64,000 nt of DNA from Candidatus Coprovivens sp. (GTDB lineage: Bacteria; Bacillota_I; Bacilli_A; RF39; UBA660), in assembly GCA_051886175.1 (NCBI GenBank), contig JBJEXV010000066.1, positions 8,996 to 72,995 on the forward strand, read 5' to 3'. The notes under the pieces are model-generated. The model searched no databases. It was not told the origin of the DNA and was given only the letters and a program-made list of their open reading frames with translations. Within the stretch, counting starts at the first letter, position 1. Each line of letters opens with the position of its first letter. A program made the position numbers and the translations under genes. Positions 1-64,000 of this stretch are shown here, piece by piece.

Positions 1-1
1 A

Positions 2-181
2 ATGAAGAGATTAGCTCCATTAGGAATTAAGATTGATGAAGCAGCAAATGATAATATTGCTAGTTATAAAGATGTTAACGAAGGTGTTATCAGTACTGAA
101 GATTCTTCTGTAAGAGTAGAAGTAGTTCCTACAAATGAAGAAATAATGATTATTAAAGATACTTATGAATTAACTAAGTAA
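2..181 (+). CDS. ackA: acetate kinase, C-terminal fragment (gene begins upstream of window)
   Basis: Frame 2 reads ...LGIKIDEAANDN...STEDSSVRVEVVPTNEEIMIIKDTYELTK*. The V-(I/V)-PTNEE-(L/I)-MI motif is the conserved acetate kinase C-terminus. Stop TAA at 179-181. Confidence 0.7.
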   Translation: MKRLAPLGIKIDEAANDNIASYKDVNEGVISTEDSSVRVEVVPTNEEIMIIKDTYELTK

Positions 182-218
182 TTTAAAGTATTAAAGAAAT
201 AAAGAGGAGAGGGATTAG

Positions 219-1193
219 ATGTTTAATTCGAAGTTTAAAAATATATATAGGAAGATTAAGCAATATAATACTATTGTTATTGCAAGACACACTAGTCCTG
301 ATCCAGATGCTGTAGCTAGTCAAATTGCTTTAAGAGATGCTATTAAGTTAACATTCCCTAAGAAGAATGTATATGCTGTTGGTGTTTCTGTAGCTAAGTT
401 TAAAACATATGGAGTTTTAGATAAAATAGATGAAACTACATTTAAAGAAGATGCTTTATTAATTGCACTTGATGTACCTAATATTTCTAGAATAGATGGT
501 GTTGATCCTAATGTATTTAAAGAAATATTTAAAATTGATCATCATCCAAGTGATGAAACATTTGGTGAATGTGATTGGAAAGATGAAACATCTTCTAGTA
601 CTTGTCAAATGATAATAGAATTATTATTAGATACAGGTATGAAATTTGATCGTAAGATAGCAGAAAATTTATTTATGGGTGTTGTATCAGATAGTGATAG
701 ATTCTTAATTAGTTATACATCTAGTAAAACGTTTAAATTAATTGCTGAATTAATTGATAAATCACAAATTGATTTTACTAAGTTATATTCTAATTTATAT
801 GAAAGACCTTATAGTGAAATTAAATTCCATGGTTATTTATCTGATAATTTAAATATAACTGAAAATGGTTTTGCTTATTTGATAATAACTCCTGAAATAT
901 TAAAGGAATATAATGTTGATTCTGCGACACCATCTAATATGATTAATGATTTTAGTAATATTAAAGGAGTATATGTATGGATGTTTGCAACTTATGATGA
1001 ACGTAATGAACTATATAAAGTTAATATAAGAAGTAAAGGTCCAGTTATTAATGATACTGCTGCTATGTATGGTGGTGGAGGTCATAAATATGCTTCTGGT
1101 GCAAGAATTAGAGAAAAATCAGAGATTGATAAATTAATTAAATCTCTTGATGAAGAATGTATTCAATATAAAGAAAGCTTACTAAGTGATTAG
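219..1193 (+). CDS. nrnA: DHH/DHHA1 phosphoesterase, NrnA-like oligoribonuclease/pAp phosphatase
   Basis: SD GAGGAGAGGG upstream. Motifs ARHTSPDPDAVAS, IDHHPS (DHH) and GGGGHKYASGA (DHHA1 GGGH). Length 324 aa is typical. Confidence 0.8.
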   Translation: MFNSKFKNIYRKIKQYNTIVIARHTSPDPDAVASQIALRDAIKLTFPKKNVYAVGVSVAKFKTYGVLDKIDETTFKEDALLIALDVPNISRIDGVDPNVFKEIFKIDHHPSDETFGECDWKDETSSSTCQMIIELLLDTGMKFDRKIAENLFMGVVSDSDRFLISYTSSKTFKLIAELIDKSQIDFTKLYSNLYERPYSEIKFHGYLSDNLNITENGFAYLIITPEILKEYNVDSATPSNMINDFSNIKGVYVWMFATYDERNELYKVNIRSKGPVINDTAAMYGGGGHKYASGARIREKSEIDKLIKSLDEECIQYKESLLSD

Positions 1194-1247
1194 TAAGCTT
1201 TTTATATTTATTAATATTTTAAAATATAGTATAATTTTATAAGATAG

Positions 1248-1946
1248 ATGGTGTTTATTATGGAAATAAAGGATAGTGCTTTAAAACAAGTATTGCAAGA
1301 GTATCATGATACTCTTAAAGATGATTTTAGTAAATATGAGATGAGTGTTATTAAAGAACTTTATCTTGATAATGATAGTGATATAGATGCCAACTTAATT
1401 GACTTGAAAGATTTTACTTATTTAGAAAAAGTAGTTATTAGAGATATATTTGTAAATAGAGAAATGTTAAATAATATATGTAAACTTAAGAATTTAAGAA
1501 GAATTAGTTTTTATAATTGTAATATAAGTGATTTAAGAATATTAACTGAAGCTAATATATGTGAATTAGTTATTGATGGATGTGTATTTGAAGATATAGT
1601 AGTTTTAAATAATATGGATTGTTTAGAAGACTTATATTTGGATAATAATGAAGTTGTTGATTTAAAAGATTTAGTTATTATTAGAAGATTAAAAAAATTA
1701 AGTTTAAGTAATGTAAAGATAGTTAATCCTGAACAATTTATTTATATGAATGAGATAGAATCTTTAAGAGTAGATGGAACTAGTGTTAAAGATATAACAC
1801 CATTATTAAGCATGGATAAATTGAAATTATTAGTAATAGATAAAGAACAAGCTATTTATAATAAGAATTATATAAGTGAATTTAAAGATAAAGGAATTAG
1901 TGTAGTAGATCCTTCAAATAGAGATGTGGTGATCTATTATGGCTGA
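1248..1946 (+). CDS. leucine-rich-repeat protein (internalin-like LRR, no signal peptide seen)
   Basis: Repeating ~22-aa units with the LxxLxLxxNxI pattern (LKNLRRISFYNCNISDL, LEDLYLDNNEVVDLKDL, LKKLSLSNVKIVN). Alternative start at ATG 1260. Confidence 0.6.
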   Translation: MVFIMEIKDSALKQVLQEYHDTLKDDFSKYEMSVIKELYLDNDSDIDANLIDLKDFTYLEKVVIRDIFVNREMLNNICKLKNLRRISFYNCNISDLRILTEANICELVIDGCVFEDIVVLNNMDCLEDLYLDNNEVVDLKDLVIIRRLKKLSLSNVKIVNPEQFIYMNEIESLRVDGTSVKDITPLLSMDKLKLLVIDKEQAIYNKNYISEFKDKGISVVDPSNRDVVIYYG

Positions 1947-4197
1947 TTATAGATATAGGTTAGTACCAACACCTACTAAAGTTGATAGTACATATTTATA
2001 TCAGTTAATGGACTTTATTAAGAGACATCCTAATGAAGATATTGCTATTAATTTTAAAAATACTAAAGAATTTAGTTTAACTGATATTAGAAAAATAGAA
2101 GGTGTTTCTAATGGTAGAGTTTATATTAGGGTTGAAGGTGGATATGATCAACATCGTATAGATAGTTATCCAGATACTACTTATGTTAATATGCATAAGT
2201 ATGATATTATTTATTCTATTGCAGAAACTAAGAGGATATTAACTGAGATAGAAAAAATTGAAAAAGGAATTAATCCTAATTGGAGTCAAGAACAAAAATT
2301 AATGTACTTTGTTGGGACATTAAAAAATAAGATTATATACCATCCTTTTCATGAAACTGCAGCATCTAAAGATATTAGAAGTTTAAGAGGTTTATTTTCA
2401 CATAATACTGTATGTGCTGGTTATGCAGTTATATTAAAAGAATTATGTGATAGAAATGGTATAGAGTGTCAATATGTAGAGGGTGCTTGTAAGAAAGAAG
2501 ATTATGATAAAGGATGGTTAACTCATGCTTGGAATATCGTTAAAATAAATGGTAATTATTTCCCTTTAGATTTGACATGGAATGCTGGTAGTAATGCTAG
2601 TGGTAAGACAATGTCGATATCTGATTTAGCAAATGTTAATGAATTTGTTAAGTCACATATTCCAGGTAAACATGAAGTAATACAAGATTATAGAAGAACT
2701 TTAAAGAGTATAGATGGTCAGTATTTAACTGCGATGAATAATTTAGTTAATAAAGATATGACTTATGAACTATCTACACTTCATATTACCAAAAAAGATG
2801 GAACTAAGTTACATTTGAATCAAGTTGAGGAGTTTGTTGTAGATAATAAATCTGTATTTAAATATGTTTGTTTTAAAGAAGATAATAAAGGCAATATAAG
2901 TACACCACATATTTTTTATAGTACTACTAATGCATTAAATGTAGTGCGTGGTTGTAGAAAGAAAAAGAAATTACAAAAAGAGTTAGAAACAGCTAAGAAA
3001 AATGGTTGGACTAAAGATGTTGAAAGAATTACTAAAACGTTAGTTGGTAGTGAACACTTAGAAGTTGCGAATGATACTCTTGATAATTTATTATTTTCTG
3101 ATGCTAATTTAAGAGCTGCTGTAAAAAGAGGAGATTCTTTTATTGGTGGTGTTAGGGTAGAACGTCGTGATGATAAATCGACATATGTTGATGGAGTTTA
3201 CGTTGATCCTTTATTTGGTAAAAAAATAGCTAAGAATCAAAGAACTTTTAAAAGAAGTGATGGGACTTCATTTGTTATTGAAGAATTGGGTAATTTAGAT
3301 ATTGGTAATAATAAGTCAGTATTTAGATATAAATTATTTGAATATTTAAAAGTAGATGGTAGATATGTTGTTAAGAAGAATACTATATTTACTGATCAAA
3401 GTTTAATGTATGATAATAGACAACAATTAGCAGATGATTTCTTATCAAGAAGTAGATTAGATAGAAAAGCTAGTGAAACTGCTGGATATTTAGGTTATTA
3501 TTCTAAGAATAATGTAAGAACATATGATCCAAATAGTAATGAATATTTTAAAAAGGGATTATATCGAAGATATATGATGACTAGTAATGCTGTTAAAAAT
3601 TATGTACCAGAGTTAACATTTAATGATATGAAACGTATGGTTAAGACTTACAGTTATGAACAAGTTAATGGTAAATGGGATATAGTTAATAGAAGAACTA
3701 AACAAGTAGTTACAGATCCTGTATTAAAAGAACAAATTCAATTTTCATTAGTATGGTTACGTACAGCAGGGATTAAAGCAATGCCGAATGATGAAGTGTA
3801 TGGATATTATTATGCATTTGAAGTTAAGGATGCAGAGAAAATATTTAATACTATATCGGCTTTAATAGTTGAAAGTATTAATAAAACAGGTAATATTGAT
3901 CCTGTTGCTATATATCAAAAAGTAATGGAAAAACATGATATGTATAAACATACAGAAGATATTGTTTTAAGGTTATTTGAACATCAACAAAATATAAATA
4001 TTGTTAATAAATATTTTAGAGCAAGAAATCCTTCTGCATTAAGAGAGAAGACTTCTATTCAACCAATTTTTAAAAATGGTATGGGATGGCAACAACTTAA
4101 TGAAAAAAGAAGACAACTTGAAGAAGAAAAGAAACAATTAATGGAAGTTATTGAACGTAATGGACAAGTAGAAATTGTTCCGGCAATAAGAAGATAA
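1939..4197 (+). CDS. transglutaminase-like (cysteine protease fold) domain protein, 752 aa
   Basis: Core motif VCAGYAVILKELCDRNGIECQYVEG...THAWNIVKINGNYFPLDLTW (Cys...His...Asp arrangement of transglutaminase-like enzymes). Overlaps the upstream LRR gene by 8 nt, suggesting translational coupling. Confidence 0.65.
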   Translation: MADYRYRLVPTPTKVDSTYLYQLMDFIKRHPNEDIAINFKNTKEFSLTDIRKIEGVSNGRVYIRVEGGYDQHRIDSYPDTTYVNMHKYDIIYSIAETKRILTEIEKIEKGINPNWSQEQKLMYFVGTLKNKIIYHPFHETAASKDIRSLRGLFSHNTVCAGYAVILKELCDRNGIECQYVEGACKKEDYDKGWLTHAWNIVKINGNYFPLDLTWNAGSNASGKTMSISDLANVNEFVKSHIPGKHEVIQDYRRTLKSIDGQYLTAMNNLVNKDMTYELSTLHITKKDGTKLHLNQVEEFVVDNKSVFKYVCFKEDNKGNISTPHIFYSTTNALNVVRGCRKKKKLQKELETAKKNGWTKDVERITKTLVGSEHLEVANDTLDNLLFSDANLRAAVKRGDSFIGGVRVERRDDKSTYVDGVYVDPLFGKKIAKNQRTFKRSDGTSFVIEELGNLDIGNNKSVFRYKLFEYLKVDGRYVVKKNTIFTDQSLMYDNRQQLADDFLSRSRLDRKASETAGYLGYYSKNNVRTYDPNSNEYFKKGLYRRYMMTSNAVKNYVPELTFNDMKRMVKTYSYEQVNGKWDIVNRRTKQVVTDPVLKEQIQFSLVWLRTAGIKAMPNDEVYGYYYAFEVKDAEKIFNTISALIVESINKTGNIDPVAIYQKVMEKHDMYKHTEDIVLRLFEHQQNINIVNKYFRARNPSALREKTSIQPIFKNGMGWQQLNEKRRQLEEEKKQLMEVIERNGQVEIVPAIRR

Positions 4198-4262
4198 CAC
4201 TATAAGAACAAATGTTCTTGATGGTGTTTTTTTCTTTTGTTATAATTATGTTAGGTGGTTTA

Positions 4263-5027
4263 ATGAAAATAATTAAGTTTAGTAAATTAAAGAGTAATAA
4301 ATATAATGTAACATTAGAAGATGGGGAAGTATTAAAGTTATATGATGATGTAATAGTTAAGTATAGTTTAATTAGATATAAAGAGATTAAAGATGAAAAA
4401 TTGGATGATTTAGTTAAGTATAATGAATCATTAGATGCTTATTATAGTGCATTAAAGTATTTAACTATTAAGATGAGATCTGAATGGGAATTAAAAAAGT
4501 ATCTTGGTAGAAAATATGAAGATGATGTTATTAATGAAACTATAAGTAAGTTAAGGAAAGATGGATATATTAATAGAGAGTTATATATTAAATGTTATGT
4601 AGATGATGCAGTAACATTAAGTAATGATGGACCAAATAAGATAAGAAAGAATTTAAGTAAGTTAGGTTTTTTTGATGATGAGATGGAATATGTAAATTCT
4701 ATAGAAGATGAAGTTTGGTTAAATAAGTTAGATATAATTATTAGTAAGAAGATTAATAGTAATCATAGATATAGTAATAATAAATTAAAAGAAAAATTGT
4801 TATATGATTTAAGTAATGAAGGTTATTACAAATGGATGATTGAACAAATAATTAAGAGTAAAGAGTTTAAAGAAGATGATGGTCTAGTCCAAAAGGAATA
4901 TGATAAGTTATATAGAAAGCTATCACGTAAGTATGATGGTAGTGAACTAAGTTATCAGATTAAACAAAGATTATATGTTAAAGGATTTAATTCTAATGAG
5001 ATAGAAAAAGTTTTTTTGAAAAATTAG
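4263..5027 (+). CDS. recX: RecX-family regulatory protein
   Basis: SD AGGTGG sits 4 nt before ATG 4263. MKIIKFSKLKSNKYNVTLEDGEVLKL... and three helical repeats (KYLGRKYEDDVINETISKLRKDGYINRELY) are typical of Firmicute RecX. The track start 4212 adds an unlikely hydrophobic extension. Confidence 0.65.
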   Translation: MKIIKFSKLKSNKYNVTLEDGEVLKLYDDVIVKYSLIRYKEIKDEKLDDLVKYNESLDAYYSALKYLTIKMRSEWELKKYLGRKYEDDVINETISKLRKDGYINRELYIKCYVDDAVTLSNDGPNKIRKNLSKLGFFDDEMEYVNSIEDEVWLNKLDIIISKKINSNHRYSNNKLKEKLLYDLSNEGYYKWMIEQIIKSKEFKEDDGLVQKEYDKLYRKLSRKYDGSELSYQIKQRLYVKGFNSNEIEKVFLKN

Positions 5028-5035
5028 AGTTTAAC

Positions 5036-5064
5036 TTGACAAGATATTTTTTTAATGTTATCTT
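5036..5064 (+). promoter_or_regulatory. putative sigma-A promoter (TTGACA-17-TATCTT with upstream TG)
   Basis: TTGACA at 5036-5041, 17-nt spacer, TATCTT at 5059-5064, TG at 5057-5058. It sits directly upstream of leader copy 1. Confidence 0.4.
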
Positions 5065-5076
5065 TTAGTCAAGTGA

Positions 5077-5165
5077 GAGCACATAGGATGCAAATCTGAG
5101 CTGTGCTGGGCGAAGAACCTACACGTATCAACGGAGTCACGAATGTTTTATTCGTGGCTCTTTTT
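5077..5165 (+). promoter_or_regulatory. unidentified structured leader plus intrinsic terminator, copy 1
   Basis: Blocks shared with copy 2: GAGC-ACATAGGA, CCTACACG (5118-5125) and CGGAGTCAC. The terminator stem gagtcacgaa (5134-5143) pairs with ttcgtggctc (5151-5160), followed by T5. Confidence 0.5.
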
Positions 5166-5217
5166 ATGTCTTTTTAAAAACACGAAGAGAACAAAAATTG
5201 AAAGGATGGTGATATTT

Positions 5218-5379
5218 ATGATGTCATGTGGTTATTTTTGGACACAACTACTATCTGTCTTTGCGTACGCGAGACAAAAAGAACAATTTAATGTACGAAG
5301 AAAATTAGACGTATGTGTTTTTGACATACATAAATATCTAAGTCTAATTGATTTTCGTACTCTTGGTGAGTATGTATAG
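5218..5379 (+). CDS. candidate small ORF (53 aa) between the two leader copies
   Basis: Strong SD AAAGGATGGTG lies 6 nt before ATG 5218. Product MMSCGYFWTQLLSVFAYARQKEQFNVRRKL... has no recognisable family. This is the internal part of track ORF 5143..5379. Confidence 0.25.
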   Translation: MMSCGYFWTQLLSVFAYARQKEQFNVRRKLDVCVFDIHKYLSLIDFRTLGEYV

Positions 5380-5398
5380 ATAATAATATTTTGATATC

Positions 5399-5468
5399 GA
5401 GCTACATAGGGATACATAAGTCCTACACGAATTATTCGGAGTCACATCGTTATGATGTGGCTCTTTTT
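5399..5468 (+). promoter_or_regulatory. unidentified structured leader plus intrinsic terminator, copy 2
   Basis: GAGCTACATAGGGA, CCTACACG (5422-5429) and CGGAGTCAC. The terminator stem gagtcacatc (5439-5448) pairs with gatgtggctc (5454-5463), followed by T5. The lower stem differs from copy 1 by compensatory changes (gaa/ttc versus atc/gat). Confidence 0.5.
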
Positions 5469-5509
5469 GCATTTTAAAAAGACAAATATTTAAGAAAAGG
5501 AAGATATAT

Positions 5510-6013
5510 ATGGAAATAGTGATGGAAACTGAAAGAATACGTTTTATTAGACCACATGTCCAATTTATACAAGATATGATAGAAATACTTAATAATCCAG
5601 ATGTATCAACTTTTTTGTCTAATACTGCATTTAATTTAACAGAAGAAGATGAAATAGAGTGGGTTAAGGAACATCAAGAAGATTTTACTTTTTTGATGGT
5701 AAATAAAGATACTAATGAGTTTATTGGTAACTGTGGTTTTAATGAAATACATGATAATGGTGGCGTTATAGGAATATTCATAAGTCCAAAATTTCAAAAT
5801 ATTGGGTTAGGAACAGAGGCCATAACCGAATTGATTAGATTCGGTTTTGAAGATCTAGATTTAGAAGCAATAAGATTGGTTGTATTTTCGCATAATGAAC
5901 GAGCGATAAGATGTTACCAAAAATTAGGATTTAGAGAATACAAAAGAGATAATGATGTCGCTAGAAGAAAAAACCAAGCTATAGATGACATCTATATGGT
6001 TTTAAGGAGATGA
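5510..6013 (+). CDS. GNAT N-acetyltransferase (RimJ/RimL-like)
   Basis: Acetyl-CoA-binding motif QNIGLGTEAITELIRFGFEDLDLEAIRLVVFSHNERAIRCYQKLGFRE. Confidence 0.75.
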   Translation: MEIVMETERIRFIRPHVQFIQDMIEILNNPDVSTFLSNTAFNLTEEDEIEWVKEHQEDFTFLMVNKDTNEFIGNCGFNEIHDNGGVIGIFISPKFQNIGLGTEAITELIRFGFEDLDLEAIRLVVFSHNERAIRCYQKLGFREYKRDNDVARRKNQAIDDIYMVLRR

Positions 6014-6040
6014 AAATAAAAAAGAGAAGAGGGGATTAAA

Positions 6041-6184
6041 ATGAATCATACTTATACAAAACGAGATCTTCTTTATTATAAGAAGGAATTGTATAAGAAG
6101 TTAAAGAAGTATTATGAAGATTATTTAGAATACTTAAAGAATTATTATGAAAATAATTTAGATTTAACTTTAAAGAAAAAATAA
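6041..6184 (+). CDS. small Tyr/Lys-rich ORF (47 aa), unannotated in the ORF track
   Basis: SD GAGAAGAGGGGA lies 7 nt before ATG 6041. Product is MNHTYTKRDLLYYKKELYKKLKKYYEDYLEYLKNYYENNLDLTLKKK*. The antisense track ORF 6036..6245 has no SD. Confidence 0.4.
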   Translation: MNHTYTKRDLLYYKKELYKKLKKYYEDYLEYLKNYYENNLDLTLKKK

Positions 6185-6229
6185 TAAAAATGAATAAATA
6201 AAAGAATAAAAAGGAGAGGGGAGATAAAC

Positions 6230-6949
6230 ATGTGGAAACTAGCACTAGAAGAGTTTATCAAAGGATATAAAGATAATCCAGAGGTAGAAGCAATACTGCT
6301 CGTAGGAAGTTATGCTGTTGGTAATCAAAATGATAAAAGTGATATAGATGTTTATGTCATATTAAATGATGAAGCAATGTGGCGTGAACGTGGTAATAAA
6401 CTTGTTAAAGGTTATTTAATAGAATACTTTATAAATCCAGTACGTTTAGTTAGGGAGTATATTTTAGAAGATAAACGTGGACATGGTGGAGCAATGGCTA
6501 ACATGTTAATGAATGGTCAAGTACTTTTAGATAAACATGGTATTGTAGATGAGCTTAAAAAAGAAGCTATAGCTGCTATACAGGTTCAGGAATACGAAAG
6601 AAATCCTATGCGATATTATGCATGTTGGTGTGCTTTTGATGAATATGAAGCGGCGGATTATCATAATGAAATGCAATATTATATTTGTTTAAAATATTTG
6701 GTCGAAGCTTATTTAGCTAATAATGGGTATTGTGTATTACCAGATCAAAAAATAGAAAAGTTTTTTAAAAATGATGAATATCGAATGCGTTATAACATAG
6801 GAAGATTTCCAAATAATGAGTTTAATGTTTTAGTTATTAAATGTTTTGATGAACCAAATCATGATAATTTAAAAGCATTATATGATTATGTTATTAATGA
6901 TGGATGTTTCGATATAAATAATTTTGTTTACAGAAATGAATTAAAATAG
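6230..6949 (+). CDS. polymerase-beta-fold nucleotidyltransferase domain protein (aminoglycoside-NTase-like)
   Basis: SD AAAGGAGAGGGGAG. N-terminal motif LLVGSYAVGNQNDKSDIDVYVIL matches the G-S...D-x-D signature of minimal nucleotidyltransferases. Confidence 0.6.
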   Translation: MWKLALEEFIKGYKDNPEVEAILLVGSYAVGNQNDKSDIDVYVILNDEAMWRERGNKLVKGYLIEYFINPVRLVREYILEDKRGHGGAMANMLMNGQVLLDKHGIVDELKKEAIAAIQVQEYERNPMRYYACWCAFDEYEAADYHNEMQYYICLKYLVEAYLANNGYCVLPDQKIEKFFKNDEYRMRYNIGRFPNNEFNVLVIKCFDEPNHDNLKALYDYVINDGCFDINNFVYRNELK

Positions 6950-6965
6950 AAAGAAGGAGATTAGG

Positions 6966-8447
6966 ATGGAACGTTTAAAACACGTCCGACCATCCATGGA
7001 GTATAAAGAAGATGCAATAAGATATATTCAAGAACATTATGAGTGTGGATCACAAATACATGGTGTAGGTGGATTAGATAAGTGTCTTAATGACTATGAA
7101 GGATGGTTAAGAAAAGTAGAAGAAGAAAGAAATATGGAACCAAGTGATACTTGGGTTCCAGCAGAAACATATTTTCTTGTAAGAGAAAGTGATAATAAAA
7201 TAGTTGGTATGATAAGTATTAGATTAACTTTAAATAAATCTTTAGAAGAATTTGGGGGACATATCGGTTATGGTATAAGACCTAGTGAAAGACAAAAAGG
7301 ATATAATAAAGTTAATTTATACTTAGCATTAAAACGATGTAATGAATTAGGAATAGAAAAAGTATATCTAGATTGTGATATAGATAATCCTGGTTCGTAT
7401 AGAACAATGGAAGCTTTAGGTGGAGTTAGAGAAAAGAAATATACTTCATCTAGACATGAAGGTGAAATATATAGATATGGTATTTTAGTAAGGGAGTCTA
7501 TTAATAAGTATCGTAGTATATATGAACCTAAAATAGTAGGTGGGGTTTTAATGGGAAAGATTGATTTATTGGATCTCAGTCGTGATACTCTTAAATACTT
7601 ACGTAGTAAAGGGATAGTTTATATTGAAGATATAGTTAAATTATCTTTAGATGAATTAGAAGAAAATCTTTATTATCGTGAGATAAAATGTATTAGAGAT
7701 TATTTACATGAAGAAGGACTTACATTAAAGGATGAATATAAAGGGATTAATTTAAGTAAGGAACAATTAGAAATACCAATTAGTAATATTGATGAAATAG
7801 ATAAACATATTAAGAAGATATTAATTAGAAGTTTAGGTATTAGAACTTTAGGAGATTTAGTTACAACACATTATGATACTATTTTAAGAACACGTAATGT
7901 AGGGGTTCATAAGATGGGTTTAATTAAGAAATATTTACATAGTATTGGTTGTAATATTCGTGGTGAAAGTGATAATTATTTAGAAATAGTTAATAAATTA
8001 AAAGAACAAGGTATTAGATTGTTAGAAGAAGATATTAAGGATCCTAAGTTATATTTAATACTTTATAAGAATGGTATTTATACATTAGATGATTTAGTTA
8101 ATTATGGACTTAAGGTCTTGGAATTACCTAATTATGGACCTTTAAGAAGAAAAGAATTAATTCGTATATTAAAGGAACTAGGTATAGATCTAGAACCAGT
8201 AGTAGTTGTTAATAATGGAGTACAAATTACTAAAAGTACAGAGGAATTAATCGAAGAAGTTCGTTTAGAAAATAGTGAGATTCGAGAACGTATAGAGAGT
8301 AAGCAAGCTATGTTATTAGAGTATGATGAATTATTAAGAGAAAGGGCTGAACTTCAAAGACGTGAAGAAGAATTAGATCAGTTAATTAAATCTAAACTAA
8401 AAGAGTTAGGTGGTAAGAGCTATGTTAAAAGACAAGGAAATAGCTAA
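6966..8447 (+). CDS. GNAT acetyltransferase fused to three RNAP alpha-CTD-like helix-hairpin-helix repeats and a C-terminal coiled coil
   Basis: The GNAT core (HIGYGIRPSERQKGYNKVNLYLALKRCNELGIEKVYLDCDIDNPGSYRTMEALGG) lies within aa 1-190. From aa 196 there are three units resembling the RpoA C-terminal domain: LDLSRDTLKYLRSKGIVYIEDIV, ILIRSLGIRTLGDLV...RNVGVHKMGLIKKYL and LILYKNGIYTLDDLV...NYGPLRRKELIRILKELGI. An in-frame internal SD (GGTGGGG) and ATG occur at 7551. Confidence 0.6.
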   Translation: MERLKHVRPSMEYKEDAIRYIQEHYECGSQIHGVGGLDKCLNDYEGWLRKVEEERNMEPSDTWVPAETYFLVRESDNKIVGMISIRLTLNKSLEEFGGHIGYGIRPSERQKGYNKVNLYLALKRCNELGIEKVYLDCDIDNPGSYRTMEALGGVREKKYTSSRHEGEIYRYGILVRESINKYRSIYEPKIVGGVLMGKIDLLDLSRDTLKYLRSKGIVYIEDIVKLSLDELEENLYYREIKCIRDYLHEEGLTLKDEYKGINLSKEQLEIPISNIDEIDKHIKKILIRSLGIRTLGDLVTTHYDTILRTRNVGVHKMGLIKKYLHSIGCNIRGESDNYLEIVNKLKEQGIRLLEEDIKDPKLYLILYKNGIYTLDDLVNYGLKVLELPNYGPLRRKELIRILKELGIDLEPVVVVNNGVQITKSTEELIEEVRLENSEIRERIESKQAMLLEYDELLRERAELQRREEELDQLIKSKLKELGGKSYVKRQGNS

Positions 8448-8586
8448 GTTAGATAAAGAGTTAGAGAATTTAGAGAGATTAATTGAAAATACTATTTTAG
8501 AAAATGAATTAATAAAGATTAATATAAAAAAGAAAGAATTATTGTTAAAAAGAATTCAATTAAATGAGATGAAGGATTATAATTAA
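8422..8586 (+). CDS. candidate small coiled-coil ORF (54 aa)
   Basis: ATG 8422 overlaps the end of the previous gene by 26 nt. Product is MLKDKEIAKLDKELENLERLIENTILENELIKINIKKKELLLKRIQLNEMKDYN*. It fills an otherwise empty 150-nt gap. Confidence 0.3.
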   Translation: MLKDKEIAKLDKELENLERLIENTILENELIKINIKKKELLLKRIQLNEMKDYN

Positions 8587-8603
8587 GATAGTAGAGGTAT
8601 TGT

Positions 8604-9404
8604 ATGAAGAATAGAGAAATAGATGAAATATTAAATAATCACTATTCGAATGATTATACAGAAGATGATCGACTTATTAAAGATAAGATTCATCAAGTCG
8701 AGTATATAACTACTTTAAAATATATTGATAAGTATTTAAAAAAAGGGGATAGAATTTTAGAAGTAGGTGCAGGTACTGGTATTTATTCTTTAGGATTAGC
8801 TAAAATAGGATATCAAGTAGATGCTATTGAATTAGTTAATGATAATTTAAATATTTTAAAAAGTAAGATTACTTCTGATATGAATATTAATGCTATACAA
8901 GGTAATGCACTAGATTTATCTATGTATGAAGATAATACTTTTGATATGACATTAGTTTTAGGTCCGTTATATCATTTGTTTAAAGCTGAAGAAAGAGATA
9001 AAGTAATTGAGGAAGCTATTAGGGTTACTAAGAGTGGAGGAATTATATATTATGCTTTTATATTATCTGATTTAACAATGATAAATTGGGGATTTGAAAA
9101 AGGTAATTTAGTACCTAATATGGGTAATATGATTACTGATGATTATAAAGTTATTAATAGGGAAGAATATATTTTCTATTTAACTTATATGAGTGAGATA
9201 AAAAAGTTAATGCAAGAACATGATAAACAAGAAGTTATTACTTATGTTGCTACTGATGGTATTGGTAGGGTTATGAGTGATAAGATAAATGAGATGAGTG
9301 ATGAAGAGTATAAACATTATATTAATTATCATTTATCTGTTTGTGAAAGAGAAGATTTAATTGGTTATAGTGGTCATGTTCTTGTTATAACTAAAAAGAA
9401 ATAG
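8604..9404 (+). CDS. class I SAM-dependent methyltransferase
   Basis: Motif I ILEVGAGTGIYSLGLA and post-I acidic residue (DAIELV). Confidence 0.7.
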   Translation: MKNREIDEILNNHYSNDYTEDDRLIKDKIHQVEYITTLKYIDKYLKKGDRILEVGAGTGIYSLGLAKIGYQVDAIELVNDNLNILKSKITSDMNINAIQGNALDLSMYEDNTFDMTLVLGPLYHLFKAEERDKVIEEAIRVTKSGGIIYYAFILSDLTMINWGFEKGNLVPNMGNMITDDYKVINREEYIFYLTYMSEIKKLMQEHDKQEVITYVATDGIGRVMSDKINEMSDEEYKHYINYHLSVCEREDLIGYSGHVLVITKKK

Positions 9405-9414
9405 AGGTGAAAAG

Positions 9415-9873
9415 ATGGCTGTTAGAGTTGCAAAGGAAGAAGACTTTAAAGGAGTACATGATGTATTTTTAGAAGTTCATAAATTCCATATGGATCATAC
9501 ATATAATGTATTTAAAGATATAGATCCAATATCGGAAGATGAATTTAAAGAAATGCTTAGTATTCCGGAATGTATATTTCTAGTTAGTGATAATGATGGA
9601 ATAGATGGTTTTTTAAATGCTAATATAGTAGAAAAGAATAGTAAGTTTACTGGATATAAGAAATACCTCATGATTGAACAACTTGGTGTTACTAAGAATA
9701 GTCAAAAGAGTGGTGTTGGACGTAGTTTAATGGAATTAGCAGAAAAGATTGCTAAGGAAAAGGGATGTACAATGCTCGTCTTAGATGTATGGGGCTTTAA
9801 TGAGAATGCCATCGGCTTTTATGAACATCTAGGGTTTACAGAACGAACTAGAAAGTTACAAAAGTTTATATAA
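9415..9873 (+). CDS. GNAT N-acetyltransferase
   Basis: QLGVTKNSQKSGVGRSLMELAEKIAKEKGCTMLVLDVWGFNENAIGFYEHLGF. Confidence 0.75.
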   Translation: MAVRVAKEEDFKGVHDVFLEVHKFHMDHTYNVFKDIDPISEDEFKEMLSIPECIFLVSDNDGIDGFLNANIVEKNSKFTGYKKYLMIEQLGVTKNSQKSGVGRSLMELAEKIAKEKGCTMLVLDVWGFNENAIGFYEHLGFTERTRKLQKFI

Positions 9874-9894
9874 TTAAATTTAAGGAGTGTGAGT

Positions 9895-10875
9895 ATGAAA
9901 GCAATAGAAGTAAAGGATTTATCTAAAACCTTTAAGACTAAGATAAAAGAAAAAGGACTTAAAGGAAGTATTAAGTCAATATTTAAAACTAAATATAAAG
10001 ATAAGAAAGCTGTTAATAAGATTAATTTTTCAGTAGAGAAAGGTGAAATACTTGCTTTTATTGGACCGAATGGAGCAGGTAAATCAACTACAATTAAAAT
10101 GTTAACAGGTATTTTATTTCCAACAGGTGGAGAAGTATCAGTAATGGGTATTAATCCACAAAAACAACGTAAGGAATTAGCTTATAAAATTGGAACAGTA
10201 TTTGGTCAAAAAGAACAATTATGGATTCATTTAACGCCATATGATAACTTTAAATTCTTTGGAGCTATTTATGATATACCTGAGGAAGTAGTAGAACGAC
10301 GTATTGAAGAATATAAAAATATTTTTGAATTAGAACCATTTATGAATACACCAGTACGTGGTTTATCATTAGGTCAAAGAATGATTTGTGAAATAGTTGC
10401 TTCTTTGATTCATGAACCTGAAATATTATTCTTAGATGAACCAACTATTGGATTAGATCCAGTTGTTAAAGAAAAGATAAGAGTATTTATTAAAAGGTTA
10501 AATAAAGAAAAGAAAACTACTATATTTTTAACTAGTCATGATGTTGGAGATATAGAGAAGTTATGTAAGAGAGTCATCATAGTTAATGATGGTGAAATAG
10601 TATTAGATGATACTATGGAAAATTTAAAATATCATTATTTAAATAAGAAAATTGTAGAAGCTAAGATGAATACTAAAATTAATTTAGAAGATGTAGATGG
10701 TATAACTATTTTAAAGGATAAAGACTATAATTTAAAATTAGAAGTAGACTTAACTAAGAAAAGTATTAGTGATGCAATTAAGTTATTAGATCCAGATAAA
10801 ATTATAGATATTAATATTTCTAATACGCCATTAGAAACAATTATTAGTTCTATTTATCAAGGTACTAAGAAATGA
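9895..10875 (+). CDS. ABC transporter ATP-binding protein (ABC-2 exporter type)
   Basis: SD AAGGAG lies 7 nt before ATG 9895. Walker A GPNGAGKST, signature LSLGQRM, Walker B ILFLDEPT. Confidence 0.85.
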   Translation: MKAIEVKDLSKTFKTKIKEKGLKGSIKSIFKTKYKDKKAVNKINFSVEKGEILAFIGPNGAGKSTTIKMLTGILFPTGGEVSVMGINPQKQRKELAYKIGTVFGQKEQLWIHLTPYDNFKFFGAIYDIPEEVVERRIEEYKNIFELEPFMNTPVRGLSLGQRMICEIVASLIHEPEILFLDEPTIGLDPVVKEKIRVFIKRLNKEKKTTIFLTSHDVGDIEKLCKRVIIVNDGEIVLDDTMENLKYHYLNKKIVEAKMNTKINLEDVDGITILKDKDYNLKLEVDLTKKSISDAIKLLDPDKIIDINISNTPLETIISSIYQGTKK

Positions 10876-11663
10876 AAAAGTATTTACATGTAATGAAGAC
10901 GACATTTAATGATTCGATTCAATATGCATCGAGTTTATGGTTTCGATTTGTTGGATTTGCAATTGTTATGTCGGTATTGATAAGTTTATGGAATTTTATT
11001 TATAGTGAGCCAGGATCAACAATTAGTGGTTATACATTTAATCAAATGATTTGGTATTTATTACTTGCTGAAGTGATTACTTTTGGTAGCGGAAGTAATG
11101 TAGCAACAGATGAAATACGTAATTGTATTAAAAGTGGTAATATAGCTTATCAAGTTGTTAAACCATATAATTATATGATTTTTACTATTTGTAAGTATAT
11201 AGCTGATACATTTATTAGATTTATAATGTTTTTAGTAGTAGCAGTAATAATGGGTTTTATATTTGCAGGACCGATAGCGAATTTTAATCCATTATCATTG
11301 TTAGCAAGTATTCCAGTTTATTTTTTAGCAGTATTATTAACTGGAAGTATTAGAATTTTGATTAGTATTAGTTCTTTTTGGGTTGAAGATTCTAAACCTT
11401 TTCAAAATGTTTATAATAAGATTGTATTAATATTTGGTGTTTTCTTTCCATTAGAAATGTTTCCAGGTGTTATTCAAACAATAATTAAATTAACACCAAT
11501 ATATGGTGTTAGTTATGGACCTGCTAAACTAGTAATTGATTTTAGTTTGGGAATATTTAGTAGCGTTATTTTATCGCAAGTTATTAGTTTAGTTATTGTA
11601 TTTATTTTAATAGGAATTGTTTATGGAAGAGGGGTGAAAAAATTAAATGTTAACGGCGGTTAA
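10872..11663 (+). CDS. ABC-2 family permease subunit
   Basis: Overlaps the ATPase stop (ATGA). About six hydrophobic helices. Confidence 0.65.
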   Translation: MKKYLHVMKTTFNDSIQYASSLWFRFVGFAIVMSVLISLWNFIYSEPGSTISGYTFNQMIWYLLLAEVITFGSGSNVATDEIRNCIKSGNIAYQVVKPYNYMIFTICKYIADTFIRFIMFLVVAVIMGFIFAGPIANFNPLSLLASIPVYFLAVLLTGSIRILISISSFWVEDSKPFQNVYNKIVLIFGVFFPLEMFPGVIQTIIKLTPIYGVSYGPAKLVIDFSLGIFSSVILSQVISLVIVFILIGIVYGRGVKKLNVNGG

Positions 11664-12441
11664 GGGTAATTTAAAAATTATGTTTTTATCTATCAAATAT
11701 AATTTAATGAAATGTATGGAAAATAATGTAGCATTTATGACTTCCGTAATTATGATGATATTTAATAATGCGACATTTATTATCCAATGGTTAACAATAT
11801 TTGCAGTTAAAGAAACTATAGGTGAGTATACATTAAATGATGTTATGTTATTCTGGGCAGTATCTGCTGGATCTTATGGTTTGGCTCATGTATTATTTAA
11901 TGGTATTAATAGAATACCTGAATATATTGAAGAAGGTAAGTTAGATGCATATTTAACGTTACCTAAGGATCCATTATGTAGTGTAGCTACATCTTGTACT
12001 GAACCAAGTGCAATAGGTGACTTAATATATGGTTATTTAGCTTTAATTATATTTAATTTTAGTATTAAGAATTTGTTAATTTATACTGGTTTAATTATTT
12101 TTGGAGCATTAATCTTTGCAAGTATTATCGTTATATTTAATAGTTTCACATTCTTCTTTTATAGATTTAGTTATGTAACGGAAGCAATGAAGTCGGCTTT
12201 ATTAAATTCTAGTTTATATCCAGATGTAATTTTTAGTAGAGCTATTAAAATTATATTTTTTACTATAGTACCTAGTGGATTTGCTTGTTGGGTACCAGTA
12301 TATGTATTAATGGAATTTAGTTGGATTAAATTAGGTATTTTAATATTAGCTACTATTATATATGTTTTATTAGCATTTATTATATTTCATAGAGGATTAA
12401 AAAATTATTCTTCTAGTAATTTAATGGGAGCTAGAACATAA
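11647..12441 (+). CDS. ABC-2 family permease subunit (second)
   Basis: Overlaps the upstream permease. Polytopic hydrophobic protein. Start is uncertain (several in-frame Met). Confidence 0.6.
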   Translation: MLTAVKGNLKIMFLSIKYNLMKCMENNVAFMTSVIMMIFNNATFIIQWLTIFAVKETIGEYTLNDVMLFWAVSAGSYGLAHVLFNGINRIPEYIEEGKLDAYLTLPKDPLCSVATSCTEPSAIGDLIYGYLALIIFNFSIKNLLIYTGLIIFGALIFASIIVIFNSFTFFFYRFSYVTEAMKSALLNSSLYPDVIFSRAIKIIFFTIVPSGFACWVPVYVLMEFSWIKLGILILATIIYVLLAFIIFHRGLKNYSSSNLMGART

Positions 12442-12471
12442 AAAAACAATATCATTTGATATTGTTTTTTT
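12441..12471. terminator. bidirectional intrinsic terminator between convergent genes
   Basis: aaacaatatca / tgatattgttt stem flanked by an A-run and a T-run. Confidence 0.8.
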
Positions 12472-12476
12472 ATTGA

Positions 12477-13505
12477 TTATTTTTGAGTTTCTTTATTTTC
12501 TTGAGTGTAATAATTTAATTGATTTTGAATATAAGTTGCATATTTTTCTTGTAAATCATCATCAGTAATTGTTACATCATGTTCTTTTCTCATTTCTTGA
12601 AGTGCTTTAACATTAGCAACTGGATTTTCAGTTAGATATTTTTCTGATAATTTATCAATAATATCTTCTTTAACATCTTTTAGTTTAGCTTTTTCTTTAG
12701 TATCATGTCTTAATACTACATGGTAACCTAATTGTGTAGTAACGACTTTAGTAGTGTATTTACCATCTTTTAATTTGTAAGCTTCAGTAACTAATTCAGC
12801 ATAATCATCACTTAAAGTATCTTTATTGATGTATCCTAATGAACCACCAGTTTCTTTTGTAGTTTCGTCTTCAGAATAAGTTTTAGCTAATTCTGCGAAT
12901 TTAGTTTCAATATCTTTTGCTTTAGTATTATTTAATTCATTGATAATAGAATTGATTTTATTTTGAGCTTCAGTCTCAGCTGTTTTCTTTTCTTCATCAG
13001 TCATTGAATCAGTAACTGCTGGAGTTATTAAAATATGACTTACTTTGATATCTCCAACTACTTCTTCATTATAATACTTTTCTATTTCTTTATCAGTTAT
13101 TTGTTTTGCAGCATAAGCTTCAATTTCTAAATTCTTTAAATAACTTAAATAGTAAGCATTTTCATAAGCTTCAATAGTAGGGTAACCAGTATATTGTTGA
13201 ATAGTTTCAAGTAATTGGTCGCCATATTGAGCTTCTAATTGAACCATAACACTTTCTGTTTCTTCTTTAGCTGTATCTATTTCGTCAGCATATTTTTCTT
13301 CTAATATTTTTTTATCAACCATATTGATTAAAGCTTCTAAAGCATAATCGCTTTTTAATTCTTCGTAAAGATCATCAACGCTTATCATTTGATCATCTTT
13401 CATAGTAACGATAGCTTCATCTCCATTTGATAATTTTGGAATACTACTTTCACACCCTGAAATCATTAATACGCAAAGGGCTAGCACAATTATTTTCTTT
13501 TTCAT
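12477..13505 (-). CDS. prsA: PrsA-like foldase lipoprotein (parvulin PPIase)
   Basis: Lipobox LMISGC after MKKKIIVLALCV. Parvulin-type segment VSHILI...GGSLGYI...GYHVV. Confidence 0.75.
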   Translation of the reverse strand: MKKKIIVLALCVLMISGCESSIPKLSNGDEAIVTMKDDQMISVDDLYEELKSDYALEALINMVDKKILEEKYADEIDTAKEETESVMVQLEAQYGDQLLETIQQYTGYPTIEAYENAYYLSYLKNLEIEAYAAKQITDKEIEKYYNEEVVGDIKVSHILITPAVTDSMTDEEKKTAETEAQNKINSIINELNNTKAKDIETKFAELAKTYSEDETTKETGGSLGYINKDTLSDDYAELVTEAYKLKDGKYTTKVVTTQLGYHVVLRHDTKEKAKLKDVKEDIIDKLSEKYLTENPVANVKALQEMRKEHDVTITDDDLQEKYATYIQNQLNYYTQENKETQK

Positions 13506-13627
13506 GTTTTCCTCCTTAACATACTTATAATTATAACAACGTGTATTTAAAAATACAAGAAAAATAGCACCTAAAGACAGGTCTTACCATAGAATATTAG
13601 TGAATAAACAAGAAAGGATGATGATTT

Positions 13628-13726
13628 ATGAATCATTGTGGGAATAATTCTAATAATGCTTTAGGTCCTGCTATTATACTAGTTTTATTTATTTTATTAA
13701 TTATCATAGTAGGGGCATATATCTAG
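13628..13726 (+). CDS. YjcZ-like small sporulation membrane peptide (32 aa), not in the ORF track
   Basis: SD AAAGGATG. Product is MNHCGNNSNNALGPAIILVLFILLIIIVGAYI*. The xxIxVLFILLIIVG tail is characteristic of the YjcZ family. Followed by hairpin gagac-aata-gtctc and T5 (13745-13762). Confidence 0.5.
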   Translation: MNHCGNNSNNALGPAIILVLFILLIIIVGAYI

Positions 13727-13796
13727 TTTAGGTGTTGAATAGGAGACAATAGTCTCTTTTTCTTTGATTTTATAAGGTATATAAGATATAATTAAT

Positions 13797-16082
13797 ATGG
13801 TGAAGCGTATGGCAAAAAAGAGAAAAACACAAAAGAAAAAGCAAACACAAAGTTTTGGATATAGTGCTGAACTAATTGGAATATTATTAGTTTTAATAGG
13901 TATTTTAGGATTTGGTTTTGGTACTGTAGGTAATTTAATTAAAGAATTCGCTATGTTTTTAGTTGGAGAATGGTGGGCTTTAATACTTGTATATACTTTA
14001 GTAATGGGTGTTATGATGGTATTTAGAAGACAATTGCCAAACTTTTTTTCAATTAGATTAATAGGTATATATATTGCATTTATAGTTATATTAGTAGCTA
14101 CACATTTTAGTTTTATTAAGGCTTATGAACCAGATAAGATTATTAATGCTACAATGGAATGTTTTAAATTAAGAGTGGCTTCTATGAGTGGTGATAGTGG
14201 ACTATTTGCTAGTGGATTAAGTGATCATGCAATAGGTGGAGGTATAATCGGAGCATTATTCTCTTGGGGATTTGCTAGTTTATTTGATTCAACAGGTACT
14301 ATTATTGTTTTAGTAGCATTATCAATATTTGCAATTATTTTAATATTTAATGTAGATTTTGGAGCTATGTTCTCATCACTTAAGAATGGTTTAGATGAAC
14401 GTCGTATTGAAGATGAAGATGAGGAATTAGAAGAAGAACCTAAGAAATCTAAATTTAAATTATTTGGTGGTAAGAAAGATAAGGTTGTAGAAGAGGAAGA
14501 AGATGATTTAGAAGAAGCTATTCCTAATACAATGAAGGAGAAAGTTAATGTAACTACTCCGGTTACTTTATCTACTGAATTAAAACAAGAAACATTACCT
14601 GTTGTAGAACCAACACCGGTTGCTACTAATAGAGGTATTTATACATTACCAAGTATTAATTTATTAGATGAAATACCAAAGAATGTTAATAAAGTTAATA
14701 GTAATGATTTTACTAAGAGTAATAAGATTATACTTGAAAGGGTATTAGCTGACTTTGAAATAAAAGGTACAGTTGTTGAAATACATGTTGGTCCTGCTGT
14801 TACACAATATGAGGTTGCTGTAAGTAGTGGTACTAAGTTAAGTAGAATAGAAAATATGGATAAGGAAATTGCATTAGCATTAGCTGCTAAGCATGTATCT
14901 ATTGAAGCACCAATACCTGGTAAGAGTACTGTAGGTATTGAAATACCTAATCCATCAATTAGTGCAGTTAAGATTAAAGAAGTATTAGGTAATATACCTA
15001 GGGAACAAGAAAAAGCTAAAATACTTGTTGCATTAGGTAAAGACTTAATGGGTAGAGTTCAAACTACCGATATTACAAAGATGCCACATTTACTTGTTGC
15101 TGGTTCTACTGGTTCAGGTAAATCTGTATGTATGAATAGTATTATTGCATCTATATTAATGAGATATAGACCGGATCAAGTTAAGTTAGTATTAGTTGAT
15201 CCTAAGAAAGTTGAAATGTCTCATTATAATGGTGTGCCACATTTATTATGGCCAGTTGTTACTGATCCTAAGAAAGCATCTACTGCTTTACAAAGAATAG
15301 TTGCAATAATGGATGAAAGATATGATACATTCAGTGAAACAGGTGTTAAAAAGATTGAAGACTATAATGAATTAGTTGATAAGAAAAAGGATAAAGATCC
15401 ATCAATTCAAATGGAAAAGATGCCTTATATAGTTGTTATTATCGATGAGTTAGCAGACTTAATGATGGTTGCTTCTAAAGAAGTTGAAGCATCAATTCAA
15501 AGAATTACACAACTAGCTCGTGCAGCTGGTATTCATTTAATTGTTGCTACTCAAAGACCAAGTACAAATGTTATTACTGGTGTTATTAAAGCTAATATTC
15601 CATCAAGAATTTCATTTGCAGTTGCATCATTTGTGGATTCAAGAACTATTCTTGATAGAAGTGGAGCAGAAAAATTACTTGGTAAAGGTGATATGTTATT
15701 TATGCCAATTGGTGAAAACACACCAATACGTATTCAAGGATGTTTTATTACTGATGATGAAGTAAGAAGAGTTATTGATTATGTTTGTGGGCAACAAGTT
15801 GCATCATATGATAATACATTAAATCAAGCTATTGAAATGGAGCATAATCCAGTTAGTGGAGATAAAGAATCATTTGATGATCCACTATATAATGAAATAC
15901 TAGAATTTGCTATGGAAACAGGTAAGATTAGTGCTTCATTAATTCAAAGAAGATTTAGATTAGGTTATAATAGAGCAGCTAGAATAATTGACTTGTTAGA
16001 AGAAAGAGGTATTATTGGACCACAAAATGGAAGTAAACCTCGTGAAGTATTAACAGGTGGAAGTAATGAAGAAGAAAATTAG
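13797..16082 (+). CDS. ftsK: DNA translocase FtsK/SpoIIIE
   Basis: N-terminal TM helices and an acidic linker. Walker A AGSTGSGKS, Walker B VVIIDELADL. C-terminal gamma winged-helix SLIQRRFRLGYNRAARIIDLLEERGIIG. Confidence 0.9.
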   Translation: MVKRMAKKRKTQKKKQTQSFGYSAELIGILLVLIGILGFGFGTVGNLIKEFAMFLVGEWWALILVYTLVMGVMMVFRRQLPNFFSIRLIGIYIAFIVILVATHFSFIKAYEPDKIINATMECFKLRVASMSGDSGLFASGLSDHAIGGGIIGALFSWGFASLFDSTGTIIVLVALSIFAIILIFNVDFGAMFSSLKNGLDERRIEDEDEELEEEPKKSKFKLFGGKKDKVVEEEEDDLEEAIPNTMKEKVNVTTPVTLSTELKQETLPVVEPTPVATNRGIYTLPSINLLDEIPKNVNKVNSNDFTKSNKIILERVLADFEIKGTVVEIHVGPAVTQYEVAVSSGTKLSRIENMDKEIALALAAKHVSIEAPIPGKSTVGIEIPNPSISAVKIKEVLGNIPREQEKAKILVALGKDLMGRVQTTDITKMPHLLVAGSTGSGKSVCMNSIIASILMRYRPDQVKLVLVDPKKVEMSHYNGVPHLLWPVVTDPKKASTALQRIVAIMDERYDTFSETGVKKIEDYNELVDKKKDKDPSIQMEKMPYIVVIIDELADLMMVASKEVEASIQRITQLARAAGIHLIVATQRPSTNVITGVIKANIPSRISFAVASFVDSRTILDRSGAEKLLGKGDMLFMPIGENTPIRIQGCFITDDEVRRVIDYVCGQQVASYDNTLNQAIEMEHNPVSGDKESFDDPLYNEILEFAMETGKISASLIQRRFRLGYNRAARIIDLLEERGIIGPQNGSKPREVLTGGSNEEEN

Positions 16083-16102
16083 TACAATGTACTAATTTTT
16101 TT
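16079..16102 (+). terminator. intrinsic terminator after ftsK
   Basis: ttagtac-aat-gtactaa followed by T7. Confidence 0.6.
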
Positions 16103-16149
16103 AAATTTTTAATGTTATGTTATAATATGACCCGTTAGGGGGACGTTAT

Positions 16150-16986
16150 ATGAAAAGTTTATTTGAATATGACATTTTAGTTAATCACACTTTTTATAGA
16201 AGTTGGCATATTTTAGAATATATTGAGAAACATCCTGATATGTCAAAATTAGATAGAGAAGCTATTAAAGCAACTATTATGGATGCTTTAGTATATGATG
16301 GTGCGATAGATCCAGATTGGGAATATTTAGATTTAGATAATTTATGTATTAGTGGAGATCCGGCAGGATATGAATATGATTTATATCCAAATGTAGCAGG
16401 TATTCCTATGTGGTTAAAGGAAGAAATGAGACATAAATGTATTAAACAATCTGCAGGTATTCCGGTTGCAATGTATGTTGCAAGACCTGCAGCATATCCT
16501 GGGGCTTATTGTGTATATGATCCAAATACTTGTGTAAGTAGTTTATTTAAAGATTTTACATTTTATGAGGTTAAGTATATATCTCCAACAAGAGGAGTTA
16601 AGATAGATAAATCTAGACCTTTTGTAGAAGTAGATTTATGTGGTGAGTTATATTTAGTAGATATATTAACTAAGAGAGTATTTAAGTCTTCATGGTTTAG
16701 AGAACAATTTGAAATGGAAGTAATAGATTCAAATAGTCCTAAAAAGTTTAATAGAGAACAAAGAAAAATTTATAAAGAACAAACTGAGGATAATGTAGAT
16801 ATAGCAACATATTTATCTTTTACTGAATTTATGAGAGAAATGATGCCAGAAACTGAAAAAGATGCTGAGATGAATTATGAAAGAGAACAAAGTAAAAAGA
16901 ATTATCCTGAAGAATGGGAAAGATATAGATTAATGGAAGCAGAAAAGGACGCATTTTTTGCTGGTAGAAAAATAACAGGAGTGTAA
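16150..16986 (+). CDS. hypothetical protein, 278 aa
   Basis: SD AGGGGGA. No motif I recognise. Its stop and terminator lie in the IS target site. Confidence 0.5.
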   Translation: MKSLFEYDILVNHTFYRSWHILEYIEKHPDMSKLDREAIKATIMDALVYDGAIDPDWEYLDLDNLCISGDPAGYEYDLYPNVAGIPMWLKEEMRHKCIKQSAGIPVAMYVARPAAYPGAYCVYDPNTCVSSLFKDFTFYEVKYISPTRGVKIDKSRPFVEVDLCGELYLVDILTKRVFKSSWFREQFEMEVIDSNSPKKFNREQRKIYKEQTEDNVDIATYLSFTEFMREMMPETEKDAEMNYEREQSKKNYPEEWERYRLMEAEKDAFFAGRKITGV

Positions 16987-16991
16987 AAAGC
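16965..16991. repeat. 27-bp direct repeat, left copy (IS target duplication)
   Basis: tagaaaaataacaggagtgtaaaaagc is identical to 18106-18132. It contains the last 6 codons and stop of the 16150..16986 gene. Confidence 0.9.
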
Positions 16992-18105
16992 TGTATAATT
17001 GTAAATGATGTGATACCAAAAAATCAGAAAAAATATTAATTCGAAAGTGGTGCTTTAGCATCACTTTTTAATTGTTCTCTTTTTTCAATGGGTGTCATCC
17101 AATTTAGTACTTGCATTGGTATATTGTTAGAACGCTTTAAATATGCTTTCATTTGTTTTAATAAATCATCATATGAATAAAAAGATAAGTAGGAATAAAA
17201 TCTTTGTTGATCATTTCTGTGACTTCTTTCAACTTTTCCGTTATGTCTTGGAGTTCTAGGCTTAATTAGTTTATGAGTTATTTTTAGTTCTTCACACAAA
17301 ATATCTAACGGATGAATTCTTTTAGTATTAGAAGTATGCGTAAATTCAGAACCGTTATCAGTTTGAATGATTTGAGGTTTATATCCAAAATAAACTATAG
17401 CTCTTTTTACAAAGTCGATGGTTGAATAAATAGATTGTTCTTTATAAGGGTAGATAAATCTTTCTCGAGATGCTTCATCAATAATAGTATATTGATAAAA
17501 CTTCTCTCCATCGTTACCAATATAACATTGTTTAGGTACGTATTTAACGTCCATCTGCCATTTAATACCAATCATTTTAGGAGTATCATACTTTTTAGGA
17601 GTATACTTTTCATGTTTTTGTTTATCAAAGGATAAATTCATTTTTCTAATAATTCTAAAAAGAGAACAAGCATGTCTAGAATAACCTTTTTCTGTTCTTA
17701 GTTTGCCATATAATTCAGGTAAGGTGATATGAGGATTTCTTCTAGTATAATCTTTAATCCATTTAATTTCTTCATCAGTATGAGCATTAGGATGTTTAGA
17801 TAAAGGTCTATGAGATCTATCAATAAGAGATTCTTTGGTACCATCAAATTTTTTCATCCATCTAAGAAGAGAAGATTTAGAGATATGGTATCTTCTACAA
17901 ACTAAAGATAAGGGGTAACCTTTTGAATATAGACGAACAGCATAAAATTTTGTATTCAAATTATGTGGATAATAACGTATATTTTGTGGTATAGTATTCA
18001 TAGCAAAAAGTCCTTTCGATAAATATTTTTTTGTTCAATTAATATTTTATCGGATTTTTTGCTTTTTTTGTACTTACAAGGTGTCACATCAATTGTAACA
18101 CTACA
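16992..18105 (-). mobile_element. insertion sequence (1114 bp) with a single rve-type DDE transposase gene
   Basis: Imperfect 26-bp terminal inverted repeats (19/26 matches): tgtataattgtaaatgatgtgatacc (16992-17017) versus the reverse complement of 18080-18105, tgtagtgttacaattgatgtgacacc. Flanked by a perfect 27-bp direct repeat. Confidence 0.85.
17036..18001 (-). CDS. DDE transposase (N-terminal HTH plus integrase-core/rve domain)
   Basis: HTH region VCRRYHISKSSLLRWMKKF. Catalytic-core signatures WQMDVKY, IQTDNGSEFT and PRTPRHNGKVERSHR. IS481/IS3-superfamily-like; exact family not determinable by eye. Confidence 0.85.
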   Translation of the reverse strand: MNTIPQNIRYYPHNLNTKFYAVRLYSKGYPLSLVCRRYHISKSSLLRWMKKFDGTKESLIDRSHRPLSKHPNAHTDEEIKWIKDYTRRNPHITLPELYGKLRTEKGYSRHACSLFRIIRKMNLSFDKQKHEKYTPKKYDTPKMIGIKWQMDVKYVPKQCYIGNDGEKFYQYTIIDEASRERFIYPYKEQSIYSTIDFVKRAIVYFGYKPQIIQTDNGSEFTHTSNTKRIHPLDILCEELKITHKLIKPRTPRHNGKVERSHRNDQQRFYSYLSFYSYDDLLKQMKAYLKRSNNIPMQVLNWMTPIEKREQLKSDAKAPLSN

Positions 18106-18132
18106 TAGAAAAATAACAGGAGTGTAAAAAGC
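18106..18132. repeat. 27-bp direct repeat, right copy
   Basis: Identical to 16965-16991. It continues into cactc-T6, completing the original terminator hairpin gagtg-taaaaag-cactc. Confidence 0.9.
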
Positions 18133-18185
18133 ACTCTTTTTTGTTTGGGATAATTATGTTAAAATTAATAATAGGAGGTATTCAT

Positions 18186-19382
18186 ATGATATGTAATAAT
18201 TGTAATAGAGAAGTTACTGATACTACATTAACTAAATGTCCATATTGTGGAAGTGTTAATTTGGTGAATGTAGAGAATACTTCTGATGTAGAGATAGTTA
18301 AAGAAAAAGATTATACAGTAATCATTATAATAGTTTTATTATTAGCTGTTGGTGGTTTAGTTGTATTTATGATAACTAGTTCTAATAATAAGAATTTTTA
18401 CTTTGATGAAACTGTTCCTGAGAGCAATGAAGCAGTTAATGAAGTTATAGATAGTACAGAAGAAAAAGAATATGTTGCAGTATCAAAAACTGGTCAAGAT
18501 GGTAGCGCTACTGGTGTTGGTGTTACTAGAGTAGTATTTGATAATCAATATTTGAAACAAACTATTTTAACTAGTCAGGATGAGGTATCATATTTTATTA
18601 AACTAGATAATGATAATAATAAGACTAGATGTACAGAAGAAATTAAAAAAATAGAAAATAGAATAGAAACTAATTATGGTGTTACTGCTGTTAATTTATG
18701 TGAAATAGATTTAGAATTTGCTTATGAAATAGAAAATGTAATAGCACATATTTATAATACTTATCCTGAATCGAGAGGTAAGTTAACTAATGTAACGATC
18801 GCTAATGTTGGTGATGCTAATTATATGGCAGCATTTATGCCAATGTTTACTTTTGTTACTAGTAATACTAATAGTACTTATCCTTTAGGTATTAAGACAC
18901 AAATTATATTAAATGCGAAATATTTTTTAAATATTAGTAAGTTAGAAAGTACAGTTACTTATGGAAGTGCTACTGGTTATTTTCCACCTAATGCAACTAG
19001 AAGTAGTACTGTAGCGCATGAGTTTGGACATTACTTATCTTATATAGGAATGATGAATTATTATAAAGCTGAACAATTAACATTTGTAAGAACTAATATG
19101 TCATCGACGTTATTAGATGTTAATAAAGATTTTATAGCAGGTACTTATAGTAAGATGGTTATAGAACAAGCTTATACTAATTATCAAACTAATTATGGTG
19201 GAACATTAGGTTTTGATGAGTTTAGAGCTAGTATTTCGAAATATGCTGTTGCAAAGAATGCACAGGGATTATATATTTATGATGAAACGATTGCAGAAGC
19301 TTATCATGATGTATATTTAAATGGAGATAATGCAGCATTAGCTAGCAAGTTAATTGTTGAATCGTTATTAACATATTTATAG
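18186..19382 (+). CDS. membrane-anchored protein: N-terminal zinc ribbon, one TM, extracytoplasmic domain with HExxH motif
   Basis: SD AGGAGG before ATG 18186. CNNCN...CPYCG zinc ribbon. TM VIIIIVLLLAVGGLVVFMI. VAHEFGHYLSY is a zincin-like HExxH. Confidence 0.55.
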   Translation: MICNNCNREVTDTTLTKCPYCGSVNLVNVENTSDVEIVKEKDYTVIIIIVLLLAVGGLVVFMITSSNNKNFYFDETVPESNEAVNEVIDSTEEKEYVAVSKTGQDGSATGVGVTRVVFDNQYLKQTILTSQDEVSYFIKLDNDNNKTRCTEEIKKIENRIETNYGVTAVNLCEIDLEFAYEIENVIAHIYNTYPESRGKLTNVTIANVGDANYMAAFMPMFTFVTSNTNSTYPLGIKTQIILNAKYFLNISKLESTVTYGSATGYFPPNATRSSTVAHEFGHYLSYIGMMNYYKAEQLTFVRTNMSSTLLDVNKDFIAGTYSKMVIEQAYTNYQTNYGGTLGFDEFRASISKYAVAKNAQGLYIYDETIAEAYHDVYLNGDNAALASKLIVESLLTYL

Positions 19383-19393
19383 GGAGGTAGAAT

Positions 19394-20995
19394 ATGAAAA
19401 AGTTATTATTTGGTTTAATGAGTTTTTGTTTATTAACAGGTAGTGTATTTGCTTTTGAAACTACTTTCCATATTGATATAGATAAGATAAATATTACTGC
19501 TAAAGGTGATGATCTAATTAATGGATTAGATAAGTCATATAGTATTGAAACTAAAGGTTTTAGTAATGAAACTGTGTATAATAAGGAAGTAGAAGAGTTA
19601 ACTAAAGAATTAATTGATATTTCATTTAGTGATAAAACTGTTCAAGAAAAACAAAAAGATTTTAGTGAATATTTATATATAGATAATAGTAATGGAGCGA
19701 ATACATTAGCATCTGCATTATTAATTGAAACGTATTTAAAATCTTTAAGTGAATATGAAATAACATATGAATATATTCAAGTAATTAGAATGGTTGAATT
19801 TGAACAAGGTTTATTATCATTTGCATATTTACCAAATGCAGTTATTAATAAATTAGAAAAAGATTTAGTATTAACATTCTGGTTTAAAGAGAATAATGGT
19901 GAATATCAAGTTCATTATGCATGGTTTAGTATAGATGATGATTTACAAAGTTATTTTAAAGATTTAGGTGAACAAGAAACTAAAGGTGACTTTATAGGTG
20001 GTTCTTATAAGAATATTTCATTATCTGGTAATGATGTAGTAGTATCAGATGAATTATTAAGTAATTTATATACTAATAATGTGGGTAGTTCTTATCAAAT
20101 AACTGGTTTAACTTTAGGTGGAAGTAGTGTATATGGAAGTGCATTTACTTTAAGAAGTGGTGTTGTTGTAACTACTTGGTCATTATTTATTCAATTTTTA
20201 AGTAATAGTGATTTCTTATATGTTAATGATTATTTAGGTAATACGTACCCAATTGAAGGTGTTATTGCGGCTGATACTGATTATGATGTAGTAATACTTA
20301 AATTAACTGAAGAAGTTGGTAAACAAGTAACTTTAGGAGATTCTAGTACTTTAAAATTAGATGATAAATTATTTACTATTAATAGTAAAGATAATACAGG
20401 ATTTAGTATTAATTATGGATCTTTTATTAAGAATAAAGATGGTAAGTTAAATAATTTATTTCCTATTAGTGAAAGTGATGTAGGTAGTGCTTTATATGAT
20501 ATTAATGGTAATGTAGTAGGTTTTAATACTGCTGATGTTATTAATTCTGATTTATCATATGCAAATAGTACTAATTATTTAAAAGAGTTACAAAGTACAT
20601 TATTAAATGTAGAATTTAAAGATATTAAATATAAAGAAATTGATAGTTTTAAAGAAACTTATTATCAACCTTTGAAGGAAGAAGAAAAGTATAGTAATTT
20701 AAATGAATCTTCTTTAAAAGATTTATTAAAGATACATGGATTAGATAAGACTATTACATTACCTTTAGTTAAATCTAGTTATAAAGATGGTATTTTAAGT
20801 TTAAGATATAAGAATAGTGCTAGTGAGTCATTAAGTACTATGTATTTAGTTAATGATTATATTGAAAAGTTAAAAGAAAATGGTTATGAAAATACTTATG
20901 ATACTTTAGAAAAGAAGATATATAAGAATAATAAATATCAAGTTATTATTAAAGAGAATATGAGTTATTTAATTATATTAATTGTGGAGGTATAA
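19394..20995 (+). CDS. secreted protein with trypsin-like (S1C/HtrA-like) fold, apparently lacking the catalytic His and Ser
   Basis: Signal peptide MKKLLFGLMSFCLLTGSVFA. GSAFTLRSGVVVTTWSLF, DYDVVILKL and SDVGSALYDINGNVVGFNT align to the GSGF..TNxHV, D.A.LK. and GNSGGPL..G.VIGINT blocks, with W replacing H and V replacing S. Confidence 0.45.
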   Translation: MKKLLFGLMSFCLLTGSVFAFETTFHIDIDKINITAKGDDLINGLDKSYSIETKGFSNETVYNKEVEELTKELIDISFSDKTVQEKQKDFSEYLYIDNSNGANTLASALLIETYLKSLSEYEITYEYIQVIRMVEFEQGLLSFAYLPNAVINKLEKDLVLTFWFKENNGEYQVHYAWFSIDDDLQSYFKDLGEQETKGDFIGGSYKNISLSGNDVVVSDELLSNLYTNNVGSSYQITGLTLGGSSVYGSAFTLRSGVVVTTWSLFIQFLSNSDFLYVNDYLGNTYPIEGVIAADTDYDVVILKLTEEVGKQVTLGDSSTLKLDDKLFTINSKDNTGFSINYGSFIKNKDGKLNNLFPISESDVGSALYDINGNVVGFNTADVINSDLSYANSTNYLKELQSTLLNVEFKDIKYKEIDSFKETYYQPLKEEEKYSNLNESSLKDLLKIHGLDKTITLPLVKSSYKDGILSLRYKNSASESLSTMYLVNDYIEKLKENGYENTYDTLEKKIYKNNKYQVIIKENMSYLIILIVEV

Positions 20996-20996
20996 A

Positions 20997-21515
20997 ATGA
21001 AGAAGAATAAAATAATAATATTTATACTAATAGCAATTATTATAGTATTAGGGTTGGTTATATTATTAAGAGATAATGATGTAAGTGTTAAAGAATATAG
21101 TAATGATGATATTAAGATAACTTATGATAGTACTTGGAAGTTAGTAGATGATAAAGAATTTAGTTTAAAACATAAAAAGAGTAAAAGTACATTTACTGTT
21201 GTTTCTAAGGAAGTAGAAGATAATTATATTGATACTGATTTAAGTGATGTAATAAAAGATATTGTATTTGATATAGAGAGTCAAAATGATGATTTTGTAC
21301 TTATAGATACAGAAGATAATATTAGTGAAGAATATGAGGGTTATTCATATTTATATGAAAAAGATAATGAACAAGTAAAGGTTAATATTTATAAGAAGGA
21401 TGATAAGTTAGTAATTGCCTATTATACTGCTAGTTATGAATATTTTGATGTAGTACTTGATAGTGTCGACTCTATGTTAAATTCATTAGAAATTAAAAGT
21501 GGAATAGATAGCTAA
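20997..21515 (+). CDS. membrane-anchored hypothetical protein
   Basis: SD GGAGG before ATG 20997. N-terminal TM IIIFILIAIIIVLGLVILL. Third gene of the 18186-21515 operon. Confidence 0.5.
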   Translation: MKKNKIIIFILIAIIIVLGLVILLRDNDVSVKEYSNDDIKITYDSTWKLVDDKEFSLKHKKSKSTFTVVSKEVEDNYIDTDLSDVIKDIVFDIESQNDDFVLIDTEDNISEEYEGYSYLYEKDNEQVKVNIYKKDDKLVIAYYTASYEYFDVVLDSVDSMLNSLEIKSGIDS

Positions 21516-21624
21516 TATATGCTGTCTATTTTTTATTAAGTAAAGTAAGGTGTCAAGTACTTTGACTTTTAGCATATATATATAATATAATTATTTTAAG
21601 CTTTAAGGTTAGAAAGGATAGAAC

Positions 21625-21765
21625 TTAGAGTTAGCGCCAGGTCCCATAGAGGATGACGAGGTTAGTAATTATCGAAAGATTCGGCGGGTGTTACTACGTA
21701 GTAATGGAAGCGTTAGAATTGCTGTAAAAAGTAAAATCAAGATTATAACAAAGGCAATTCTCCAT
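21625..21765 (+). ncRNA. glmS: glmS ribozyme (GlcN6P-activated self-cleaving leader)
   Basis: Core AGCGCCAG (cleavage expected before G21634), GACGAGG, ATCGAAAGATTCGGCGGG, and the peripheral P4-like hairpin gaattgc...gcaattc. It lies directly upstream of glmS. Confidence 0.85.
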
Positions 21766-21789
21766 ATATTTTTGTATGGAGGATTTTTT

Positions 21790-23574
21790 ATGTGTGGAAT
21801 TGTTGGGTATATCGGAAAAGATAAATGTATACCTAAGATTATTTATGGCCTTGAGTCATTAGAATATAGAGGGTATGACTCGGCTGGTATTGCTTATAAG
21901 AAAGGCAAAAAAATTATTATTGAGAAAGAACAAGGAAGATTAAGTAATTTAACTGAATCTTTAAATATGGATGAAAATGCTTATTTAGGAATAGGTCATA
22001 CAAGATGGGCTACTCATGGTAAACCATCTAAAGAAAATAGTCATCCTCATTCAAGTAATGAGATTACATTAGTACACAATGGTATTATAGAAAACTATGA
22101 AGAATTAAAAGCAGAATTACCTGGTTATAAGTTTAAAAGTGAAACTGATACTGAAGTAGTTAGTGCATTAATAGATAAACTTTATAAAGAAGAAAAAGAT
22201 ATGTTAAAAGTTTTAAATAGTTTAAAAGATTATTTAAAAGGAAGTTATGCATTAGGTATTTTAGTTAATGGTGATGATAAGTTATATGCTATTAGACATG
22301 ATAGTCCACTTATTATTGGGGTTTCAGAAGATGGAAACTTTATAGCTAGTGATGTACCTGCAATACTTAAATATACGAATATTTATTATTTATTATTAAA
22401 TGATGAATATGCAGTATTAACTGAAGATGAAGTATTAATATATAATGCTGAAGGTAAGTTAGAAAATAAAACTTTATTAACATTCGAAGGCAGTCCAGAT
22501 GCGGCGATGAAGAATGGTTATGAACATTTTATGTTAAAAGAAATATATGAACAACCAAGAGTAATTATGGATACTATTAAAGAATATATTGGTAGCTATG
22601 AAGAAATGAAGAAGAGATTAGGTTTCTTAGATAAGTTTGAAGAAATAGATATTATTGGTTGTGGTAGTGCTTATCATGTAGGTATGGTAGGTAAGAGTTT
22701 AATAGAAAAATATGGTCATGTAAGGGTTAATGTAGATATTGCATCTGAATATAGATATACTGAACATATTTATCGTAAGAAACATTTAATTATATTAATA
22801 AGTCAAAGTGGGGAAACTGCAGATACATTAGCAGTACTTAGAAAAGCTAAGGAACAAGGTATTACTACAATGGCGATTGTAAATGTAGTTGGATCTTCAA
22901 TTGCTCGTGAAGCAGATAAGGTTTTATATATTAAAGCTGGTCCAGAAATAGCAGTTGCTACTACTAAGGCATATACTTGTCAATTAATGTTATTAAGCGT
23001 TATAGCAGCTTATTTAGGTATTAAAAATAAAGTATTAGATGAAAGTATTTTTGTAGAATATGAAAGTATTTCTGATAGATTAGAAAATATATTAAAAGAT
23101 ACTAGTGATACTGAAAATATAGCTAAAAGAATTAAAGACCATAAAGATATATTCTATTTAGGTAGAAAGATAGATTATTCATTATGTATGGAGGCTTCAT
23201 TAAAATTAAAAGAAATAAGTTATATTCATAGTGAAGCATATGCAGCTGGGGAATTAAAGCATGGTACTATTAGTTTAGTAGAAAAAGGAACACCTGTAAT
23301 TAGTATTATTACTGATGAAGATATTAAATTAAAAACTATAAGTAATGTAAAAGAAGTAAGAGCAAGAGGTGCTTTAAGTATTGTTATTACTGATCAAGAA
23401 ATTGAAGATAATGATATTTATGAAATCTTAGTTAAGATAGATAAAGTACCAGATTTAATTAGTAGCGTACTTGCTATAGTTAAATGTCAATTAATTGCTT
23501 ATTACGTAGCTAAGTTAAATGGTTGCGATATTGATAAACCAAGAAATTTAGCTAAGAGTGTTACTGTAGAATAA
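21790..23574 (+). CDS. glmS: glutamine--fructose-6-phosphate aminotransferase
   Basis: Obligatory N-terminal MCGIVGY. SIS-domain motifs, C-terminal ...KPRNLAKSVTVE. The track start 21688 runs through the ribozyme and is rejected. Confidence 0.95.
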   Translation: MCGIVGYIGKDKCIPKIIYGLESLEYRGYDSAGIAYKKGKKIIIEKEQGRLSNLTESLNMDENAYLGIGHTRWATHGKPSKENSHPHSSNEITLVHNGIIENYEELKAELPGYKFKSETDTEVVSALIDKLYKEEKDMLKVLNSLKDYLKGSYALGILVNGDDKLYAIRHDSPLIIGVSEDGNFIASDVPAILKYTNIYYLLLNDEYAVLTEDEVLIYNAEGKLENKTLLTFEGSPDAAMKNGYEHFMLKEIYEQPRVIMDTIKEYIGSYEEMKKRLGFLDKFEEIDIIGCGSAYHVGMVGKSLIEKYGHVRVNVDIASEYRYTEHIYRKKHLIILISQSGETADTLAVLRKAKEQGITTMAIVNVVGSSIAREADKVLYIKAGPEIAVATTKAYTCQLMLLSVIAAYLGIKNKVLDESIFVEYESISDRLENILKDTSDTENIAKRIKDHKDIFYLGRKIDYSLCMEASLKLKEISYIHSEAYAAGELKHGTISLVEKGTPVISIITDEDIKLKTISNVKEVRARGALSIVITDQEIEDNDIYEILVKIDKVPDLISSVLAIVKCQLIAYYVAKLNGCDIDKPRNLAKSVTVE

Positions 23575-23582
23575 TAACTAAA

Positions 23583-23615
23583 ATAAGACGTTGATTTTCA
23601 ACGTCTTATTTTTTT
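23583..23615. terminator. bidirectional intrinsic terminator (glmS and the convergent gene)
   Basis: 12-bp stem ataagacgttga / tcaacgtcttat, an A-run upstream and T6 downstream. Confidence 0.8.
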
Positions 23616-24682
23616 AATAATAAAGCACAGTCATGTGACATATCTTTACTTTGACCAAATTGAACATGTTCAGTAGGTAGTTTTATTACGTCAGTATCTT
23701 TAAATGCTTCAAATAAGTAATGGTATGCTAAGTTTTGTGTTGTAAGTCCTGGTAGATAATATTGTAAGTAATCCATCATATTTAATGCACCGGTACCAAC
23801 AACTTTACCTTTTGATTCGGCATACATTTTAGCAAAGTCTTTATCTAATTCATCACTCCATGCATATAGATATGATACAACCATTGCTCCTTTTTGATTT
23901 AAATGTGGCATTAGTTCTTGTGTAACGAATTTATGATATTTACGTGCATGTTTAAATCTTACATCGTTATTATAGTTTAAATATTCATATATATTAGATA
24001 AGTTAATTACATCATATGATTTACCTTCTATATGTCTAGGTAGACCATATAAATCACTATCTATATAATTTATTGCTACTGATGATATTAATGATTTTAG
24101 TTTAGTAAAGTTTTCTGGATTTAAGTATGGATTTATTTTATGAACTAGATCATCATCTAATCTTTTATAAGTGAATAATAATCTTTCTAGCATATGTCCA
24201 CCTTGAAGATTATTTTTGCCATACATACTATAAAGTGTTCCCCAATATATTAATTCTTCTTCACTTAAGTAATCTGCTATTTTAACAAATAAGAAAGGTG
24301 AGAAGGTTTTATAGTATTCCATAAATTCATCTAATGATAATGCTTGAATTGCTGCTAATCTTAAGAATAGAGCATGTCTACATAATCTATTTGAATCATA
24401 TACATCAATGGTTTTAGCTCCAGCATTAATAGCATTTGCTACTTGTTCACCACTAGCCCCAATAGTTAGAAATGAATCAGTAGTGGTAAATTCTTTATAG
24501 TATGTTGCCATATCTTCTGTAGCATTAGCATATAAAGATTCATATTTGTTTTGTTCGATGAATGGTGAATCTCCCTTAAGTGAATGAATTAATCCATGGT
24601 TACCGCCATTACGTAACATAAGTTGTTGTGTTGCTATGATATCTTGGTTTAATCTTGCTTCTTGTTCTTGTGTTAAAACCAT
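23606..24682 (-). CDS. hypothetical protein, possibly DUF3419/BtaA-like SAM-binding fold
   Basis: SD AAGGGGGGA before ATG at 24682 (MVLTQEQEARL). LTIGASGEQVANAINAGAKTIDVYDSNRLCRHALFLRLAAIQAL resembles the DUF3419 N-terminal block (xSAGxNxLxxL...VxAVDxNPxQ..LLELKLAA). Confidence 0.4.
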   Translation of the reverse strand: MVLTQEQEARLNQDIIATQQLMLRNGGNHGLIHSLKGDSPFIEQNKYESLYANATEDMATYYKEFTTTDSFLTIGASGEQVANAINAGAKTIDVYDSNRLCRHALFLRLAAIQALSLDEFMEYYKTFSPFLFVKIADYLSEEELIYWGTLYSMYGKNNLQGGHMLERLLFTYKRLDDDLVHKINPYLNPENFTKLKSLISSVAINYIDSDLYGLPRHIEGKSYDVINLSNIYEYLNYNNDVRFKHARKYHKFVTQELMPHLNQKGAMVVSYLYAWSDELDKDFAKMYAESKGKVVGTGALNMMDYLQYYLPGLTTQNLAYHYLFEAFKDTDVIKLPTEHVQFGQSKDMSHDCALLLKK

Positions 24683-24779
24683 AATAAATCCCCCCTTGAA
24701 AGTGTTTGTATTATATAATAATTTGCTGGAAAAATCAAAAATAAATACTTTTTGATATAACATAATTTTTTGTGGTTAT

Positions 24780-24808
24780 TTGACAATATTTTAAGGAATG
24801 AGTATAAT
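24780..24808 (+). promoter_or_regulatory. consensus sigma-A promoter for engB
   Basis: TTGACA (24780-85), 17-nt spacer, TATAAT (24803-08). Confidence 0.7.
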
Positions 24809-24830
24809 TAGGGCACGTGGGTGATTATAT

Positions 24831-25421
24831 ATGAAAATAGAGTCAGCAGACCTAAAAAGTATGGCAGTAAGAATGAGTCAGTATCCTGATGATCATAAAC
24901 CAGAATTCTTACTTGTTGGTCGTAGTAACGTTGGTAAAAGTTCTTTTATTAATACAGTATTAAATAGAAAAAATATAGCTAGAACAAGTGCTACACCTGG
25001 TAAGACACAAACATTAAATTTTTATATTGTTAATGATAAATTTTATTTAGTGGATGTTCCTGGATATGGATATGCTGCTGTTGATAGAGATACACAAAAG
25101 AAATTCGGTATGATGATTGAAGAATATTTAATTAATAGAGAGAATTTAAAGAGAGTATTCTTACTAATTGATTATAGACATAAACCAAGTGAAGATGATT
25201 TACTAATGTTTAACTTTATGAAGTATTATGATTTAGATGTAACTATAGTTGCTACTAAGTTAGATAAAGTAAAACAAAGTGATAGAGCTAAGAATGATAA
25301 AGCTATTCAAGAGATGTTTAAATTAGGTGAAAATGATAATATAGTGTTATTTAGTTCTGTTACTAAAAATGGTAAAGATGAAATTCAAAATATTATTGAA
25401 AAAAGTTTAGGTACTAACTAG
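24831..25421 (+). CDS. engB: ribosome-biogenesis GTPase YsxC/EngB
   Basis: EFLLVGRSNVGKSSFIN (G1), DVPGYG (G3), ATKLDK (G4). Confidence 0.9.
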   Translation: MKIESADLKSMAVRMSQYPDDHKPEFLLVGRSNVGKSSFINTVLNRKNIARTSATPGKTQTLNFYIVNDKFYLVDVPGYGYAAVDRDTQKKFGMMIEEYLINRENLKRVFLLIDYRHKPSEDDLLMFNFMKYYDLDVTIVATKLDKVKQSDRAKNDKAIQEMFKLGENDNIVLFSSVTKNGKDEIQNIIEKSLGTN

Positions 25422-25494
25422 TACCTTTTTTTTATGAAGAAGTTTACTTAAAAAATAAAATATGCTAAAATACGCATGAAGTGGAGGGGTAGAC

Positions 25495-26829
25495 ATGAAA
25501 AAAACTGTATGTTTAATTGGTCGACCAAATGTAGGTAAAAGTACTATATTTAATAGATTAATTAGAGAACAAAAGTCTATTATTATGGATTCGCCTGGTG
25601 TTACTAGAGATAGAGTTTATGGTGATGTTACTTATGGTGATGTTAAATTCTTACTTGTAGATACTGGTGGTATTGATTTTGGACAAGGTGATTTTAATAA
25701 GGATATTAAATTACAAGCTGAAATCGCTATTGAAGAATCTGATGTAATAGTATTTGTATGTGATGGCCGTGAAGATTTAACAAGTAATGATTTAGCTATT
25801 CGTGATATGTTAATGAAAACTAATAAGAAAGTTATTGTTGCTTTAAATAAGTTAGATAATTATGATATGCAACAAGAAAGAATATATTATTACTATGAAT
25901 TAGGTTTTGAACATGTAATACCTATTTCGGCTTCTCATGCATTGGGCTTTGATGTATTAATGGAAACTATTACTGAAGATTTTGATGTAGTTGAAGAAGT
26001 AGAAGATGATATATTAAAATTTTGTATTATAGGAAGACCTAATGTAGGTAAGAGTAGTTTAACTAATGCTATTTTGAATGAAGAGAGAGCTATAGTATCA
26101 GATGTTGCTGGTACTACTAGAGATGCTACTGATACTAAGTTTAGATATAATGGTGAAGATTATATTTGTATAGATACAGCTGGTATGAGAAAACAAGGTA
26201 GAATATATGAATCAGTAGAAAAATATAGTTTACTTAGAAGTTTAAAAGCAATTGATAGAAGTGATGTATGTGTTGTTGTTATTGATGCATCAACAGGTAT
26301 TATAGAACATGATAAACATATTGCTGGTTATGCTATTGAAGCAGGTAAAGGATTAGTGTTAGTTGTTAATAAATGGGATACTATTGAAGATAAAGATATG
26401 GAAATGAAGAAATGGAAAGAATTATTAAAGAATGAATTCCAATTTATGACATATGCTAAAGTAGTGTTCTTATCAGCATTAACTAAAAAGAGAATTCATA
26501 CTTTAATGCCAGAAATTATTAGTGCTTATGAAAATAATAGAAGAGAAGTTAAAACATCTATTTTAAATAATGTTATTAATGATGCTGTTAAGTTACATGA
26601 GCCACCTGGATATAAGGGTAAGAAATTAAAAATATATTTCAGTTCTCAAACTGGTATTTGTCCTCCTAAATTTACATTTAGATGTAATAATAAAGGATTA
26701 GTACATTTTAGTTATGAAAGATATTTAGAAAATACTATTAGAAATAATTTTGATTTTACTGGTACTCCAATGACATTACAATTTAAAAATAGGGGAAGTA
26801 AAGATGATATAGTAGATGACGATGAATAA
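25495..26829 (+). CDS. der: ribosome-biogenesis GTPase Der/EngA (tandem GTPase domains plus KH-like C-terminus)
   Basis: Two G1 loops (GRPNVGKST, GRPNVGKSS), DTGG/DTAG, NKLD/NKWD. Confidence 0.95.
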   Translation: MKKTVCLIGRPNVGKSTIFNRLIREQKSIIMDSPGVTRDRVYGDVTYGDVKFLLVDTGGIDFGQGDFNKDIKLQAEIAIEESDVIVFVCDGREDLTSNDLAIRDMLMKTNKKVIVALNKLDNYDMQQERIYYYYELGFEHVIPISASHALGFDVLMETITEDFDVVEEVEDDILKFCIIGRPNVGKSSLTNAILNEERAIVSDVAGTTRDATDTKFRYNGEDYICIDTAGMRKQGRIYESVEKYSLLRSLKAIDRSDVCVVVIDASTGIIEHDKHIAGYAIEAGKGLVLVVNKWDTIEDKDMEMKKWKELLKNEFQFMTYAKVVFLSALTKKRIHTLMPEIISAYENNRREVKTSILNNVINDAVKLHEPPGYKGKKLKIYFSSQTGICPPKFTFRCNNKGLVHFSYERYLENTIRNNFDFTGTPMTLQFKNRGSKDDIVDDDE

Positions 26830-26887
26830 TCGTCATCTTTTTTTTCTAATTATGTTATAATAATTAATAGAATAGAGGAATGTATTT

Positions 26888-27190
26888 ATGAAATATGATG
26901 ATTTGAGTTTTACAGTAAAAGATAGCAAAGGAAATGATGTGGTTTGTGATATTTTATCAATTGTACCTAATGATGAAAATCCTAAGGAACCATATGTTGT
27001 TTTTACTGATTATATGTTAGATGAAAACGATGAGTTTGTATTACAGTATGGTAAAGTGGTTGAATTTAATGATAACTATATTTTAGATACTGTTACTGAT
27101 CCTTTTATAGTAGAAAAAATAAAAAATGGTTTAACTGATGATATAGTTGCTTATGTAAATGAACAAATTCAAGAAAATATGCATGAATAA
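26888..27190 (+). CDS. DUF1292-like small acidic protein (100 aa)
   Basis: Pattern ...KDSKGNDVVCDILSIV...PYVVFTDY...DENDEFVL is typical of the YrzB/DUF1292 family. Confidence 0.55.
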   Translation: MKYDDLSFTVKDSKGNDVVCDILSIVPNDENPKEPYVVFTDYMLDENDEFVLQYGKVVEFNDNYILDTVTDPFIVEKIKNGLTDDIVAYVNEQIQENMHE

Positions 27191-28337
27191 GGATGAGTTA
27201 AGAAAACAATTAGAAGAATTAGGTAATAGTAATCCACAGGATTCTTTGAGATTAAGTGGTTGTTTAATTAAAACAATAAAGCAAGAGATTGCTAATTCTT
27301 CTAGTAAAGCAAAAAAAGATTTATTAAGAGTAGAATTAGTTCAAAGTTTAGAAAAACATAAGATATATATTGAAATGGCAAGGGGCAATTGTAAACATAT
27401 ACAATTGCCAAAAAGAGTTGGATTAAAAGTAAATGAAATAGCTACAACTATAGAAATTTTTAAAGAGAAAAAAGATGTTATTCAAAAAGCCCAAAATGTA
27501 GTTACTAACACTGGTGTTAGTGCTGTTATTGTTGCGGGAATAACTGCAGCTTTTGCAACTGTAGGTGGAACTTTATCTCTTGCAACTCTGGCTGGATTAG
27601 TACCAACATTTTGTTATATAGGACTTTCTAATGTTATGAGAGAAGGAATTAAAAAAAGTGAATTTTCTAAAATGTTAGAAACTATAGAGAATAAAGATGA
27701 GATATTTGAAGAAGCAAAACAGTTTGCGTTAGATAATATTGTTAATAATAAAGAATTTACTGATTTGTTATTACGTAAAAAAGATGCTACTACTTTAGAA
27801 GAAAAACTAGAAGTAGATAAGTTATTAATTGAGCAATATAAAATAATTAGAGATAAAGCACCCAATGAAACTATCAGTAGAACGTTATCTGTTGAACTTA
27901 TTGAATTGATAAAGGAATATAAAAAGAATTTAGAAAAGAAGAAAAAAGGGTATATAAAAGATGAAATAGTTCTTAGTGGATTAGAGTTTGGAATATTAGA
28001 AAAAGAAATTCTTGATACTAGTGCATTATTGTTTAATGAAGAAAATTTTTTAGGTGAAGCATCTAAAAGTGCTTGGAAGAATATTAAGGTAAATGCAGCT
28101 ACTATGTTTTTATCTAAGATGATATTAAGTGGAGTATTCCCGAGTTTAGCTTTTGATAGTGTTAATGATTTTATTACTCCTTTATTTAATTTAGTAATAA
28201 ATAATATAACTCATTTGGGTGATTTTAAAGATAAAATTAATATGAAGAATACAAAATATGTTGAAAAACAAATTCAGTTTAATAATCCTGATTTATTTAA
28301 AAAATTAACTGAAGGAAAAGCGATGGCGTTGGCATAG
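27183..28337 (+). CDS. membrane protein, paralogue of the N-terminal part of 28610..30055
   Basis: ATG 27183 overlaps the upstream stop (track start 27159 is also possible). Helical N-terminus, motif LPKRVGLKVNEIATTIEIFKEKKD, then TM region GVSAVIVAGITAAFATVGGTLSLATLAGLVPTFCYIGL. Confidence 0.55.
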   Translation: MNKDELRKQLEELGNSNPQDSLRLSGCLIKTIKQEIANSSSKAKKDLLRVELVQSLEKHKIYIEMARGNCKHIQLPKRVGLKVNEIATTIEIFKEKKDVIQKAQNVVTNTGVSAVIVAGITAAFATVGGTLSLATLAGLVPTFCYIGLSNVMREGIKKSEFSKMLETIENKDEIFEEAKQFALDNIVNNKEFTDLLLRKKDATTLEEKLEVDKLLIEQYKIIRDKAPNETISRTLSVELIELIKEYKKNLEKKKKGYIKDEIVLSGLEFGILEKEILDTSALLFNEENFLGEASKSAWKNIKVNAATMFLSKMILSGVFPSLAFDSVNDFITPLFNLVINNITHLGDFKDKINMKNTKYVEKQIQFNNPDLFKKLTEGKAMALA

Positions 28338-28340
28338 GAG

Positions 28341-28607
28341 ATGAATAATATGAATGAAGTATTTTTAAGGAAAAATGATATTGGTGTTAATATTGAATAT
28401 CATGTTATTGGTTATTATTTAGATGACAATAAAAGATATCGTATTTATACTGATTTTGTTACTGATAAAGATAATATTTTTGGAATAAGAATTATGGTTG
28501 ATTTAGAAAAAGATAGTGAATATGTAAGACTTAATTCTAAAGAAGAAAAAGTAATTATTGAAAAATATAATAGAGAAATAATGGTTTATGCAAAAGGTAA
28601 TAAGTAA
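28341..28607 (+). CDS. DUF1292-like small protein (88 aa), paralogue of 26888..27190
   Basis: YRIYTDFVTDKDNIF aligns with YVVFTDYMLDENDEF. IIEKYNREIMVYA aligns with IVEKIKNGLTDDIVAYV. Confidence 0.45.
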   Translation: MNNMNEVFLRKNDIGVNIEYHVIGYYLDDNKRYRIYTDFVTDKDNIFGIRIMVDLEKDSEYVRLNSKEEKVIIEKYNREIMVYAKGNK

Positions 28608-28609
28608 GG

Positions 28610-30055
28610 ATGGTAGTAATGAAAAATAATGATATGTTTGTAGATGTAGTTGATGAAGAAAAAAAAGTTACTAGTGTGGAAGAATCTACAAGTTTTGATT
28701 ATGCGGTCAATCGTTTGAAAAGTGATATTGCTGCTGCTGAAAAAGAAAGAAAAGATGCTGTGATTTCATCAAAAAGAGGTAGATTAATTAGATTAATTAA
28801 GGAAGAAATCAAAAAAATAAAATCTATGGAAGAACTTAGTACTGAAGATCAAGAAAGTTTAGAAAATTTACAAAAAATGTTAGAAACCGAACTTGGTAAT
28901 CATAAGGATCATTTAAAGTTAATTTATAAAGAAGATTTTTTAGCAAAAAGAGCTACAGTGCCAGCAATCTTTACTGTTTTACCTAAAGGTGTTGGTATTC
29001 AATTTAAACGCGTTCTTAATTGTATAGATGAATTAAAAGAAGCAAAAACTAATAAAGAGAAAATATTTGGTGTTGTTGATGTTGGTAAACAAATGGGTTT
29101 ATTTGCAGCTACACCTGTTATATTTACTGCGAAGTTTATTGCGAGACATTGGTATTTATTGTTATTATTATTGTCTTTACTAGCAGCTATGAATTTTGAT
29201 TGGCTAAAAGATCTACTTGGTAAATTACCTTTCTTAGCTAAAAAAGGTGAAGATAATGATAATGAAAAAGATAATTCTGATGGTGGATTAAAAGAAGAAG
29301 TAACTGATCCAGCTACTCAAACTAATCCTGAATTTGGTTTGAATCATAAACCTGTTATTCCTGTAATTCCAATTCCTGGTGAGGATGAAGAAGAAAATAC
29401 CCTTACTAATCCAAAACCCGAACCACAACCGAAACCTGGTTTAGCTCCTGGTTATGCATTCGAAGAAAATGAAGAAACTGATTCTGTTATTACTCCTAGT
29501 CCTGAAGTGGTTCCAGAAGTAGTATTAACACCAGAACAGAATGAATTGTCAAAAAATATTTCTGAAACATTTATTGATAGGTTGGAACAACAATTTTCTT
29601 TCTTTATAGCAGAAAGACATCCTGATACAGTTGTTGTTCATAGTGCGCAAGAATACTATGATGCTGTTAAAGAATTGACAGGTGGAAGAACACCGTTTGA
29701 AGTGTCAGGAGCTGAAGATTATTATAAACATTTCAATGTTTCTACTGAACCTTCTGAACAATCTATTGTATGGCCGGAAATGGAAGAGTTTAGTAATAGA
29801 TGTTTTGAAACTAACAAAGATTTAGTTAATTATGTTGCGAGTGGAAAAGATCCAAACTTAACTAGATTCGCTAATGATTTTATTGAAGATATGAATAAAT
29901 CTTCAGTTGGTTTTGATATGAGTGCAGTTGAATCTATTTGTGATGAATTAGGTATATCTGTTGGAGCTGGTTTAACAATTTTTGCATTATATGAATTAAT
30001 TCAATATGGATTAGCTATTCCAACAGGTGGTGCATCATTGGTTTTACCTGGTTAG
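28610..30055 (+). CDS. membrane protein with Pro/Glu-rich linker and C-terminal globular domain
   Basis: Motif LPKGVGIQFKRVLNCIDELKEAKTN (compare 27183 gene). TM FAATPVIFTAKFIARHWYLLLLLLSLLAAM. Pro-rich tract NPKPEPQPKPGLAPG. Hydrophobic C-terminal segment. Confidence 0.55.
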   Translation: MVVMKNNDMFVDVVDEEKKVTSVEESTSFDYAVNRLKSDIAAAEKERKDAVISSKRGRLIRLIKEEIKKIKSMEELSTEDQESLENLQKMLETELGNHKDHLKLIYKEDFLAKRATVPAIFTVLPKGVGIQFKRVLNCIDELKEAKTNKEKIFGVVDVGKQMGLFAATPVIFTAKFIARHWYLLLLLLSLLAAMNFDWLKDLLGKLPFLAKKGEDNDNEKDNSDGGLKEEVTDPATQTNPEFGLNHKPVIPVIPIPGEDEEENTLTNPKPEPQPKPGLAPGYAFEENEETDSVITPSPEVVPEVVLTPEQNELSKNISETFIDRLEQQFSFFIAERHPDTVVVHSAQEYYDAVKELTGGRTPFEVSGAEDYYKHFNVSTEPSEQSIVWPEMEEFSNRCFETNKDLVNYVASGKDPNLTRFANDFIEDMNKSSVGFDMSAVESICDELGISVGAGLTIFALYELIQYGLAIPTGGASLVLPG

Positions 30056-30070
30056 AACTAAGATTTTAAT

Positions 30071-30099
30071 TTGACAAAATGTTTAAATAGGTGTAGTAT
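30071..30099 (+). promoter_or_regulatory. sigma-A promoter of the thrS T-box leader
   Basis: TTGACA (30071-76), 17-nt spacer, TAGTAT (30094-99). Confidence 0.6.
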
Positions 30100-30104
30100 T
30101 TAGT

Positions 30105-30305
30105 TAATTCAATGAGGAAGAACACGATTATTAAGTATCTTGCTTGTAGAGAACTAGTGGTTGGTGAAAACTAGTAGAAGTCTTAATAGTTACTATCTTC
30201 TGAGTGGTTTAATAAAACCCGGTTAATAGCCGTTATCTAAATTAAGTTAAATAAAGGATGGTACCGCATAACTTTGCTCCTTGCAAGTTATGTGGTTTTT
30301 TTATT
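30105..30305 (+). promoter_or_regulatory. T-box leader (tRNA-sensing attenuator), presumably tRNA-Thr specific
   Basis: AGAGA box (tgtAGAGAac). T-box sequence AAAGGATGGTACCGC (30253-67). Overlapping terminator cataactt-tgctccttgc-aagttatg followed by T7. A possible ACU specifier lies in gttACTAtc (tentative). Confidence 0.8.
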
Positions 30306-30325
30306 TATAGAAAGGGGCAGATGGA

Positions 30326-30589
30326 ATGGATCGAACCGAGTGTGTTGAAACGCTAAAAAAAGAGTTGTTCGAAATTAAATTATCTATGGCAATGAGAAAA
30401 GGTTCTATTGCTGATAGAGTAGAACTTGTTAGAAGAGAAGAACAAGTAAACAAAATATTAAATACATTATTATCTGAGATTGAAATCGCTAGTGGTCAGG
30501 TTGCATTTGCATTTGCTGAACAAATAGATTTATCTAAGATAGATGATGTTAAAGAAGAGATAAAAGGAAGGAAGAAAAATAATGGTTAA
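30326..30589 (+). CDS. hypothetical 87-aa helical protein between the T-box and thrS
   Basis: SD AAAGGGG lies 8 nt before ATG 30326. It overlaps the thrS start by 8 nt. E/K-rich, no similarity to a TGS domain by eye. Confidence 0.45.
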   Translation: MDRTECVETLKKELFEIKLSMAMRKGSIADRVELVRREEQVNKILNTLLSEIEIASGQVAFAFAEQIDLSKIDDVKEEIKGRKKNNG

Positions 30590-32345
30590 TTTTAAGGAAG
30601 ATGAAAAATTAAATAAGTTAAATCATAGTTGTGCACATTTACTTGCACAAGCTGTAAAACATTTATATCCTCATGCTAAATTCTGGGTAGGACCAGTTGT
30701 AGAAGAAGGTTTCTATTATGATATTGATTTAGGTGAAGATGTATTAAAAGATGAAGATTTAGAAGTAATTGAAAGAGAAATGAAAAAATGTTCTAAATCA
30801 GCTAAAAATATTATTAGAAAAGAAATTTCTAGAGAAGAAGCTTTAGAAATGTTTAAAGATGATGAATACAAGATAGATTTAATTGAAAGAATGGAAGAAG
30901 ACAATGTAATATCTTGTTATGTTCAAGGTGACTTTACTGATTTATGTAGAGGACCTCATATGGAAAATACTAAAGAAATTAAATATTTCAAATTAACTAA
31001 GTTTAGTGGTGCTTATTGGAAAGGTGATGCATCTAAGAAAATGCTTCAAAGAATATATGGTGTATGTTTCCCATCTCAAGAAGAATTAGATGCACATTTA
31101 AAAGAATTAGAAGAAATGAAATTAAGAGACCATAGAAAAATAGGTAAAGATTTAGAAATATTTATGGTTAGTGATTTAGTAGGTAAAGGTTTACCAATGT
31201 ATTTACCAAACGGATATATGATGTGGGATTTATTAGAACAATATATCAAAGGTAAAGAAAGAAAATTAGGTTATTTACATGTATTAACTCCACCACTAGG
31301 AAATGTTGAGTTATATAAAACATCAGGACACTGGGATCATTATAAAGAAAATATGTTTCCTATGATGAAAGTTGAAGAAGAAGAATTCGTTCTTCGTCCA
31401 ATGAACTGTCCTCATCATATGGTTGTTTATAGTAATAACGTACATTCATATAGAGATTTACCAATTAAGATTGGTGAAATAGCTAGAGATTGTCGTTTTG
31501 AATCAAGTGGTTCATTAAAAGGCATTGAAAGAGTTAGAACTTTCTGTCAAAATGATGCTCACTTATTTGTTACTCCTGAACAAATTCAAGCAGAATTTAG
31601 TGAAGTAGTTAATTTAATATTAGAAGTTTATAGTGAATTAGGTATTAAAGATTATAGATTTGAATTATCTTTAAGAGATCCTGAAGATAAAGTTAAGTAT
31701 TATCCAGATGATGATATGTGGAATAATGCTGAAAATACTTTAAGAAAAGTATTAGATGGATTAAATTTAGACTATGTAGAAAAGATTGGTGAAGCAGCAT
31801 TCTATGGACCAAAATTAGATGTTCAAGTTAAACCAGCTGTAGGACCTGAATATACTTTATCTACTTGTCAATTAGACTTCTGTTTACCAATGCGTTTTGA
31901 TTTAGGTTATGTAGACAATGAAGGTAACAAACAAACTCCAGTTGTATTACACAGAGCTATTTTTGGAAGTATTGATAGATTTATGGCTTACTATTTAGAA
32001 GAAACTAAAGGATATTTACCAGTATGGTTAGCTCCAAAACAAATTGAAGTTGTTCCAGTAAATATTCAATATCATGAAGAATATGCTAATGAAATATATA
32101 ATGCATTAAAAGAAGCTGGATTTAGAGTTGGAATTGATGCAAGAAATGAAAAATTAGGTTATAAACTTCGTGAATCAGTTATTAAGAAAATACCTTATAT
32201 GTTAATATTAGGACAAAAAGAAGTTGATGAAAAATTAGTTTCTTATAGAAGAGCAGGCAGTGAAGAAACTACTACATTAAAACTTGAAGAATTCATTGAA
32301 TTAATCAATAATGATATAAAAAATAAAGTAAGATATGATAAATAA
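30582..32345 (+). CDS. thrS: threonine--tRNA ligase lacking the N-terminal TGS domain
   Basis: Starts at the editing domain (NHSCAHLLAQAVKHLYP, DLCRGPH). Class II motifs FVLRPMNCPHH, RVRTFCQNDAH and a C-terminal anticodon-binding domain. 587 aa. Confidence 0.95.
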   Translation: MVNFKEDEKLNKLNHSCAHLLAQAVKHLYPHAKFWVGPVVEEGFYYDIDLGEDVLKDEDLEVIEREMKKCSKSAKNIIRKEISREEALEMFKDDEYKIDLIERMEEDNVISCYVQGDFTDLCRGPHMENTKEIKYFKLTKFSGAYWKGDASKKMLQRIYGVCFPSQEELDAHLKELEEMKLRDHRKIGKDLEIFMVSDLVGKGLPMYLPNGYMMWDLLEQYIKGKERKLGYLHVLTPPLGNVELYKTSGHWDHYKENMFPMMKVEEEEFVLRPMNCPHHMVVYSNNVHSYRDLPIKIGEIARDCRFESSGSLKGIERVRTFCQNDAHLFVTPEQIQAEFSEVVNLILEVYSELGIKDYRFELSLRDPEDKVKYYPDDDMWNNAENTLRKVLDGLNLDYVEKIGEAAFYGPKLDVQVKPAVGPEYTLSTCQLDFCLPMRFDLGYVDNEGNKQTPVVLHRAIFGSIDRFMAYYLEETKGYLPVWLAPKQIEVVPVNIQYHEEYANEIYNALKEAGFRVGIDARNEKLGYKLRESVIKKIPYMLILGQKEVDEKLVSYRRAGSEETTTLKLEEFIELINNDIKNKVRYDK

Positions 32346-32373
32346 AAAGAACAAGCACTTGTGCTTGTTTTTT
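32346..32373 (+). terminator. intrinsic terminator after thrS
   Basis: aacaagc-actt-gcttgtt followed by T5. Confidence 0.75.
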
Positions 32374-32441
32374 GTCTTTTAATATTGATATTAAACTCTT
32401 ATTAAGTTATAATTTAATATATAATAAGGGTGTGTATCAAT

Positions 32442-35400
32442 ATGAAAATAATGTTAATGGATCAGGTTAAGTTAGTTAATCTGGTATTACCAAGAGAAGT
32501 TTTTGGTAACTATTGGGTAATAAATGCAGATAAAGATAACTTAGTTAACGTAGAAGCTATAGATGGTAATTGGATACTAAAAAGTAATAGTGAGATTAAG
32601 GTATTCAAAGATGGAACTCCTGTTAATGAAATAGCATTAGAGGAAGAAAAATTCTATACATTAAAGAACGTATTATTAGGTCAAAGTTATGTAATATATA
32701 CATCTCCTACATATGATAAAAATACAATGCAATTATGTATTGGTAATATAGATAATGCAGTATATTATATTGGTAATAATAATGCACCTGCTAATGGTAA
32801 TGTAGCACAAAACATTATTTCATATGAACAAAATGGATTTGCTAGAAATCAAATTAAAATTACTGTTCAAAACGGATTATATAGTGTAATAAATTTAAAT
32901 CCACAAATGCCAATGTATATTAATGGTTTATTAAAGACTCAAGATTATTTAAAATATGGCGATAGTATTTTTATCTTAGGTTTTAAATTATCTATTGTTA
33001 AAGATATATTTATGGTTAATAATCCAAATAAATTATTAAAGTATGATGCTAAAACTTTTATAACTAGATCTTTACCAGTTTTAGATTTTAATAAAATATC
33101 TAAAGAAGTAGATCCAGCAATAGAAATGTATAAAAAAGAAGATTATTTCTTAAAACCTCCTAGATTCGATGAAAAAATTGAAGAGAAAGAATTAATTATA
33201 GACCCACCTCCTGCACCACAAAAGCAAGAGGAAATGCCTGCTATTTTAACAATGGGTTCAATGATTATGATGGGTATGAGTTCTGTAATGAATGCAGTTA
33301 CTACTTTAACAGGTGTTTTAAATGGTACTGTAGAACTTAAAACAGCGTGGCCTTCATTGTTAACTTGTTTGGCGATGTTAACATGTATGTTGGTATTACC
33401 GACTGCAACTAAAATGTATAACAAACATAAAAAGAAAGTTTATGAACGTAGAAGACAAGCTACATATAGAGATTATGTAGAGAGAAAAAGAGTAGAGTTC
33501 TTAACTGAAATGAAGAGACAACAACAAATTTTAATTGAAAAATATATTCCATTAAAAGAAGTTGGAGATGTTATCTTATTTAAGAAACGTACTTTATGGG
33601 AAAAGAATATGGACGACTATGATTTCCTATCATTAAGATTAGGTATTGGTTCAATTCCACCTTTCTTCCATATTAACTTTCCTGATGATCACTTCTCAAT
33701 GGATGCAGAAGACAACTTAATGGGATTGTTAAGACAATTAGAAAAAGAAACTGAATATTTAGTAAATGTTCCTGTTACTTATTCTTTTACTAAGAAGTTT
33801 GTTACAGGTATTATTGGTAAACGTGATGTAACTAATCCTTTTATTAGAGGTTTATTATTACAAATGTTTGCTTATCATGGATATGATGATTTAAAAGTTT
33901 GTGTATTTACAAGTAGTGAGAATTCTAAGTTCTGGGAAGAAATACAAAACTGTCCTTATTTTTGGGATGATAATAAAACATTAAGATTCTTTGGTACTAA
34001 TATAGATGATATTAATCACATTAGTTCTTACTTAGAAGAATTATTAGCACAAGTAAGAGAAGCTAATGAAAGTAATGCAGGTACTGAAAAGAGAATAGCT
34101 AAGTTACCTAAACGTTTCGTTATTATGATAGATGATATCGATTTGGTACGTAACGTATCTATTATTAGAACAGTTCTTGAATCTACTGAATATTTAGGAA
34201 TTAGTTTAATTATTTGTACTGAAAAATTAAACTCATTACCAAATGAAGTTGAACACTTTATTAGTGTAGATGAACGTAGTGGTGGTATTTTCGAACGAGT
34301 ATTAACAGATGGCAAGAGAATTAACTTTACTCCCGACTTTATGTTTGCTTCATTAGAAAAATATGTATATGTTATATCTAATATACCTATTGCATTAAAT
34401 GGTGGTAAGTATGTATTACCTTCAACATATACATTCTTAGAAATGTATAATGTATCTAATGTTAACCAATTGAATTGTTTAAGTAGATGGAAAGATAATG
34501 ATCCAATTAACTCTTTAGCAGCTCCAGTAGGTGTTAATGAATATGGTGAATTATTTAACTTAGATCTTCATGAAAAAGCACATGGTCCACATGGACTAAT
34601 TGCTGGTATGACAGGTTCTGGTAAATCAGAATTTATTATTTCGTTTATTTTAAGTATGGCAGTTAACTTCCATCCAAATGAAGTACAATTCGTACTTATC
34701 GATTACAAAGGTGGAGGATTAGCAGGTGCATTCGAAAATAGAGAAACAGGATTAAAATTACCTCATCTAGCTGGTACAATTACAAACTTAGATGTTAATG
34801 GTATTAATCGTTCTTTAGCTTCATTACAATCAGAGTTAAAGAGAAGACAAGCAGAGTTTAATAAAGCTCGTGATGCTGTAGGTGAATCTACAATTGATAT
34901 TTATAAATATCAAAGATTATATCGTAGTGGTAAGGTTAAAGATCCTATTGCTCACTTATTTATTATTTCCGATGAGTTCGCCGAATTGAAAGCACAACAA
35001 CCTGATTTCATGGATGAGTTGATTTCAACAGCACGTATCGGACGTTCACTTGGTGTTCACTTAATTCTAGCGACACAAAAGCCAAGTGGTGTAGTTAACG
35101 ACCAAATTTGGTCAAACTCTAAATTTAAAATCTGTTTAAAAGTTCAAGATAGATCTGACTCTCAAGAAATGATCAAGAGACCAGATGCTGCTTCATTAAA
35201 AGAAACTGGTAGATTCTTCTTACAAGTTGGTTATGATGAATTCTTCGCATTAGGTCAAAGTGCTTGGACAGGAGCTCCATATTATGAATCAGATGTTCGT
35301 AAGAAGAAAGTTGATAATACAATTTCATTTGTTAACAACTTAGGTGCTCCAATTAAAGTTATGGATGATGGAAAACAAAGTTTTACAGGTGTTCTTAAAG

Positions 35401-37088
35401 GTGAAGAGTTACCAAATATTATGAAATATATGGTTGATTTATCTAAGAAAGAAAATATTCAAGTAAAACAATTGTGGTTAAATGCATTACCACCTATCAT
35501 TTATATTGATGGATTAAAAGAAAAATATGAATATAAGAAAATTGATTGTGATATTAATCCGGTTATTGGTGAATACGATGCTCCAGATTTACAAAAACAA
35601 GGATTACTTACTATGCCAATTACTCAAGGTGGTAACTGGATAATCTATGGTATTGCTGATTCTGGTAAAGATGAAGTTGTTAACTCAATAGTTTATTCTT
35701 GTATTACAACTTATTCTCCTGTTGAATTACAAATGTATTTAATGGACTTTGGTGCTGAAACATTACGTATGTATAGAAAAGCTCCACAAGTTGGTGATGT
35801 TGTATTCCAACAAGATGCTGATAAGGTAACTAATTTAATTAGAATGATAAGTTCTATTATGGAACAAAGAAGAAAGTTATTTGCTGATTACGGTGGTAAC
35901 TATATTAATTATTGTAAGACTAGTGGTAAAGTATTGCCTAATATAGTAGTTATCTTAAATGGTTATGAAACATTTAGTGAAAACTATGGTGATTCAACAT
36001 TTGATAGTTTAATTACTATTACTCGTGACTGTCAAAAATATGGTATTTATTTCATTATGACATGTGCGAGTGTTAATGGTATTAGAAGTAAATTAGCTCA
36101 ATATTTACCTAACCATTTAGTATTACAAATGAATGATAAGTATGACTATTCTACATTATTAAGTAGAACTAAGTTAGAACCTGCTGCATTCTCTGGACGT
36201 GGTTTGGTTAAACTAGATACAGTTTATGAATTCCAAGCAGCTGTACCAGTACAACAAGAAGAATTAAATACTGTTGTTTCTGCGAAGATTAAGGAACTAT
36301 GTGAAAAATATAAAACTAGTGCTCCTAAGATTCCAGTATTACCAGAAATTGTTACTATTTCTTATTGTGCTGATAATAATAAGGGACTTCAAGGAATGCC
36401 TGTTGGTGTTGAAAAAGAATCTCTTGCGATTCGTACATTAAATTTCACAAAGAACTTAGAACATACAATTACTGCATTAGAATTTGATACATTAGTACCA
36501 TTTGGTAAGATGTTTATTAAACAAATTGGTAAGAGTTTAGGTAAGAATGTTTATGTGTTCGACCCTGATAAATACTTTGGTGATATAGCAGCGGATGTAT
36601 CATATTATGATTCAAATGTTCCAAATTGTTATAAGCAATTAGTTGAATTTATTAATAAAATGTATGATGAATTTGCAGCTGGTGGATATGATCCTGCAGC
36701 TATTAGTAAATACGGTGAATACGTATGTGTTATAGCTGGTATTGATAAATTTAAAATGTTATTAGGCAATGACTTTAGTTCACAATTTGCTGACTTATTA
36801 GTTAAGATTAAAGCAATGCCTAAGATGTATTTTATAATTATGGATGAAGTAGATAATATTAAGAAATTTGAATACGATACATGGTATAAAGCTGTTGTAT
36901 CTCCTACAAGAGGTATTTGGGTTGGTGAAGGTATGTCAACACAATTTACTCTTAAATCTACATTATCTGCTAGACAATTATCTGCTAAGATTGATAACAC
37001 ATTCGGTTACTATGTAGATGGTAGTGTTACAGTATTAGTTAAATTGATTACAGATGTTGGTGAAGAAGACCAATATGAGTCATTATAA
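32442..37088 (+). CDS. essC: type VII secretion FtsK/SpoIIIE-family ATPase EssC/YukB
   Basis: N-terminal FHA-like region (LVLPREVFGNYWV, typical EssC start). Hydrophobic pair around aa 270-330. D1 Walker A GMTGSGKSE with Walker B FIISDEFAEL, D2 GIADSGKDE, and a degenerate third domain. 1548-1552 aa depending on start (GTG 32430 or ATG 32442). Confidence 0.9.
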   Translation: MKIMLMDQVKLVNLVLPREVFGNYWVINADKDNLVNVEAIDGNWILKSNSEIKVFKDGTPVNEIALEEEKFYTLKNVLLGQSYVIYTSPTYDKNTMQLCIGNIDNAVYYIGNNNAPANGNVAQNIISYEQNGFARNQIKITVQNGLYSVINLNPQMPMYINGLLKTQDYLKYGDSIFILGFKLSIVKDIFMVNNPNKLLKYDAKTFITRSLPVLDFNKISKEVDPAIEMYKKEDYFLKPPRFDEKIEEKELIIDPPPAPQKQEEMPAILTMGSMIMMGMSSVMNAVTTLTGVLNGTVELKTAWPSLLTCLAMLTCMLVLPTATKMYNKHKKKVYERRRQATYRDYVERKRVEFLTEMKRQQQILIEKYIPLKEVGDVILFKKRTLWEKNMDDYDFLSLRLGIGSIPPFFHINFPDDHFSMDAEDNLMGLLRQLEKETEYLVNVPVTYSFTKKFVTGIIGKRDVTNPFIRGLLLQMFAYHGYDDLKVCVFTSSENSKFWEEIQNCPYFWDDNKTLRFFGTNIDDINHISSYLEELLAQVREANESNAGTEKRIAKLPKRFVIMIDDIDLVRNVSIIRTVLESTEYLGISLIICTEKLNSLPNEVEHFISVDERSGGIFERVLTDGKRINFTPDFMFASLEKYVYVISNIPIALNGGKYVLPSTYTFLEMYNVSNVNQLNCLSRWKDNDPINSLAAPVGVNEYGELFNLDLHEKAHGPHGLIAGMTGSGKSEFIISFILSMAVNFHPNEVQFVLIDYKGGGLAGAFENRETGLKLPHLAGTITNLDVNGINRSLASLQSELKRRQAEFNKARDAVGESTIDIYKYQRLYRSGKVKDPIAHLFIISDEFAELKAQQPDFMDELISTARIGRSLGVHLILATQKPSGVVNDQIWSNSKFKICLKVQDRSDSQEMIKRPDAASLKETGRFFLQVGYDEFFALGQSAWTGAPYYESDVRKKKVDNTISFVNNLGAPIKVMDDGKQSFTGVLKGEELPNIMKYMVDLSKKENIQVKQLWLNALPPIIYIDGLKEKYEYKKIDCDINPVIGEYDAPDLQKQGLLTMPITQGGNWIIYGIADSGKDEVVNSIVYSCITTYSPVELQMYLMDFGAETLRMYRKAPQVGDVVFQQDADKVTNLIRMISSIMEQRRKLFADYGGNYINYCKTSGKVLPNIVVILNGYETFSENYGDSTFDSLITITRDCQKYGIYFIMTCASVNGIRSKLAQYLPNHLVLQMNDKYDYSTLLSRTKLEPAAFSGRGLVKLDTVYEFQAAVPVQQEELNTVVSAKIKELCEKYKTSAPKIPVLPEIVTISYCADNNKGLQGMPVGVEKESLAIRTLNFTKNLEHTITALEFDTLVPFGKMFIKQIGKSLGKNVYVFDPDKYFGDIAADVSYYDSNVPNCYKQLVEFINKMYDEFAAGGYDPAAISKYGEYVCVIAGIDKFKMLLGNDFSSQFADLLVKIKAMPKMYFIIMDEVDNIKKFEYDTWYKAVVSPTRGIWVGEGMSTQFTLKSTLSARQLSAKIDNTFGYYVDGSVTVLVKLITDVGEEDQYESL

Positions 37089-37116
37089 AAAACAAGCGAA
37101 ATACGCTTGTTTTTTC
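37089..37116 (+). terminator. intrinsic terminator immediately after essC
   Basis: acaagcg-aaata-cgcttgt followed by T5. Confidence 0.75.
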
Positions 37117-37139
37117 TCGTTTTTATGCGAAGTGGTTTG

Positions 37140-37168
37140 TTGACTTATACTTGATTTTAATGTATTAT
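37140..37168 (+). promoter_or_regulatory. sigma-A promoter for the yukD-to-DUF4176 operon
   Basis: TTGACT (37140-45), 17-nt spacer, TATTAT (37163-68). Confidence 0.6.
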
Positions 37169-37209
37169 TTATAGTATAGGACAGTAGATGTTAAGAATGG
37201 AGTGCTTTT

Positions 37210-37464
37210 ATGAATAATAAAGTATGTGTAGAATTGATTGTTCCTGCTATAGAGGAACGTTACAATGTTTTTATTCCTATAAATAAGAAAACATTAGAGG
37301 TTATATATTTACTTAGTAAAGCAATCAATGAAATGTCTAACGGTTTTTTTGAAATTTCAAACAATGTATCATTAATTAATGGTAGTACGGGTTTGAATTA
37401 TGATGTAGATAAAACATTTTTGGAAAACGGTATATTAAACGGTTCCAAAATTATACTAATGTAA
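37210..37464 (+). CDS. yukD: YukD/EsaB-like ubiquitin-fold T7SS protein
   Basis: 84 aa. KVCVELIVPAIEERYNVFIPINKKTLEVIYLL...LENGILNGSKIILM matches the EsaB/YukD beta-grasp pattern and size. Confidence 0.75.
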   Translation: MNNKVCVELIVPAIEERYNVFIPINKKTLEVIYLLSKAINEMSNGFFEISNNVSLINGSTGLNYDVDKTFLENGILNGSKIILM

Positions 37465-37477
37465 GGAGGGTTGTGTT

Positions 37478-37783
37478 ATGTACAATACTGTTTTTGATTA
37501 TAATTTTGCTGTAGATGAAGAAAAGTTAGGGATTGTTTGTGATACTATGACTGGAAAAGCAAATGAAGTTAGAGAACTTGTAGATTCTATTTATAATATT
37601 ATAAATAATGATTTGTCTAACTATTGGAAAAGTACTTCTTATGATAATTTTAGAGACACTTGTAGTAAATATAGGGTAGGATTAAATGAACTAGCTAATA
37701 TGATTGAGTTGTTTGGTAGTTCAGCTCAAAGTATAAGCGAAGCAGCTGGTGAAATGTTTACTGGCATTAATAGTAAATTTTAA
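37478..37783 (+). CDS. WXG100-like small helical protein (WxG degenerated to W-K-S)
   Basis: 101 aa helix-turn-helix hairpin. The central LSNYWKSTSYDNF corresponds to the WxGxxxxxF turn. Confidence 0.6.
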   Translation: MYNTVFDYNFAVDEEKLGIVCDTMTGKANEVRELVDSIYNIINNDLSNYWKSTSYDNFRDTCSKYRVGLNELANMIELFGSSAQSISEAAGEMFTGINSKF

Positions 37784-37805
37784 AAGGAAATAGAAGGTGA
37801 AGAAT

Positions 37806-39377
37806 ATGAGTACAGGACAAGGAGCTGGCGCTACTAACGGAGATTTTTTTGATTATACTGGTGTAAAAAGTTGTATGGATTCGTTAGATCAAAAATTTTC
37901 TGAGTTTGCTGAACTATTAAGAAGTGTTAATGATTATATGAATGATAATATTCATATTGACCATAATTCTGCTATATTTGGATTGTTAGGAGAAAAATTT
38001 TTGAACGACTGGAATGAAAATGCATCTACTTTTGGTGATTTTTATGAAAACTTCTCTGTATGGAATCAATTAATGGTTAACATAATGAATCAATACGGTG
38101 GGTTTGATGATGCGGCAGTTAAAAATGCAATTGGTCAAAATCAATCTAGTGGGGCTACACTTGCTGGTGTTGCAGAAACAAGAGCTGCAATTTGGGAAAA
38201 TAATCAATTACAAGATTTTAAGGAGGCTAACTTGGTTGCAGGTGCAAACGGAGTTGTTGAAGAAGGCGTTGTTAATAAAGAAATTTTATATGATGGATAT
38301 GAACAATATACATATATAGATGGAACTGTTGTTACTTATGAAAAAGCTGGTGATGGCAGTGTTCAAAGAATGATAGTTGAAAATGTAGATGGAACTATCG
38401 ATACTAAATTAGTATTAGAAGACGGCGGAATGGTTATAGAAAGATATGACGTAAATGGTAAAGCTTATTCTTCTGATATTGTTGGAGCAAACGGAGAAGT
38501 GTTGGCAACTAGAAATTATACTGATGATTATAAAAATGAAACTATTACATTCTATAATGCTGACGGAAGTAAGGATACTATTAAAATATATGATGATTCT
38601 ATTCCTTGGAATACTGGCATGAAAAATGTTACAACAACAGATATGGTTATGCATAGTGATGCTTTTCAACAATTGTTTTATGGTAAAGATGCTAGAAATA
38701 TTTCGAGTGGTGAAATTCTTGATATTACAAAGAGTGCAGTAGTTGAAAATAATCTTGAACGTGATTTCTCAACTGGTGTGAAAACTGCTGATACTTTATC
38801 TCAACATGGAACTTCAACTGATATTTTAGATAACGGATATACTCCTCATTATGCTGATAGATATATTGATAAAAGTGAATTGTATTCTACTAACGAACAA
38901 AAACAAATTGATGCTATTATAGATTATAGAAAAGGGGCACCGGTTGAAGCAGTTCAAGGGCATGATATTGAAGCGGTTAGAGATTCTTATAGAACTAACG
39001 ATATGGCTGATTCTTATGGTCAACAATCTGCTGCGTTCCAAGGTGGAAAAGGAACTACTAGACCTAGTGGTACGGATGGTAATGTTACTAGTGGAAATAC
39101 TGTTTTATATAATTCTGGATATAATACTACAATGCCAAGTAAAACAGATGAAGAAGGGGTAACTAATCCTGCATATAATAACGGAGTTCCTGTTACTGTT
39201 CCAAATGCAATGGATGATGAAAAAGTTGAGGCTTCGACATTGGTATATAATCCTAATACTGGCGAATATACAGTTCAGCCAGTTCCATATAATCCAAGCG
39301 ATGAGGCTCAACTCGTTTTGTTAGGTCAAGATAATAACGATAATGGACAAAGTGGTCCTAAGGTATATAGCTGTTAG
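37806..39377 (+). CDS. putative T7SS substrate: WXG100-like N-terminal domain, short YD-like beta-hairpin repeats, unknown C-terminus
   Basis: SD GAAGGTG before ATG 37806. N-terminus LDQKFSEFAELL...FLNDWNENASTFGDF. Repeats YTYIDGTVVTYE, IERYDVNGKAY, TFYNADGSKDT. No signal peptide or TM. Confidence 0.55.
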   Translation: MSTGQGAGATNGDFFDYTGVKSCMDSLDQKFSEFAELLRSVNDYMNDNIHIDHNSAIFGLLGEKFLNDWNENASTFGDFYENFSVWNQLMVNIMNQYGGFDDAAVKNAIGQNQSSGATLAGVAETRAAIWENNQLQDFKEANLVAGANGVVEEGVVNKEILYDGYEQYTYIDGTVVTYEKAGDGSVQRMIVENVDGTIDTKLVLEDGGMVIERYDVNGKAYSSDIVGANGEVLATRNYTDDYKNETITFYNADGSKDTIKIYDDSIPWNTGMKNVTTTDMVMHSDAFQQLFYGKDARNISSGEILDITKSAVVENNLERDFSTGVKTADTLSQHGTSTDILDNGYTPHYADRYIDKSELYSTNEQKQIDAIIDYRKGAPVEAVQGHDIEAVRDSYRTNDMADSYGQQSAAFQGGKGTTRPSGTDGNVTSGNTVLYNSGYNTTMPSKTDEEGVTNPAYNNGVPVTVPNAMDDEKVEASTLVYNPNTGEYTVQPVPYNPSDEAQLVLLGQDNNDNGQSGPKVYSC

Positions 39378-39394
39378 AAGGGTGGTAATAGGTT

Positions 39395-39628
39395 ATGGGT
39401 AGTTTAAATATTAAAACATTAGGTAATAATATTGAAAAAGTTCAAAATGTGATCAGAGCGTTAGAAACTGTAAAAACTGATTGGCCTGATTTTGTAAAAA
39501 CCGATCAATCCTTTTACGATGAATTTATGAATGATATGGAAAAATTAATAAATGATTTAAAAACATTTAAAACCAATTTAGAAGATTGCGGCGAAAAAGC
39601 TGACCAATATGCTGACTGGGTTGTGTAG
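39395..39628 (+). CDS. small helical protein (77 aa), candidate T7SS partner/chaperone
   Basis: SD AAGGGTGG. Two predicted helices around DWPDF. It lies directly upstream of the 907-aa protein. Confidence 0.5.
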   Translation: MGSLNIKTLGNNIEKVQNVIRALETVKTDWPDFVKTDQSFYDEFMNDMEKLINDLKTFKTNLEDCGEKADQYADWVV

Positions 39629-39640
39629 GAGGTGTAGAAA

Positions 39641-42364
39641 ATGGGATATATAAAAGTTGATAAAAGTAACACAATACCTACAGATTTAAGAAAAGCTGCA
39701 ACAGATTTTAGGGCAATGACTAGTGATTTGGATACGTGGATTAATAATAATTATAATGTGCCCAAAAGTAAATTGTATAAAGAAGAAAAGTATCAAGAAA
39801 AGAGTTGGGTAGAAGATTTAAAAGAATATGTTACAAAAACTTTTACTAGAGTTGTTTATGATCATCGTAATGCTTATGAAATGTACAAACAATGGTTGGA
39901 CAAAGCTCGTAGTTACAATTCTTCAGCTAAAGCAATTGAGCTAAAAGAAGCAGAACGCTTGGCGACAGCTGTTGAAGGAATGATATTGTTAATTGAACAA
40001 TTTGATGATATTAAGAATTTCGACTTAGCTGAAGGCTATTCTGGAAATATGGATATAACAACTTCTGATAATGGTTCTACTGTTACTTTATATTTTAAAG
40101 ATGCAGATGGTAATCTTGTTAGAATATCTGATTTGGTCAATTGTTTTTATTCATATTCTGGAATGTCAATGAGTGGCGTTGTTCAAGGTTATTTATATGC
40201 TGAAGCTAATGGTCTTGAATTTACTGCTGAATATCAACAACAAATTTTAGATGGTGTTAATTCAACAGTTGGAAAGATTAATGAAGCAGAAGGATTTGGA
40301 GTAGTAACTGATGCTGATTTAGAGGGGGTTAGTACTGCGTTAGGTTTTGATTATGCTGCTTTTGTTAGCAATGCTCAAAATACTGGTGGTAATTGGTCTA
40401 ATAACATGGAAGTTGGGTCAACTATTTTAAATCAAAATTATATTATGCAAGAGGCATTTAATTTTGATCCTAATAATCCTGGTGGTGTTCTTGAACAGTC
40501 GGAACAACGAGTTGGTCTACTTAATGATATAACTGGAATGGGTGAAAATCAAATTTCTGATGATCCGACTGGACCAACATTATCAGTACTAGAAGAAACT
40601 GGACCAGGAGGGCCAGAAGAAACTCTTCCGCCTGGAACTGAAGAAGAATCGACTGTTCCAACTAAACCTCTTGATATAGAGTTAATTGATGTTGGTGGAG
40701 CTGATTACTTTAAGAATTTATTGCCGGATACTGAATATGATTATGATGATTTAGCTCGTCAAATGTTCGAAGGAATGTCTGAAGATGAATTATTGGCATT
40801 TAGAGAACAATCTATTAATAGAGCTACAGGATTCATTGAAGCAAACGATGTTGAAAGTATTTCTAATGATTTAACTGGTTATGGATATAGCCAAAGTGAT
40901 ATTGGTAACTTCGTTGATGTAAATAATAAAATTGTTAAAGATCCAGATGCAGTTATTGCTGCTTATGTAGCTGGAGATCAAAATAACTATATGGCTAATA
41001 TGGCTAATAATATGGCTATGAATGATGGTGTTACAGGATTTACTTCATCACATGGTTCTAACGCAAGTTATAGTAACCATCAAAATGGTACTGTTAACGC
41101 AAATATTGCTAACATGCATGATGATGAAGAGGTTGATGAAGCATCTAAAAAATATCAACAAGCTAAGAAAAATTATAAGCAAAAAGCTGATGAAGCAAAT
41201 GAAGCTGCTGAAGATGCTAAAGAAGCTCAAACTGAAGTTAATACTAAAGTCGAAGAGTACGGAAAAGATACTTCTAAGTGGACTGAAGAACAAGCTAAAG
41301 ATTATAACGAAGCTAAAGAAAATTACGAGCAAGCTAAAGAAAATTACGATGAAAAAGTTGAAGAATTTAATAAAGCAGAACAAGAATATAAAGATGCTAA
41401 AAATGATTATGATACTGCAAAAGAAAACTTCGAAAATGAAATTAAAGAAAATGTTAAAGCAAATGATGAATTCTACGAAAATCAAACAGAAGAAGTTAAT
41501 GTTTCTGATGATCAATTAGTAGAAGAGGTTGGCGGAACTGGTGAAAGTAATTCTAATGGAAATACTGGTGAACCAAGTGGTGAAACAACTACTGATACAA
41601 GTGTTGGTGGATCAGAACAAAATGCTGATGCAGTTGACACACAAACTCATGAAGGCACTGTAAATGGTGATGGTACTGTAAGTGCTAGTGATCAAGGATT
41701 AGTAGATTCTATTCTTGGTGGAAATGGTAGAGATGCTGGAAGCACTGATGCTGGAATTGCGATGAACAATGAAGGTGATGTTTCAACAGCTGCTAGTGAA
41801 ACTGGATTAGCTGGTGATGGATTAGCAACTGGTGGAGATACTGGTTCAGTTACTGGTGAAACTTCAACAGAACCAAATAATGGAATTGATGATTTGCGTA
41901 ATGGTGTTGATACTCCTGATGTTGAAACATCTGGTATGGATTCACAAACTGTTTTAGAAACTGCTCCTGCTAGTGAGAATGGAATTATTACTGAAGGTAA
42001 TACAACAGAAATGGCTGATGTATCAGCGATGAGCGAACCACAAGGTATGGAAGCAGTAACTACTGAAGTAACTCAAGAAGCTCCAAGTAGTGAAAATCCA
42101 TTAAATAGTGTTACTGAATCAAGCAATAATGATGCTGCAATAGTTCAACAAATGACTCAAGAAGAGGCAGCAAGAAATGAAAAACAAAAAACTGAAAGTG
42201 CAGAAAGTTCTGATGTTGGAACTCAATCTACACAAACAGTTCAAACAGCAACTGCTCAAACTCAATTTAGAACAGATGCTGGTGTAAAAGTAGAATCTAG
42301 CAGTAATGAAAATGTTGTTTCTGTTGGAAACGATGCATTATTGAACTCGATAATAACTGAATAA
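39641..42364 (+). CDS. large T7SS-associated protein (907 aa): helical N-terminus, conserved central module shared with 47628..50147, K/E coiled coil, disordered S/T/E/G tail
   Basis: SD AGGAGGTG. No signal peptide or TM. Central module DYDDLARQMF...GYGYSQSDI...AGDQNNYMA...KWTEEQAKDYNE...DYDTAKENFENEIKENV. Confidence 0.6.
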   Translation: MGYIKVDKSNTIPTDLRKAATDFRAMTSDLDTWINNNYNVPKSKLYKEEKYQEKSWVEDLKEYVTKTFTRVVYDHRNAYEMYKQWLDKARSYNSSAKAIELKEAERLATAVEGMILLIEQFDDIKNFDLAEGYSGNMDITTSDNGSTVTLYFKDADGNLVRISDLVNCFYSYSGMSMSGVVQGYLYAEANGLEFTAEYQQQILDGVNSTVGKINEAEGFGVVTDADLEGVSTALGFDYAAFVSNAQNTGGNWSNNMEVGSTILNQNYIMQEAFNFDPNNPGGVLEQSEQRVGLLNDITGMGENQISDDPTGPTLSVLEETGPGGPEETLPPGTEEESTVPTKPLDIELIDVGGADYFKNLLPDTEYDYDDLARQMFEGMSEDELLAFREQSINRATGFIEANDVESISNDLTGYGYSQSDIGNFVDVNNKIVKDPDAVIAAYVAGDQNNYMANMANNMAMNDGVTGFTSSHGSNASYSNHQNGTVNANIANMHDDEEVDEASKKYQQAKKNYKQKADEANEAAEDAKEAQTEVNTKVEEYGKDTSKWTEEQAKDYNEAKENYEQAKENYDEKVEEFNKAEQEYKDAKNDYDTAKENFENEIKENVKANDEFYENQTEEVNVSDDQLVEEVGGTGESNSNGNTGEPSGETTTDTSVGGSEQNADAVDTQTHEGTVNGDGTVSASDQGLVDSILGGNGRDAGSTDAGIAMNNEGDVSTAASETGLAGDGLATGGDTGSVTGETSTEPNNGIDDLRNGVDTPDVETSGMDSQTVLETAPASENGIITEGNTTEMADVSAMSEPQGMEAVTTEVTQEAPSSENPLNSVTESSNNDAAIVQQMTQEEAARNEKQKTESAESSDVGTQSTQTVQTATAQTQFRTDAGVKVESSSNENVVSVGNDALLNSIITE

Positions 42365-42385
42365 AAAGGATAGGAGAAAGTTGGA

Positions 42386-42823
42386 ATGAAAGAAAAGTAT
42401 TTACCAATAGGAACTGTAGTTTTATTAAAAGGTGGAAAGAAAAGAGCAATGATTACTGGATTCTGTTCAGTAGCTCAAGAAAACCAAGATAAAATATATG
42501 ATTATAGTGGATGCGTATATCCAGAAGGATATTTGAGTTCTAATCAAGTATGTTTATTTGATCATGACCAAATAGAAAAAGTATATTTTGAAGGTTTCGT
42601 TGATGATGAAGAAATTCAATTCAAAGAAAAATTAAATACTATAGTTGCTAATTTAGAAAATCAAATGTCTGCAGATGCTGCAGCAACAACTCCAGCAACA
42701 GAAGAAACTACTTCTGAAGCTCCTGCTGAAATCCCTACTGTTGATACACCAATTGGTGGTTTAGGGAATTTAGAAGGTGAAGCAATTACTGAAGATTCTG
42801 ATATCAAACCATTCGGAGAATAA
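42386..42823 (+). CDS. DUF4176-like protein (T7SS-associated) with an acidic Ala/Thr/Glu tail
   Basis: KYLPIGTVVLLKGGKKRAMITGF...YDYSGCVYPEGY...LFDHDQIEKVYFEGFVDDEE matches the DUF4176 consensus pattern. Confidence 0.7.
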   Translation: MKEKYLPIGTVVLLKGGKKRAMITGFCSVAQENQDKIYDYSGCVYPEGYLSSNQVCLFDHDQIEKVYFEGFVDDEEIQFKEKLNTIVANLENQMSADAAATTPATEETTSEAPAEIPTVDTPIGGLGNLEGEAITEDSDIKPFGE

Positions 42824-42849
42824 AAAAGCCATTATATGGCTTTTTTTTA
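42824..42849 (+). terminator. intrinsic terminator
   Basis: agccat-tat-atggct followed by T8. Confidence 0.75.
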
Positions 42850-42858
42850 TTATCTTTA

Positions 42859-42887
42859 TTGACTATAATGTGAAATTTTTGTAAAAT
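42859..42887 (+). promoter_or_regulatory. sigma-A promoter for the esxA unit
   Basis: TTGACT (42859-64), 17-nt spacer, TAAAAT (42882-87). Leaves a 5' UTR of about 115 nt. Confidence 0.6.
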
Positions 42888-43002
42888 GATATTATAAGGA
42901 TATGGTGATAGTCAAGAGGGTTTTGGAACTAACCTACATTATATTCTTTATATACTAGAAGTGTATTCTTATAATTGATGAAAATTGGATGGAGGTGCAA
43001 TT

Positions 43003-43308
43003 ATGGGTGCATTAAGAATGGAAAGTGGAGAATTACGTAATCTAGGAAATGAAATTAAGAGTAATGCTAGTAGCTTTAATTCATTAATTTCTCAATTCCA
43101 ATCAGAATATGAATCTCTAACAGCTAATGGAACTTGGGAAGGACCAGACTCAGTTACATTTGCTCAAGCTGCTGCTAACTTTAAGGCTGACTTAGATAAA
43201 GCTGCTCAATTAGTAGAAGAAGTTGGTCAAAACTTAGTAACAACTGCTGATAACTACGATTCAGTACATGAAAGCGTAAACTCAAGCATCAATAGTATGT
43301 TAGGATAA
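43003..43308 (+). CDS. esxA: WXG100 protein, EsxA-like
   Basis: SD GGAGGTG before ATG 43003. 101 aa. Canonical central turn GTWEGPDSVTFAQAAANF (W-x-G). Confidence 0.85.
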   Translation: MGALRMESGELRNLGNEIKSNASSFNSLISQFQSEYESLTANGTWEGPDSVTFAQAAANFKADLDKAAQLVEEVGQNLVTTADNYDSVHESVNSSINSMLG

Positions 43309-43368
43309 TATCTAACAAAACTATAACTAACCAAAAAACAAAAAAATATTATAAGTGAGGTGACACAG

Positions 43369-43671
43369 ATGAATGTTTTTGAATATACAACTTTCTGTGA
43401 AGTTTATGAAAATTTAAAGAAAACTATCGGTACTATGGAGGATGCTGATCCAAGTACAGTTGGTGGAGTTATCAAATCAAGTGATACTCAAATTAATAAA
43501 GGATTAGACTACGCTGCAGATTCTTCTTGGGCTGCTTCTAAATTAGCTGCTTGGAATGAAATGCTTCCTGGTTTAAAAACAAATTTCGAAAACTTAATCG
43601 TTTTATTAAACAACGCAAAAAATGCTGCTGATAAATATAACGAATTCGAAAAAACAAATTCAGGTATGTAA
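43369..43671 (+). CDS. WXG100-like partner protein (EsxB-like position)
   Basis: SD GTGAGGTG before ATG 43369 (track GTG 43360 is also possible). 100 aa, helical, SSWAASKLAAWNE turn. Followed by two hairpins (43675-43745). Confidence 0.55.
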   Translation: MNVFEYTTFCEVYENLKKTIGTMEDADPSTVGGVIKSSDTQINKGLDYAADSSWAASKLAAWNEMLPGLKTNFENLIVLLNNAKNAADKYNEFEKTNSGM

Positions 43672-43765
43672 TCCTATGTACTACTGTTGTAGTACATTGT
43701 AAGTTGCTAAACAGTTAGTTTGGCAATTTACAATGTACTATATTTTTTAGAAAGATGGTGTTTAT

Positions 43766-45046
43766 ATGGCTTGGGATTTTACGGTTGATAGTGATATCCA
43801 GTTAGATATGGCGAAATATTTGAAGGAGAAAGCAGATGAACTAGATACTCAATTTGCAAATTTATATACACAAATTGGACCTAGTAATCTTGGAACTCAT
43901 TGGGTTGGTAGTGATTATGATGCATTCAATGTGGGATGTGAAGGTTATAAACAAGCTTTAGATGATATGACTGATTCTGTCCGTATGTATGCCAGCCATT
44001 TTGAAAAAGTTGCCGAAGGAACTGATTTATTATCTTCTCTATGTATTTCAATAGTACAAAATATGACAACTAGAGGAGATGCATTACCAGGATCTGGTGG
44101 AGCTGTAAGTACTACTGGTGGAACAGGAACTACTGGAACAGGAGGTACTACTACAGGTACTGGTGGTAATGGCCAAGGAACCGGCGGTAATGGAACTACT
44201 GCTGTGACTGGAGGAACTGGTCAAGGAACTGGTGGAAATGGTACAGGTACTACTGGTCAAGGTGGAACAGGATTTAGAGGAGGTTCTACTGTTCAAGGTG
44301 GTACTGGCGGTAACGGAACTACTGGACAAGGAAATGGCGGTGTAGTTGGAACTGGAGGACAATCGTTGATTGGACAAGGAACTGGTGGAAATGGTACGGG
44401 TACTACTGGTCAAGGTGGAACAGGATTTAGAGGAGGTTCTACTGGTCAAGGTGGCACCGGAGGTAACGGAACTACTGCTGTGACTGGAGGAACTGGTCAA
44501 GGAACTGGTGGAAATGGAAATCAGCAACAAAGTCAACAAAATCAACAACAAAAACCTGGATATTGGCAACAACAAGGTCAAAGATATGTTGATGATTGGA
44601 ATGACTTTACTGGCGATGTTTCATATACATGGGGTAAAGCTAATGGCTTGATTTCTGGAACATATGCGTTAGCAGAAACAGGTGTTGAAACTAGTTTATT
44701 TGTTGCTGACACTGCTATTAATACTGTTCAAACTGGAACTGATATGATTCAAAGTGGTGCTAACTGGTTATTTGATGCTTTTAATAGTCGTTCAGTTGGA
44801 AATGGCGATTACTGGAGTAATATAGGAAAAGATTATGCTGAAAACTTCGATTATTCTACTTGTGATAATTTTGCTGAAGGTTTAGGTGTGACTTTATGTG
44901 CTGTACCTCGTACAGTAGTAGATATTGGTCAAACAGTTATTAATGCTGGTGCTGATGCTATTGAATTTGTTGGAGACGGAGTGTCTTGGTTAGGAGATAA
45001 GGTTAATGATGGTGTAACATGGCTTGGTAACTTTATCTTTGGATAG
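43766..45046 (+). CDS. putative T7SS effector: WXG100-like N-domain, Gly/Thr/Gln repeat linker, about 150-aa C-terminal domain of unknown function
   Basis: N-domain with THWVGSDYDAF (W-x-G). Repeats GGTGQGTGGNGTGTTGQGGTGFRGGST. Q-rich stretch. C-terminal domain with repeated W-L-(G/F) and small-residue-rich amphipathic segments. Confidence 0.6.
   Translation: MAWDFTVDSDIQLDMAKYLKEKADELDTQFANLYTQIGPSNLGTHWVGSDYDAFNVGCEGYKQALDDMTDSVRMYASHFEKVAEGTDLLSSLCISIVQNMTTRGDALPGSGGAVSTTGGTGTTGTGGTTTGTGGNGQGTGGNGTTAVTGGTGQGTGGNGTGTTGQGGTGFRGGSTVQGGTGGNGTTGQGNGGVVGTGGQSLIGQGTGGNGTGTTGQGGTGFRGGSTGQGGTGGNGTTAVTGGTGQGTGGNGNQQQSQQNQQQKPGYWQQQGQRYVDDWNDFTGDVSYTWGKANGLISGTYALAETGVETSLFVADTAINTVQTGTDMIQSGANWLFDAFNSRSVGNGDYWSNIGKDYAENFDYSTCDNFAEGLGVTLCAVPRTVVDIGQTVINAGADAIEFVGDGVSWLGDKVNDGVTWLGNFIFG
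44186..44520 (+). repeat. interleaved long direct repeats inside the Gly/Thr-rich coding tract
   Basis: A 50-bp exact repeat occurs at 44192-44241 and 44468-44517. An about 80-bp repeat occurs at 44222-44300 and 44375-44454, with 2 mismatches. Confidence 0.85.
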
Positions 45047-45069
45047 AATGAATAGAAAGGGATATAGAT

Positions 45070-45435
45070 ATGGATAATAATGAAAGTAAATTGCTTGGTA
45101 TGGAAAGATGTGTAATTTTACAAGCAATAGCTGAAAATTACTTAATTAGAACTACTGGGAAACATTTTGATGAGGCTTATCCTGAAGTTCAAGAAGAATA
45201 TGGTGTTCTTCTTGAACAACACATTCGTTTATTAAAAGCTTATTTGAATGAAGAATATGCAGAAAGAAATTTAAATTTAAACGAATGTATTAGAAGATCA
45301 GGTGAAACTGCTATTCTTGATGATAAATTAACTGACTATGAAGTTAAAGCACTTATTAGAAATGCTGATTTAGTTTTATCTACTTATGTAATGGTAGAAG
45401 AAAGAAAGAAAAAACTTTGGAAAAAAGAAGCTTAA
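45070..45435 (+). CDS. hypothetical cytoplasmic helical protein (121 aa); immunity or chaperone candidate
   Basis: SD AAAGGGA. No TM or signal peptide. Lies between two large putative substrates. Confidence 0.45.
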   Translation: MDNNESKLLGMERCVILQAIAENYLIRTTGKHFDEAYPEVQEEYGVLLEQHIRLLKAYLNEEYAERNLNLNECIRRSGETAILDDKLTDYEVKALIRNADLVLSTYVMVEERKKKLWKKEA

Positions 45436-45483
45436 TTAATAAATTTGATTTTTATATAAAAAAATTAAATGGGAGGTATAAAT

Positions 45484-47172
45484 ATGTCTGAAAGAAAATT
45501 TGATTATAATAACGTCGGAACTGTCTATAATCAAATGAAAAATATCAACGATAATATTAAGAATTTGTTAACTGATACTGATAATGAAGTTCATAATAAA
45601 GTTGATGTTTGTGAAGAAGCTATTTATGGAGATTTAGGTAATCAGTTGTTATTATCTTGGGATAATATTTCATCTAATTTTCCAAACTTTGTGGACAATT
45701 TTGAAAATTGGTCTGCATTAGTTGCTAAAGCTTCTGGTGATTATTCTCAATTCGAGGCGGATGTTGCTGCATTTAAAAATGCTAATCCACTTGGTGTTAC
45801 AAGTGCTGGAGCAACACAAGGAGCAGTTGCTACTTCATCTTATAATAATAGTTTAACTGCTGAAGAAATTGCTGAATTAGATGTAGCTACAGTGTTCTAT
45901 GAACCTACTGGTGCTACTTATATCGATACTGGAATGGTTGAATATGCTAAACAACATAAGACAATGAATATTGTAGGAGATGTACTGAATGTAGTTTCTA
46001 TTGCACTTGCTGCTGTACAAGTTGGATCTGCTGTTAAAGCTGCAAGTTCGGTTGTTCAAGCAGGTACTCAAACTACTGCATTAGCTGTTGTTGGTAATAG
46101 TGCTGATGATGCTGCATTAGCTGTTGTTGGTAATAGTGCTGATGATGCTGGTAGATTAATGTTAACTGCTGGTGCTAATAGTGCTGACGATGTTGGTTTA
46201 GCTGTTGTTTCGAGTACAGCTGATGATGCTGCTGCTGCAGGTGCTAAAACAACTGCACAAGCTGCTGCTGCTAATTTAGGCGACGATGGTCTTAATGCTG
46301 CTGGAAAAGCTGCTGCTGATCTTGGTGATGATGGTATAAAAGCTGCTGGTCAGGCTACTGCTTCTAATTTAAGCGATGATGGTTTAAAAGTTCTTGGAGA
46401 AAAAATTGGAAAAGATGGTCGTAAGTTCATTAGAGTTAAAAATGCGGATGGTGGTACAGATTTGATAGAAGCTGCTACTGGTAGAAGTACAGTTCGTGAT
46501 ATTACATATTCTGCAGATGAATTAAAGAGTATTGGAATCAATGTTGGGGATGATGTTACAGCTAATGTTGGAACTCAAACGACTAAGGCAGCTAGTGCTG
46601 CTCCGAATGGTACTACAACTGGTCCTAAAACAACAAATACAGGTGGAACAACACCAAAAGGATCAACTGGTAGTGGTGCTGCTCAAACTGCTGCTGGTAA
46701 TACAGGTGGTACAGCAACTAATACTGCTAATGGAACTAAGACTACATGGAGTCAAAAATGGAATAATTCTAAAGCTGGTCAATGGACAAATACTCAAAAA
46801 GATAAATTCTATGGTACTAAGTTTGGTCAAAAGGTTCAAGATTCTGCCAATGCTGCAACTAATAGATTCAATAATATAAAAAATAAAGTTTCTGGTTGGG
46901 GTTCTTCTGCAAGTACTGGAGCTCAAAACTTTGGAACTAATGTTAAAACAGGTGCTTCAAATATGTATAATAGTGCTAAGACAGGTGTTCAAAATGGATA
47001 TAATTATGTTAAAGATTTAAATGCTGCTAATCCAACTTATGCTGGAAAATGGGCACCAGGTGCTGTAGGTGTTAATATAGTTAACATAGGTTATGATGAT
47101 AACCAACAATATGATCCTAATGTATATAGTAATCAACAAAATCAATCTGGCTCAAATAATCAAACTCCATAA
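45484..47172 (+). CDS. putative T7SS substrate: WXG100-like N-domain, hydrophobic segment, (A/G)DD(A/G) repeats, G/T/N-rich tail
   Basis: SD GGGAGG before ATG 45484. LLLSWDNISSNFPNF turn. IVGDVLNVVSIALAAVQVGSAV. Repeats ALAVVGNSADDA x2, then NSADDVG, STADDAA, LGDDGL, LGDDGI, LSDDGL. Confidence 0.55.
   Translation: MSERKFDYNNVGTVYNQMKNINDNIKNLLTDTDNEVHNKVDVCEEAIYGDLGNQLLLSWDNISSNFPNFVDNFENWSALVAKASGDYSQFEADVAAFKNANPLGVTSAGATQGAVATSSYNNSLTAEEIAELDVATVFYEPTGATYIDTGMVEYAKQHKTMNIVGDVLNVVSIALAAVQVGSAVKAASSVVQAGTQTTALAVVGNSADDAALAVVGNSADDAGRLMLTAGANSADDVGLAVVSSTADDAAAAGAKTTAQAAAANLGDDGLNAAGKAAADLGDDGIKAAGQATASNLSDDGLKVLGEKIGKDGRKFIRVKNADGGTDLIEAATGRSTVRDITYSADELKSIGINVGDDVTANVGTQTTKAASAAPNGTTTGPKTTNTGGTTPKGSTGSGAAQTAAGNTGGTATNTANGTKTTWSQKWNNSKAGQWTNTQKDKFYGTKFGQKVQDSANAATNRFNNIKNKVSGWGSSASTGAQNFGTNVKTGASNMYNSAKTGVQNGYNYVKDLNAANPTYAGKWAPGAVGVNIVNIGYDDNQQYDPNVYSNQQNQSGSNNQTP
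46078..46149 (+). repeat. perfect 36-bp tandem duplication (2 copies), followed by degenerate copies to about 46390
   Basis: gcattagctgttgttggtaatagtgctgatgatgct occurs at 46078-46113 and again at 46114-46149. Confidence 0.9.
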
Positions 47173-47227
47173 CTGATACTTTGATTAAATGTTGATAAAT
47201 ATAAATTTAAAATAAGGAGGAAAAATT

Positions 47228-47599
47228 ATGGCTACTGAAGAAATTGATTATTCGAAATATACCTGTACGAAAAAGAACATGCAATATACCATTATTAGTG
47301 ATGAAATCAAGAAGGATTTTGACTTCTTGCTTTCATCAAATACAATGGGCAATAAGTTAGATGAAATGTTAAATTATCTGAATACTGCTGCTGGTATATC
47401 TAATGCGTTCTATTTCGAAAATGGTGGTTCTGTACAAGATATTAACCACGTGTATGAAGAAATTAAAAACGATGTATCTCAATTAAAATCTGATCTTGAT
47501 ACTTTACATGCTGCATTTATGACTGATATTGATAACGTTAATGCAGAACTTGAAGTTAACTTTGGTCATTGGGTTGGATATAAGGTTAATGGAAAATAA
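47228..47599 (+). CDS. small helical protein (123 aa), candidate T7SS partner/chaperone
   Basis: SD AAGGAGG. Helical, ends ...NFGHWVGYKVNGK. Lies directly upstream of the 839-aa protein. Confidence 0.5.
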   Translation: MATEEIDYSKYTCTKKNMQYTIISDEIKKDFDFLLSSNTMGNKLDEMLNYLNTAAGISNAFYFENGGSVQDINHVYEEIKNDVSQLKSDLDTLHAAFMTDIDNVNAELEVNFGHWVGYKVNGK

Positions 47600-47627
47600 T
47601 ATAATGCAAAGGTTTGAGGTGATTTAG

Positions 47628-50147
47628 ATGTCAAAAGCAAAAATTGATAGTGTTGAATATGATGAATTGCGTAATCAGGTTCAATATGCCGCAGATTGTT
47701 TAGCTGAAGTTGATCAACTTTGGGGCGATAGATTTGAAGATTTGTATTATGCATTTATTACTAGTGGATATTTAGAAGATTTATATGAAGATGCAAAGAG
47801 TAATTATTATACATTGAAAAAATCTGTTAGTGCAATATCTAATGTTGCTACAGGAGCTTCATTAGGATGCGTAATAGGTTCTGTTATTCCAGGTGTTGGT
47901 AACATCGCTGGAGCAATTATTGGTGCAGTAATTGGTTTAGTATTTGGTATTTACAATTTCTGTACTACTGATCCTACATGGATTACTACTTCTAAACAAG
48001 TATTTGAACAATTATTAACAGATTGTGTTAATGGTAATAATGATTGTTATATTGGTATTACTAATATTGGGACTAAGTTATTAAATGTTCAAATATCATT
48101 AGAAGAGATTAGAACTTTGGTTAATGAATTTAACTATGCGTATGCTTCATTAGAAGATTCAATGAATGAATTCGGATTAAAAGGTCAAATGACAGATGAT
48201 GGTGTATTATTATCTGTTGATACACAAATTACTGTTGATGGTCAAACATATACAACAAGTGTTAGTGAAGCATTAAATGCATTCTATACATATCAAAATA
48301 CAGTTATGGCTGCTAGAATTGAAGCACAAGTATTATCTGAGAAATATGGTATTGAAATAGATTATGATGCATTAGTTAAAAATGCAAATGGATTTATTGT
48401 TAATACATTAAATAGTGGATTATACTCACACGAGTTTATAGATGCATTATTACCAAATTATACTCCAGATCAAGTTGGGGTTACTGATGCAGCTGCATCT
48501 GGATTGGGAATTTCTACAAGTGACTTCCAATCAGCACTAGCAAAAGCTTCAAGTATTGTTGGTGTTGGTGCTGGATTAGTTGGTGCTAGTTTTATAGGTC
48601 AAGTTGCTAATCCAAGTGGAGGAGATACTTCACAAAAATGTCCTAACTGTGGTGGAGACCCTACTAAGTGTGGATGTGGAAGTAAAAATCCTGGAGGAAC
48701 AAATGGTGGCACAACAGGAGGTACTACTGGTGGCACAACAGGTGGTACTACAGGTGGTACTACCGGAGGAATTATTGGTGGAACAACTGGTGGTACTACT
48801 GGCGGAACAAATGGTGGCACAACAGGTGGTACTACAGGAAAAGAAAATGAAAAAGAAACTGAAAAAAACGATGTTAAAATTGAAGAAGTTTCTAAAACAA
48901 AAATTCCTGAAGAAGTTAAATCTGAAATTACTAAAGATTATGATGACTTAGCTCGTAGAGAATATGAAGCTTTAGGAGAAGAAAAAATTGTTGAACGTAG
49001 AGCAAAAATTATGGATGATATTGATGCTGCTTATGAATCAGGTAACTTCAAAGATATTAAGAAAAAATTAGAAGAATATGGATATTCTGAACCAGAAATT
49101 AATGCGTTAATTAACGATAGAGATAAACTAGCAGTTGCATTAATTACTGGAGATCAAAAAGAATTTATGGCTGAAAAAGCTATGGAATTAGCAAAAGCTG
49201 ATGGAATTGAAAACTTTGAATCTACATGGGCTGAACCTGCTGAATATCGTGATTTAACTGATGGTACAGCTAATACTATAATTGCTAACATGAGTCAAGA
49301 TGAAGGTGTAAGTAAAGCTTATGAAGAATTAACTACTGCGACAACTGCTTATGAAGAAAAAGTAGAAGATGCTGTGGCTGCTGTTGAAGCTGTAGCTGCT
49401 GCTAAGACTACAATGACTGCTCTTGAAGATAAGTTTACTAAAGAATTTGGTACTTCTGATACAACTAAGTGGAGTAAAGAAGCTGTTGAAGAATATAACG
49501 AATCAGTTAAAGAGTATAACGAAAAAGTTAAAGATGCAGATGATAAATTAAAAGCTAAAGATAAAGCTAAAGAAGAATATGATGAAGCATTAGAAGACTA
49601 TGAAGATGCTAAAGAAGATTTCGAAAAACGTATTAAAGATAATATAGTAAATGATGATAGTGATACAGGAGATACTCCTGAAATGAATGGTCCTGATACT
49701 TCATTAGATGATACTCAAGGTAATGGAAACAACGGAAATAATAACAATAATAATGGAAATAATAATGGTAACAATAATGGAAACAATGGTGTTACTGGTA
49801 AACCAAATTATATTCCTGTTGATCAAGACTTCCCTGGTATCGCATTAGGTACTCCTGAAGATAATTCATTATATGCATCTGAAAATCTTGGATCTAATGG
49901 TGTATATACTGAAACAGTTGAAGTAACAGGCCAAGATGGTACTACTCAAACATTTACTAGAACTAGTGAAGGTGCTGACTTTATGAGTGGGACTCCTACA
50001 GTTACAACTGGTACAAATGGAACTGTAAGTAGTGTTGTATCTGGTGGTACTGACGCTAATGGAAATGCTCAAAAAATAGTTTCATTATCAAATGATGATA
50101 TTATGGCAGCATTATTACTACAAGAAGAAGAAGCAAAAATGAAGTAA
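47628..50147 (+). CDS. large T7SS-associated membrane protein (839 aa), paralogous in its central module to 39641..42364
   Basis: SD GAGGTG. N-terminal helical region with QLWGDRF. Gly-zipper hydrophobic stretch GASLGCVIGSVIPGVGNIAGAIIGAVIGLVFGIYNF. (GGTT)n tract. Module DYDDLARREY...EYGYSEPEI...TGDQKEFMA...KWSKEAVEEYNE...DYEDAKEDFEKRIKDNI. (N/G)n tract. Confidence 0.6.
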   Translation: MSKAKIDSVEYDELRNQVQYAADCLAEVDQLWGDRFEDLYYAFITSGYLEDLYEDAKSNYYTLKKSVSAISNVATGASLGCVIGSVIPGVGNIAGAIIGAVIGLVFGIYNFCTTDPTWITTSKQVFEQLLTDCVNGNNDCYIGITNIGTKLLNVQISLEEIRTLVNEFNYAYASLEDSMNEFGLKGQMTDDGVLLSVDTQITVDGQTYTTSVSEALNAFYTYQNTVMAARIEAQVLSEKYGIEIDYDALVKNANGFIVNTLNSGLYSHEFIDALLPNYTPDQVGVTDAAASGLGISTSDFQSALAKASSIVGVGAGLVGASFIGQVANPSGGDTSQKCPNCGGDPTKCGCGSKNPGGTNGGTTGGTTGGTTGGTTGGTTGGIIGGTTGGTTGGTNGGTTGGTTGKENEKETEKNDVKIEEVSKTKIPEEVKSEITKDYDDLARREYEALGEEKIVERRAKIMDDIDAAYESGNFKDIKKKLEEYGYSEPEINALINDRDKLAVALITGDQKEFMAEKAMELAKADGIENFESTWAEPAEYRDLTDGTANTIIANMSQDEGVSKAYEELTTATTAYEEKVEDAVAAVEAVAAAKTTMTALEDKFTKEFGTSDTTKWSKEAVEEYNESVKEYNEKVKDADDKLKAKDKAKEEYDEALEDYEDAKEDFEKRIKDNIVNDDSDTGDTPEMNGPDTSLDDTQGNGNNGNNNNNNGNNNGNNNGNNGVTGKPNYIPVDQDFPGIALGTPEDNSLYASENLGSNGVYTETVEVTGQDGTTQTFTRTSEGADFMSGTPTVTTGTNGTVSSVVSGGTDANGNAQKIVSLSNDDIMAALLLQEEEAKMK
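48694..48840 (+). repeat. 12-bp-period coding microsatellite encoding (GGTT)n
   Basis: About 12 units of ggtggtactaca-like sequence. Protein GGTNGGTTGGTTGGTTGGTTGGTTGGIIGGTTGGTTGGTNGGTTGGTTG. Confidence 0.9.
49719..49790 (+). repeat. AAT/GGA-rich low-complexity tract encoding (N/G)n
   Basis: Protein GNGNNGNNNNNNGNNNGNNNGNNG. Confidence 0.85.
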
Positions 50148-50152
50148 TTAAG

Positions 50153-50179
50153 TGATTATGCGCTTTATGCGCATAATCA
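50153..50179 (+). terminator. stem-loop after the 839-aa gene (weak T-tract)
   Basis: tgattatgcgc-tttat-gcgcataatca, then only TTT. Confidence 0.45.
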
Positions 50180-50205
50180 TTTAAAATAAATAGGTTGGTG
50201 ATGAT

Positions 50206-50637
50206 ATGATAAATAAGGATTTACCTATTGGGACAGTTGTTCTATTAAGAGGTGGATTAAAAAAAGTTATGATTACTGGATACTCTTCTGTTTCTAGAGA
50301 GGATTCAGAAAAAGTGTATGACTACAATGGTTGTATATTCCCTGAAGGTTTAATGGAAAATGTGTTTTGCTTATTTGATGCTTCTCAAATAGAAGAAGTT
50401 TTCTATGAAGGTTTAAGAAACGACGATTACGAAAATTATACAGAAAAGAGAAAATCAATGCTTGCTTCTGGAAGTTCTTATGGTAGAACTGGATATACTG
50501 AATCTAATAATAGAACTGAAAAACCTAAAGGACGTAGAGCTCGTACTGCTCCAAAACATCCAAGAAGTGCATCTGAAATGCATGCTAAATACGATGTTAA
50601 GAAGATTTCAGGCGATGGCGTAGATTACGGAGATTAG
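50206..50637 (+). CDS. DUF4176-like protein with a basic, disordered C-terminal tail
   Basis: DLPIGTVVLLRGGLKKVMITGY...YDYNGCIFPEG...LFDASQIEEVFYEG, then ...EKPKGRRARTAPKHPRSASEMHAKY. Confidence 0.7.
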   Translation: MINKDLPIGTVVLLRGGLKKVMITGYSSVSREDSEKVYDYNGCIFPEGLMENVFCLFDASQIEEVFYEGLRNDDYENYTEKRKSMLASGSSYGRTGYTESNNRTEKPKGRRARTAPKHPRSASEMHAKYDVKKISGDGVDYGD

Positions 50638-50646
50638 GAGGATATT

Positions 50647-50922
50647 ATGGAAAAGAGATTATTACCTATAGGTAGTGTGGTATTACTAAATGGTGGTACT
50701 AAAAAAGCTATGATTACTGGTTATTGTCCAGTTACTGAAGAAAATCTTGATAAGATGTATGATTATAGAGGTTGTCCTTTCCCTGAAGGAATTATGATTT
50801 CTGAAGGAAATGCATTATTCAATCATGATGAAATTAGTGAAGTTATTCACACTGGTTATGAAAATGATGAAGCTATTGATTTTATCGATAGATTAGAAAT
50901 TGCAATCGAAAAGAACAAATAA
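50647..50922 (+). CDS. DUF4176-like protein (minimal, 91 aa)
   Basis: RLLPIGSVVLLNGGTKKAMITGY...YDYRGCPFPEG...LFNHDEISEVIHTGYENDE. Confidence 0.7.
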   Translation: MEKRLLPIGSVVLLNGGTKKAMITGYCPVTEENLDKMYDYRGCPFPEGIMISEGNALFNHDEISEVIHTGYENDEAIDFIDRLEIAIEKNK

Positions 50923-50946
50923 GACTATTTTATAGTCTTTTTTTCT
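50921..50946 (+). terminator. intrinsic terminator closing the T7SS region
   Basis: aagacta-tttta-tagtctt followed by a T-run. Confidence 0.7.
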
Positions 50947-51074
50947 TGAAATCTTTTTAATAAAATATTATAATTAGTTTGACTTTATTACTTATTACAA
51001 TTGATTATTAATGTTTAAACCACTGTGGGAGAAGTCCGTAGTGGGATTTTATGATGTAGAAAAGAGGGTGGATT

Positions 51075-53096
51075 ATGGCAATTACAGGAAGAGAATTTGA
51101 ACTTGAAGAGCGTAGATTGGTTGAAGTATCCAAGTTATTAGAAGACCAACTAGCTAAAATGGGAGAGAATATTTTTGAAGATGAAGAAAAGTTTCAGGAA
51201 TTCAAAAGATATTCTTGGGAGAATAAAAGAACAATGGATAGTGCTGAATTATCACAAGTTAATTCGCAAAGTGAATTAGAAGCAAATATGCTTTTAATGA
51301 AAAGAGATTATTTTAAGAAGTTATATCGTATTAAAGATAATCCTTATTTTGCTTCGATTATATTTGAGGATGAAGATGGTGAGAGATTCAATGTTTATTT
51401 GGGACTTACTTATTTAAAAGACGATGATTATGGAAATATTATTTATGATTGGAGAAGTCCTATATGTAGTTTATTTTATGATTTTGAAGTTGGTAAATGT
51501 GCTTATGCTGCTCCTGGAGGAGCGATAACTGGTGAGTTATTAAGAAAAAGACAGTATAAAATAGAAAAGTGTAAGTTAGTAAGTGCATTTGATAATTCAA
51601 TTAGTATTGATGATGAATTGTTACAAGAGGTGTTAGCTACTGATAGTAATGATAAAATGAAGAATATTGTTAATACGATTCAACAAGAACAAAATAATGT
51701 AATTAGAAATGTTAGAGATAAAACATTAATTGTATCTGGTATTGCAGGATCGGGTAAGACTAGTGTGGCATTACATAGAATTGCATTCTTGTTATATAAA
51801 ATCAAGAATTTAACTAGTAATGATATTTTGATATTTTCTCCAAACCAAATATTTACTGAATATATTTCAAATGTATTGCCAGAATTGGGAGAAGATAATA
51901 CATTACAAACAACATTTAATGATTATTTAGCAAAGACAATTACTGAATTTGCTTCTGTAGAATCTTTTATGGATTTTATTGGTAAGTATTATACTGATAG
52001 AGAAAAGAATATTGATTTAATTAAGTATAAACAAAGTGATGGAATTATTGATGATATTAATAGATATGTTGAAGATGTAGTTAAACATGCTAGAGTTATA
52101 AATGATTTTACTGAGAATAAGATTTATACAATTTATAAAGATGATATTAATAATATGATTCATGATAGATATAGTACTTTACCTTTTTATGAAAGAATTG
52201 ATACTATTGCACTTAAGTTAAGTGAAGCTAATTATAAAGGAAGTAGTAAGAAGAAGTTGACTTATAGAAAGTTAATATTTGAAAATGGTAATTTTGAAAA
52301 AGATTTTAAAGAATTATATATGAATTTCTTTAGTAGTGATTTTTGTAAAATTAGAATGAATGATAAGGAATTAAGAGAGTTTAAGAATAGTAGAGTAATT
52401 AGATATGAAGATGCTTTATTGTTTGCTTATATGAAAGGTTTAATGGAAGGTTTTGGTTATGAAAGGGATATTAAACAAGTAGTAGTAGATGAAGCACAAG
52501 ATTATAGTTATTTACAATATTTAATTATTAGTAAGATATTTAGAAATAGTAATTTTACAATATTAGGTGATGTTAATCAAACTATTAATCCTTATTATAA
52601 GTATGAATCTTTAGATGTATTAGCTAATCTATTTAAGCAAAGTAAATGTATTTCGTTAACTAAGACATATAGATCTAGTCCTGAGATTATTGAATTTACT
52701 AATAAGATATTGGGTTTAGATCATGTATGTGCAATAAGAAAAACTGAAAGTGTACCATTAGTTCATAGAACTGATAGTAGTATGTTACTTGATGATATTA
52801 ATTATCTTAAAGATAAGTATAAATCAGTTGCAGTTATTACTAGGGATAGTAATACTGCAAGTAGGTTGTATGAAAATCTAAAAGATAGTATTGGTATTTC
52901 ATTACTTAATAGTCAAACTGAAGAGTTTAATAAGGAACTTGTTGTGTTACCTGCTTATTTAGCTAAAGGATTAGAGTTTGATAGTGTTATAGTATATAGT
53001 GATGAAGTTAGTAAATATCTTAAAGATGAGAAGAATTTATTGTATGTAGCTTGTACTAGAGCACAACATGAATTAATAGTATATTCTAAGCATTAG
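51075..53096 (+). CDS. helD: HelD-like UvrD-family helicase (RNA polymerase recycling factor)
   Basis: N-terminal DNPYFASIIFEDEDG (HelD PYF-x-RIDF block). Walker A GIAGSGKTSVALHRIAFLLY. VVDEAQD. C-terminal LAKGLEFDSV...LLYVACTRAQHEL. Confidence 0.7.
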   Translation: MAITGREFELEERRLVEVSKLLEDQLAKMGENIFEDEEKFQEFKRYSWENKRTMDSAELSQVNSQSELEANMLLMKRDYFKKLYRIKDNPYFASIIFEDEDGERFNVYLGLTYLKDDDYGNIIYDWRSPICSLFYDFEVGKCAYAAPGGAITGELLRKRQYKIEKCKLVSAFDNSISIDDELLQEVLATDSNDKMKNIVNTIQQEQNNVIRNVRDKTLIVSGIAGSGKTSVALHRIAFLLYKIKNLTSNDILIFSPNQIFTEYISNVLPELGEDNTLQTTFNDYLAKTITEFASVESFMDFIGKYYTDREKNIDLIKYKQSDGIIDDINRYVEDVVKHARVINDFTENKIYTIYKDDINNMIHDRYSTLPFYERIDTIALKLSEANYKGSSKKKLTYRKLIFENGNFEKDFKELYMNFFSSDFCKIRMNDKELREFKNSRVIRYEDALLFAYMKGLMEGFGYERDIKQVVVDEAQDYSYLQYLIISKIFRNSNFTILGDVNQTINPYYKYESLDVLANLFKQSKCISLTKTYRSSPEIIEFTNKILGLDHVCAIRKTESVPLVHRTDSSMLLDDINYLKDKYKSVAVITRDSNTASRLYENLKDSIGISLLNSQTEEFNKELVVLPAYLAKGLEFDSVIVYSDEVSKYLKDEKNLLYVACTRAQHELIVYSKH

Positions 53097-53141
53097 TTAG
53101 AGGTTTTATTTATTTAATTGATAATTTATGTATGAATTAAT

Positions 53142-53167
53142 AAACTAGGCTAAAATAGCCTAGTTTT
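53142..53167 (+). terminator. intrinsic terminator after helD
   Basis: aaactaggcta-aaa-tagcctagttt followed by a T-run. Confidence 0.75.
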
Positions 53168-53235
53168 TATGTTTGTTTTGTATGTTTAAAAATTGACAGT
53201 ATTCTTTAAATATAATAAACTATTGTGGCTAGGGG

Positions 53236-55065
53236 ATGAGTATTGTGGCATTAGAACCTTTTGACAAAATGAGAATTGGTAAGTATTTAAAAACTAATGG
53301 ATTAGAAGATTTATGTTGGGGTGGTTTCTATGAAGGAGTTAAGAAGAATAAATATAATGATTATGATGTATTAGTTTTTTTAGTAGATTCAGTTCTTAAA
53401 AAGTTAACTTCAGGAGAAGATATGTCTGAGAAGTTATTATTAAAATATATTGTTTATGTAGATCATTTTTATTGGTGGGCTAGTGAAAAAGAATTACCTG
53501 CTGTAAATGTAGTTGCTAAGATAAGAGTATTTAAAGAAAAATATTTAGAATATGTAGCACAAAAAGGTATTGAAGCAAGTGATGAAATAGTTAAGTATAT
53601 TGAAAATATGATAGCGGAAATAGATAAGGAACATGGTAAGGAAGAAGCTTCTTCTATAGAAGTAAGTAAATATGTTCAAAGTATTATGGAAATGGAAGCT
53701 AAGATAGAACAATTAACTAAGGATTTAGCAGAAGCTAGAAGACAAATATCAGTTCATGAAAAAAGTAAGAGCGATACTCAAAAGAAAAATAACAAAAATC
53801 AAACTGAGTTAACTGAGTTAAGAGCTAAAGTAAAAGAATATGAAATACAAATTGCTGAATTAAATCAACAAGTGGAAGAGTTAAAACAAAGAGCAACTTG
53901 TTCACAAGAAGAATATGATACTTTAGTAACTAAATATAGTTCTTTACAAGCTAAGATTGATAGTTTAAATGGAGATCATAAGGAATTAAAAAAACATGCT
54001 GATTCATTAGCTAGAAAATTAGGTAAGCTTGAAAAGAAAGAAGAAGAAAGAGCAGAAGAAGCTGCGCAACATAAATCTAGATTAGCTTTTGAAAAAGAAT
54101 TAGATGATAAAATTATTAGTTTATTATTTGGTGGACAATATACTGTTTCACAAATTGTTGATAAGTTAAATAAAGATGGTAGTTCATATAGTTTAATTGA
54201 AGTAAGTGAATCGTTAACAAGAGTTAAATTAAAATTGAGTATAATGAATGGAAAGAATATTTCTTATCCACAAGTATATGGAGTTTGTCCTCCAGCTATT
54301 AAGACTCATACTAATTTAAGTCTTAGTACTGATACTGATGTTTTAGATATTATGATAATCTCTGATTTACATTTAACTGAGATGAGTAATATGGTAGTTA
54401 AGAGGCTGAATAATGTTTATGAATATTGTGCTGATAAAGGTATTAAGTATATTTTAAATTTAGGTGATTTATTTGATTTAAGTCATAATTCTGTATATTC
54501 ATATGAAACATATTTACAACATCAAAAGTTAATTGATGCAATAATACGTAATTTCCCACATGATGATAATATAGTACATTTTGTATTAGGTGGTAATCAT
54601 GATAGAAGTGCTAGTGCATTTGGTATAGATTCAATAGAAGAGTTAGCAAGTAGAAGAAGTGATTTTGTTAATTTAGGTTATTCACATAGTGCTATTGGTA
54701 TTAATGGAAATACTAATGATGAATTAATTGGTATTCACCATCCTAAAGGTTGGGTTGTTGAATCTGTTGATGATTTTGATTTGGGTGCAGGTCAAATAAC
54801 AAGATATTTAGAACAAAGTTGTTTTGGATTAGAAAAGAATTATATTGATCTATTTGGTCATTTACATGCTAGTAGAATAGATACTGTTAATGGTTATGGT
54901 ACAGTTCCTTCTTTGTTCTATGATAAAGAAAGAAGTGGGGCTTGGCATGTTAAGATTTATTTAGATAAAAATAAGAATATTAAGTATATGGTATTTATTC
55001 AGTTATTAGCTGAAAAATGTTTAGATAAAGTATCAGAGGTTGGATATCAAAGAATAATTAAATAA
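53236..55065 (+). CDS. coiled-coil protein with C-terminal calcineurin-like metallophosphoesterase domain
   Basis: About 140 aa of heptad coiled coil (aa 150-290). MPE motifs IISDLHL, NLGDLFD, LGGNHD and GHLHAS. Confidence 0.6.
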   Translation: MSIVALEPFDKMRIGKYLKTNGLEDLCWGGFYEGVKKNKYNDYDVLVFLVDSVLKKLTSGEDMSEKLLLKYIVYVDHFYWWASEKELPAVNVVAKIRVFKEKYLEYVAQKGIEASDEIVKYIENMIAEIDKEHGKEEASSIEVSKYVQSIMEMEAKIEQLTKDLAEARRQISVHEKSKSDTQKKNNKNQTELTELRAKVKEYEIQIAELNQQVEELKQRATCSQEEYDTLVTKYSSLQAKIDSLNGDHKELKKHADSLARKLGKLEKKEEERAEEAAQHKSRLAFEKELDDKIISLLFGGQYTVSQIVDKLNKDGSSYSLIEVSESLTRVKLKLSIMNGKNISYPQVYGVCPPAIKTHTNLSLSTDTDVLDIMIISDLHLTEMSNMVVKRLNNVYEYCADKGIKYILNLGDLFDLSHNSVYSYETYLQHQKLIDAIIRNFPHDDNIVHFVLGGNHDRSASAFGIDSIEELASRRSDFVNLGYSHSAIGINGNTNDELIGIHHPKGWVVESVDDFDLGAGQITRYLEQSCFGLEKNYIDLFGHLHASRIDTVNGYGTVPSLFYDKERSGAWHVKIYLDKNKNIKYMVFIQLLAEKCLDKVSEVGYQRIIK

Positions 55066-55090
55066 AATATACATAAAATACAGAAAAATG

Positions 55091-55119
55091 TTGACAATTT
55101 TTAGGTTTTTACTTATAAT
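55091..55119 (+). promoter_or_regulatory. consensus sigma-A promoter of the infC-rpmI-rplT operon
   Basis: TTGACA (55091-96), 17-nt spacer, TATAAT (55114-19). Confidence 0.75.
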
Positions 55120-55125
55120 CTTAAT

Positions 55126-55275
55126 TGTTATTGAAAAGAAAGCGATGTATCCACATCCACCTGATTGTATGTTTGAGTTACGATAGGTTTCAAAGCTTAA
55201 TGAAAATATTTAAAAAGTTTTTATTATGTTTTTATGGGTGGATACTAGATGTTCGCCCTTTTTAATTGTGTGGAG
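55126..55275 (+). promoter_or_regulatory. probable L20 leader (ribosomal protein L20 autoregulatory structure)
   Basis: It occupies the position of the Firmicute L20 leader upstream of infC. Long-range pairing gtatccac (about 55147) with gtggatac (about 55238). Not verified against a covariance model. Confidence 0.45.
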
Positions 55276-55285
55276 GTGCTTTACT

Positions 55286-55810
55286 ATAGCAAAGGATAAG
55301 AACGAAATGCCAATCAATGAACAAATTAGAGTGGCAGAATTAATGGTTATTGGACCAAATGGAGAACAAATGGGAGTTAAAAATATTAAGGATGCTCTAA
55401 CACTTGCAAATTATGCTGGTTTAGATTTAGTTCTTATGAGTGGAAACTCTGTTCCTGCAGTTGGAAAAATAATGGATTACAATAAATATCGTTACGAAAA
55501 GCAAAAGAAATTAAAGGAAACTCAAAAGAAACAAAGAGAAGCTAATAAAGACTTAAAAGAGTATCAATTGAGTCCTAATATTGATATTCATGACTTTAAT
55601 ACTCGTAAGAAGAATTCTTATGATTACTTGGTTAAAGGACATAAGATTAAAGTGTCTATTAGATTTAAAGGTAGACAAATTGATCGTCCAGAATTAGGTA
55701 AAGAAGTTATGTTAAGATTTGCTGAAGAGTTAAGTGATGTTTCAATTATTGAATCTCAACCTAAACTTGAAGGTCGTACAATGATAATGCTATTAGCACC
55801 AAAAAAATAA
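55286..55810 (+). CDS. infC: translation initiation factor IF-3, probable non-AUG (ATA) start
   Basis: GGAGGTG lies 7 nt upstream of in-frame ATA 55286. (M)AKDKNEMPINEQIRVAELMVIGPNGEQMGV aligns with the IF-3 N-terminus. The alternative start ATG 55307 has no SD. Confidence 0.85.
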   Translation: MAKDKNEMPINEQIRVAELMVIGPNGEQMGVKNIKDALTLANYAGLDLVLMSGNSVPAVGKIMDYNKYRYEKQKKLKETQKKQREANKDLKEYQLSPNIDIHDFNTRKKNSYDYLVKGHKIKVSIRFKGRQIDRPELGKEVMLRFAEELSDVSIIESQPKLEGRTMIMLLAPKK

Positions 55811-55832
55811 TATAGAAAAGGAAGTTGAAATT

Positions 55833-56027
55833 ATGGCAAACGGAAAACAAAAAACACATAAATCATCTAGTAAAGTTCTAAAAGCTAAGAAAAATGGTAC
55901 AGTTGTTTATAAACAATCAAATGGAAATCATAAAACAGCAAAAGATTCAGGAAAACAAATTAGACAAAGAAGAAGAAAGGGAATCCTTGCAAAAGGAGAT
56001 ACAGCTCGTTTAAGAGACTTTATCTAA
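55833..56027 (+). CDS. rpmI: 50S ribosomal protein L35
   Basis: 64 aa, basic, K-x-K-T-H-K-S-S-x-K pattern, in the position after infC. Confidence 0.9.
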   Translation: MANGKQKTHKSSSKVLKAKKNGTVVYKQSNGNHKTAKDSGKQIRQRRRKGILAKGDTARLRDFI

Positions 56028-56047
56028 TGGAAAGGGGAGTATAGAAG

Positions 56048-56581
56048 ATGACAAGAGTTAAAGGCGGAAGCGTTGCAAAAAATAGAAGAAGAAAAGTATT
56101 AAAAGCAGCTAAAGGTTATTTTGGTTCTAAACACAGATTATTCAAAACTGCTCAAGAACAAACTTTCCATAGTGGAGTTTATGCTTATAGAGATAGAAAA
56201 GCTAACAAAAGAAACTTCAGAAAATTATGGATTACAAGAATCAATGCTGCATGTCGTGAAAACGGAATCAGTTATTCTAAATTCATTGCTGGTTTAACAA
56301 AAGCTGGTATTGAAGTAAATAGAAAGATGTTAAGTGCTATTGCTATCGATGATGCAAAAGCATTTGCAGAATTAGTTAATATTGCTAAAGCTGCTTGTGA
56401 AGGAAAAGTTGTTGCTCCTAAAAAAGCTGCTAAAGTAGTAGAAGCTAAAGAAGAAAAAACTGAATCAAAAGATTTATCAAAATTAACTGTTGCTGAATTA
56501 AAAGATATGGCTAAAGAAGCTGGTATTGAAGGAATTACTTCAATGAAAAAAGTTGAACTAGTTGAAGCATTAAGTAAATAA
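56048..56581 (+). CDS. rplT: 50S ribosomal protein L20 with an about 60-aa C-terminal extension carrying a Rho-N/SAP-like helix-extended-helix motif
   Basis: [29 protein letters not shown]...[12 protein letters not shown] is canonical L20 (about 118 aa). The extension is ...[13 protein letters not shown]...[35 protein letters not shown]. Confidence 0.9.
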
Positions 56582-56586
56582 AAATA

Positions 56587-56614
56587 AAACATACCTATAT
56601 GGTATGTTTTTTTG
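56587..56614 (+). terminator. intrinsic terminator after rplT
   Basis: acatacc-tatat-ggtatgt followed by T7. Confidence 0.8.
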
Positions 56615-56704
56615 TTTGAAAAAAGGTTGATAATGTAAGGAGTTTTGTTGATTTATAAGTAGTTTTCTTGTATAATTGAAGTTGTATAATATGGAGTGAT
56701 GAAG

Positions 56705-57940
56705 ATGCGTAAGATAATGGCTTGTTTAGATGTTGGTTCAGATGCTGTTAAACTTGTTGTAGGGGAAATGGTAAAGAAAAAACTTAATATACTTGCTGTT
56801 TGTGAAACGCCATCTAAAGGTGTTAATAATGGGATTGTAGAAAATCCTAATTTATTAATTAAATCATTAGAAGATGTTATACAAAAAGGCGAAGAAGTAA
56901 TAGGTTTAAGAATTAAACAACTAATATTATCTATACCTTCTAATAATGCTTCATTTGCAGTTGTTGAAGGAACTGTTCCAATTGAAAATGAAGGTAATTT
57001 AATTGAAGGACATGATATTATTAGAGTTTTTCAAAAAGCTATTAAAAGTAAATTAACAGATGATCTAGAATACGTATCAATGATGCCAACAAGTTTTTCT
57101 TTAGATGATAATAGAATTGTAAATGATCCTAAGGGATTAACTTCTAAAGAATTAACTGTTAGGGGAGTTATGGTTTCTACACCTAAGAAAAATATTTATC
57201 CAATATTAGCTTGTTTAGAAAGACTAAAAGTTGATGTTTTAGATATTGCTCTTGATGTGATAGGAGATTACTTCGAATTTAAAGAAAAAGAATTAGATAA
57301 GAAAATAGGTGCTGTGGTTAATCTGGGAGCAGAAACTACAACTGTGGCTATTTTTAATAAAGGGGTATTGACTAATGTTAATGTAATTGATTTAGGAGGT
57401 AAGAATATAGATAACGATATTTCGTTTATTTATAAGGTTCCTGGGTCAGTTTCTAAGAAGCTAAAAGAGAATTTTGCGCTTGCACATTCTAAGATGGCTT
57501 CTGTTAATGATGTGGTTGAAGTAGAAGATAAATCGTCTTTCAAAGTAAATATTAACCAATCTGAAATTAGCGAAGTAGTTATGAGTAGGCTAGATGAAAT
57601 ACTTAATTTAAGTAAGAAAGAGATAAATCACTTAACAAAAAAGGAAATAAGTTATATAATATTTACAGGAGGATTAACGGAAAGTAGGGACTTTAAGTTA
57701 ATTCTAGAAGAAATTTATGGCAGAAATGCTATTGTAGGTACTATTAAAGAAATAGGCGCTCGTAATAACAAATATAGTTCATGTATTGGACTAATTAAAT
57801 ATTATGCTTATAATTCTAATTTAAAAAATAAGGATTTTTCGATTTTTTCAATAGATGAGCAACAATACTTAAGTGGTGTTAATTCAGATGAACAAGATGG
57901 TACTTTAGGAAAGTTGTTCGGATATTTGTTTAATGGTTAG
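56705..57940 (+). CDS. ftsA: cell division protein FtsA
   Basis: GGAG lies 8 nt before ATG 56705. MRKIMACLDVGSDAVKLVVGE (actin-fold phosphate-1), GAETTTVAIF, and the position upstream of ftsZ. Confidence 0.9.
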   Translation: MRKIMACLDVGSDAVKLVVGEMVKKKLNILAVCETPSKGVNNGIVENPNLLIKSLEDVIQKGEEVIGLRIKQLILSIPSNNASFAVVEGTVPIENEGNLIEGHDIIRVFQKAIKSKLTDDLEYVSMMPTSFSLDDNRIVNDPKGLTSKELTVRGVMVSTPKKNIYPILACLERLKVDVLDIALDVIGDYFEFKEKELDKKIGAVVNLGAETTTVAIFNKGVLTNVNVIDLGGKNIDNDISFIYKVPGSVSKKLKENFALAHSKMASVNDVVEVEDKSSFKVNINQSEISEVVMSRLDEILNLSKKEINHLTKKEISYIIFTGGLTESRDFKLILEEIYGRNAIVGTIKEIGARNNKYSSCIGLIKYYAYNSNLKNKDFSIFSIDEQQYLSGVNSDEQDGTLGKLFGYLFNG

Positions 57941-57955
57941 TAAGGAGGATTTGAG

Positions 57956-59023
57956 ATGCACGATTTAGAAAGGGATCAAATTGCCAAGATTAAAGTTATT
58001 GGTGTTGGTGGCGGTGGTAATAACGCCGTTAATAGAATGATCGAATCTGGTGTTGGCGGAGTAGAATTTATTGTAGCTAATACAGATTTACAAGTATTAA
58101 ATGTTAGTAAAGCTGAAACTAAAATTCAAATAGGTAAGGAACTTACAGAGGGACTTGGAGCAGGGGCTAATCCTGAAATAGGTAGAGAAGCTGCATTAGA
58201 AAGTAAGGCTGAAATCGAAGCTGCATTAGCAGGTGCTGATATGGTATTTGTTACATGTGGTTTAGGTGGAGGTACTGGTACTGGTGCTGCACCTGTTGTT
58301 GCTGAAATTGCGCAAAGCCAAGGAGCTCTTACTGTAGCTATAGTAACTAAACCATTTAAGTTTGAAGGTCGTAAAAGAATGGAACAAGCTGAAGTTGGTT
58401 TAGAAGAATTGAAAAAACATGTAGATACAATTATTGTAATTCCTAATGATAGATTAAGAGATATGATTGATAGAACAACTCCAATTGTTCAAGCATTCTT
58501 AGAAGTTGATAATGTTTTAAGAAGAGGTGTTCAATCTATTTCAGATTTAATTGCAGTTTCTGGGTTAGTTAACTTAGACTTTGCTGATGTTAAAGCAGTT
58601 ATGCAAAAACGTGGTAATGCCATTATTGGTATTGGAATAGGAATTGGTGAAGATAGAGCTATTGAAGCTGCTAAACAAGCAGTAGCATCACCATTACTAG
58701 AAACTACAATTGATGGAGCAACTGATGCAATTATCAATATTACTGGAGGAAATTCATTAACATTGTTTGAAGCTGAAGATGCTGCAGAAGTAGTTAGAAA
58801 TGCTGCTAATACTGATATTAATACTATATTTGGTGCTGTTATTAATGAAAACTTAACTGATGAAGTTATTGTTACAGTAATAGCAACTGGATTTGATGAT
58901 GGAAGAGAAGAAGTTGGAGACTTATCTAATGATTTACCAAGAAGTTCATCTTATATGAGAGATAATGATTTAGATAGTGAAATTGATATTCCACCATTCT
59001 TAAGAAATAGAGATGATTTTTAA
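57956..59023 (+). CDS. ftsZ: cell division protein FtsZ
   Basis: [17 protein letters not shown], the tubulin signature [20 protein letters not shown]-like LDFADVKAV, and the C-terminal peptide DIPPFLRNR. Confidence 0.97.
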
Positions 59024-59052
59024 GATAACTTTTTAAAGTTATCTTTTTTTTT
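59021..59052 (+). terminator. intrinsic terminator after ftsZ (copy 1 of a repeated 30-bp hairpin)
   Basis: TAAgataacttttt-aa-agttatc followed by T9. Confidence 0.8.
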
Positions 59053-59112
59053 GAATGAATATATGTTATACTTTATTTTAGAATAGATATTGTTATAATA
59101 GGTGATGATATT

Positions 59113-59871
59113 ATGGAAAATATAAGTGATAAAGATACTGTAAAGAAAAAGAAGAGAAGAAAAAGAAAAAAATCTACTGCTGTAAAAAGTACAACTACTA
59201 AAGAGGAGAAGATTGTTAAAGAACATAAAACTAAAGAATTTGATACTGCAGAATTAGAAGTAATTAAAAAGGAAGTGTCAGAGAGTTTAGGTCATACTAA
59301 GTCTAATCCACAACATATTTTTTCTATTCAAAATTTATTTATGACTGTATTAGCAACTTGTTTAGTTGTTTTAACTATTGTAGCAGGTTATTTAGTAGGT
59401 TTATTTGATAGTTTACAAAATGAAGAAGAAAATGTTGATTTTGGTGTTACAAATAGTATAGAAGTTGGCAGTTCTACTGTTTCTATAGCTAATTATCAAT
59501 TTGTTATACCTCTTGGATATACATATGTAAGTGATCCTAATTCATTATTATATATTACTGATGTAATTTCGGGAGTTAATATAGAAGTAGCTGAAATAAT
59601 TACTGTTAGTGATTTATATAGTGAAAAATCAATTGCTAAGTATCGTAATGAATTAACTGATGCAGGTTATGTAGTGTATGGTTCTTATGTATATGATGAT
59701 GAATATGGTAAGTATTTAGTATATACTGGTGTAGATGGAATCGGTACTGAATGTAGAGTAATTTATGGTATGTTAAATGATAATAGTGCTGTTAAATTAT
59801 TAGTAACTTCAGAATTTGAAAGTTTAACTGATGATATTTATATTTCAGTAGCTGAATTATTAGGTAATTAA
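59113..59871 (+). CDS. bitopic membrane protein, basic N-terminus (hypothetical)
   Basis: KKKKRRKRKKS N-terminus. TM LFMTVLATCLVVLTIVAGYLVGLF. Lies between ftsZ and spoIIGA. Confidence 0.5.
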   Translation: MENISDKDTVKKKKRRKRKKSTAVKSTTTKEEKIVKEHKTKEFDTAELEVIKKEVSESLGHTKSNPQHIFSIQNLFMTVLATCLVVLTIVAGYLVGLFDSLQNEEENVDFGVTNSIEVGSSTVSIANYQFVIPLGYTYVSDPNSLLYITDVISGVNIEVAEIITVSDLYSEKSIAKYRNELTDAGYVVYGSYVYDDEYGKYLVYTGVDGIGTECRVIYGMLNDNSAVKLLVTSEFESLTDDIYISVAELLGN

Positions 59872-59898
59872 GATAACTTTTTAAGTTATCTTTTTTTC
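59869..59898 (+). terminator. intrinsic terminator (copy 2 of the repeated hairpin)
   Basis: TAAgataacttttt-a-agttatc followed by T7. Near-identical to 59021-59052, including the stop codon. Confidence 0.8.
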
Positions 59899-59944
59899 GA
59901 CAAAAAAATAAGTAAGTTAGTGTTACTTTTTATATGGTGATGGT

Positions 59945-60730
59945 ATGAAAGTATATGTTGATTTGCTTATGTTGTTAAATACATTGTTTAATTATGTATT
60001 GTTTAGTAGTGTTAATTATATATTAAGAAGAAATGTTAGTTTGTTAAGAATTATTATCGCTAGTTTTATAGGTAATATATCTATTATGTTATTGGAAGTT
60101 AATGATGGTATTGTATTTGTCTTGGGTAAGGTGTTGATAGCGATAATAATTAATGTAATATGTTTTGGATATAAGGATATAAGGTATTTATGTAAGAATG
60201 TAGTTTATTTTTATTTAGTTAGTATGTTACTTGGTGGAGTAATGTATTTTTTTAGTAATGAATTTAAGTTAAGTGATGATGGGCTTGTAAGTACTGGTAG
60301 TAATGGGATTAGGTATTTAGTTGTTGTGTTGATAAGTGTTGGATTTATGTATTGGTATTTATTTAGGTTTAAGGAATTAAGAAATAATTATAGTAGTTAT
60401 TATAATTGTTTTTTATATATTGATGATAATAATACTTTGAAGTTAAGTGGTTTTTTAGATACTGGAAATAAGTTAAAGGATCCTTATAGTAATAAAAATA
60501 TAATATTAGTTAATAAGGAAGTATTAGGTAATATAAAGATAAGGAGTCCGATATATGTGCCATATAATTCTTTAAATAATCATGGTTTGTTAACGTGTTT
60601 TAAGGTTAAGAAGATAGTCATAAACGGGAAGGAGAATGATGATTTTTTAGTAGGTATTAGTAATGAAAAGATGTATATTGATGGGATTGATTGTATTTTA
60701 AATACTAGATTAATGGAGGGATTAAAATGA
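59945..60730 (+). CDS. spoIIGA: sigma-E processing peptidase SpoIIGA
   Basis: MKVYVDLLMLLN start, polytopic N-half, aspartic protease motif GFLDTGN, and the position upstream of sigE with an overlapping stop/start. Confidence 0.85.
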   Translation: MKVYVDLLMLLNTLFNYVLFSSVNYILRRNVSLLRIIIASFIGNISIMLLEVNDGIVFVLGKVLIAIIINVICFGYKDIRYLCKNVVYFYLVSMLLGGVMYFFSNEFKLSDDGLVSTGSNGIRYLVVVLISVGFMYWYLFRFKELRNNYSSYYNCFLYIDDNNTLKLSGFLDTGNKLKDPYSNKNIILVNKEVLGNIKIRSPIYVPYNSLNNHGLLTCFKVKKIVINGKENDDFLVGISNEKMYIDGIDCILNTRLMEGLK

Positions 60731-61416
60731 TAAGTTTAATTAAGAAGTTATTGTGTAGTATTTTGGGAAAGTATAACCAGTTTTTCTTTGTGGGAAGTAC
60801 AGATATATTGCCACCACCTTTAGAAGAAAAAGAAGAATTGGAATATTTGGTTAAAGCTCAAAAAGGTGATATAGATGCAAGGAATAAGTTGATAGAACAT
60901 AATTTAAGATTAGTAGTATTTATTGCTAAAAAGTATGAGAATTGTAAGGAAACGTTAGAAGATTTAGTAAGTATAGGAAGTATTGGTTTGATTAAAGGTA
61001 TTAATACTTATAAGATAGATAAAAATATTAGATTAGCAACATATGCATCTAGATGTATTAGTAATGAAATATTAATGTTTATTAGAAAAAATAAAAAGAG
61101 AAATACTGATATTAGTTTAGAAGATGCATTAAGTTATGATGGAGAAGGGAATGAGTTACATTTAGAAGATATAGTTGGTACTTGTGAAGATTTAGTTACT
61201 TCAGAGTATGAGAAGAAAGTTGATATAGAAAGTTTAAAAAGGTATATTGAGACTTTAGATGAAAGAGATAAAAAGATTATGGTAATGAGGTATGGTTTGA
61301 ATAAAGGAAAAGAGTATACACAAAAGGAAGTTGCGCATATTTTGGGGATTAGTCAGTCATATATTTCGAGAATAGAAAAGAAAGTTATTAAAAAGTTAAA
61401 AAATGTTTTAGATTAA
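60727..61416 (+). CDS. sigE: sporulation sigma factor SigE (pro-sigma-E)
   Basis: Pro-sequence followed by ILPPPLEEKEELEYL. Region 2 NLRLVVFIAKKY...DLVSIGSIGLIKGINTY. Region 4 HTH QKEVAHILGISQSYISRIEKK. Confidence 0.9.
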   Translation: MISLIKKLLCSILGKYNQFFFVGSTDILPPPLEEKEELEYLVKAQKGDIDARNKLIEHNLRLVVFIAKKYENCKETLEDLVSIGSIGLIKGINTYKIDKNIRLATYASRCISNEILMFIRKNKKRNTDISLEDALSYDGEGNELHLEDIVGTCEDLVTSEYEKKVDIESLKRYIETLDERDKKIMVMRYGLNKGKEYTQKEVAHILGISQSYISRIEKKVIKKLKNVLD

Positions 61417-61474
61417 CTTAATACTTTCTTTTTTTTATAGACTTTTGTGATATAATTATGATAGGTGTTATATT

Positions 61475-62491
61475 ATGAATATATATGGTATAAAAAGAGT
61501 TGATTTAGAAACTTATTTTTTAAATAATAATGAAAAAAAATTTAAAGCATTACAAATTTATGAATGGTTATATGATAAGAAAGTAAGAAGTTTTTATGAT
61601 ATGACTAATATTAAAAAAGATATACAAGAGAAGTTAAGTAATGACTTTGAAATTGATTTTATAAAAATAGTTAAGAAACAAGAAGATAAATTAACTAAAA
61701 AGTATTTATTCCAATTGTTAGATGATAATTATATAGAAGCAGTATTGATGGAACACGATTATGGCTTATCAATATGTGTAAGTAGTCAAGTTGGATGTAA
61801 TATGGGATGTAAGTTTTGTGAATCTGGAAGACTTAAGAAAGTTAGGAATTTAGAAGCTTATGAAATAGTTCAACAAATAATGTTAGTTGAAGAAGATATT
61901 GGTAAGAGAATATCTAGTGTAGTTTTAATGGGTATTGGAGAACCTTTTGATAATTATGATAATATAATGGATTTTATTAAAATAATTAATGATCCAAAGG
62001 GAATTGCTATTGGGGCTAGACATATAACAGTTTCAACTTGTGGATTGATACCTAAGATTAAACAATTCATGAATGAAGATTTACAAGTTAATTTAGCTAT
62101 ATCATTACATGCTTCAAATAGTGAATTAAGAACTTCTATAATGCCAATAAATAAAGCTTATGATATAAATGAATTAATGAAAGTATTAAAAGAATATATA
62201 GAAAAAACAAATAGAAGAGTTACTATTGAGTATGTTATGTTAGATAATGTAAATGATAAAGATAGTAATGCAAATGAACTTGCTAATTTATTAAGAGGAA
62301 TGAATGTATATGTTAATTTAATTCCTTATAATGAAACTAATCATTTAGAGTTTAAGAGAGCAAGTAAAGATAATGTAATGAAATTTTATGACATATTAAA
62401 ACAAAGAGGTATTAATGTTACGATAAGAAAAGAATTTGGAAGTAATATTGATGCTGCTTGTGGACAACTAAGAAGTAAAGAGGTGCAATAA
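61475..62491 (+). CDS. rlmN: 23S rRNA/tRNA A-C2 methyltransferase RlmN (radical SAM)
   Basis: KALQIYEWLY N-terminus, the radical-SAM cluster CNMGCKFCESG, MGIGEP, and the C-terminal DAACGQLR. Confidence 0.9.
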   Translation: MNIYGIKRVDLETYFLNNNEKKFKALQIYEWLYDKKVRSFYDMTNIKKDIQEKLSNDFEIDFIKIVKKQEDKLTKKYLFQLLDDNYIEAVLMEHDYGLSICVSSQVGCNMGCKFCESGRLKKVRNLEAYEIVQQIMLVEEDIGKRISSVVLMGIGEPFDNYDNIMDFIKIINDPKGIAIGARHITVSTCGLIPKIKQFMNEDLQVNLAISLHASNSELRTSIMPINKAYDINELMKVLKEYIEKTNRRVTIEYVMLDNVNDKDSNANELANLLRGMNVYVNLIPYNETNHLEFKRASKDNVMKFYDILKQRGINVTIRKEFGSNIDAACGQLRSKEVQ

Positions 62492-63234
62492 TGAAGACAT
62501 TTTATTTAACTGATTCTGGTAAGGTAAGAGATCATAATGAAGATAGTGTTACTATTTTGAAAAATGCAAATGATGAATATTTATTAATAGTTGCCGATGG
62601 AATGGGTGGACATAGAGCTGGTGAAGTTGCTAGTTCAATGGTTATTAATCATTTTTCAAAAGAGTTTTCGGGAATGACTACTATTGGTAGTAAGATTGAT
62701 GCTATAAACTGGTTGAAAGAAAATATTAATAATGTAAATACTGAAATTATAGATTATACTAAGAAGAATCCAGATAGTATGGGAATGGGAACTACTACTG
62801 TAATGGCATTAGTTACTAAAGATTATTTATTATTTGGAAATATTGGAGATTCTTCTGGGTTTGTTTATAAAAATGGTAAGTTAACTAAAGCTACTAAAGA
62901 TCATACATTAGTTAATCTACTTGTATCAGCTGGGGATTTAACTGAAGAAGAAGCTAAGTATCATCCTAAGCGTAATGTATTGATGAAAGCATTAGGTAGT
63001 AGTGATACAGTTGAATTAGATATCTTTGATGTAGATACTAATATTGATGGTGTATTATTATGTAGTGATGGTTTAACTGGTATGTTAACAAAAGAACAAA
63101 TTGAGAAAGTATTAAATGATAAAGATTTAGAAATAGAAGAAAAGATTATTAAATTAATTAGAAAAAGTAATGCTCGTGGGGGAACAGATAATATTTCAAT
63201 TGCTTATTTAGTTATGGAAAGCGGTGAGGAATAA
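62491..63234 (+). CDS. prpC: PP2C-family Ser/Thr phosphatase (Stp/PrpC)
   Basis: NEDS, VADGMGGHRAGEVAS, LLCSDGL, GGTDNIS. Confidence 0.9.
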   Translation: MKTFYLTDSGKVRDHNEDSVTILKNANDEYLLIVADGMGGHRAGEVASSMVINHFSKEFSGMTTIGSKIDAINWLKENINNVNTEIIDYTKKNPDSMGMGTTTVMALVTKDYLLFGNIGDSSGFVYKNGKLTKATKDHTLVNLLVSAGDLTEEEAKYHPKRNVLMKALGSSDTVELDIFDVDTNIDGVLLCSDGLTGMLTKEQIEKVLNDKDLEIEEKIIKLIRKSNARGGTDNISIAYLVMESGEE

Positions 63235-64000
63235 TGATAATGAAGGGTCAAAAGATAAATGATCGTTATCAAATTATTAAATCCATCGGTGAAGGTGGAA
63301 TGGCTAACGTTTATCTTGCTTACGATACTATTTTGGATAGAGATGTAGCAGTTAAGATACTTCGTGGTGATTTATCTAATGATGAGAAGTTTGTTAGAAG
63401 ATTTCAAAGAGAAGCTTTAAATGCTAGTAGTTTAAGTCATCCAAATATTGTTGAAGTATATGATGTTGGTGAAGATAATGGGCAATATTTCATAGTAATG
63501 GAATATATTGAAGGTAAAAACTTAAAGGATTTATTAAAGAAACGTGGTAAGTTAACTGTACCTGAAGTAGTAGATATAATGAGTCAAATTGCTGATGGTT
63601 TAAGTATTGCACATGATTCTTATATTATTCATAGAGATATTAAACCTCAAAATATTATGATACTTGAAAATGGTATGGTTAAGATTACTGACTTTGGTAT
63701 TGCGATGGCGATGAATGCGACACAATTAACTCAAACTAATTCAGTAATGGGTAGTGTTCATTATTTACCACCAGAACAAGCTAGTGGTAAGGGGTCAACA
63801 TTAAAGAGTGATATATATTCAATGGGTATTTTAATGTACGAGTTATTAACAGGTGTTCTACCATATAGAGGTGAAAATGCTGTTGAAATTGCTTTAAAAC
63901 ATTTAAAAGAACCTCTTCCAAGTATTAGAGATGAAGTAGCAGATATTCCTCAATCAGTAGAGAATGTAATTCTTAAGAGTGCTTCTAAGAATCCTAAGAA
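63234..64000 (+). CDS. prkC: Ser/Thr protein kinase PrkC, N-terminal fragment (continues beyond window)
   Basis: The ATG overlaps the prpC stop by 1 nt. GEGGMANVY glycine loop, VAVKIL, HRDIKPQNIM, DFGIA, SVHYLPPEQA. Confidence 0.9.
   Translation, partial: MIMKGQKINDRYQIIKSIGEGGMANVYLAYDTILDRDVAVKILRGDLSNDEKFVRRFQREALNASSLSHPNIVEVYDVGEDNGQYFIVMEYIEGKNLKDLLKKRGKLTVPEVVDIMSQIADGLSIAHDSYIIHRDIKPQNIMILENGMVKITDFGIAMAMNATQLTQTNSVMGSVHYLPPEQASGKGSTLKSDIYSMGILMYELLTGVLPYRGENAVEIALKHLKEPLPSIRDEVADIPQSVENVILKSASKNPK

Follow-up and report, generated by a model that had tools for sequence, protein, structure and literature searches.

The window analysed in this study is a 64-kb stretch of DNA from Candidatus Coprovivens, an uncultured gut bacterium of the order RF39, and positions 32385-51044 are occupied by a co-directional locus of a type VII secretion system (T7SS; Table 1). 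The gaps between the genes of this block are too small to hide a missed gene, and its antisense ORFs appear spurious.

Table 1. Features of the T7SS locus (window coordinates)
Feature	Position	Strand	Basis or remarks
Terminator-like hairpin 3' of thrS	32346-32373		Precedes promoter-like site of essC
Promoter-like site, TTGATA-17-TATAAT, 5' of essC	32385..32413	+	Consensus scan, 11/12 matches; pattern match only
essC	32430..37088	+	T7SSb-type membrane ATPase: FHA1-FHA2, linker, two TM helices, three FtsK-like domains
Terminator-like hairpin immediately 3' of essC	37087..37115	+	Pattern match only
YukD/EsaB-like ubiquitin-fold protein, 84 aa	37210..37464	+	AF2 fold, Foldseek, Pfam YukD matches of family
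Module 1 small WXG100-family protein 'X', 101 aa	37478..37783	+	Family profile
Module 1 probable polymorphic effector 'Y'	37797..39377	+	Likely start 37806; conserved N-terminus, variable C-terminus
Module 1 small helical protein 'E', 77 aa	39395..39628	+	Position kept in relatives
Module 1 large disorder-rich protein 'F', 907 aa	39641..42364	+	Conserved central helical domain
DUF4176 (Ltc) chaperone 1	42386..42823	+	Pfam DUF4176 2.5e-28
Canonical WXG100 protein (TWEGPDS), candidate EsxA equivalent	42985..43308	+	Likely start 43003; Pfam WXG100
Partner small helical protein, about 100 aa	43360..43671	+	Pairing with 42985-type gene in relatives
Strong 20-bp hairpin 3' of 43360..43671	43692-43738		Pattern scan
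Module 2 polymorphic effector	43766..45046	+	WXG100-family N-terminus, Gly/Thr-rich linker, C-terminal domain 262-426
Candidate immunity/partner protein for 43766 C-terminal domain, 121 aa	45070..45435	+	Co-occurrence
Module 2 polymorphic effector, 'Y' N-terminus	45469..47172	+	One hydrophobic segment at about 165-190, variable C-terminus
Module 2 small helical protein, 123 aa	47228..47599	+	Same position as 'E'
Module 2 large 'F' protein, 839 aa	47628..50147	+	Gly-zipper hydrophobic hairpin about 68-113, long disordered stretches
DUF4176 (Ltc) chaperone 2	50206..50637	+	Pfam 5.3e-20
DUF4176 (Ltc) chaperone 3	50647..50922	+	Pfam 4.5e-25
Terminator-like site 3' of DUF4176 chaperone 3	51020-51044		Pattern scan

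Gene products of the locus

The start of essC is probably the ATG at 32442; the resulting protein of 1548 aa is 100% identical to the NCBI entry 'EssC [Candidatus Coprovivens sp.]'. The protein scored 993 bits against NCBIfam TIGR03928 (T7_EssCb_Firm; cut-off 778) and matched Pfam FtsK_SpoIIIE (5.5e-44), and its closest solved structure was B. subtilis YukB (9qks, 3.6e-127). Its N-terminal profile matched FHA domains, including the N-termini of S. aureus and Geobacillus EssC; two hydrophobic helices lie at about 265-293 and 299-326, and the P-loops read GMTGSGKS and GIADSGKD. These features identify a T7SSb-type EssC, as proposed in the first-pass annotation from an FHA-like N-terminus, a hydrophobic pair and two P-loops, and the leading position of essC in the cluster was likewise confirmed by gene order. 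The dN/dS of an essC fragment was 0.046, and strong purifying selection acts on the gene. A full-length essC ORF is retained in more than 100 clusters, and an intact ORF of 1550 aa with intact P-loops is retained over dozens of species.

The 84-aa protein encoded downstream of essC ends without a C-terminal Gly-Gly and gave no direct sequence match in Pfam or the PDB, profile searches of the PDB included. Its AlphaFold2 model (pLDDT 94.7) has a beta-grasp fold, Foldseek retrieved ubiquitin-like proteins and EccD Ubl domains (TM 0.80-0.82), and Pfam YukD was matched by 5 of 50 members of its family. The initial YukD/EsaB-like assignment was thereby upheld, on fold and transitive Pfam matches because sequence profiles gave no PDB match. 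The family comprises 722 clusters at 50% identity, and the yukD-like gene comes after essC in 21 of the 24 loci with a readable region.

The protein with the TWEGPDS motif, read at the outset as a canonical WXG protein, matched Pfam WXG100 at 5e-10 (40 bits, cut-off 27.3), as expected of an EsxA-type protein. In most relatives yukD is followed by two small genes that are missing from the window; the genes at 42985 and 43360 may stand in for them, as one good and one weak profile match suggest. In hhalign comparisons, 42985-43308 matched the relatives' conserved first small protein after yukD (96% probability, E 1.5e-9), and the 43360 protein weakly matched their second (76% probability over 28 columns). 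The 42985-type gene and its 43360-type partner are always paired in relatives. The small core proteins form a non-identical pair and diverge strongly between species (12-16% identity).

The other genes very likely form two paralogous modules, each composed of WXG-like, polymorphic, small helical and large disordered proteins together with one or two DUF4176/Ltc chaperones. In module 1, the family profile of 'X' matched EsxB/EsxA/EsxH structures (8.7e-7), and the matches of 'X' itself were weak (Pfam WXG100 0.009, TIGR03930 5e-5). The 'Y' protein (37797) gave no match in Pfam, NCBIfam or the PDB; its helical N-terminal domain of ~110 aa is the sole part conserved in relatives and also occurs in 45469. 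The position of 'E' is occupied by a protein of ~79 aa in 16 relatives, and 'E' is possibly a Lap-like targeting partner. No transmembrane segment was found in the 'F' protein 39641-42364, which is encoded immediately upstream of a DUF4176 gene, has a central domain (about 365-630) common to 47628 and relatives, and is probably an exported cargo. Chaperone 1 is 80-85% identical among relatives.

In module 2, the N-terminus of 43766-45046 matched EsxB/EsxA/EsxH structures through its family profile (8.7e-7), and its C-terminal domain was seen only where a 45070-like gene follows (L021, L022 and L027); for 45070-45435, dN/dS against L002 was 0.09. Homology of 45469 to strains L002-L004 ends at nt 45962, beyond which the whole C-terminus is replaced between strains that are 96-99% identical upstream. 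A gene of the 47228-47599 type precedes 47628-like genes and is conserved in 7 relatives. Homologues of 47628 are confined to the lineage of Candidatus Coprovivens; its AlphaFold2 model was confident only for a central helical hairpin domain (415-675), and Foldseek searches with this model returned no structural match below E 0.1 and none to EsaA or EssB.

The N-terminal helical domain shared by 37797 and 45469 is distinct from the central helical domain shared by 39641 and 47628, and profile comparison of these 'Y' and 'F' domains with WXG100 families gave a probability of <1%. The first-pass annotation had ascribed WXG100-like N-termini to five large proteins; this description holds for 43766-45046 by its Esx profile and was not borne out by profile comparison for 37797, 45469, 39641 and 47628. 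No window protein matched LXG (Pfam PF04740) at E <= 0.1. The three proteins noted earlier as DUF4176-like all exceeded the cut-off of Pfam PF13780 and adjoin large T7SS cargo genes, each DUF4176 gene cluster lying 3' of an 'F' gene. Such DUF4176/Ltc proteins are known from published work as T7SSb toxin chaperones and bind to disordered regions (PMC12482557; PMC13355648, citing PMC12478183).

Search for the membrane core in the window and in related loci

No ORF of the block matched EssB/YukC, EsaA or EssA in Pfam or NCBIfam, and no match was found among the other ORFs of the 64-kb window that were scanned or had precomputed Pfam matches, coverage being incomplete for thrS, infC, 4212-5027, 9889-10875 and 59113-59871. 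For EssB, neither Pfam YukC nor TIGR03926 was matched in the block or the other scanned window ORFs. Beside essC, no match to TIGR03929 or Pfam was obtained for EsaA/YueB, nor to TIGR03927 or Pfam for EssA/YueC, and the block holds no polytopic ORF and no small transmembrane protein. The earlier reading that the block lacks these three proteins was thus sustained by profile searches.

Over ±10 kb around essC, the three proteins were likewise not found in 22 Coprovivens-clade loci (EssC 69-75% identical) or in 8 loci of more distant relatives (EssC 39-51% identical), nor in any other related locus compared (about 30 altogether). No YukC/EssB was matched near essC in the relatives' ORFs that were scanned or had precomputed Pfam matches. 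The window sequence recurs with 100% identity in L001 and L005, which come from separate pig-gut assemblies. The 22 Coprovivens-clade loci carry essC, yukD-like, small helical protein, cargo and DUF4176 genes beside thrS, and no conserved additional membrane protein was seen in them. The eight distant loci occupy eight different housekeeping neighbourhoods and carry essC, yukD-like and WXG100 genes, with no YukC/EssA/EsaA match and no conserved transmembrane partner within ±10 kb; many are reduced to essC, the yukD-like gene and two WXG100 genes. Module 2 is missing from L009, L023, L024 and the minimal loci of distant relatives. The 'F' proteins are just 25-30% identical where EssC is 70% identical.

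Several candidates for a hidden core were considered and set aside. The gene at 28610-30055, which has an EssB-like layout, and that at 27159-28337 gave no match in Pfam, NCBIfam, PADLOC or the PDB and are absent from all relatives. In relatives, the stretch from thrS to essC holds genes for surface proteins with a thioester domain, for an aldo-keto reductase, or LXG-like sets of four genes; LXG itself was matched only weakly (0.015), by an upstream gene of one relative. L038 has two genes of 445 aa in the 'essB position'; their products combine a helical N-terminus with a CW_7 wall-binding domain, have no transmembrane segment, and were therefore read as cargo.

Wall and spore genes were found in the window (glmS, ftsA/Z and spoIIGA-sigE) and in relatives (PBPs, a Mur ligase, SpoIIR and GerQ), and the organism appears, from its gene content, to be walled and spore-forming. 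On these grounds, the idea that the lineage (MAGs labelled 'Tenericutes') is wall-less, which would explain a loss of EsaA, was rejected.

Interpretation of the gene set

It is very likely that the block is a working T7SS locus of Candidatus Coprovivens, in which essC, the YukD-like protein and the WXG100 protein with its partner (42985, 43360) constitute the machinery and the remaining genes encode cargo and cargo helpers. By analogy with YukB and mycobacterial EccC, an EssC hexamer would form the membrane channel from its own twelve helices; in its support, cryo-EM of YukB/YukC/YukD models YukB as a central channel and YukC as an outer crown (PMC12637312). On the same analogy, the YukD-like protein would keep the EssC FHA and DUF domains locked to each other, and the WXG100 pair would activate the ATPase and then be exported. 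Polymorphic proteins would be recruited via their helical partners, with Ltc chaperones holding their disordered regions.

We consider it fairly probable that the T7SS of this lineage runs without EssB, EsaA and EssA. The comparison of synteny called for in the first-pass annotation favours its option of a reduced or alternative apparatus, because the gap recurs in every related locus examined. The wider proposal that EssC, the YukD-like protein and the WXG100 pair are a self-sufficient minimal T7SS in gut Bacilli that have a wall and form spores (RF39 and related uncultured lineages) is put forward tentatively; if true, EssB, EsaA and EssA would be accessories of model systems and not a universal core. 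It weighs against a reduced machine that, in an apparently walled, spore-forming organism, cargo should need help across the wall, a role proposed for EsaA. In a bolder sub-reading, the 'F' proteins, which evolve fast and have a long helical hairpin, may supply a path across the wall.

An ordinary T7SSb, whose essB, esaA and essA genes (or divergent equivalents of them) lie at another place in the genome, is an unlikely but serious alternative. EssB, EsaA and EssA are required in S. aureus and B. subtilis and count as core machinery (PMC12701049). EssC here retains its FHA domains, which bind EssB in B. subtilis, and this retention, like the requirement in model systems, weighs against a reduced machine; the sequence read comprised the 64-kb window and, in relatives, flanks of ±10 kb. 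However, essB, esaA and essA adjoin essC in canonical T7SSb clusters of Staphylococcus, Bacillus and Streptococcus, and about 30 loci, ranging from species level to relatives of 39% identity and set in many neighbourhoods, are all without these genes, so that unlinking would have to be ancestral and stable.

The first-pass annotation had named 47628-50147 (Gly-zipper), and possibly 45469-47172, as the other membrane candidates, and their replacement of the membrane subunits, for example as an EsaA-like envelope-spanning conduit, is now regarded as improbable. They are the sole other block proteins with hydrophobic segments, these segments are conserved in orthologues, the position of the 'F' family is fixed in nearly all Coprovivens-clade loci, and 47628 contains a confidently modelled, elongated helical hairpin. 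Nevertheless, module 2 is absent from L009, L023 and L024, the eight distant loci showed no recognisable 'F'-family or conserved transmembrane partner, and the module 1 'F' protein has no membrane segment. The low identity of 'F' proteins relative to EssC, the Ltc chaperone genes that come after 'F' genes as with exported toxins, and the lack of structural likeness to EsaA or EssB point the same way. Both proteins are more likely cargo than replacement membrane parts, because they belong to a duplicated five-gene module that is missing in several related loci and because the C-terminus of 45469 is swapped between strains. That the locus is a decaying remnant that secretes nothing any more is hardly credible: core membrane genes are missing and the window genome has lost two small post-yukD genes, but the selection on essC, its intact ORF and P-loops in dozens of species and the size of the YukD-like family all speak against decay.

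If the reduced set is real, it would be the smallest natural T7SS that still has a T7SSb-type ATPase, thereby providing a simple construct, composed of EssC, one ubiquitin-like protein and two small secreted proteins, for dissecting how the channel is formed and what the individual accessories contribute. The catalogue of T7SS variants would extend to uncultured gut lineages out of view of a RefSeq-based survey, and these reduced-genome gut bacteria would be carriers of large, fast-evolving exported proteins, which may act in competition or host contact.

Comparison with known systems

The absence of the core is not unprecedented: T7SSc-j variants without EssA, EssB and EsaA were described in 2024 (Garrett, Higginson & Palmer 2024, PMC11217815). 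These variants resemble the locus here in being built around TsxC (ATPase), TsxB (ubiquitin-like) and TsxA (WXG100), and T7SSg is, like it, 'relatively simple' with two WXG100 proteins. However, the T7SSg ATPase is without FHA domains, which EssC here possesses, and the FHA2 domain here lacks phosphothreonine-binding residues, a T7SSb trait that sets it apart from T7SSc-j. By Pfam, the block contains no Ser/Thr kinase, PPM phosphatase, DUF6382-FHA protein, vWA protein, AAA+ ATPase, DUF5050 beta-propeller or Ig-rich envelope protein among the T7SSc-j partners. A PP2C gene (62491-63234) lies 11.5 kb downstream of the block, directly after rlmN, which is its usual housekeeping arrangement. Compared by gene content, no published T7SSc-j variant matches the gene set here. 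The T7SSc-j survey covered RefSeq genomes only (PMC11217815), whereas the present lineage is known only from metagenome-assembled genomes, and literature searches found no work on the T7SS of the Candidatus Coprovivens lineage.

The cargo modules resemble the streptococcal LXG/Lap/Ltc modules (TelA-E; S. suis LXG1-CT3), in which small helical partners accompany a large polymorphic protein, a DUF4176/Ltc chaperone and, in some cases, an immunity gene, and TelE shares a glycine-zipper membrane segment with 47628. They differ in that the conserved domains here are not recognisable as LXG, the conserved part of the 'F' family is central rather than N-terminal, the Gly-zipper lies near the N-terminus, and no membrane immunity protein follows 47628.

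Relative to canonical T7SSb (S. aureus Ess, B. subtilis Yuk/Yue), the locus differs in having no EssB/YukC, EsaA/YueB or EssA/YueC, in placing essC first instead of last, in its non-identical, species-divergent pair of small core proteins, and in that no window protein passes the Pfam LXG model. It agrees with canonical T7SSb in the domain order of EssC (two FHA, two transmembrane and three FtsK-like), which passes the curated T7SSb EssC model, in a separate YukD/EsaB-like ubiquitin-fold protein alongside WXG100 proteins, and in the placement of DUF4176/Ltc chaperone genes next to those of large exported proteins and of small helical partner genes next to cargo genes.

EssC and its small partners

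The window EssC was 100% identical to the NCBI entry 'type VII secretion protein EssC [Candidatus Coprovivens sp.]' (MAG contig, 77,976 bp). It passed the curated NCBI T7SSb model TIGR03928 (993 bits, cut-off 778) and did not reach the thresholds set for the actinobacterial EccC models, and its closest solved structure was B. subtilis YukB (3.6e-127). The two TM helices and both P-loops quoted in the first-pass annotation were found. The N-terminal profile matched FHA domains and the EssC N-termini from S. aureus and Geobacillus; in the window sequence, the Gly-Arg and Ser-x-x-His residues that bind phosphothreonine are absent. A dN/dS of 0.046 over 285 codons points to strong purifying selection on essC. 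A related essC fragment (L031) is either a pseudogene or part of a mis-binned or chimeric contig.

The 84-aa protein had no direct match in Pfam or PDB sequences. The predicted fold (pLDDT 94.7), a beta-grasp, resembles ubiquitin-like proteins and ESX EccD ubiquitin-like domains, the protein's family comprises 722 clusters at 50% identity, and 5 of 50 sampled members matched Pfam YukD, which together place it with YukD/EsaB as proposed earlier. The WXG100 protein and the three DUF4176 proteins claimed at the same time all cleared their Pfam cut-offs. Five large proteins had also been credited with WXG100-like N-termini; membership of that family was demonstrable for 43766 (ORFs are named by window start) and not for the other four.

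Membrane core and locus setting

No block ORF matched EssB/YukC, EsaA or EssA in Pfam or NCBIfam, which bears out the earlier reading that none has a core layout. Those other window ORFs that were scanned or carry precomputed Pfam matches were housekeeping genes (including ftsK, glmS, der, ftsA, ftsZ, spoIIGA and sigE), an insertion-sequence integrase or unknown genes; coverage was incomplete for thrS, infC, 4212-5027, 9889-10875 and 59113-59871. Besides EssC, hydrophobic segments in the block occur only in 45469 and 47628. The intergenic gaps leave no room for an overlooked gene, and the antisense ORFs look spurious. L001 and L005, two pig-gut assemblies of independent origin, match the window at 100% identity over 8.8 and 4.2 kb, so the sequence is not an assembly artefact.

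The window has a G+C content of ~28%, with nearly all genes on the + strand, and the locus lies between thrS and a UvrD-like helicase gene, with infC further downstream. The genus is placed in GTDB order RF39, family CAG-1000 (PMC8035907). Scanning a single genome per species yielded 26 loci, in 22 of which EssC was 69-75% identical to that of the window (Coprovivens clade). The order in this clade is thrS, essC, yukD-like, small helical A and B, then a module of WXG-like (X), polymorphic (Y), small helical (E), large disorder-rich (F) and DUF4176 proteins; this is often joined by a second module of the same type that opens with a WXG pair. In 19 relatives (compared among L006-L027), the yukD-like gene is followed by A (~102 aa) and B (~105 aa), which show 12-16% identity across these relatives, against ~70% for EssC. 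The window, L022 and L026 lack both and carry a 42985/43360-type pair; hhalign shows A and the 42985 family to be homologous (96%, E 1.5e-9) and ties B weakly to the 43360 family. A subset of relatives has genes interposed between thrS and essC; these encode surface proteins or form toxin-like sets and were ruled out as core parts.

EssC identity is 39-51% in eight loci, which occupy eight different housekeeping neighbourhoods and contain essC, a ~84-aa protein and WXG100 genes, several with little else; within ±10 kb they showed no YukC, EssA or EsaA match and no conserved TM partner. The missing core is a real observation and, at the level of the locus, is consistent throughout the lineage.

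Coordinates of features in the window and related loci
Feature	Coordinates	Remark
Module 1	37478, 37797, 39395, 39641, 42386	Paralogous to module 2
Module 2	43766, 45469, 47228, 47628, 50206 plus 50647
thrS	30582-32345	Flank
UvrD-like helicase	51075-53096	Flank
Site lacking A and B	37464-37478	After yukD-like gene
DUF4176 domain	42386-42823	After module 1
In-frame tandem repeats	43766-45046, 46076-46349, 48691-48839	In cargo genes; Gly/Thr-rich units, 12-36 bp, plus exact 36-bp duplication
Promoter-like site		Before essC; consensus scan, pattern match only
Terminator-like hairpins		After essC, first and last DUF4176 genes; consensus scan, pattern match only
Strong hairpin		After WXG pair; consensus scan, pattern match only
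Four-gene insert	26888-30055	Between der and thrS; includes two membrane proteins (392 and 481 aa) with weak paralogy to each other; searches of Pfam, NCBIfam, PADLOC and PDB gave nothing; absent from all related loci
Insertion-sequence transposase	17036-18001 (- strand)	rve integrase core, amid housekeeping genes
Ribosomal protein L20	56048-56581	Carries a Rho_N/SAP-like domain at the C-terminus (Pfam 4.6e-9); apparently an unusual fusion
TED_2 thioester-domain surface protein	L014 8668-9873; L025 4226-5821; L029 8297-9889	Between thrS and essC; signal-anchor and C-terminal TM
essC fragment	L031 1-1022	91% nucleotide identity to window; stop at codon 285, then runs on into unrelated large ORF; contig labelled Bacteroidales
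Distant locus	L039 9363-18050	essC, WXG-like gene, then giant ORF >5081 aa running off contig

Large proteins as probable cargo

The first-pass annotation had put forward 45469 and 47628 as replacement membrane subunits; on module, swap and chaperone evidence they are most likely cargo. Across relatives, conservation is confined to the first ~110 aa of the Y proteins, the first 100 aa of the 43766 type and the central F-protein domain. [quoted passage not shown] Published work describes DUF4176 proteins (Ltc) as chaperones that bind T7SSb toxins at their disordered regions and remain cytoplasmic (PMC12482557; PMC13355648); the F proteins are mostly disordered in the predicted model, and module 2 is absent from L009, L023 and L024. 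These features support the large block proteins being cargo rather than apparatus. The 47628 model, which had no structural match below E 0.1, was confident only for residues 415-675, where it shows a helical domain containing a long hairpin.

The 42386-type DUF4176 domain is 80-85% identical across species, whereas the F protein it presumably serves is only 25-30% identical, an unexpected imbalance if the two are a cognate chaperone and client. Tandem repeats in the cargo genes could drive length variation.

Proposed machine and comparison with known systems

We infer that EssC, the YukD-like protein and the WXG pair probably suffice here, in an apparently walled spore-former that is EsaA-less at the locus. 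The machine would be an EssC hexamer with the YukD-like protein, activated by the WXG pair. By analogy, this is structurally plausible: the published B. subtilis model (PMC12637312) puts YukB in the middle as the channel, with the FHA and DUF domains of YukB clamping YukD and a crown of YukC dimers on the outside.

T7SSc-j likewise lack EssA, EssB and EsaA (Garrett, Higginson and Palmer 2024, PMC11217815). Every one of those types comes with additional components of its own (kinase, phosphatase, FHA protein, vWA protein, AAA+ ATPase, propeller or Ig-rich protein), none of which the window locus encodes. FHA domains are missing from the ATPase of the simple T7SSg, in contrast to the window EssC. 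That survey drew on RefSeq (PMC11217815), whereas the window lineage is known from MAGs only, and the literature searched contained no account of a T7SS in it. T7SS without EssA, EssB and EsaA are already known; the window gene set differs from the described types and is not a new kind of system.

Follow-up and report, generated by a model that had tools for sequence, protein, structure and literature searches.

A tandem-duplicated gene unit beside essC as the likely substrate and accessory half of a T7SSb-type locus in Candidatus Coprovivens

We studied a stretch of 64,000 nucleotides (the window) from Candidatus Coprovivens, an uncultured gut bacterium, in which a locus flanked by thrS and a UvrD-like helicase gene contains several large open reading frames (ORFs) preceded by small ones. 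The genes and features of this locus, in which a gene is called by the first position of its ORF where it has no other name, are the following:

32430–37088, + strand: EssC, T7SSb FtsK/SpoIIIE-type secretion ATPase, 1552 aa (TIGR03928; Pfam FtsK_SpoIIIE)
37210–37464, + strand: probable EsaB/YukD-type ubiquitin-like protein, 84 aa (position after EssC; weak Pfam hints)
37478–37783, + strand: C1, free-standing WXG100-type protein of family C, 101 aa (TIGR03930, 5e-5; family-C profile)
37806–39377, + strand: A1, 523 aa, with a family-A helical N-domain (aa ~10–133) and a lineage-variable C-terminal part
39395–39628, + strand: s1, small helical protein of 77 aa, conserved directly upstream of B1-type genes
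39641–42364, + strand: B1, 907 aa, placed in family B through its relatives; a DUF4176 gene comes next
42386–42823, + strand: DUF4176 (Ltc-type) chaperone, 145 aa, at the end of unit 1 (PF13780, 2.5e-28)
43003–43308, + strand: EsxA-like WXG100 protein, 101 aa (Pfam WXG100, 5e-10; PDB EsxA)
43369–43671, + strand: free-standing family-A-type helical protein, 100 aa, probable partner of 43003 (phmmer)
43692–43738, + strand: hairpin resembling a terminator or attenuator (20-bp stem, T-run), 3' of the EsxA-like pair 43003/43369
43766–45046, + strand: C-extended protein, 426 aa, with a WXG100 N-domain (aa 1–100), a Gly/Thr-rich repeat linker and a ~157-aa C-terminal domain
45070–45435, + strand: soluble protein of 121 aa, candidate immunity protein or domain-specific chaperone (co-occurrence with the 43766 C-terminal domain)
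45484–47172, + strand: A2, 562 aa, with a family-A N-domain (aa 1–121), a YxxxE motif, a hydrophobic stretch and a repeat tail
47228–47599, + strand: s2, small protein of 123 aa, conserved directly upstream of B2-type genes
47628–50147, + strand: B2, 839 aa, family B; its helical mid-domain was modelled
50206–50922, + strand: two DUF4176 (Ltc-type) chaperone genes, 143 and 91 aa, at the end of unit 2 (PF13780, 5.3e-20 and 4.5e-25)

An earlier note, made from the letters alone, had listed ten ORFs between 37478 and 50147, and all ten are present on the + strand with the coordinates given above. The longest reading frames begin slightly earlier in four cases (37797 GTG, 42985 TTG, 43360 GTG, and 45469 ATG); the ATG starts at 37806, 43003, 43369, and 45484 have better Shine-Dalgarno sequences (gaaggtg, ggaggtg, gtgaggtg, and gggaggt, respectively; 6–9 nt upstream), and the NCBI annotation gives the first large protein 523 aa, agreeing with the start at 37806, so both the ORFs and their starts stood. 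The large ORFs (426–907 aa) are real genes, since they lie in DNA of ~33% GC, have public homologues, and keep their synteny in 24 loci. The tight spacing described between small and large genes was seen before 37806 (22 nt), 39641 (12 nt), 45484 (48 nt), and 47628 (28 nt), with 60 nt before 43369, but not before 43766, whose 94-nt gap contains the terminator-like hairpin. The motifs quoted for the large proteins (FLNDWNENASTF, THWVGSDYDAF, LLSWDNISSNF, and QLWGDRF) were all found in the translations; none had been quoted for 39641.

Directly upstream of the 37478–50147 array, outside the coordinates of the earlier note, lies essC, whose product matched the equivalog model TIGR03928 (T7_EssCb_Firm; E = 2e-298, 993 bits, cut-off 778) and Pfam FtsK_SpoIIIE (5.5e-44). 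Judged by these matches, EssC defines the secretion system of the locus as T7SSb-type. The 84-aa product of 37210 lies directly 3' of EssC in 23 related loci at 63–87% identity and is probably an EsaB/YukD-type ubiquitin-like protein: Pfam hits of its orthologues stayed sub-threshold, both for YukD (0.15, in 2 of 20) and for other ubiquitin-like families (0.015–0.035; UBL_ZFAND1, 0.035), and a PDB sequence search gave it no match. The DUF4176 products scored 98 bits (42386), 72 bits (50206), and 88 bits (50647) against PF13780 (cut-off 25), and 42386 also matched the DUF4176 protein 9dcs in PDB (1.1e-8); proteins of this family chaperone T7SSb toxins, and their clients, as far as known, are exported toxins (PMC12478183). 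Taken together, the T7SSb identity of EssC, the DUF4176 genes, which follow two of the large genes, and the WXG100 genes indicate that the earlier placement of the array in T7SS substrate territory was broadly right, as do N-terminal families fused to variable C-termini; small WXG100-related genes beside candidate substrates are an accepted pattern (PMC11217815, PMC10801868). EsaA, EssA, and EssB were not recognised among 20 window ORFs (26888 to 50922) and ten of the larger ORFs elsewhere in the window. On this coverage a working T7SSb machine around EssC is putative; the flanks of related loci were compared with the window's proteins only.

The large proteins fall into three unrelated families, namely A (37806 and 45484), B (39641 and 47628), and C-extended (43766), and they do so within a repeated order of genes: C (WXG100-type, ~100 aa), A (helical N-domain of ~125 aa plus a variable C-terminus), s (small helical protein), B (conserved, ~750–990 aa), and then one or two DUF4176 genes. 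Unit 1 spans 37478–42823 and unit 2 spans 43766–50922, with the EsxA-like pair 43003/43369 between them. Comparison of the two units gave 30% identity between the N-termini of 37806 and 45484 (BLASTP, 5e-8), 33% identity over 265 aa between 39641 and 47628 (E = 4e-32), a BLASTP match of 37478 to the 43766 N-terminus (8.8e-7), and a weak match of 39395 to 47228 (0.055); family searches in 24 syntenic loci confirmed these paralogue relations. By homology, then, the array is a tandem duplication of a five-gene unit, C-A-s-B-DUF4176, and we regard the duplication as ancient. Each related locus of sufficient length keeps this order, and in some related loci a third copy lies upstream of EssC. Terminator-like hairpins follow EssC (37087–37115), 42386 (42822–42846), 43369, and 50647 (51020–51044), so that the implied transcription units coincide with the unit borders, and promoter-like sites lie at 42859 and 42947, upstream of 43003. 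The earlier note had inferred a cassette array; what we found is a core locus of the chromosome that the lineage has conserved, rather than a shuffled array, with variation confined to the C-terminal parts of A and C, and it is built partly from protein families uncatalogued in any library searched.

None of the five large proteins has an N-terminal hydrophobic stretch, which upholds the earlier statement that they lack signal peptides, or an LPXTG anchor, and internal hydrophobic stretches occur in 45484 (aa ~160–185) and 47628 (aa 79–114). One could suppose that these are coiled-coil proteins of the cytoplasm, or surface proteins, whose genes just happen to adjoin essC, as families A and B carry no secretion domain recognisable in Pfam, NCBIfam, or PDB; yet the large genes are strictly syntenic with EssC in 24 of 24 loci, WXG100 and DUF4176 genes lie in between them, their transcription units link them to T7SS genes, and signal peptides and LPXTG anchors are absent, all of which makes a role unrelated to type VII secretion highly improbable.

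Single-sequence scores against Pfam WXG100 (PF06013; cut-off 27.3) were 40 bits for 43003, 16.7 for 37478, and 17.4 for the 43766 N-terminus. The family-C profile matched EsxB (1.6e-7) and EsxA (2e-4) in PDB; in its WxG motif W46 is invariant and G48 is kept in at least 90% of members, and by this profile the THWVG of 43766 is a true WxG motif. We assign 43003, 37478, and the 43766 N-terminus to the WXG100 superfamily on the strength of these matches. In PDB, 43003 matched EsxA (3zbh, 4.4e-7; S. aureus EsxA, 3.7e-3), and it is probably the core WXG100 protein of the system. It also scored above the gathering cut-off of Pfam PPE (30.2 bits, cut-off 26). Its score against TIGR04197, the Lap1 model, lies just at the cut-off (26.2 bits, cut-off 26), and an EsxA-like protein is the better explanation than a Lap1. 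The neighbouring 43369 matched N-domains of A-type large proteins in relatives by plain phmmer (1.5e-5, 2.9e-5, and 1.5e-4), and the pair of 43003-type and 43369-type genes is conserved in relatives. Because of the strong hairpin before 43766, the EsxA-like nature of 43003, and the family-A link of 43369, we consider 43003 and 43369 probably an EsxA-like C/A pair of their own and the earlier pairing of both with 43766 probably wrong.

A library-wide search gave 321 cluster representatives for family A. Among the best 150 of these the A domain is N-terminal in nearly all, total lengths span 79 to 1210 aa, and C-terminal domains among the relatives are sporadic (RHS repeats, glucosaminidase, phosphatase, Gly-zipper); within the syntenic loci, lengths run from 137 to 816 aa. 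All five family-A contigs inspected show the C-A-s-B-DUF4176 order (P0001, the cluster of 37806, and P0163, P0183, P0189, and P0127 from the library-wide search). Homologues of 37806 share its first ~135 aa only, and its C-terminal part is rich in G/T/D/N with YD-like repeats. In 45484, the YxxxE motif (GDYSQFE) is kept in 12 of 12 A2 orthologues, and the conserved hydrophobic stretch goes with an Ala/Gly/Thr-rich tail with tandem repeats. The AF2 model of A1 is a helical hairpin (H17-48/H60-111; pLDDT 74–85) in which the W lies inside helix 2 and the turn holds the invariant G of SA[IV][FY]G-x-L-G; the large proteins do have helical N-termini, but the hairpin around a W-x turn that had been proposed for them is not what this model shows for family A. 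Foldseek placed EsxA among the top matches of this model at a non-significant E>1, helical hairpins being too simple a fold. No LXG match was found in 90 family-A relatives (E≤1e-3), nor a Pfam WXG100 match in 90 members; the family-A profile had no match to the solved TelA LXG chain in PDB at E≤10 and no significant match to PDB sequences. Compared by hhalign, families A and C gave E = 0.042 at a probability of 1.3%, and a link from A to WXG100 arises only in lenient iterated searches of a small local database. From the model, the A N-domain appears to be a previously uncatalogued helical hairpin of ~125 aa.

Members of family B are conserved end to end, with 36–57% identity over their full length, and thus are not polymorphic, so that the scheme of a conserved N-terminus with a variable C-terminus applies to families A and C but not to B. 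B1 consists of a divergent helical N-terminus, domain 1 (~aa 130–366), a conserved helical mid-domain (aa 361–633), and a low-complexity tail; B2 begins with a helix-WG-helix (W32, G33), followed by a Gly-rich hydrophobic stretch (aa 79–114), domain 1 (110–330), a GGTT-repeat linker, the mid-domain (412–675), and an Asn-rich tail. The mid-domain of B2 was modelled with pLDDT 84–94, the B N-terminus with low confidence, and the B2 model had no significant match among PDB folds. The small s genes accompany B closely: s1-type proteins (77–88 aa) occupy the s position before a gene at the B position in 12 related loci, and s2-type proteins (123–143 aa; 9 related loci) lie 3' of A2 and directly before B2 in 3 of 3 related loci whose sequence includes B2. 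Iterated searches seeded with WXG-type proteins drew in s1, whose profile matched EsxB (0.036) and LapA4 (0.13) in PDB non-significantly, and s2 had no PDB or Pfam match. That the small proteins are all-helical was borne out indirectly for 37478 and 43003 (WXG100 homology) and 43369 (family-A domain, modelled as helical on 37806); for the others the indication is crude helix propensity.

The earlier note had also joined 45070 to 45484, the large gene that follows it. The 43766-type C-terminal domain occurs, among related loci, only in L019, L020, and L024, and homologues of 45070 occur in exactly these loci, directly downstream of that domain; this is the only immunity-like co-occurrence in the window (4 of 4 loci). 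The 43766 orthologues range from 110 to 688 aa with differing C-termini, and 45070 has no family match and no PDB match. Based on the strict co-occurrence, 45070 probably pairs with the upstream 43766 C-terminal domain, for which it may act as an immunity protein or a domain-specific chaperone, and we describe the two as a variable effector-domain/partner cassette inside unit 2.

These results bear on a reading along the lines of the earlier note, namely five equivalent cassettes, each an LXG-type polymorphic toxin after a Lap-type targeting factor, or an immunity protein, of its own. Small genes do lie 5' of every large gene, tightly except before 43766, the T7SS context is firm, and the C-termini of families A and C vary, but the large proteins divide into three unrelated families within a duplicated unit, the B proteins are conserved over their full length, 45070 follows the upstream 43766 domain, and a hairpin parts 43766 from 43003/43369, of which 43003 is EsxA-like. 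Pfam LXG (PF04740) matched none of the five large proteins at E≤0.1, in line with the family-A relatives, and 37478, 39395, 43369, 45070, and 47228 had no match at E≤0.1 to Lap1, Lap2 (DUF3958), Lap3 (DUF5344), or Lap4 (DUF5082), which leaves the touch of 43003 on the Lap1 model as the only Lap-like sign. As the note had said, none of the five large proteins has a recognisable toxin domain, and no immunity family was recognised. We consider five such cassettes quite unlikely. Since the C-terminal parts of the five proteins are also largely low-complexity, the label "effector" is one that we infer from architecture.

Instead, we favor, as the likely reading, the substrate and accessory half of a T7SSb-type locus, comprising the duplicated C-A-s-B-DUF4176 unit, the EsxA-like pair, and the effector-domain/partner cassette. 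Some of the large proteins, mainly B2 and A2, might on the other hand be lineage-specific membrane components of the machine that replace EsaA, EssA, and EssB, which went unrecognised in the window ORFs scanned; the related-locus flanks, compared with the window's proteins only, show ORF sizes that match the window's housekeeping genes. B2 is conserved over its full length, the hydrophobic stretches are kept in 4 of 4 B2 and 8 of 12 A2 orthologues and missing from the unit-1 paralogues, and the B mid-domain forms a long helical hairpin of the sort that a stalk spanning the envelope should have. The A and B tails, however, are low-complexity and fast-evolving, the A domain is common to clearly polymorphic proteins, the search for EssB, EsaA, and EssA was limited to window ORFs, and the B2 stretch is Gly-zipper-like, resembling membrane-depolarising T7SS toxins such as TspA and TelE. 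Accessory membrane proteins of unrelated kinds do serve in other T7SS subtypes (PMC11217815), but DUF4176 chaperones, known to have exported toxins as clients (PMC12478183), are encoded 3' of each B paralogue, and such a replacement of membrane components is in our estimate unlikely. The hydrophobic segments of A2 and B2 are in themselves also compatible with membrane components.

In the substrate and accessory reading, C and A proteins would form Esx- or PE/PPE-like helical heterodimers, to which C would bring the WxG turn and A the YxxxD/E-type motif at the end of helix 2, with a C-terminal cargo carried by either partner. The s proteins may bind the helical N-terminus of their own B protein, as Lap factors do on LXG domains, a binding to which their conserved adjacency points. 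DUF4176 chaperones would keep B proteins cytoplasmic until hand-over, via the middle region or the hydrophobic stretch, and EssC would export the resulting complexes.

Among the nearest known arrangements is the LXG/Lap/Ltc module, as in TelA-LapA3-LapA4-LtcA of S. intermedius (PMC10801868, PMC12478183), in which small helical proteins likewise lie directly 5' of a large protein with a helical N-terminus and no signal peptide, DUF4176 genes belong to the module, essC adjoins, and a distinct middle region separates the N-terminal targeting domain of Ltc clients from the C-terminal domain. Here, in contrast, an LXG domain is undetectable, one small protein rather than two Laps lies 5' of B, the small proteins do not match DUF3958, DUF5344, or DUF5082, the DUF4176 genes lie 3' of the large gene, B is not followed by immunity genes, and B is conserved with a low-complexity tail in place of a toxin domain. 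The T7SSc-T7SSj variants (Garrett, Higginson & Palmer 2024, PMC11217815) also place candidate substrates beside small WXG100-related genes, with a core cut to an ATPase (TsxC), a WXG100 protein (TsxA), and a ubiquitin-like protein (TsxB), whereas our EssC scores as a T7SSb equivalog and the locus proteins scanned include no kinase, phosphatase, FHA, vWA, or Ig-like accessory genes of the kind that define those subtypes. That survey was based on RefSeq (PMC11217815) and the lineage is known here from metagenome-derived assemblies, its sole representatives in our searches, so the Coprovivens lineage probably lies outside it. In S. aureus (Yang et al. 2023, as cited in PMC11217815), EsaD is a large substrate with a helical N-terminus that has several small WXG100-like partners (EsxB, EsxC, EsxD) and a dedicated chaperone (EsaE); our locus shows neither a nuclease or other toxin domain nor immunity genes of the EsaG type, and its sequences are not similar to those of the EsaD system.

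The mycobacterial T7SSa pairs EsxB/EsxA and PE/PPE differ in that the host here is a member of the Bacillota with a T7SSb-type EssC and no EspG-type chaperone, that family A is not significantly similar to PPE, PE, or WXG100, and that the heterodimers here are putative. They share with our locus the bicistronic pairing of two different helical-hairpin proteins (C then A, three per locus), with WxG on one partner and a YxxxD/E-type motif where helix 2 ends on the other, and 43003 itself scores above the PPE threshold. A further likeness is that either partner may bear a long, variable, low-complexity C-terminal extension, as the PE_PGRS and PPE_MPTR proteins do.

All ten ORFs described in the earlier note are present in the window, as judged from the ORF list and translations, and the genes are real, with homologues in public data and conserved synteny. 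The ATG starts given for 37806, 43003, 43369 and 45484 hold, each having a clear Shine-Dalgarno sequence 6–9 nt upstream; a mechanical ORF list begins the same four ORFs a few codons earlier, and the NCBI annotation of the first large protein (523 aa) agrees with the start at 37806. This protein has 100% identity to one annotated as hypothetical in a metagenome-assembled genome of Candidatus Coprovivens sp. Candidatus Coprovivens is placed in Bacilli incertae sedis. The DNA of the window is low in GC (25–36%), with nearly every gene on the + strand. Reverse-strand ORFs inside the large genes (e.g., 41048-41515 and 44084-44581) were dismissed as by-products of low-complexity coding sequence.

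The array had been read as five equivalent modules of a small helical and a large protein. To compare it with relatives, we retrieved 22 related loci via EssC (69–75% identity), and more via protein look-ups, all from uncultured Bacilli, 'Tenericutes' or Coprovivens assemblies, and compared their ORFs with those of the window. Gene order was identical in all related loci compared, starting with EssC and a YukD-like protein and ending with two DUF4176 genes and a UvrD-like helicase. All-against-all BLASTP matched the N-termini of 37806 and 45484 (30% identity, 5e-8), a 265-aa middle domain of 39641 and 47628 (33% identity, 4e-32), the whole of 37478 and the N-terminus of 43766 (8.8e-7) and, weakly, the whole proteins 39395 and 47228 (0.055). 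Taken together, the shared gene order and these comparisons indicate that the locus is a duplicated unit, C-A-s-B-DUF4176, rather than five modules. The genes, with lengths in relatives, are:

32430..37088, + strand: EssC
37210..37464, + strand: YukD-like protein
37478, + strand: C1, first gene of unit 1 (C, ~100 aa in relatives)
37806, + strand: A1 (A, 137-816 aa in relatives)
39395, + strand: s1 (77-88 aa in relatives)
39641, + strand: B1 (B, 742-990 aa in relatives)
42386, + strand: DUF4176 protein, last gene of unit 1
43003, + strand: WXG100 protein, between the units
43369, + strand: 100-aa A-type protein, between the units (~100 aa in relatives)
43766, + strand: extended C-type protein, first gene of unit 2 (110-688 aa in relatives)
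45070, + strand: 121-aa protein
45484, + strand: A2 (A, 263-567 aa in relatives)
47228, + strand: s2 (123-143 aa in relatives)
47628, + strand: B2 (B, 721-839 aa in relatives)
50206 and 50647, + strand: two DUF4176 proteins, end of unit 2

Terminator-like hairpins 3' of EssC, 42386, 43369 and 50647 mark the unit borders, and some relatives carry a third copy of the unit upstream of EssC. The tight spacing noted earlier applies to small-to-large gaps of 12–60 nt and fails at 43766, which is preceded by 94 nt with a terminator-like hairpin (20-bp stem). In most relatives (L005-L025), two extra free-standing genes (~100 and ~105 aa), one of C type and one of A type, lie between the YukD-like gene and C1 (e.g., L005:14995-15625); neither the window nor L003, its closest relative, has them.

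Upstream of the array lie thrS, a terminator-like hairpin and then the 1552-aa EssC, which scored 993 bits against a cut-off of 778 with the NCBIfam equivalog model for T7SSb EssC. The conserved 84-aa protein that follows shows weak ubiquitin-like and YukD hints and had no significant match in a PDB profile search. The three DUF4176 proteins scored 72–98 bits with Pfam, and 42386 matches PDB 9dcs at 1.1e-8; DUF4176 proteins are Ltc chaperones, which stabilise T7SSb-exported LXG toxins by binding to a middle region that is disordered (PMC12478183). Within the locus, 43003 is the protein most like EsxA: it is WXG100 by Pfam (40 bits; cut-off 27.3) and matches PDB 3zbh at 4.4e-7 and S. aureus EsxA at 3.7e-3. 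The EssC, DUF4176 and WXG100 matches therefore make the T7SS setting firm, and the proposal of T7SS substrates with small helical partners was right in kind. The W-containing motifs quoted for the large proteins are all present in the translations, and an N-terminal hydrophobic segment is absent from all five, in agreement with the reported lack of signal peptides. LXG membership was not borne out, Pfam and NCBIfam finding no LXG among the locus proteins, nor any Lap2-4, toxin or immunity family. Elsewhere in the window, 13797-16082 codes for a true FtsK DNA translocase; it has alpha and gamma domains and is a separate protein from the EssC paralogue.

A profile built from 34 family-C domains matched B. 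anthracis EsxB (1.6e-7), G. thermodenitrificans EsxA (2e-4) and S. aureus EsxA (3e-4) in the PDB, and in its WxG motif W46 is invariant and G48 occurs in at least 90% of members; on this sequence evidence, family C is WXG100. It occurs free-standing (37478) or with a 326-aa extension (43766).

For family A, a profile search of PDB sequences found nothing significant, and since its alignment to family C was not significant (hhalign E=0.042), we did not file it under WXG100. An alignment of 31 sequences shows the conserved motif SA[IV][FY]G-x-L-G...W..N.STF..F..NF..W. An AlphaFold2 model of 37806 aa 1-140 gave a helical hairpin (H17-48 and H60-111; pLDDT 74–85) plus a third helix. Foldseek returned nothing significant for this model, which is indistinguishable from any other helical hairpin; the top 40 hits, none significant, include EsxA (3zbh_H, TM 0.62 on target) along with further ESAT-6, PE and Lap chains. 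As the A alignment, used in a word-indexed profile search, gave only 13 short fragments, a library-wide search was required: among 1.84 billion cluster representatives, it revealed 321 members at E<=1e-3, with the A domain N-terminal in nearly all of the best 150 and total lengths of 79–1210 aa. Pfam LXG and WXG100 matched 0 of 90 members scanned, a few of which carry RHS repeats or a glucosaminidase, Ser/Thr phosphatase, Gly-zipper or mucin-binding domain. Two members from this search (P0183 and P0189) lie on contigs with the full order EssC, 85 aa, small genes, WXG100, A, s, B, DUF4176, and two more (P0163 and P0127) on short contigs with a partial version of it. The 100-aa protein 43369 matches A-type N-domains at 1.5e-5 (plain phmmer), indicating that it is a free-standing A-type protein. 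At the end of helix 2, G[DN]YxxFE is present in 12/12 second-unit A orthologues (45484 aa ~88-96; window 45484-45846); the equivalent in 37806 is QYGGFDD (aa 97-101), and across 85 members of the wider family, Yxxx[DE] occurs in this region in about half. We infer that the YxxxD/E-type motif has a function there, and regard family A as a new N-terminal domain and a candidate targeting domain. Degenerate YD-like repeats (YTYIDGTVVTY, ERYDVNGKAY, TFYNADGSKDT) occur at 38300-38650 (37806 aa ~165-260); Pfam RHS_repeat stays above E 0.1 in the C-terminal part of 37806 and is present in 2 of 90 family-A relatives.

C and A genes form three ordered pairs per locus, 37478 with 37806, 43003 with 43369, and 43766 (followed by 45070) with 45484, and the extension may be carried by either partner. 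This arrangement resembles esxB-esxA or PE-PPE. The pair 43003/43369, formerly assigned to 43766 as its partners, is preceded by promoter-like sites and followed by a hairpin; it is an EsxA-like pair of its own and not obviously dedicated to 43766. The s1-B1, s2-B2 and C1-A1 adjacencies are conserved, and physical pairing of their products is plausible. The last ~157 aa of 43766 were found outside the window only in three loci (L019, L020 and L024), and homologues of 45070 occur in exactly these loci, directly downstream of the 43766-type C-terminal domain. This strict co-occurrence and position imply that 45070 goes with that domain and not, as had been supposed, with 45484, making it a candidate immunity-like or chaperone-like partner in a small sample (4/4 loci). 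A metagenome scan for 45070 homologues added one locus, which is near-identical, so that the sample stays at 4.

Each B gene has its own small-protein family 5' (s1 or s2) and DUF4176 3'; profile searches with s1 and s2 gave no significant PDB match. Common to 39641 and 47628 are domain 1 (47628 aa ~110-330), linked through relatives, and the middle domain (47628 aa 431-700), in which D437, Y438, D439 and L441 are invariant. An AlphaFold2 model of the whole of 47628 is confident for aa 412-675 alone (pLDDT 84–94), with helices including a long hairpin (H559-607/H617-674), and Foldseek against the PDB matched generic long helical hairpins alone (E>0.1). The 47628-type proteins share 36–57% identity along their full length and so are not polymorphic. 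At their N-terminus, two helices flanking W32-G33 are predicted; a Gly-rich hydrophobic stretch of 35–40 aa comes next, which is kept in 4/4 orthologues and in B2 is Gly-zipper-like (aa 79-114; window 47862-47969). A hydrophobic stretch near aa 160-190 is present in 8/12 45484-type proteins (window copy 45961-46038, aa ~160-185). The unit-1 paralogues of A2 and B2 have neither. The B2 stretch could serve to anchor the protein in the membrane, or it could be a toxin element that inserts into membranes.

Many family-B proteins carry a short amphipathic motif, [ST]x[DE]x[LI][LM]xx[LI], within the last 10–25 residues, as SNDDIMAALLL (47628, window 50060-50147), GNDALLNSII (39641, window 42300-42364) and, in relatives, SDAELLAAL, SDEDLLNLI and EQSLINQLF. 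AlphaFold2 modelled it as a terminal helix (H822-838), and it could be a C-terminal recognition signal. The large genes also contain in-frame tandem DNA repeats (46076-46150, 48691-48839 and 44094-44168): 45484 has a perfect 36-nt repeat (ALAVVGNSADDA twice), 47628 has 12/24/36-nt GGTT-coding repeats and 43766 has Gly/Thr-coding repeats. These regions are likely variable in length.

EsaA, EssA and EssB were not found among 20 window ORFs (26888-50922) and ten of the larger window ORFs outside that range; they may be encoded elsewhere in the genome. EssC aa 1-240 (32430-33149), the segment before the part aligned to the EssC model, resembled no solved structure in sequence in a PDB profile search, EssC FHA domains included. 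In T7SSb, FHA domains contact EssB. The missing FHA similarity is relevant for this reason, EssB being among the proteins not found. The upstream membrane proteins 27159 and 28610 were rejected as EssB/EsaA stand-ins, having no homologue in the retrieved flanks of related loci; these flanks were compared with the window's proteins, and their ORF sizes match its housekeeping genes. At 26888-30055, a small acidic and a membrane protein occur twice in a row (100 + 392 aa, then 88 + 481 aa), the two membrane proteins being weakly similar (E=0.13). From RefSeq genomes, Garrett et al. (PMC11217815) described T7SS subtypes c-j, whose accessory sets are reduced or alternative. In contrast to these, EssC here is of the b type, and none of the kinase, phosphatase, FHA, vWA or Ig-like genes that define them was recognised among the locus proteins scanned.

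From the architecture and established T7SS knowledge, we propose that C/A heterodimers and s/B complexes would present composite helical signals to EssC, that DUF4176 chaperones would maintain the B proteins in soluble form in the cytoplasm, and that the cargo would be the C-terminal parts, variable in sequence, of the A and C-extended proteins. The main rival, which we consider improbable, is that the conserved, membrane-embedded A2 and B2 are machine parts that replace EsaA, EssA and EssB. A more novel reading, also improbable, is that this lineage of uncultured gut Bacilli has a further, undescribed T7SS subtype, in which a T7SSb-type EssC and a ubiquitin-like protein would work with no EsaA, EssA or EssB, secretion would rely on PE/PPE-like C/A heterodimers built on family A as a new targeting domain, and membrane-embedded A2/B2, held by DUF4176, would be an envelope machine part or a secreted surface structure and not toxins. 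T7SSb biology has been built on few cultured genera and the LXG/Lap paradigm; here, Candidatus Coprovivens and its relatives, a widespread lineage of the gut, have a conserved substrate set after essC that Pfam, NCBIfam and PDB searches do not recognise. The locus offers family A as a new candidate for a targeting domain (321 cluster representatives), a new type of client for DUF4176, conserved and not polymorphic, and concrete candidate protein pairs, and its lack of a recognisable EsaA, EssA and EssB bears on the minimal T7SSb machine.

Directly downstream, 51075-55065 encodes the UvrD-like helicase and a ~607-aa protein, both conserved in relatives; the L002 orthologue of the latter has a weak Metallophos match and the window copy only coiled-coil-type Pfam matches. 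Further downstream, relatives (L002 and L003) carry SpoIIGA (Peptidase_U4) and a sigma factor gene, hinting at spore formation in the lineage.
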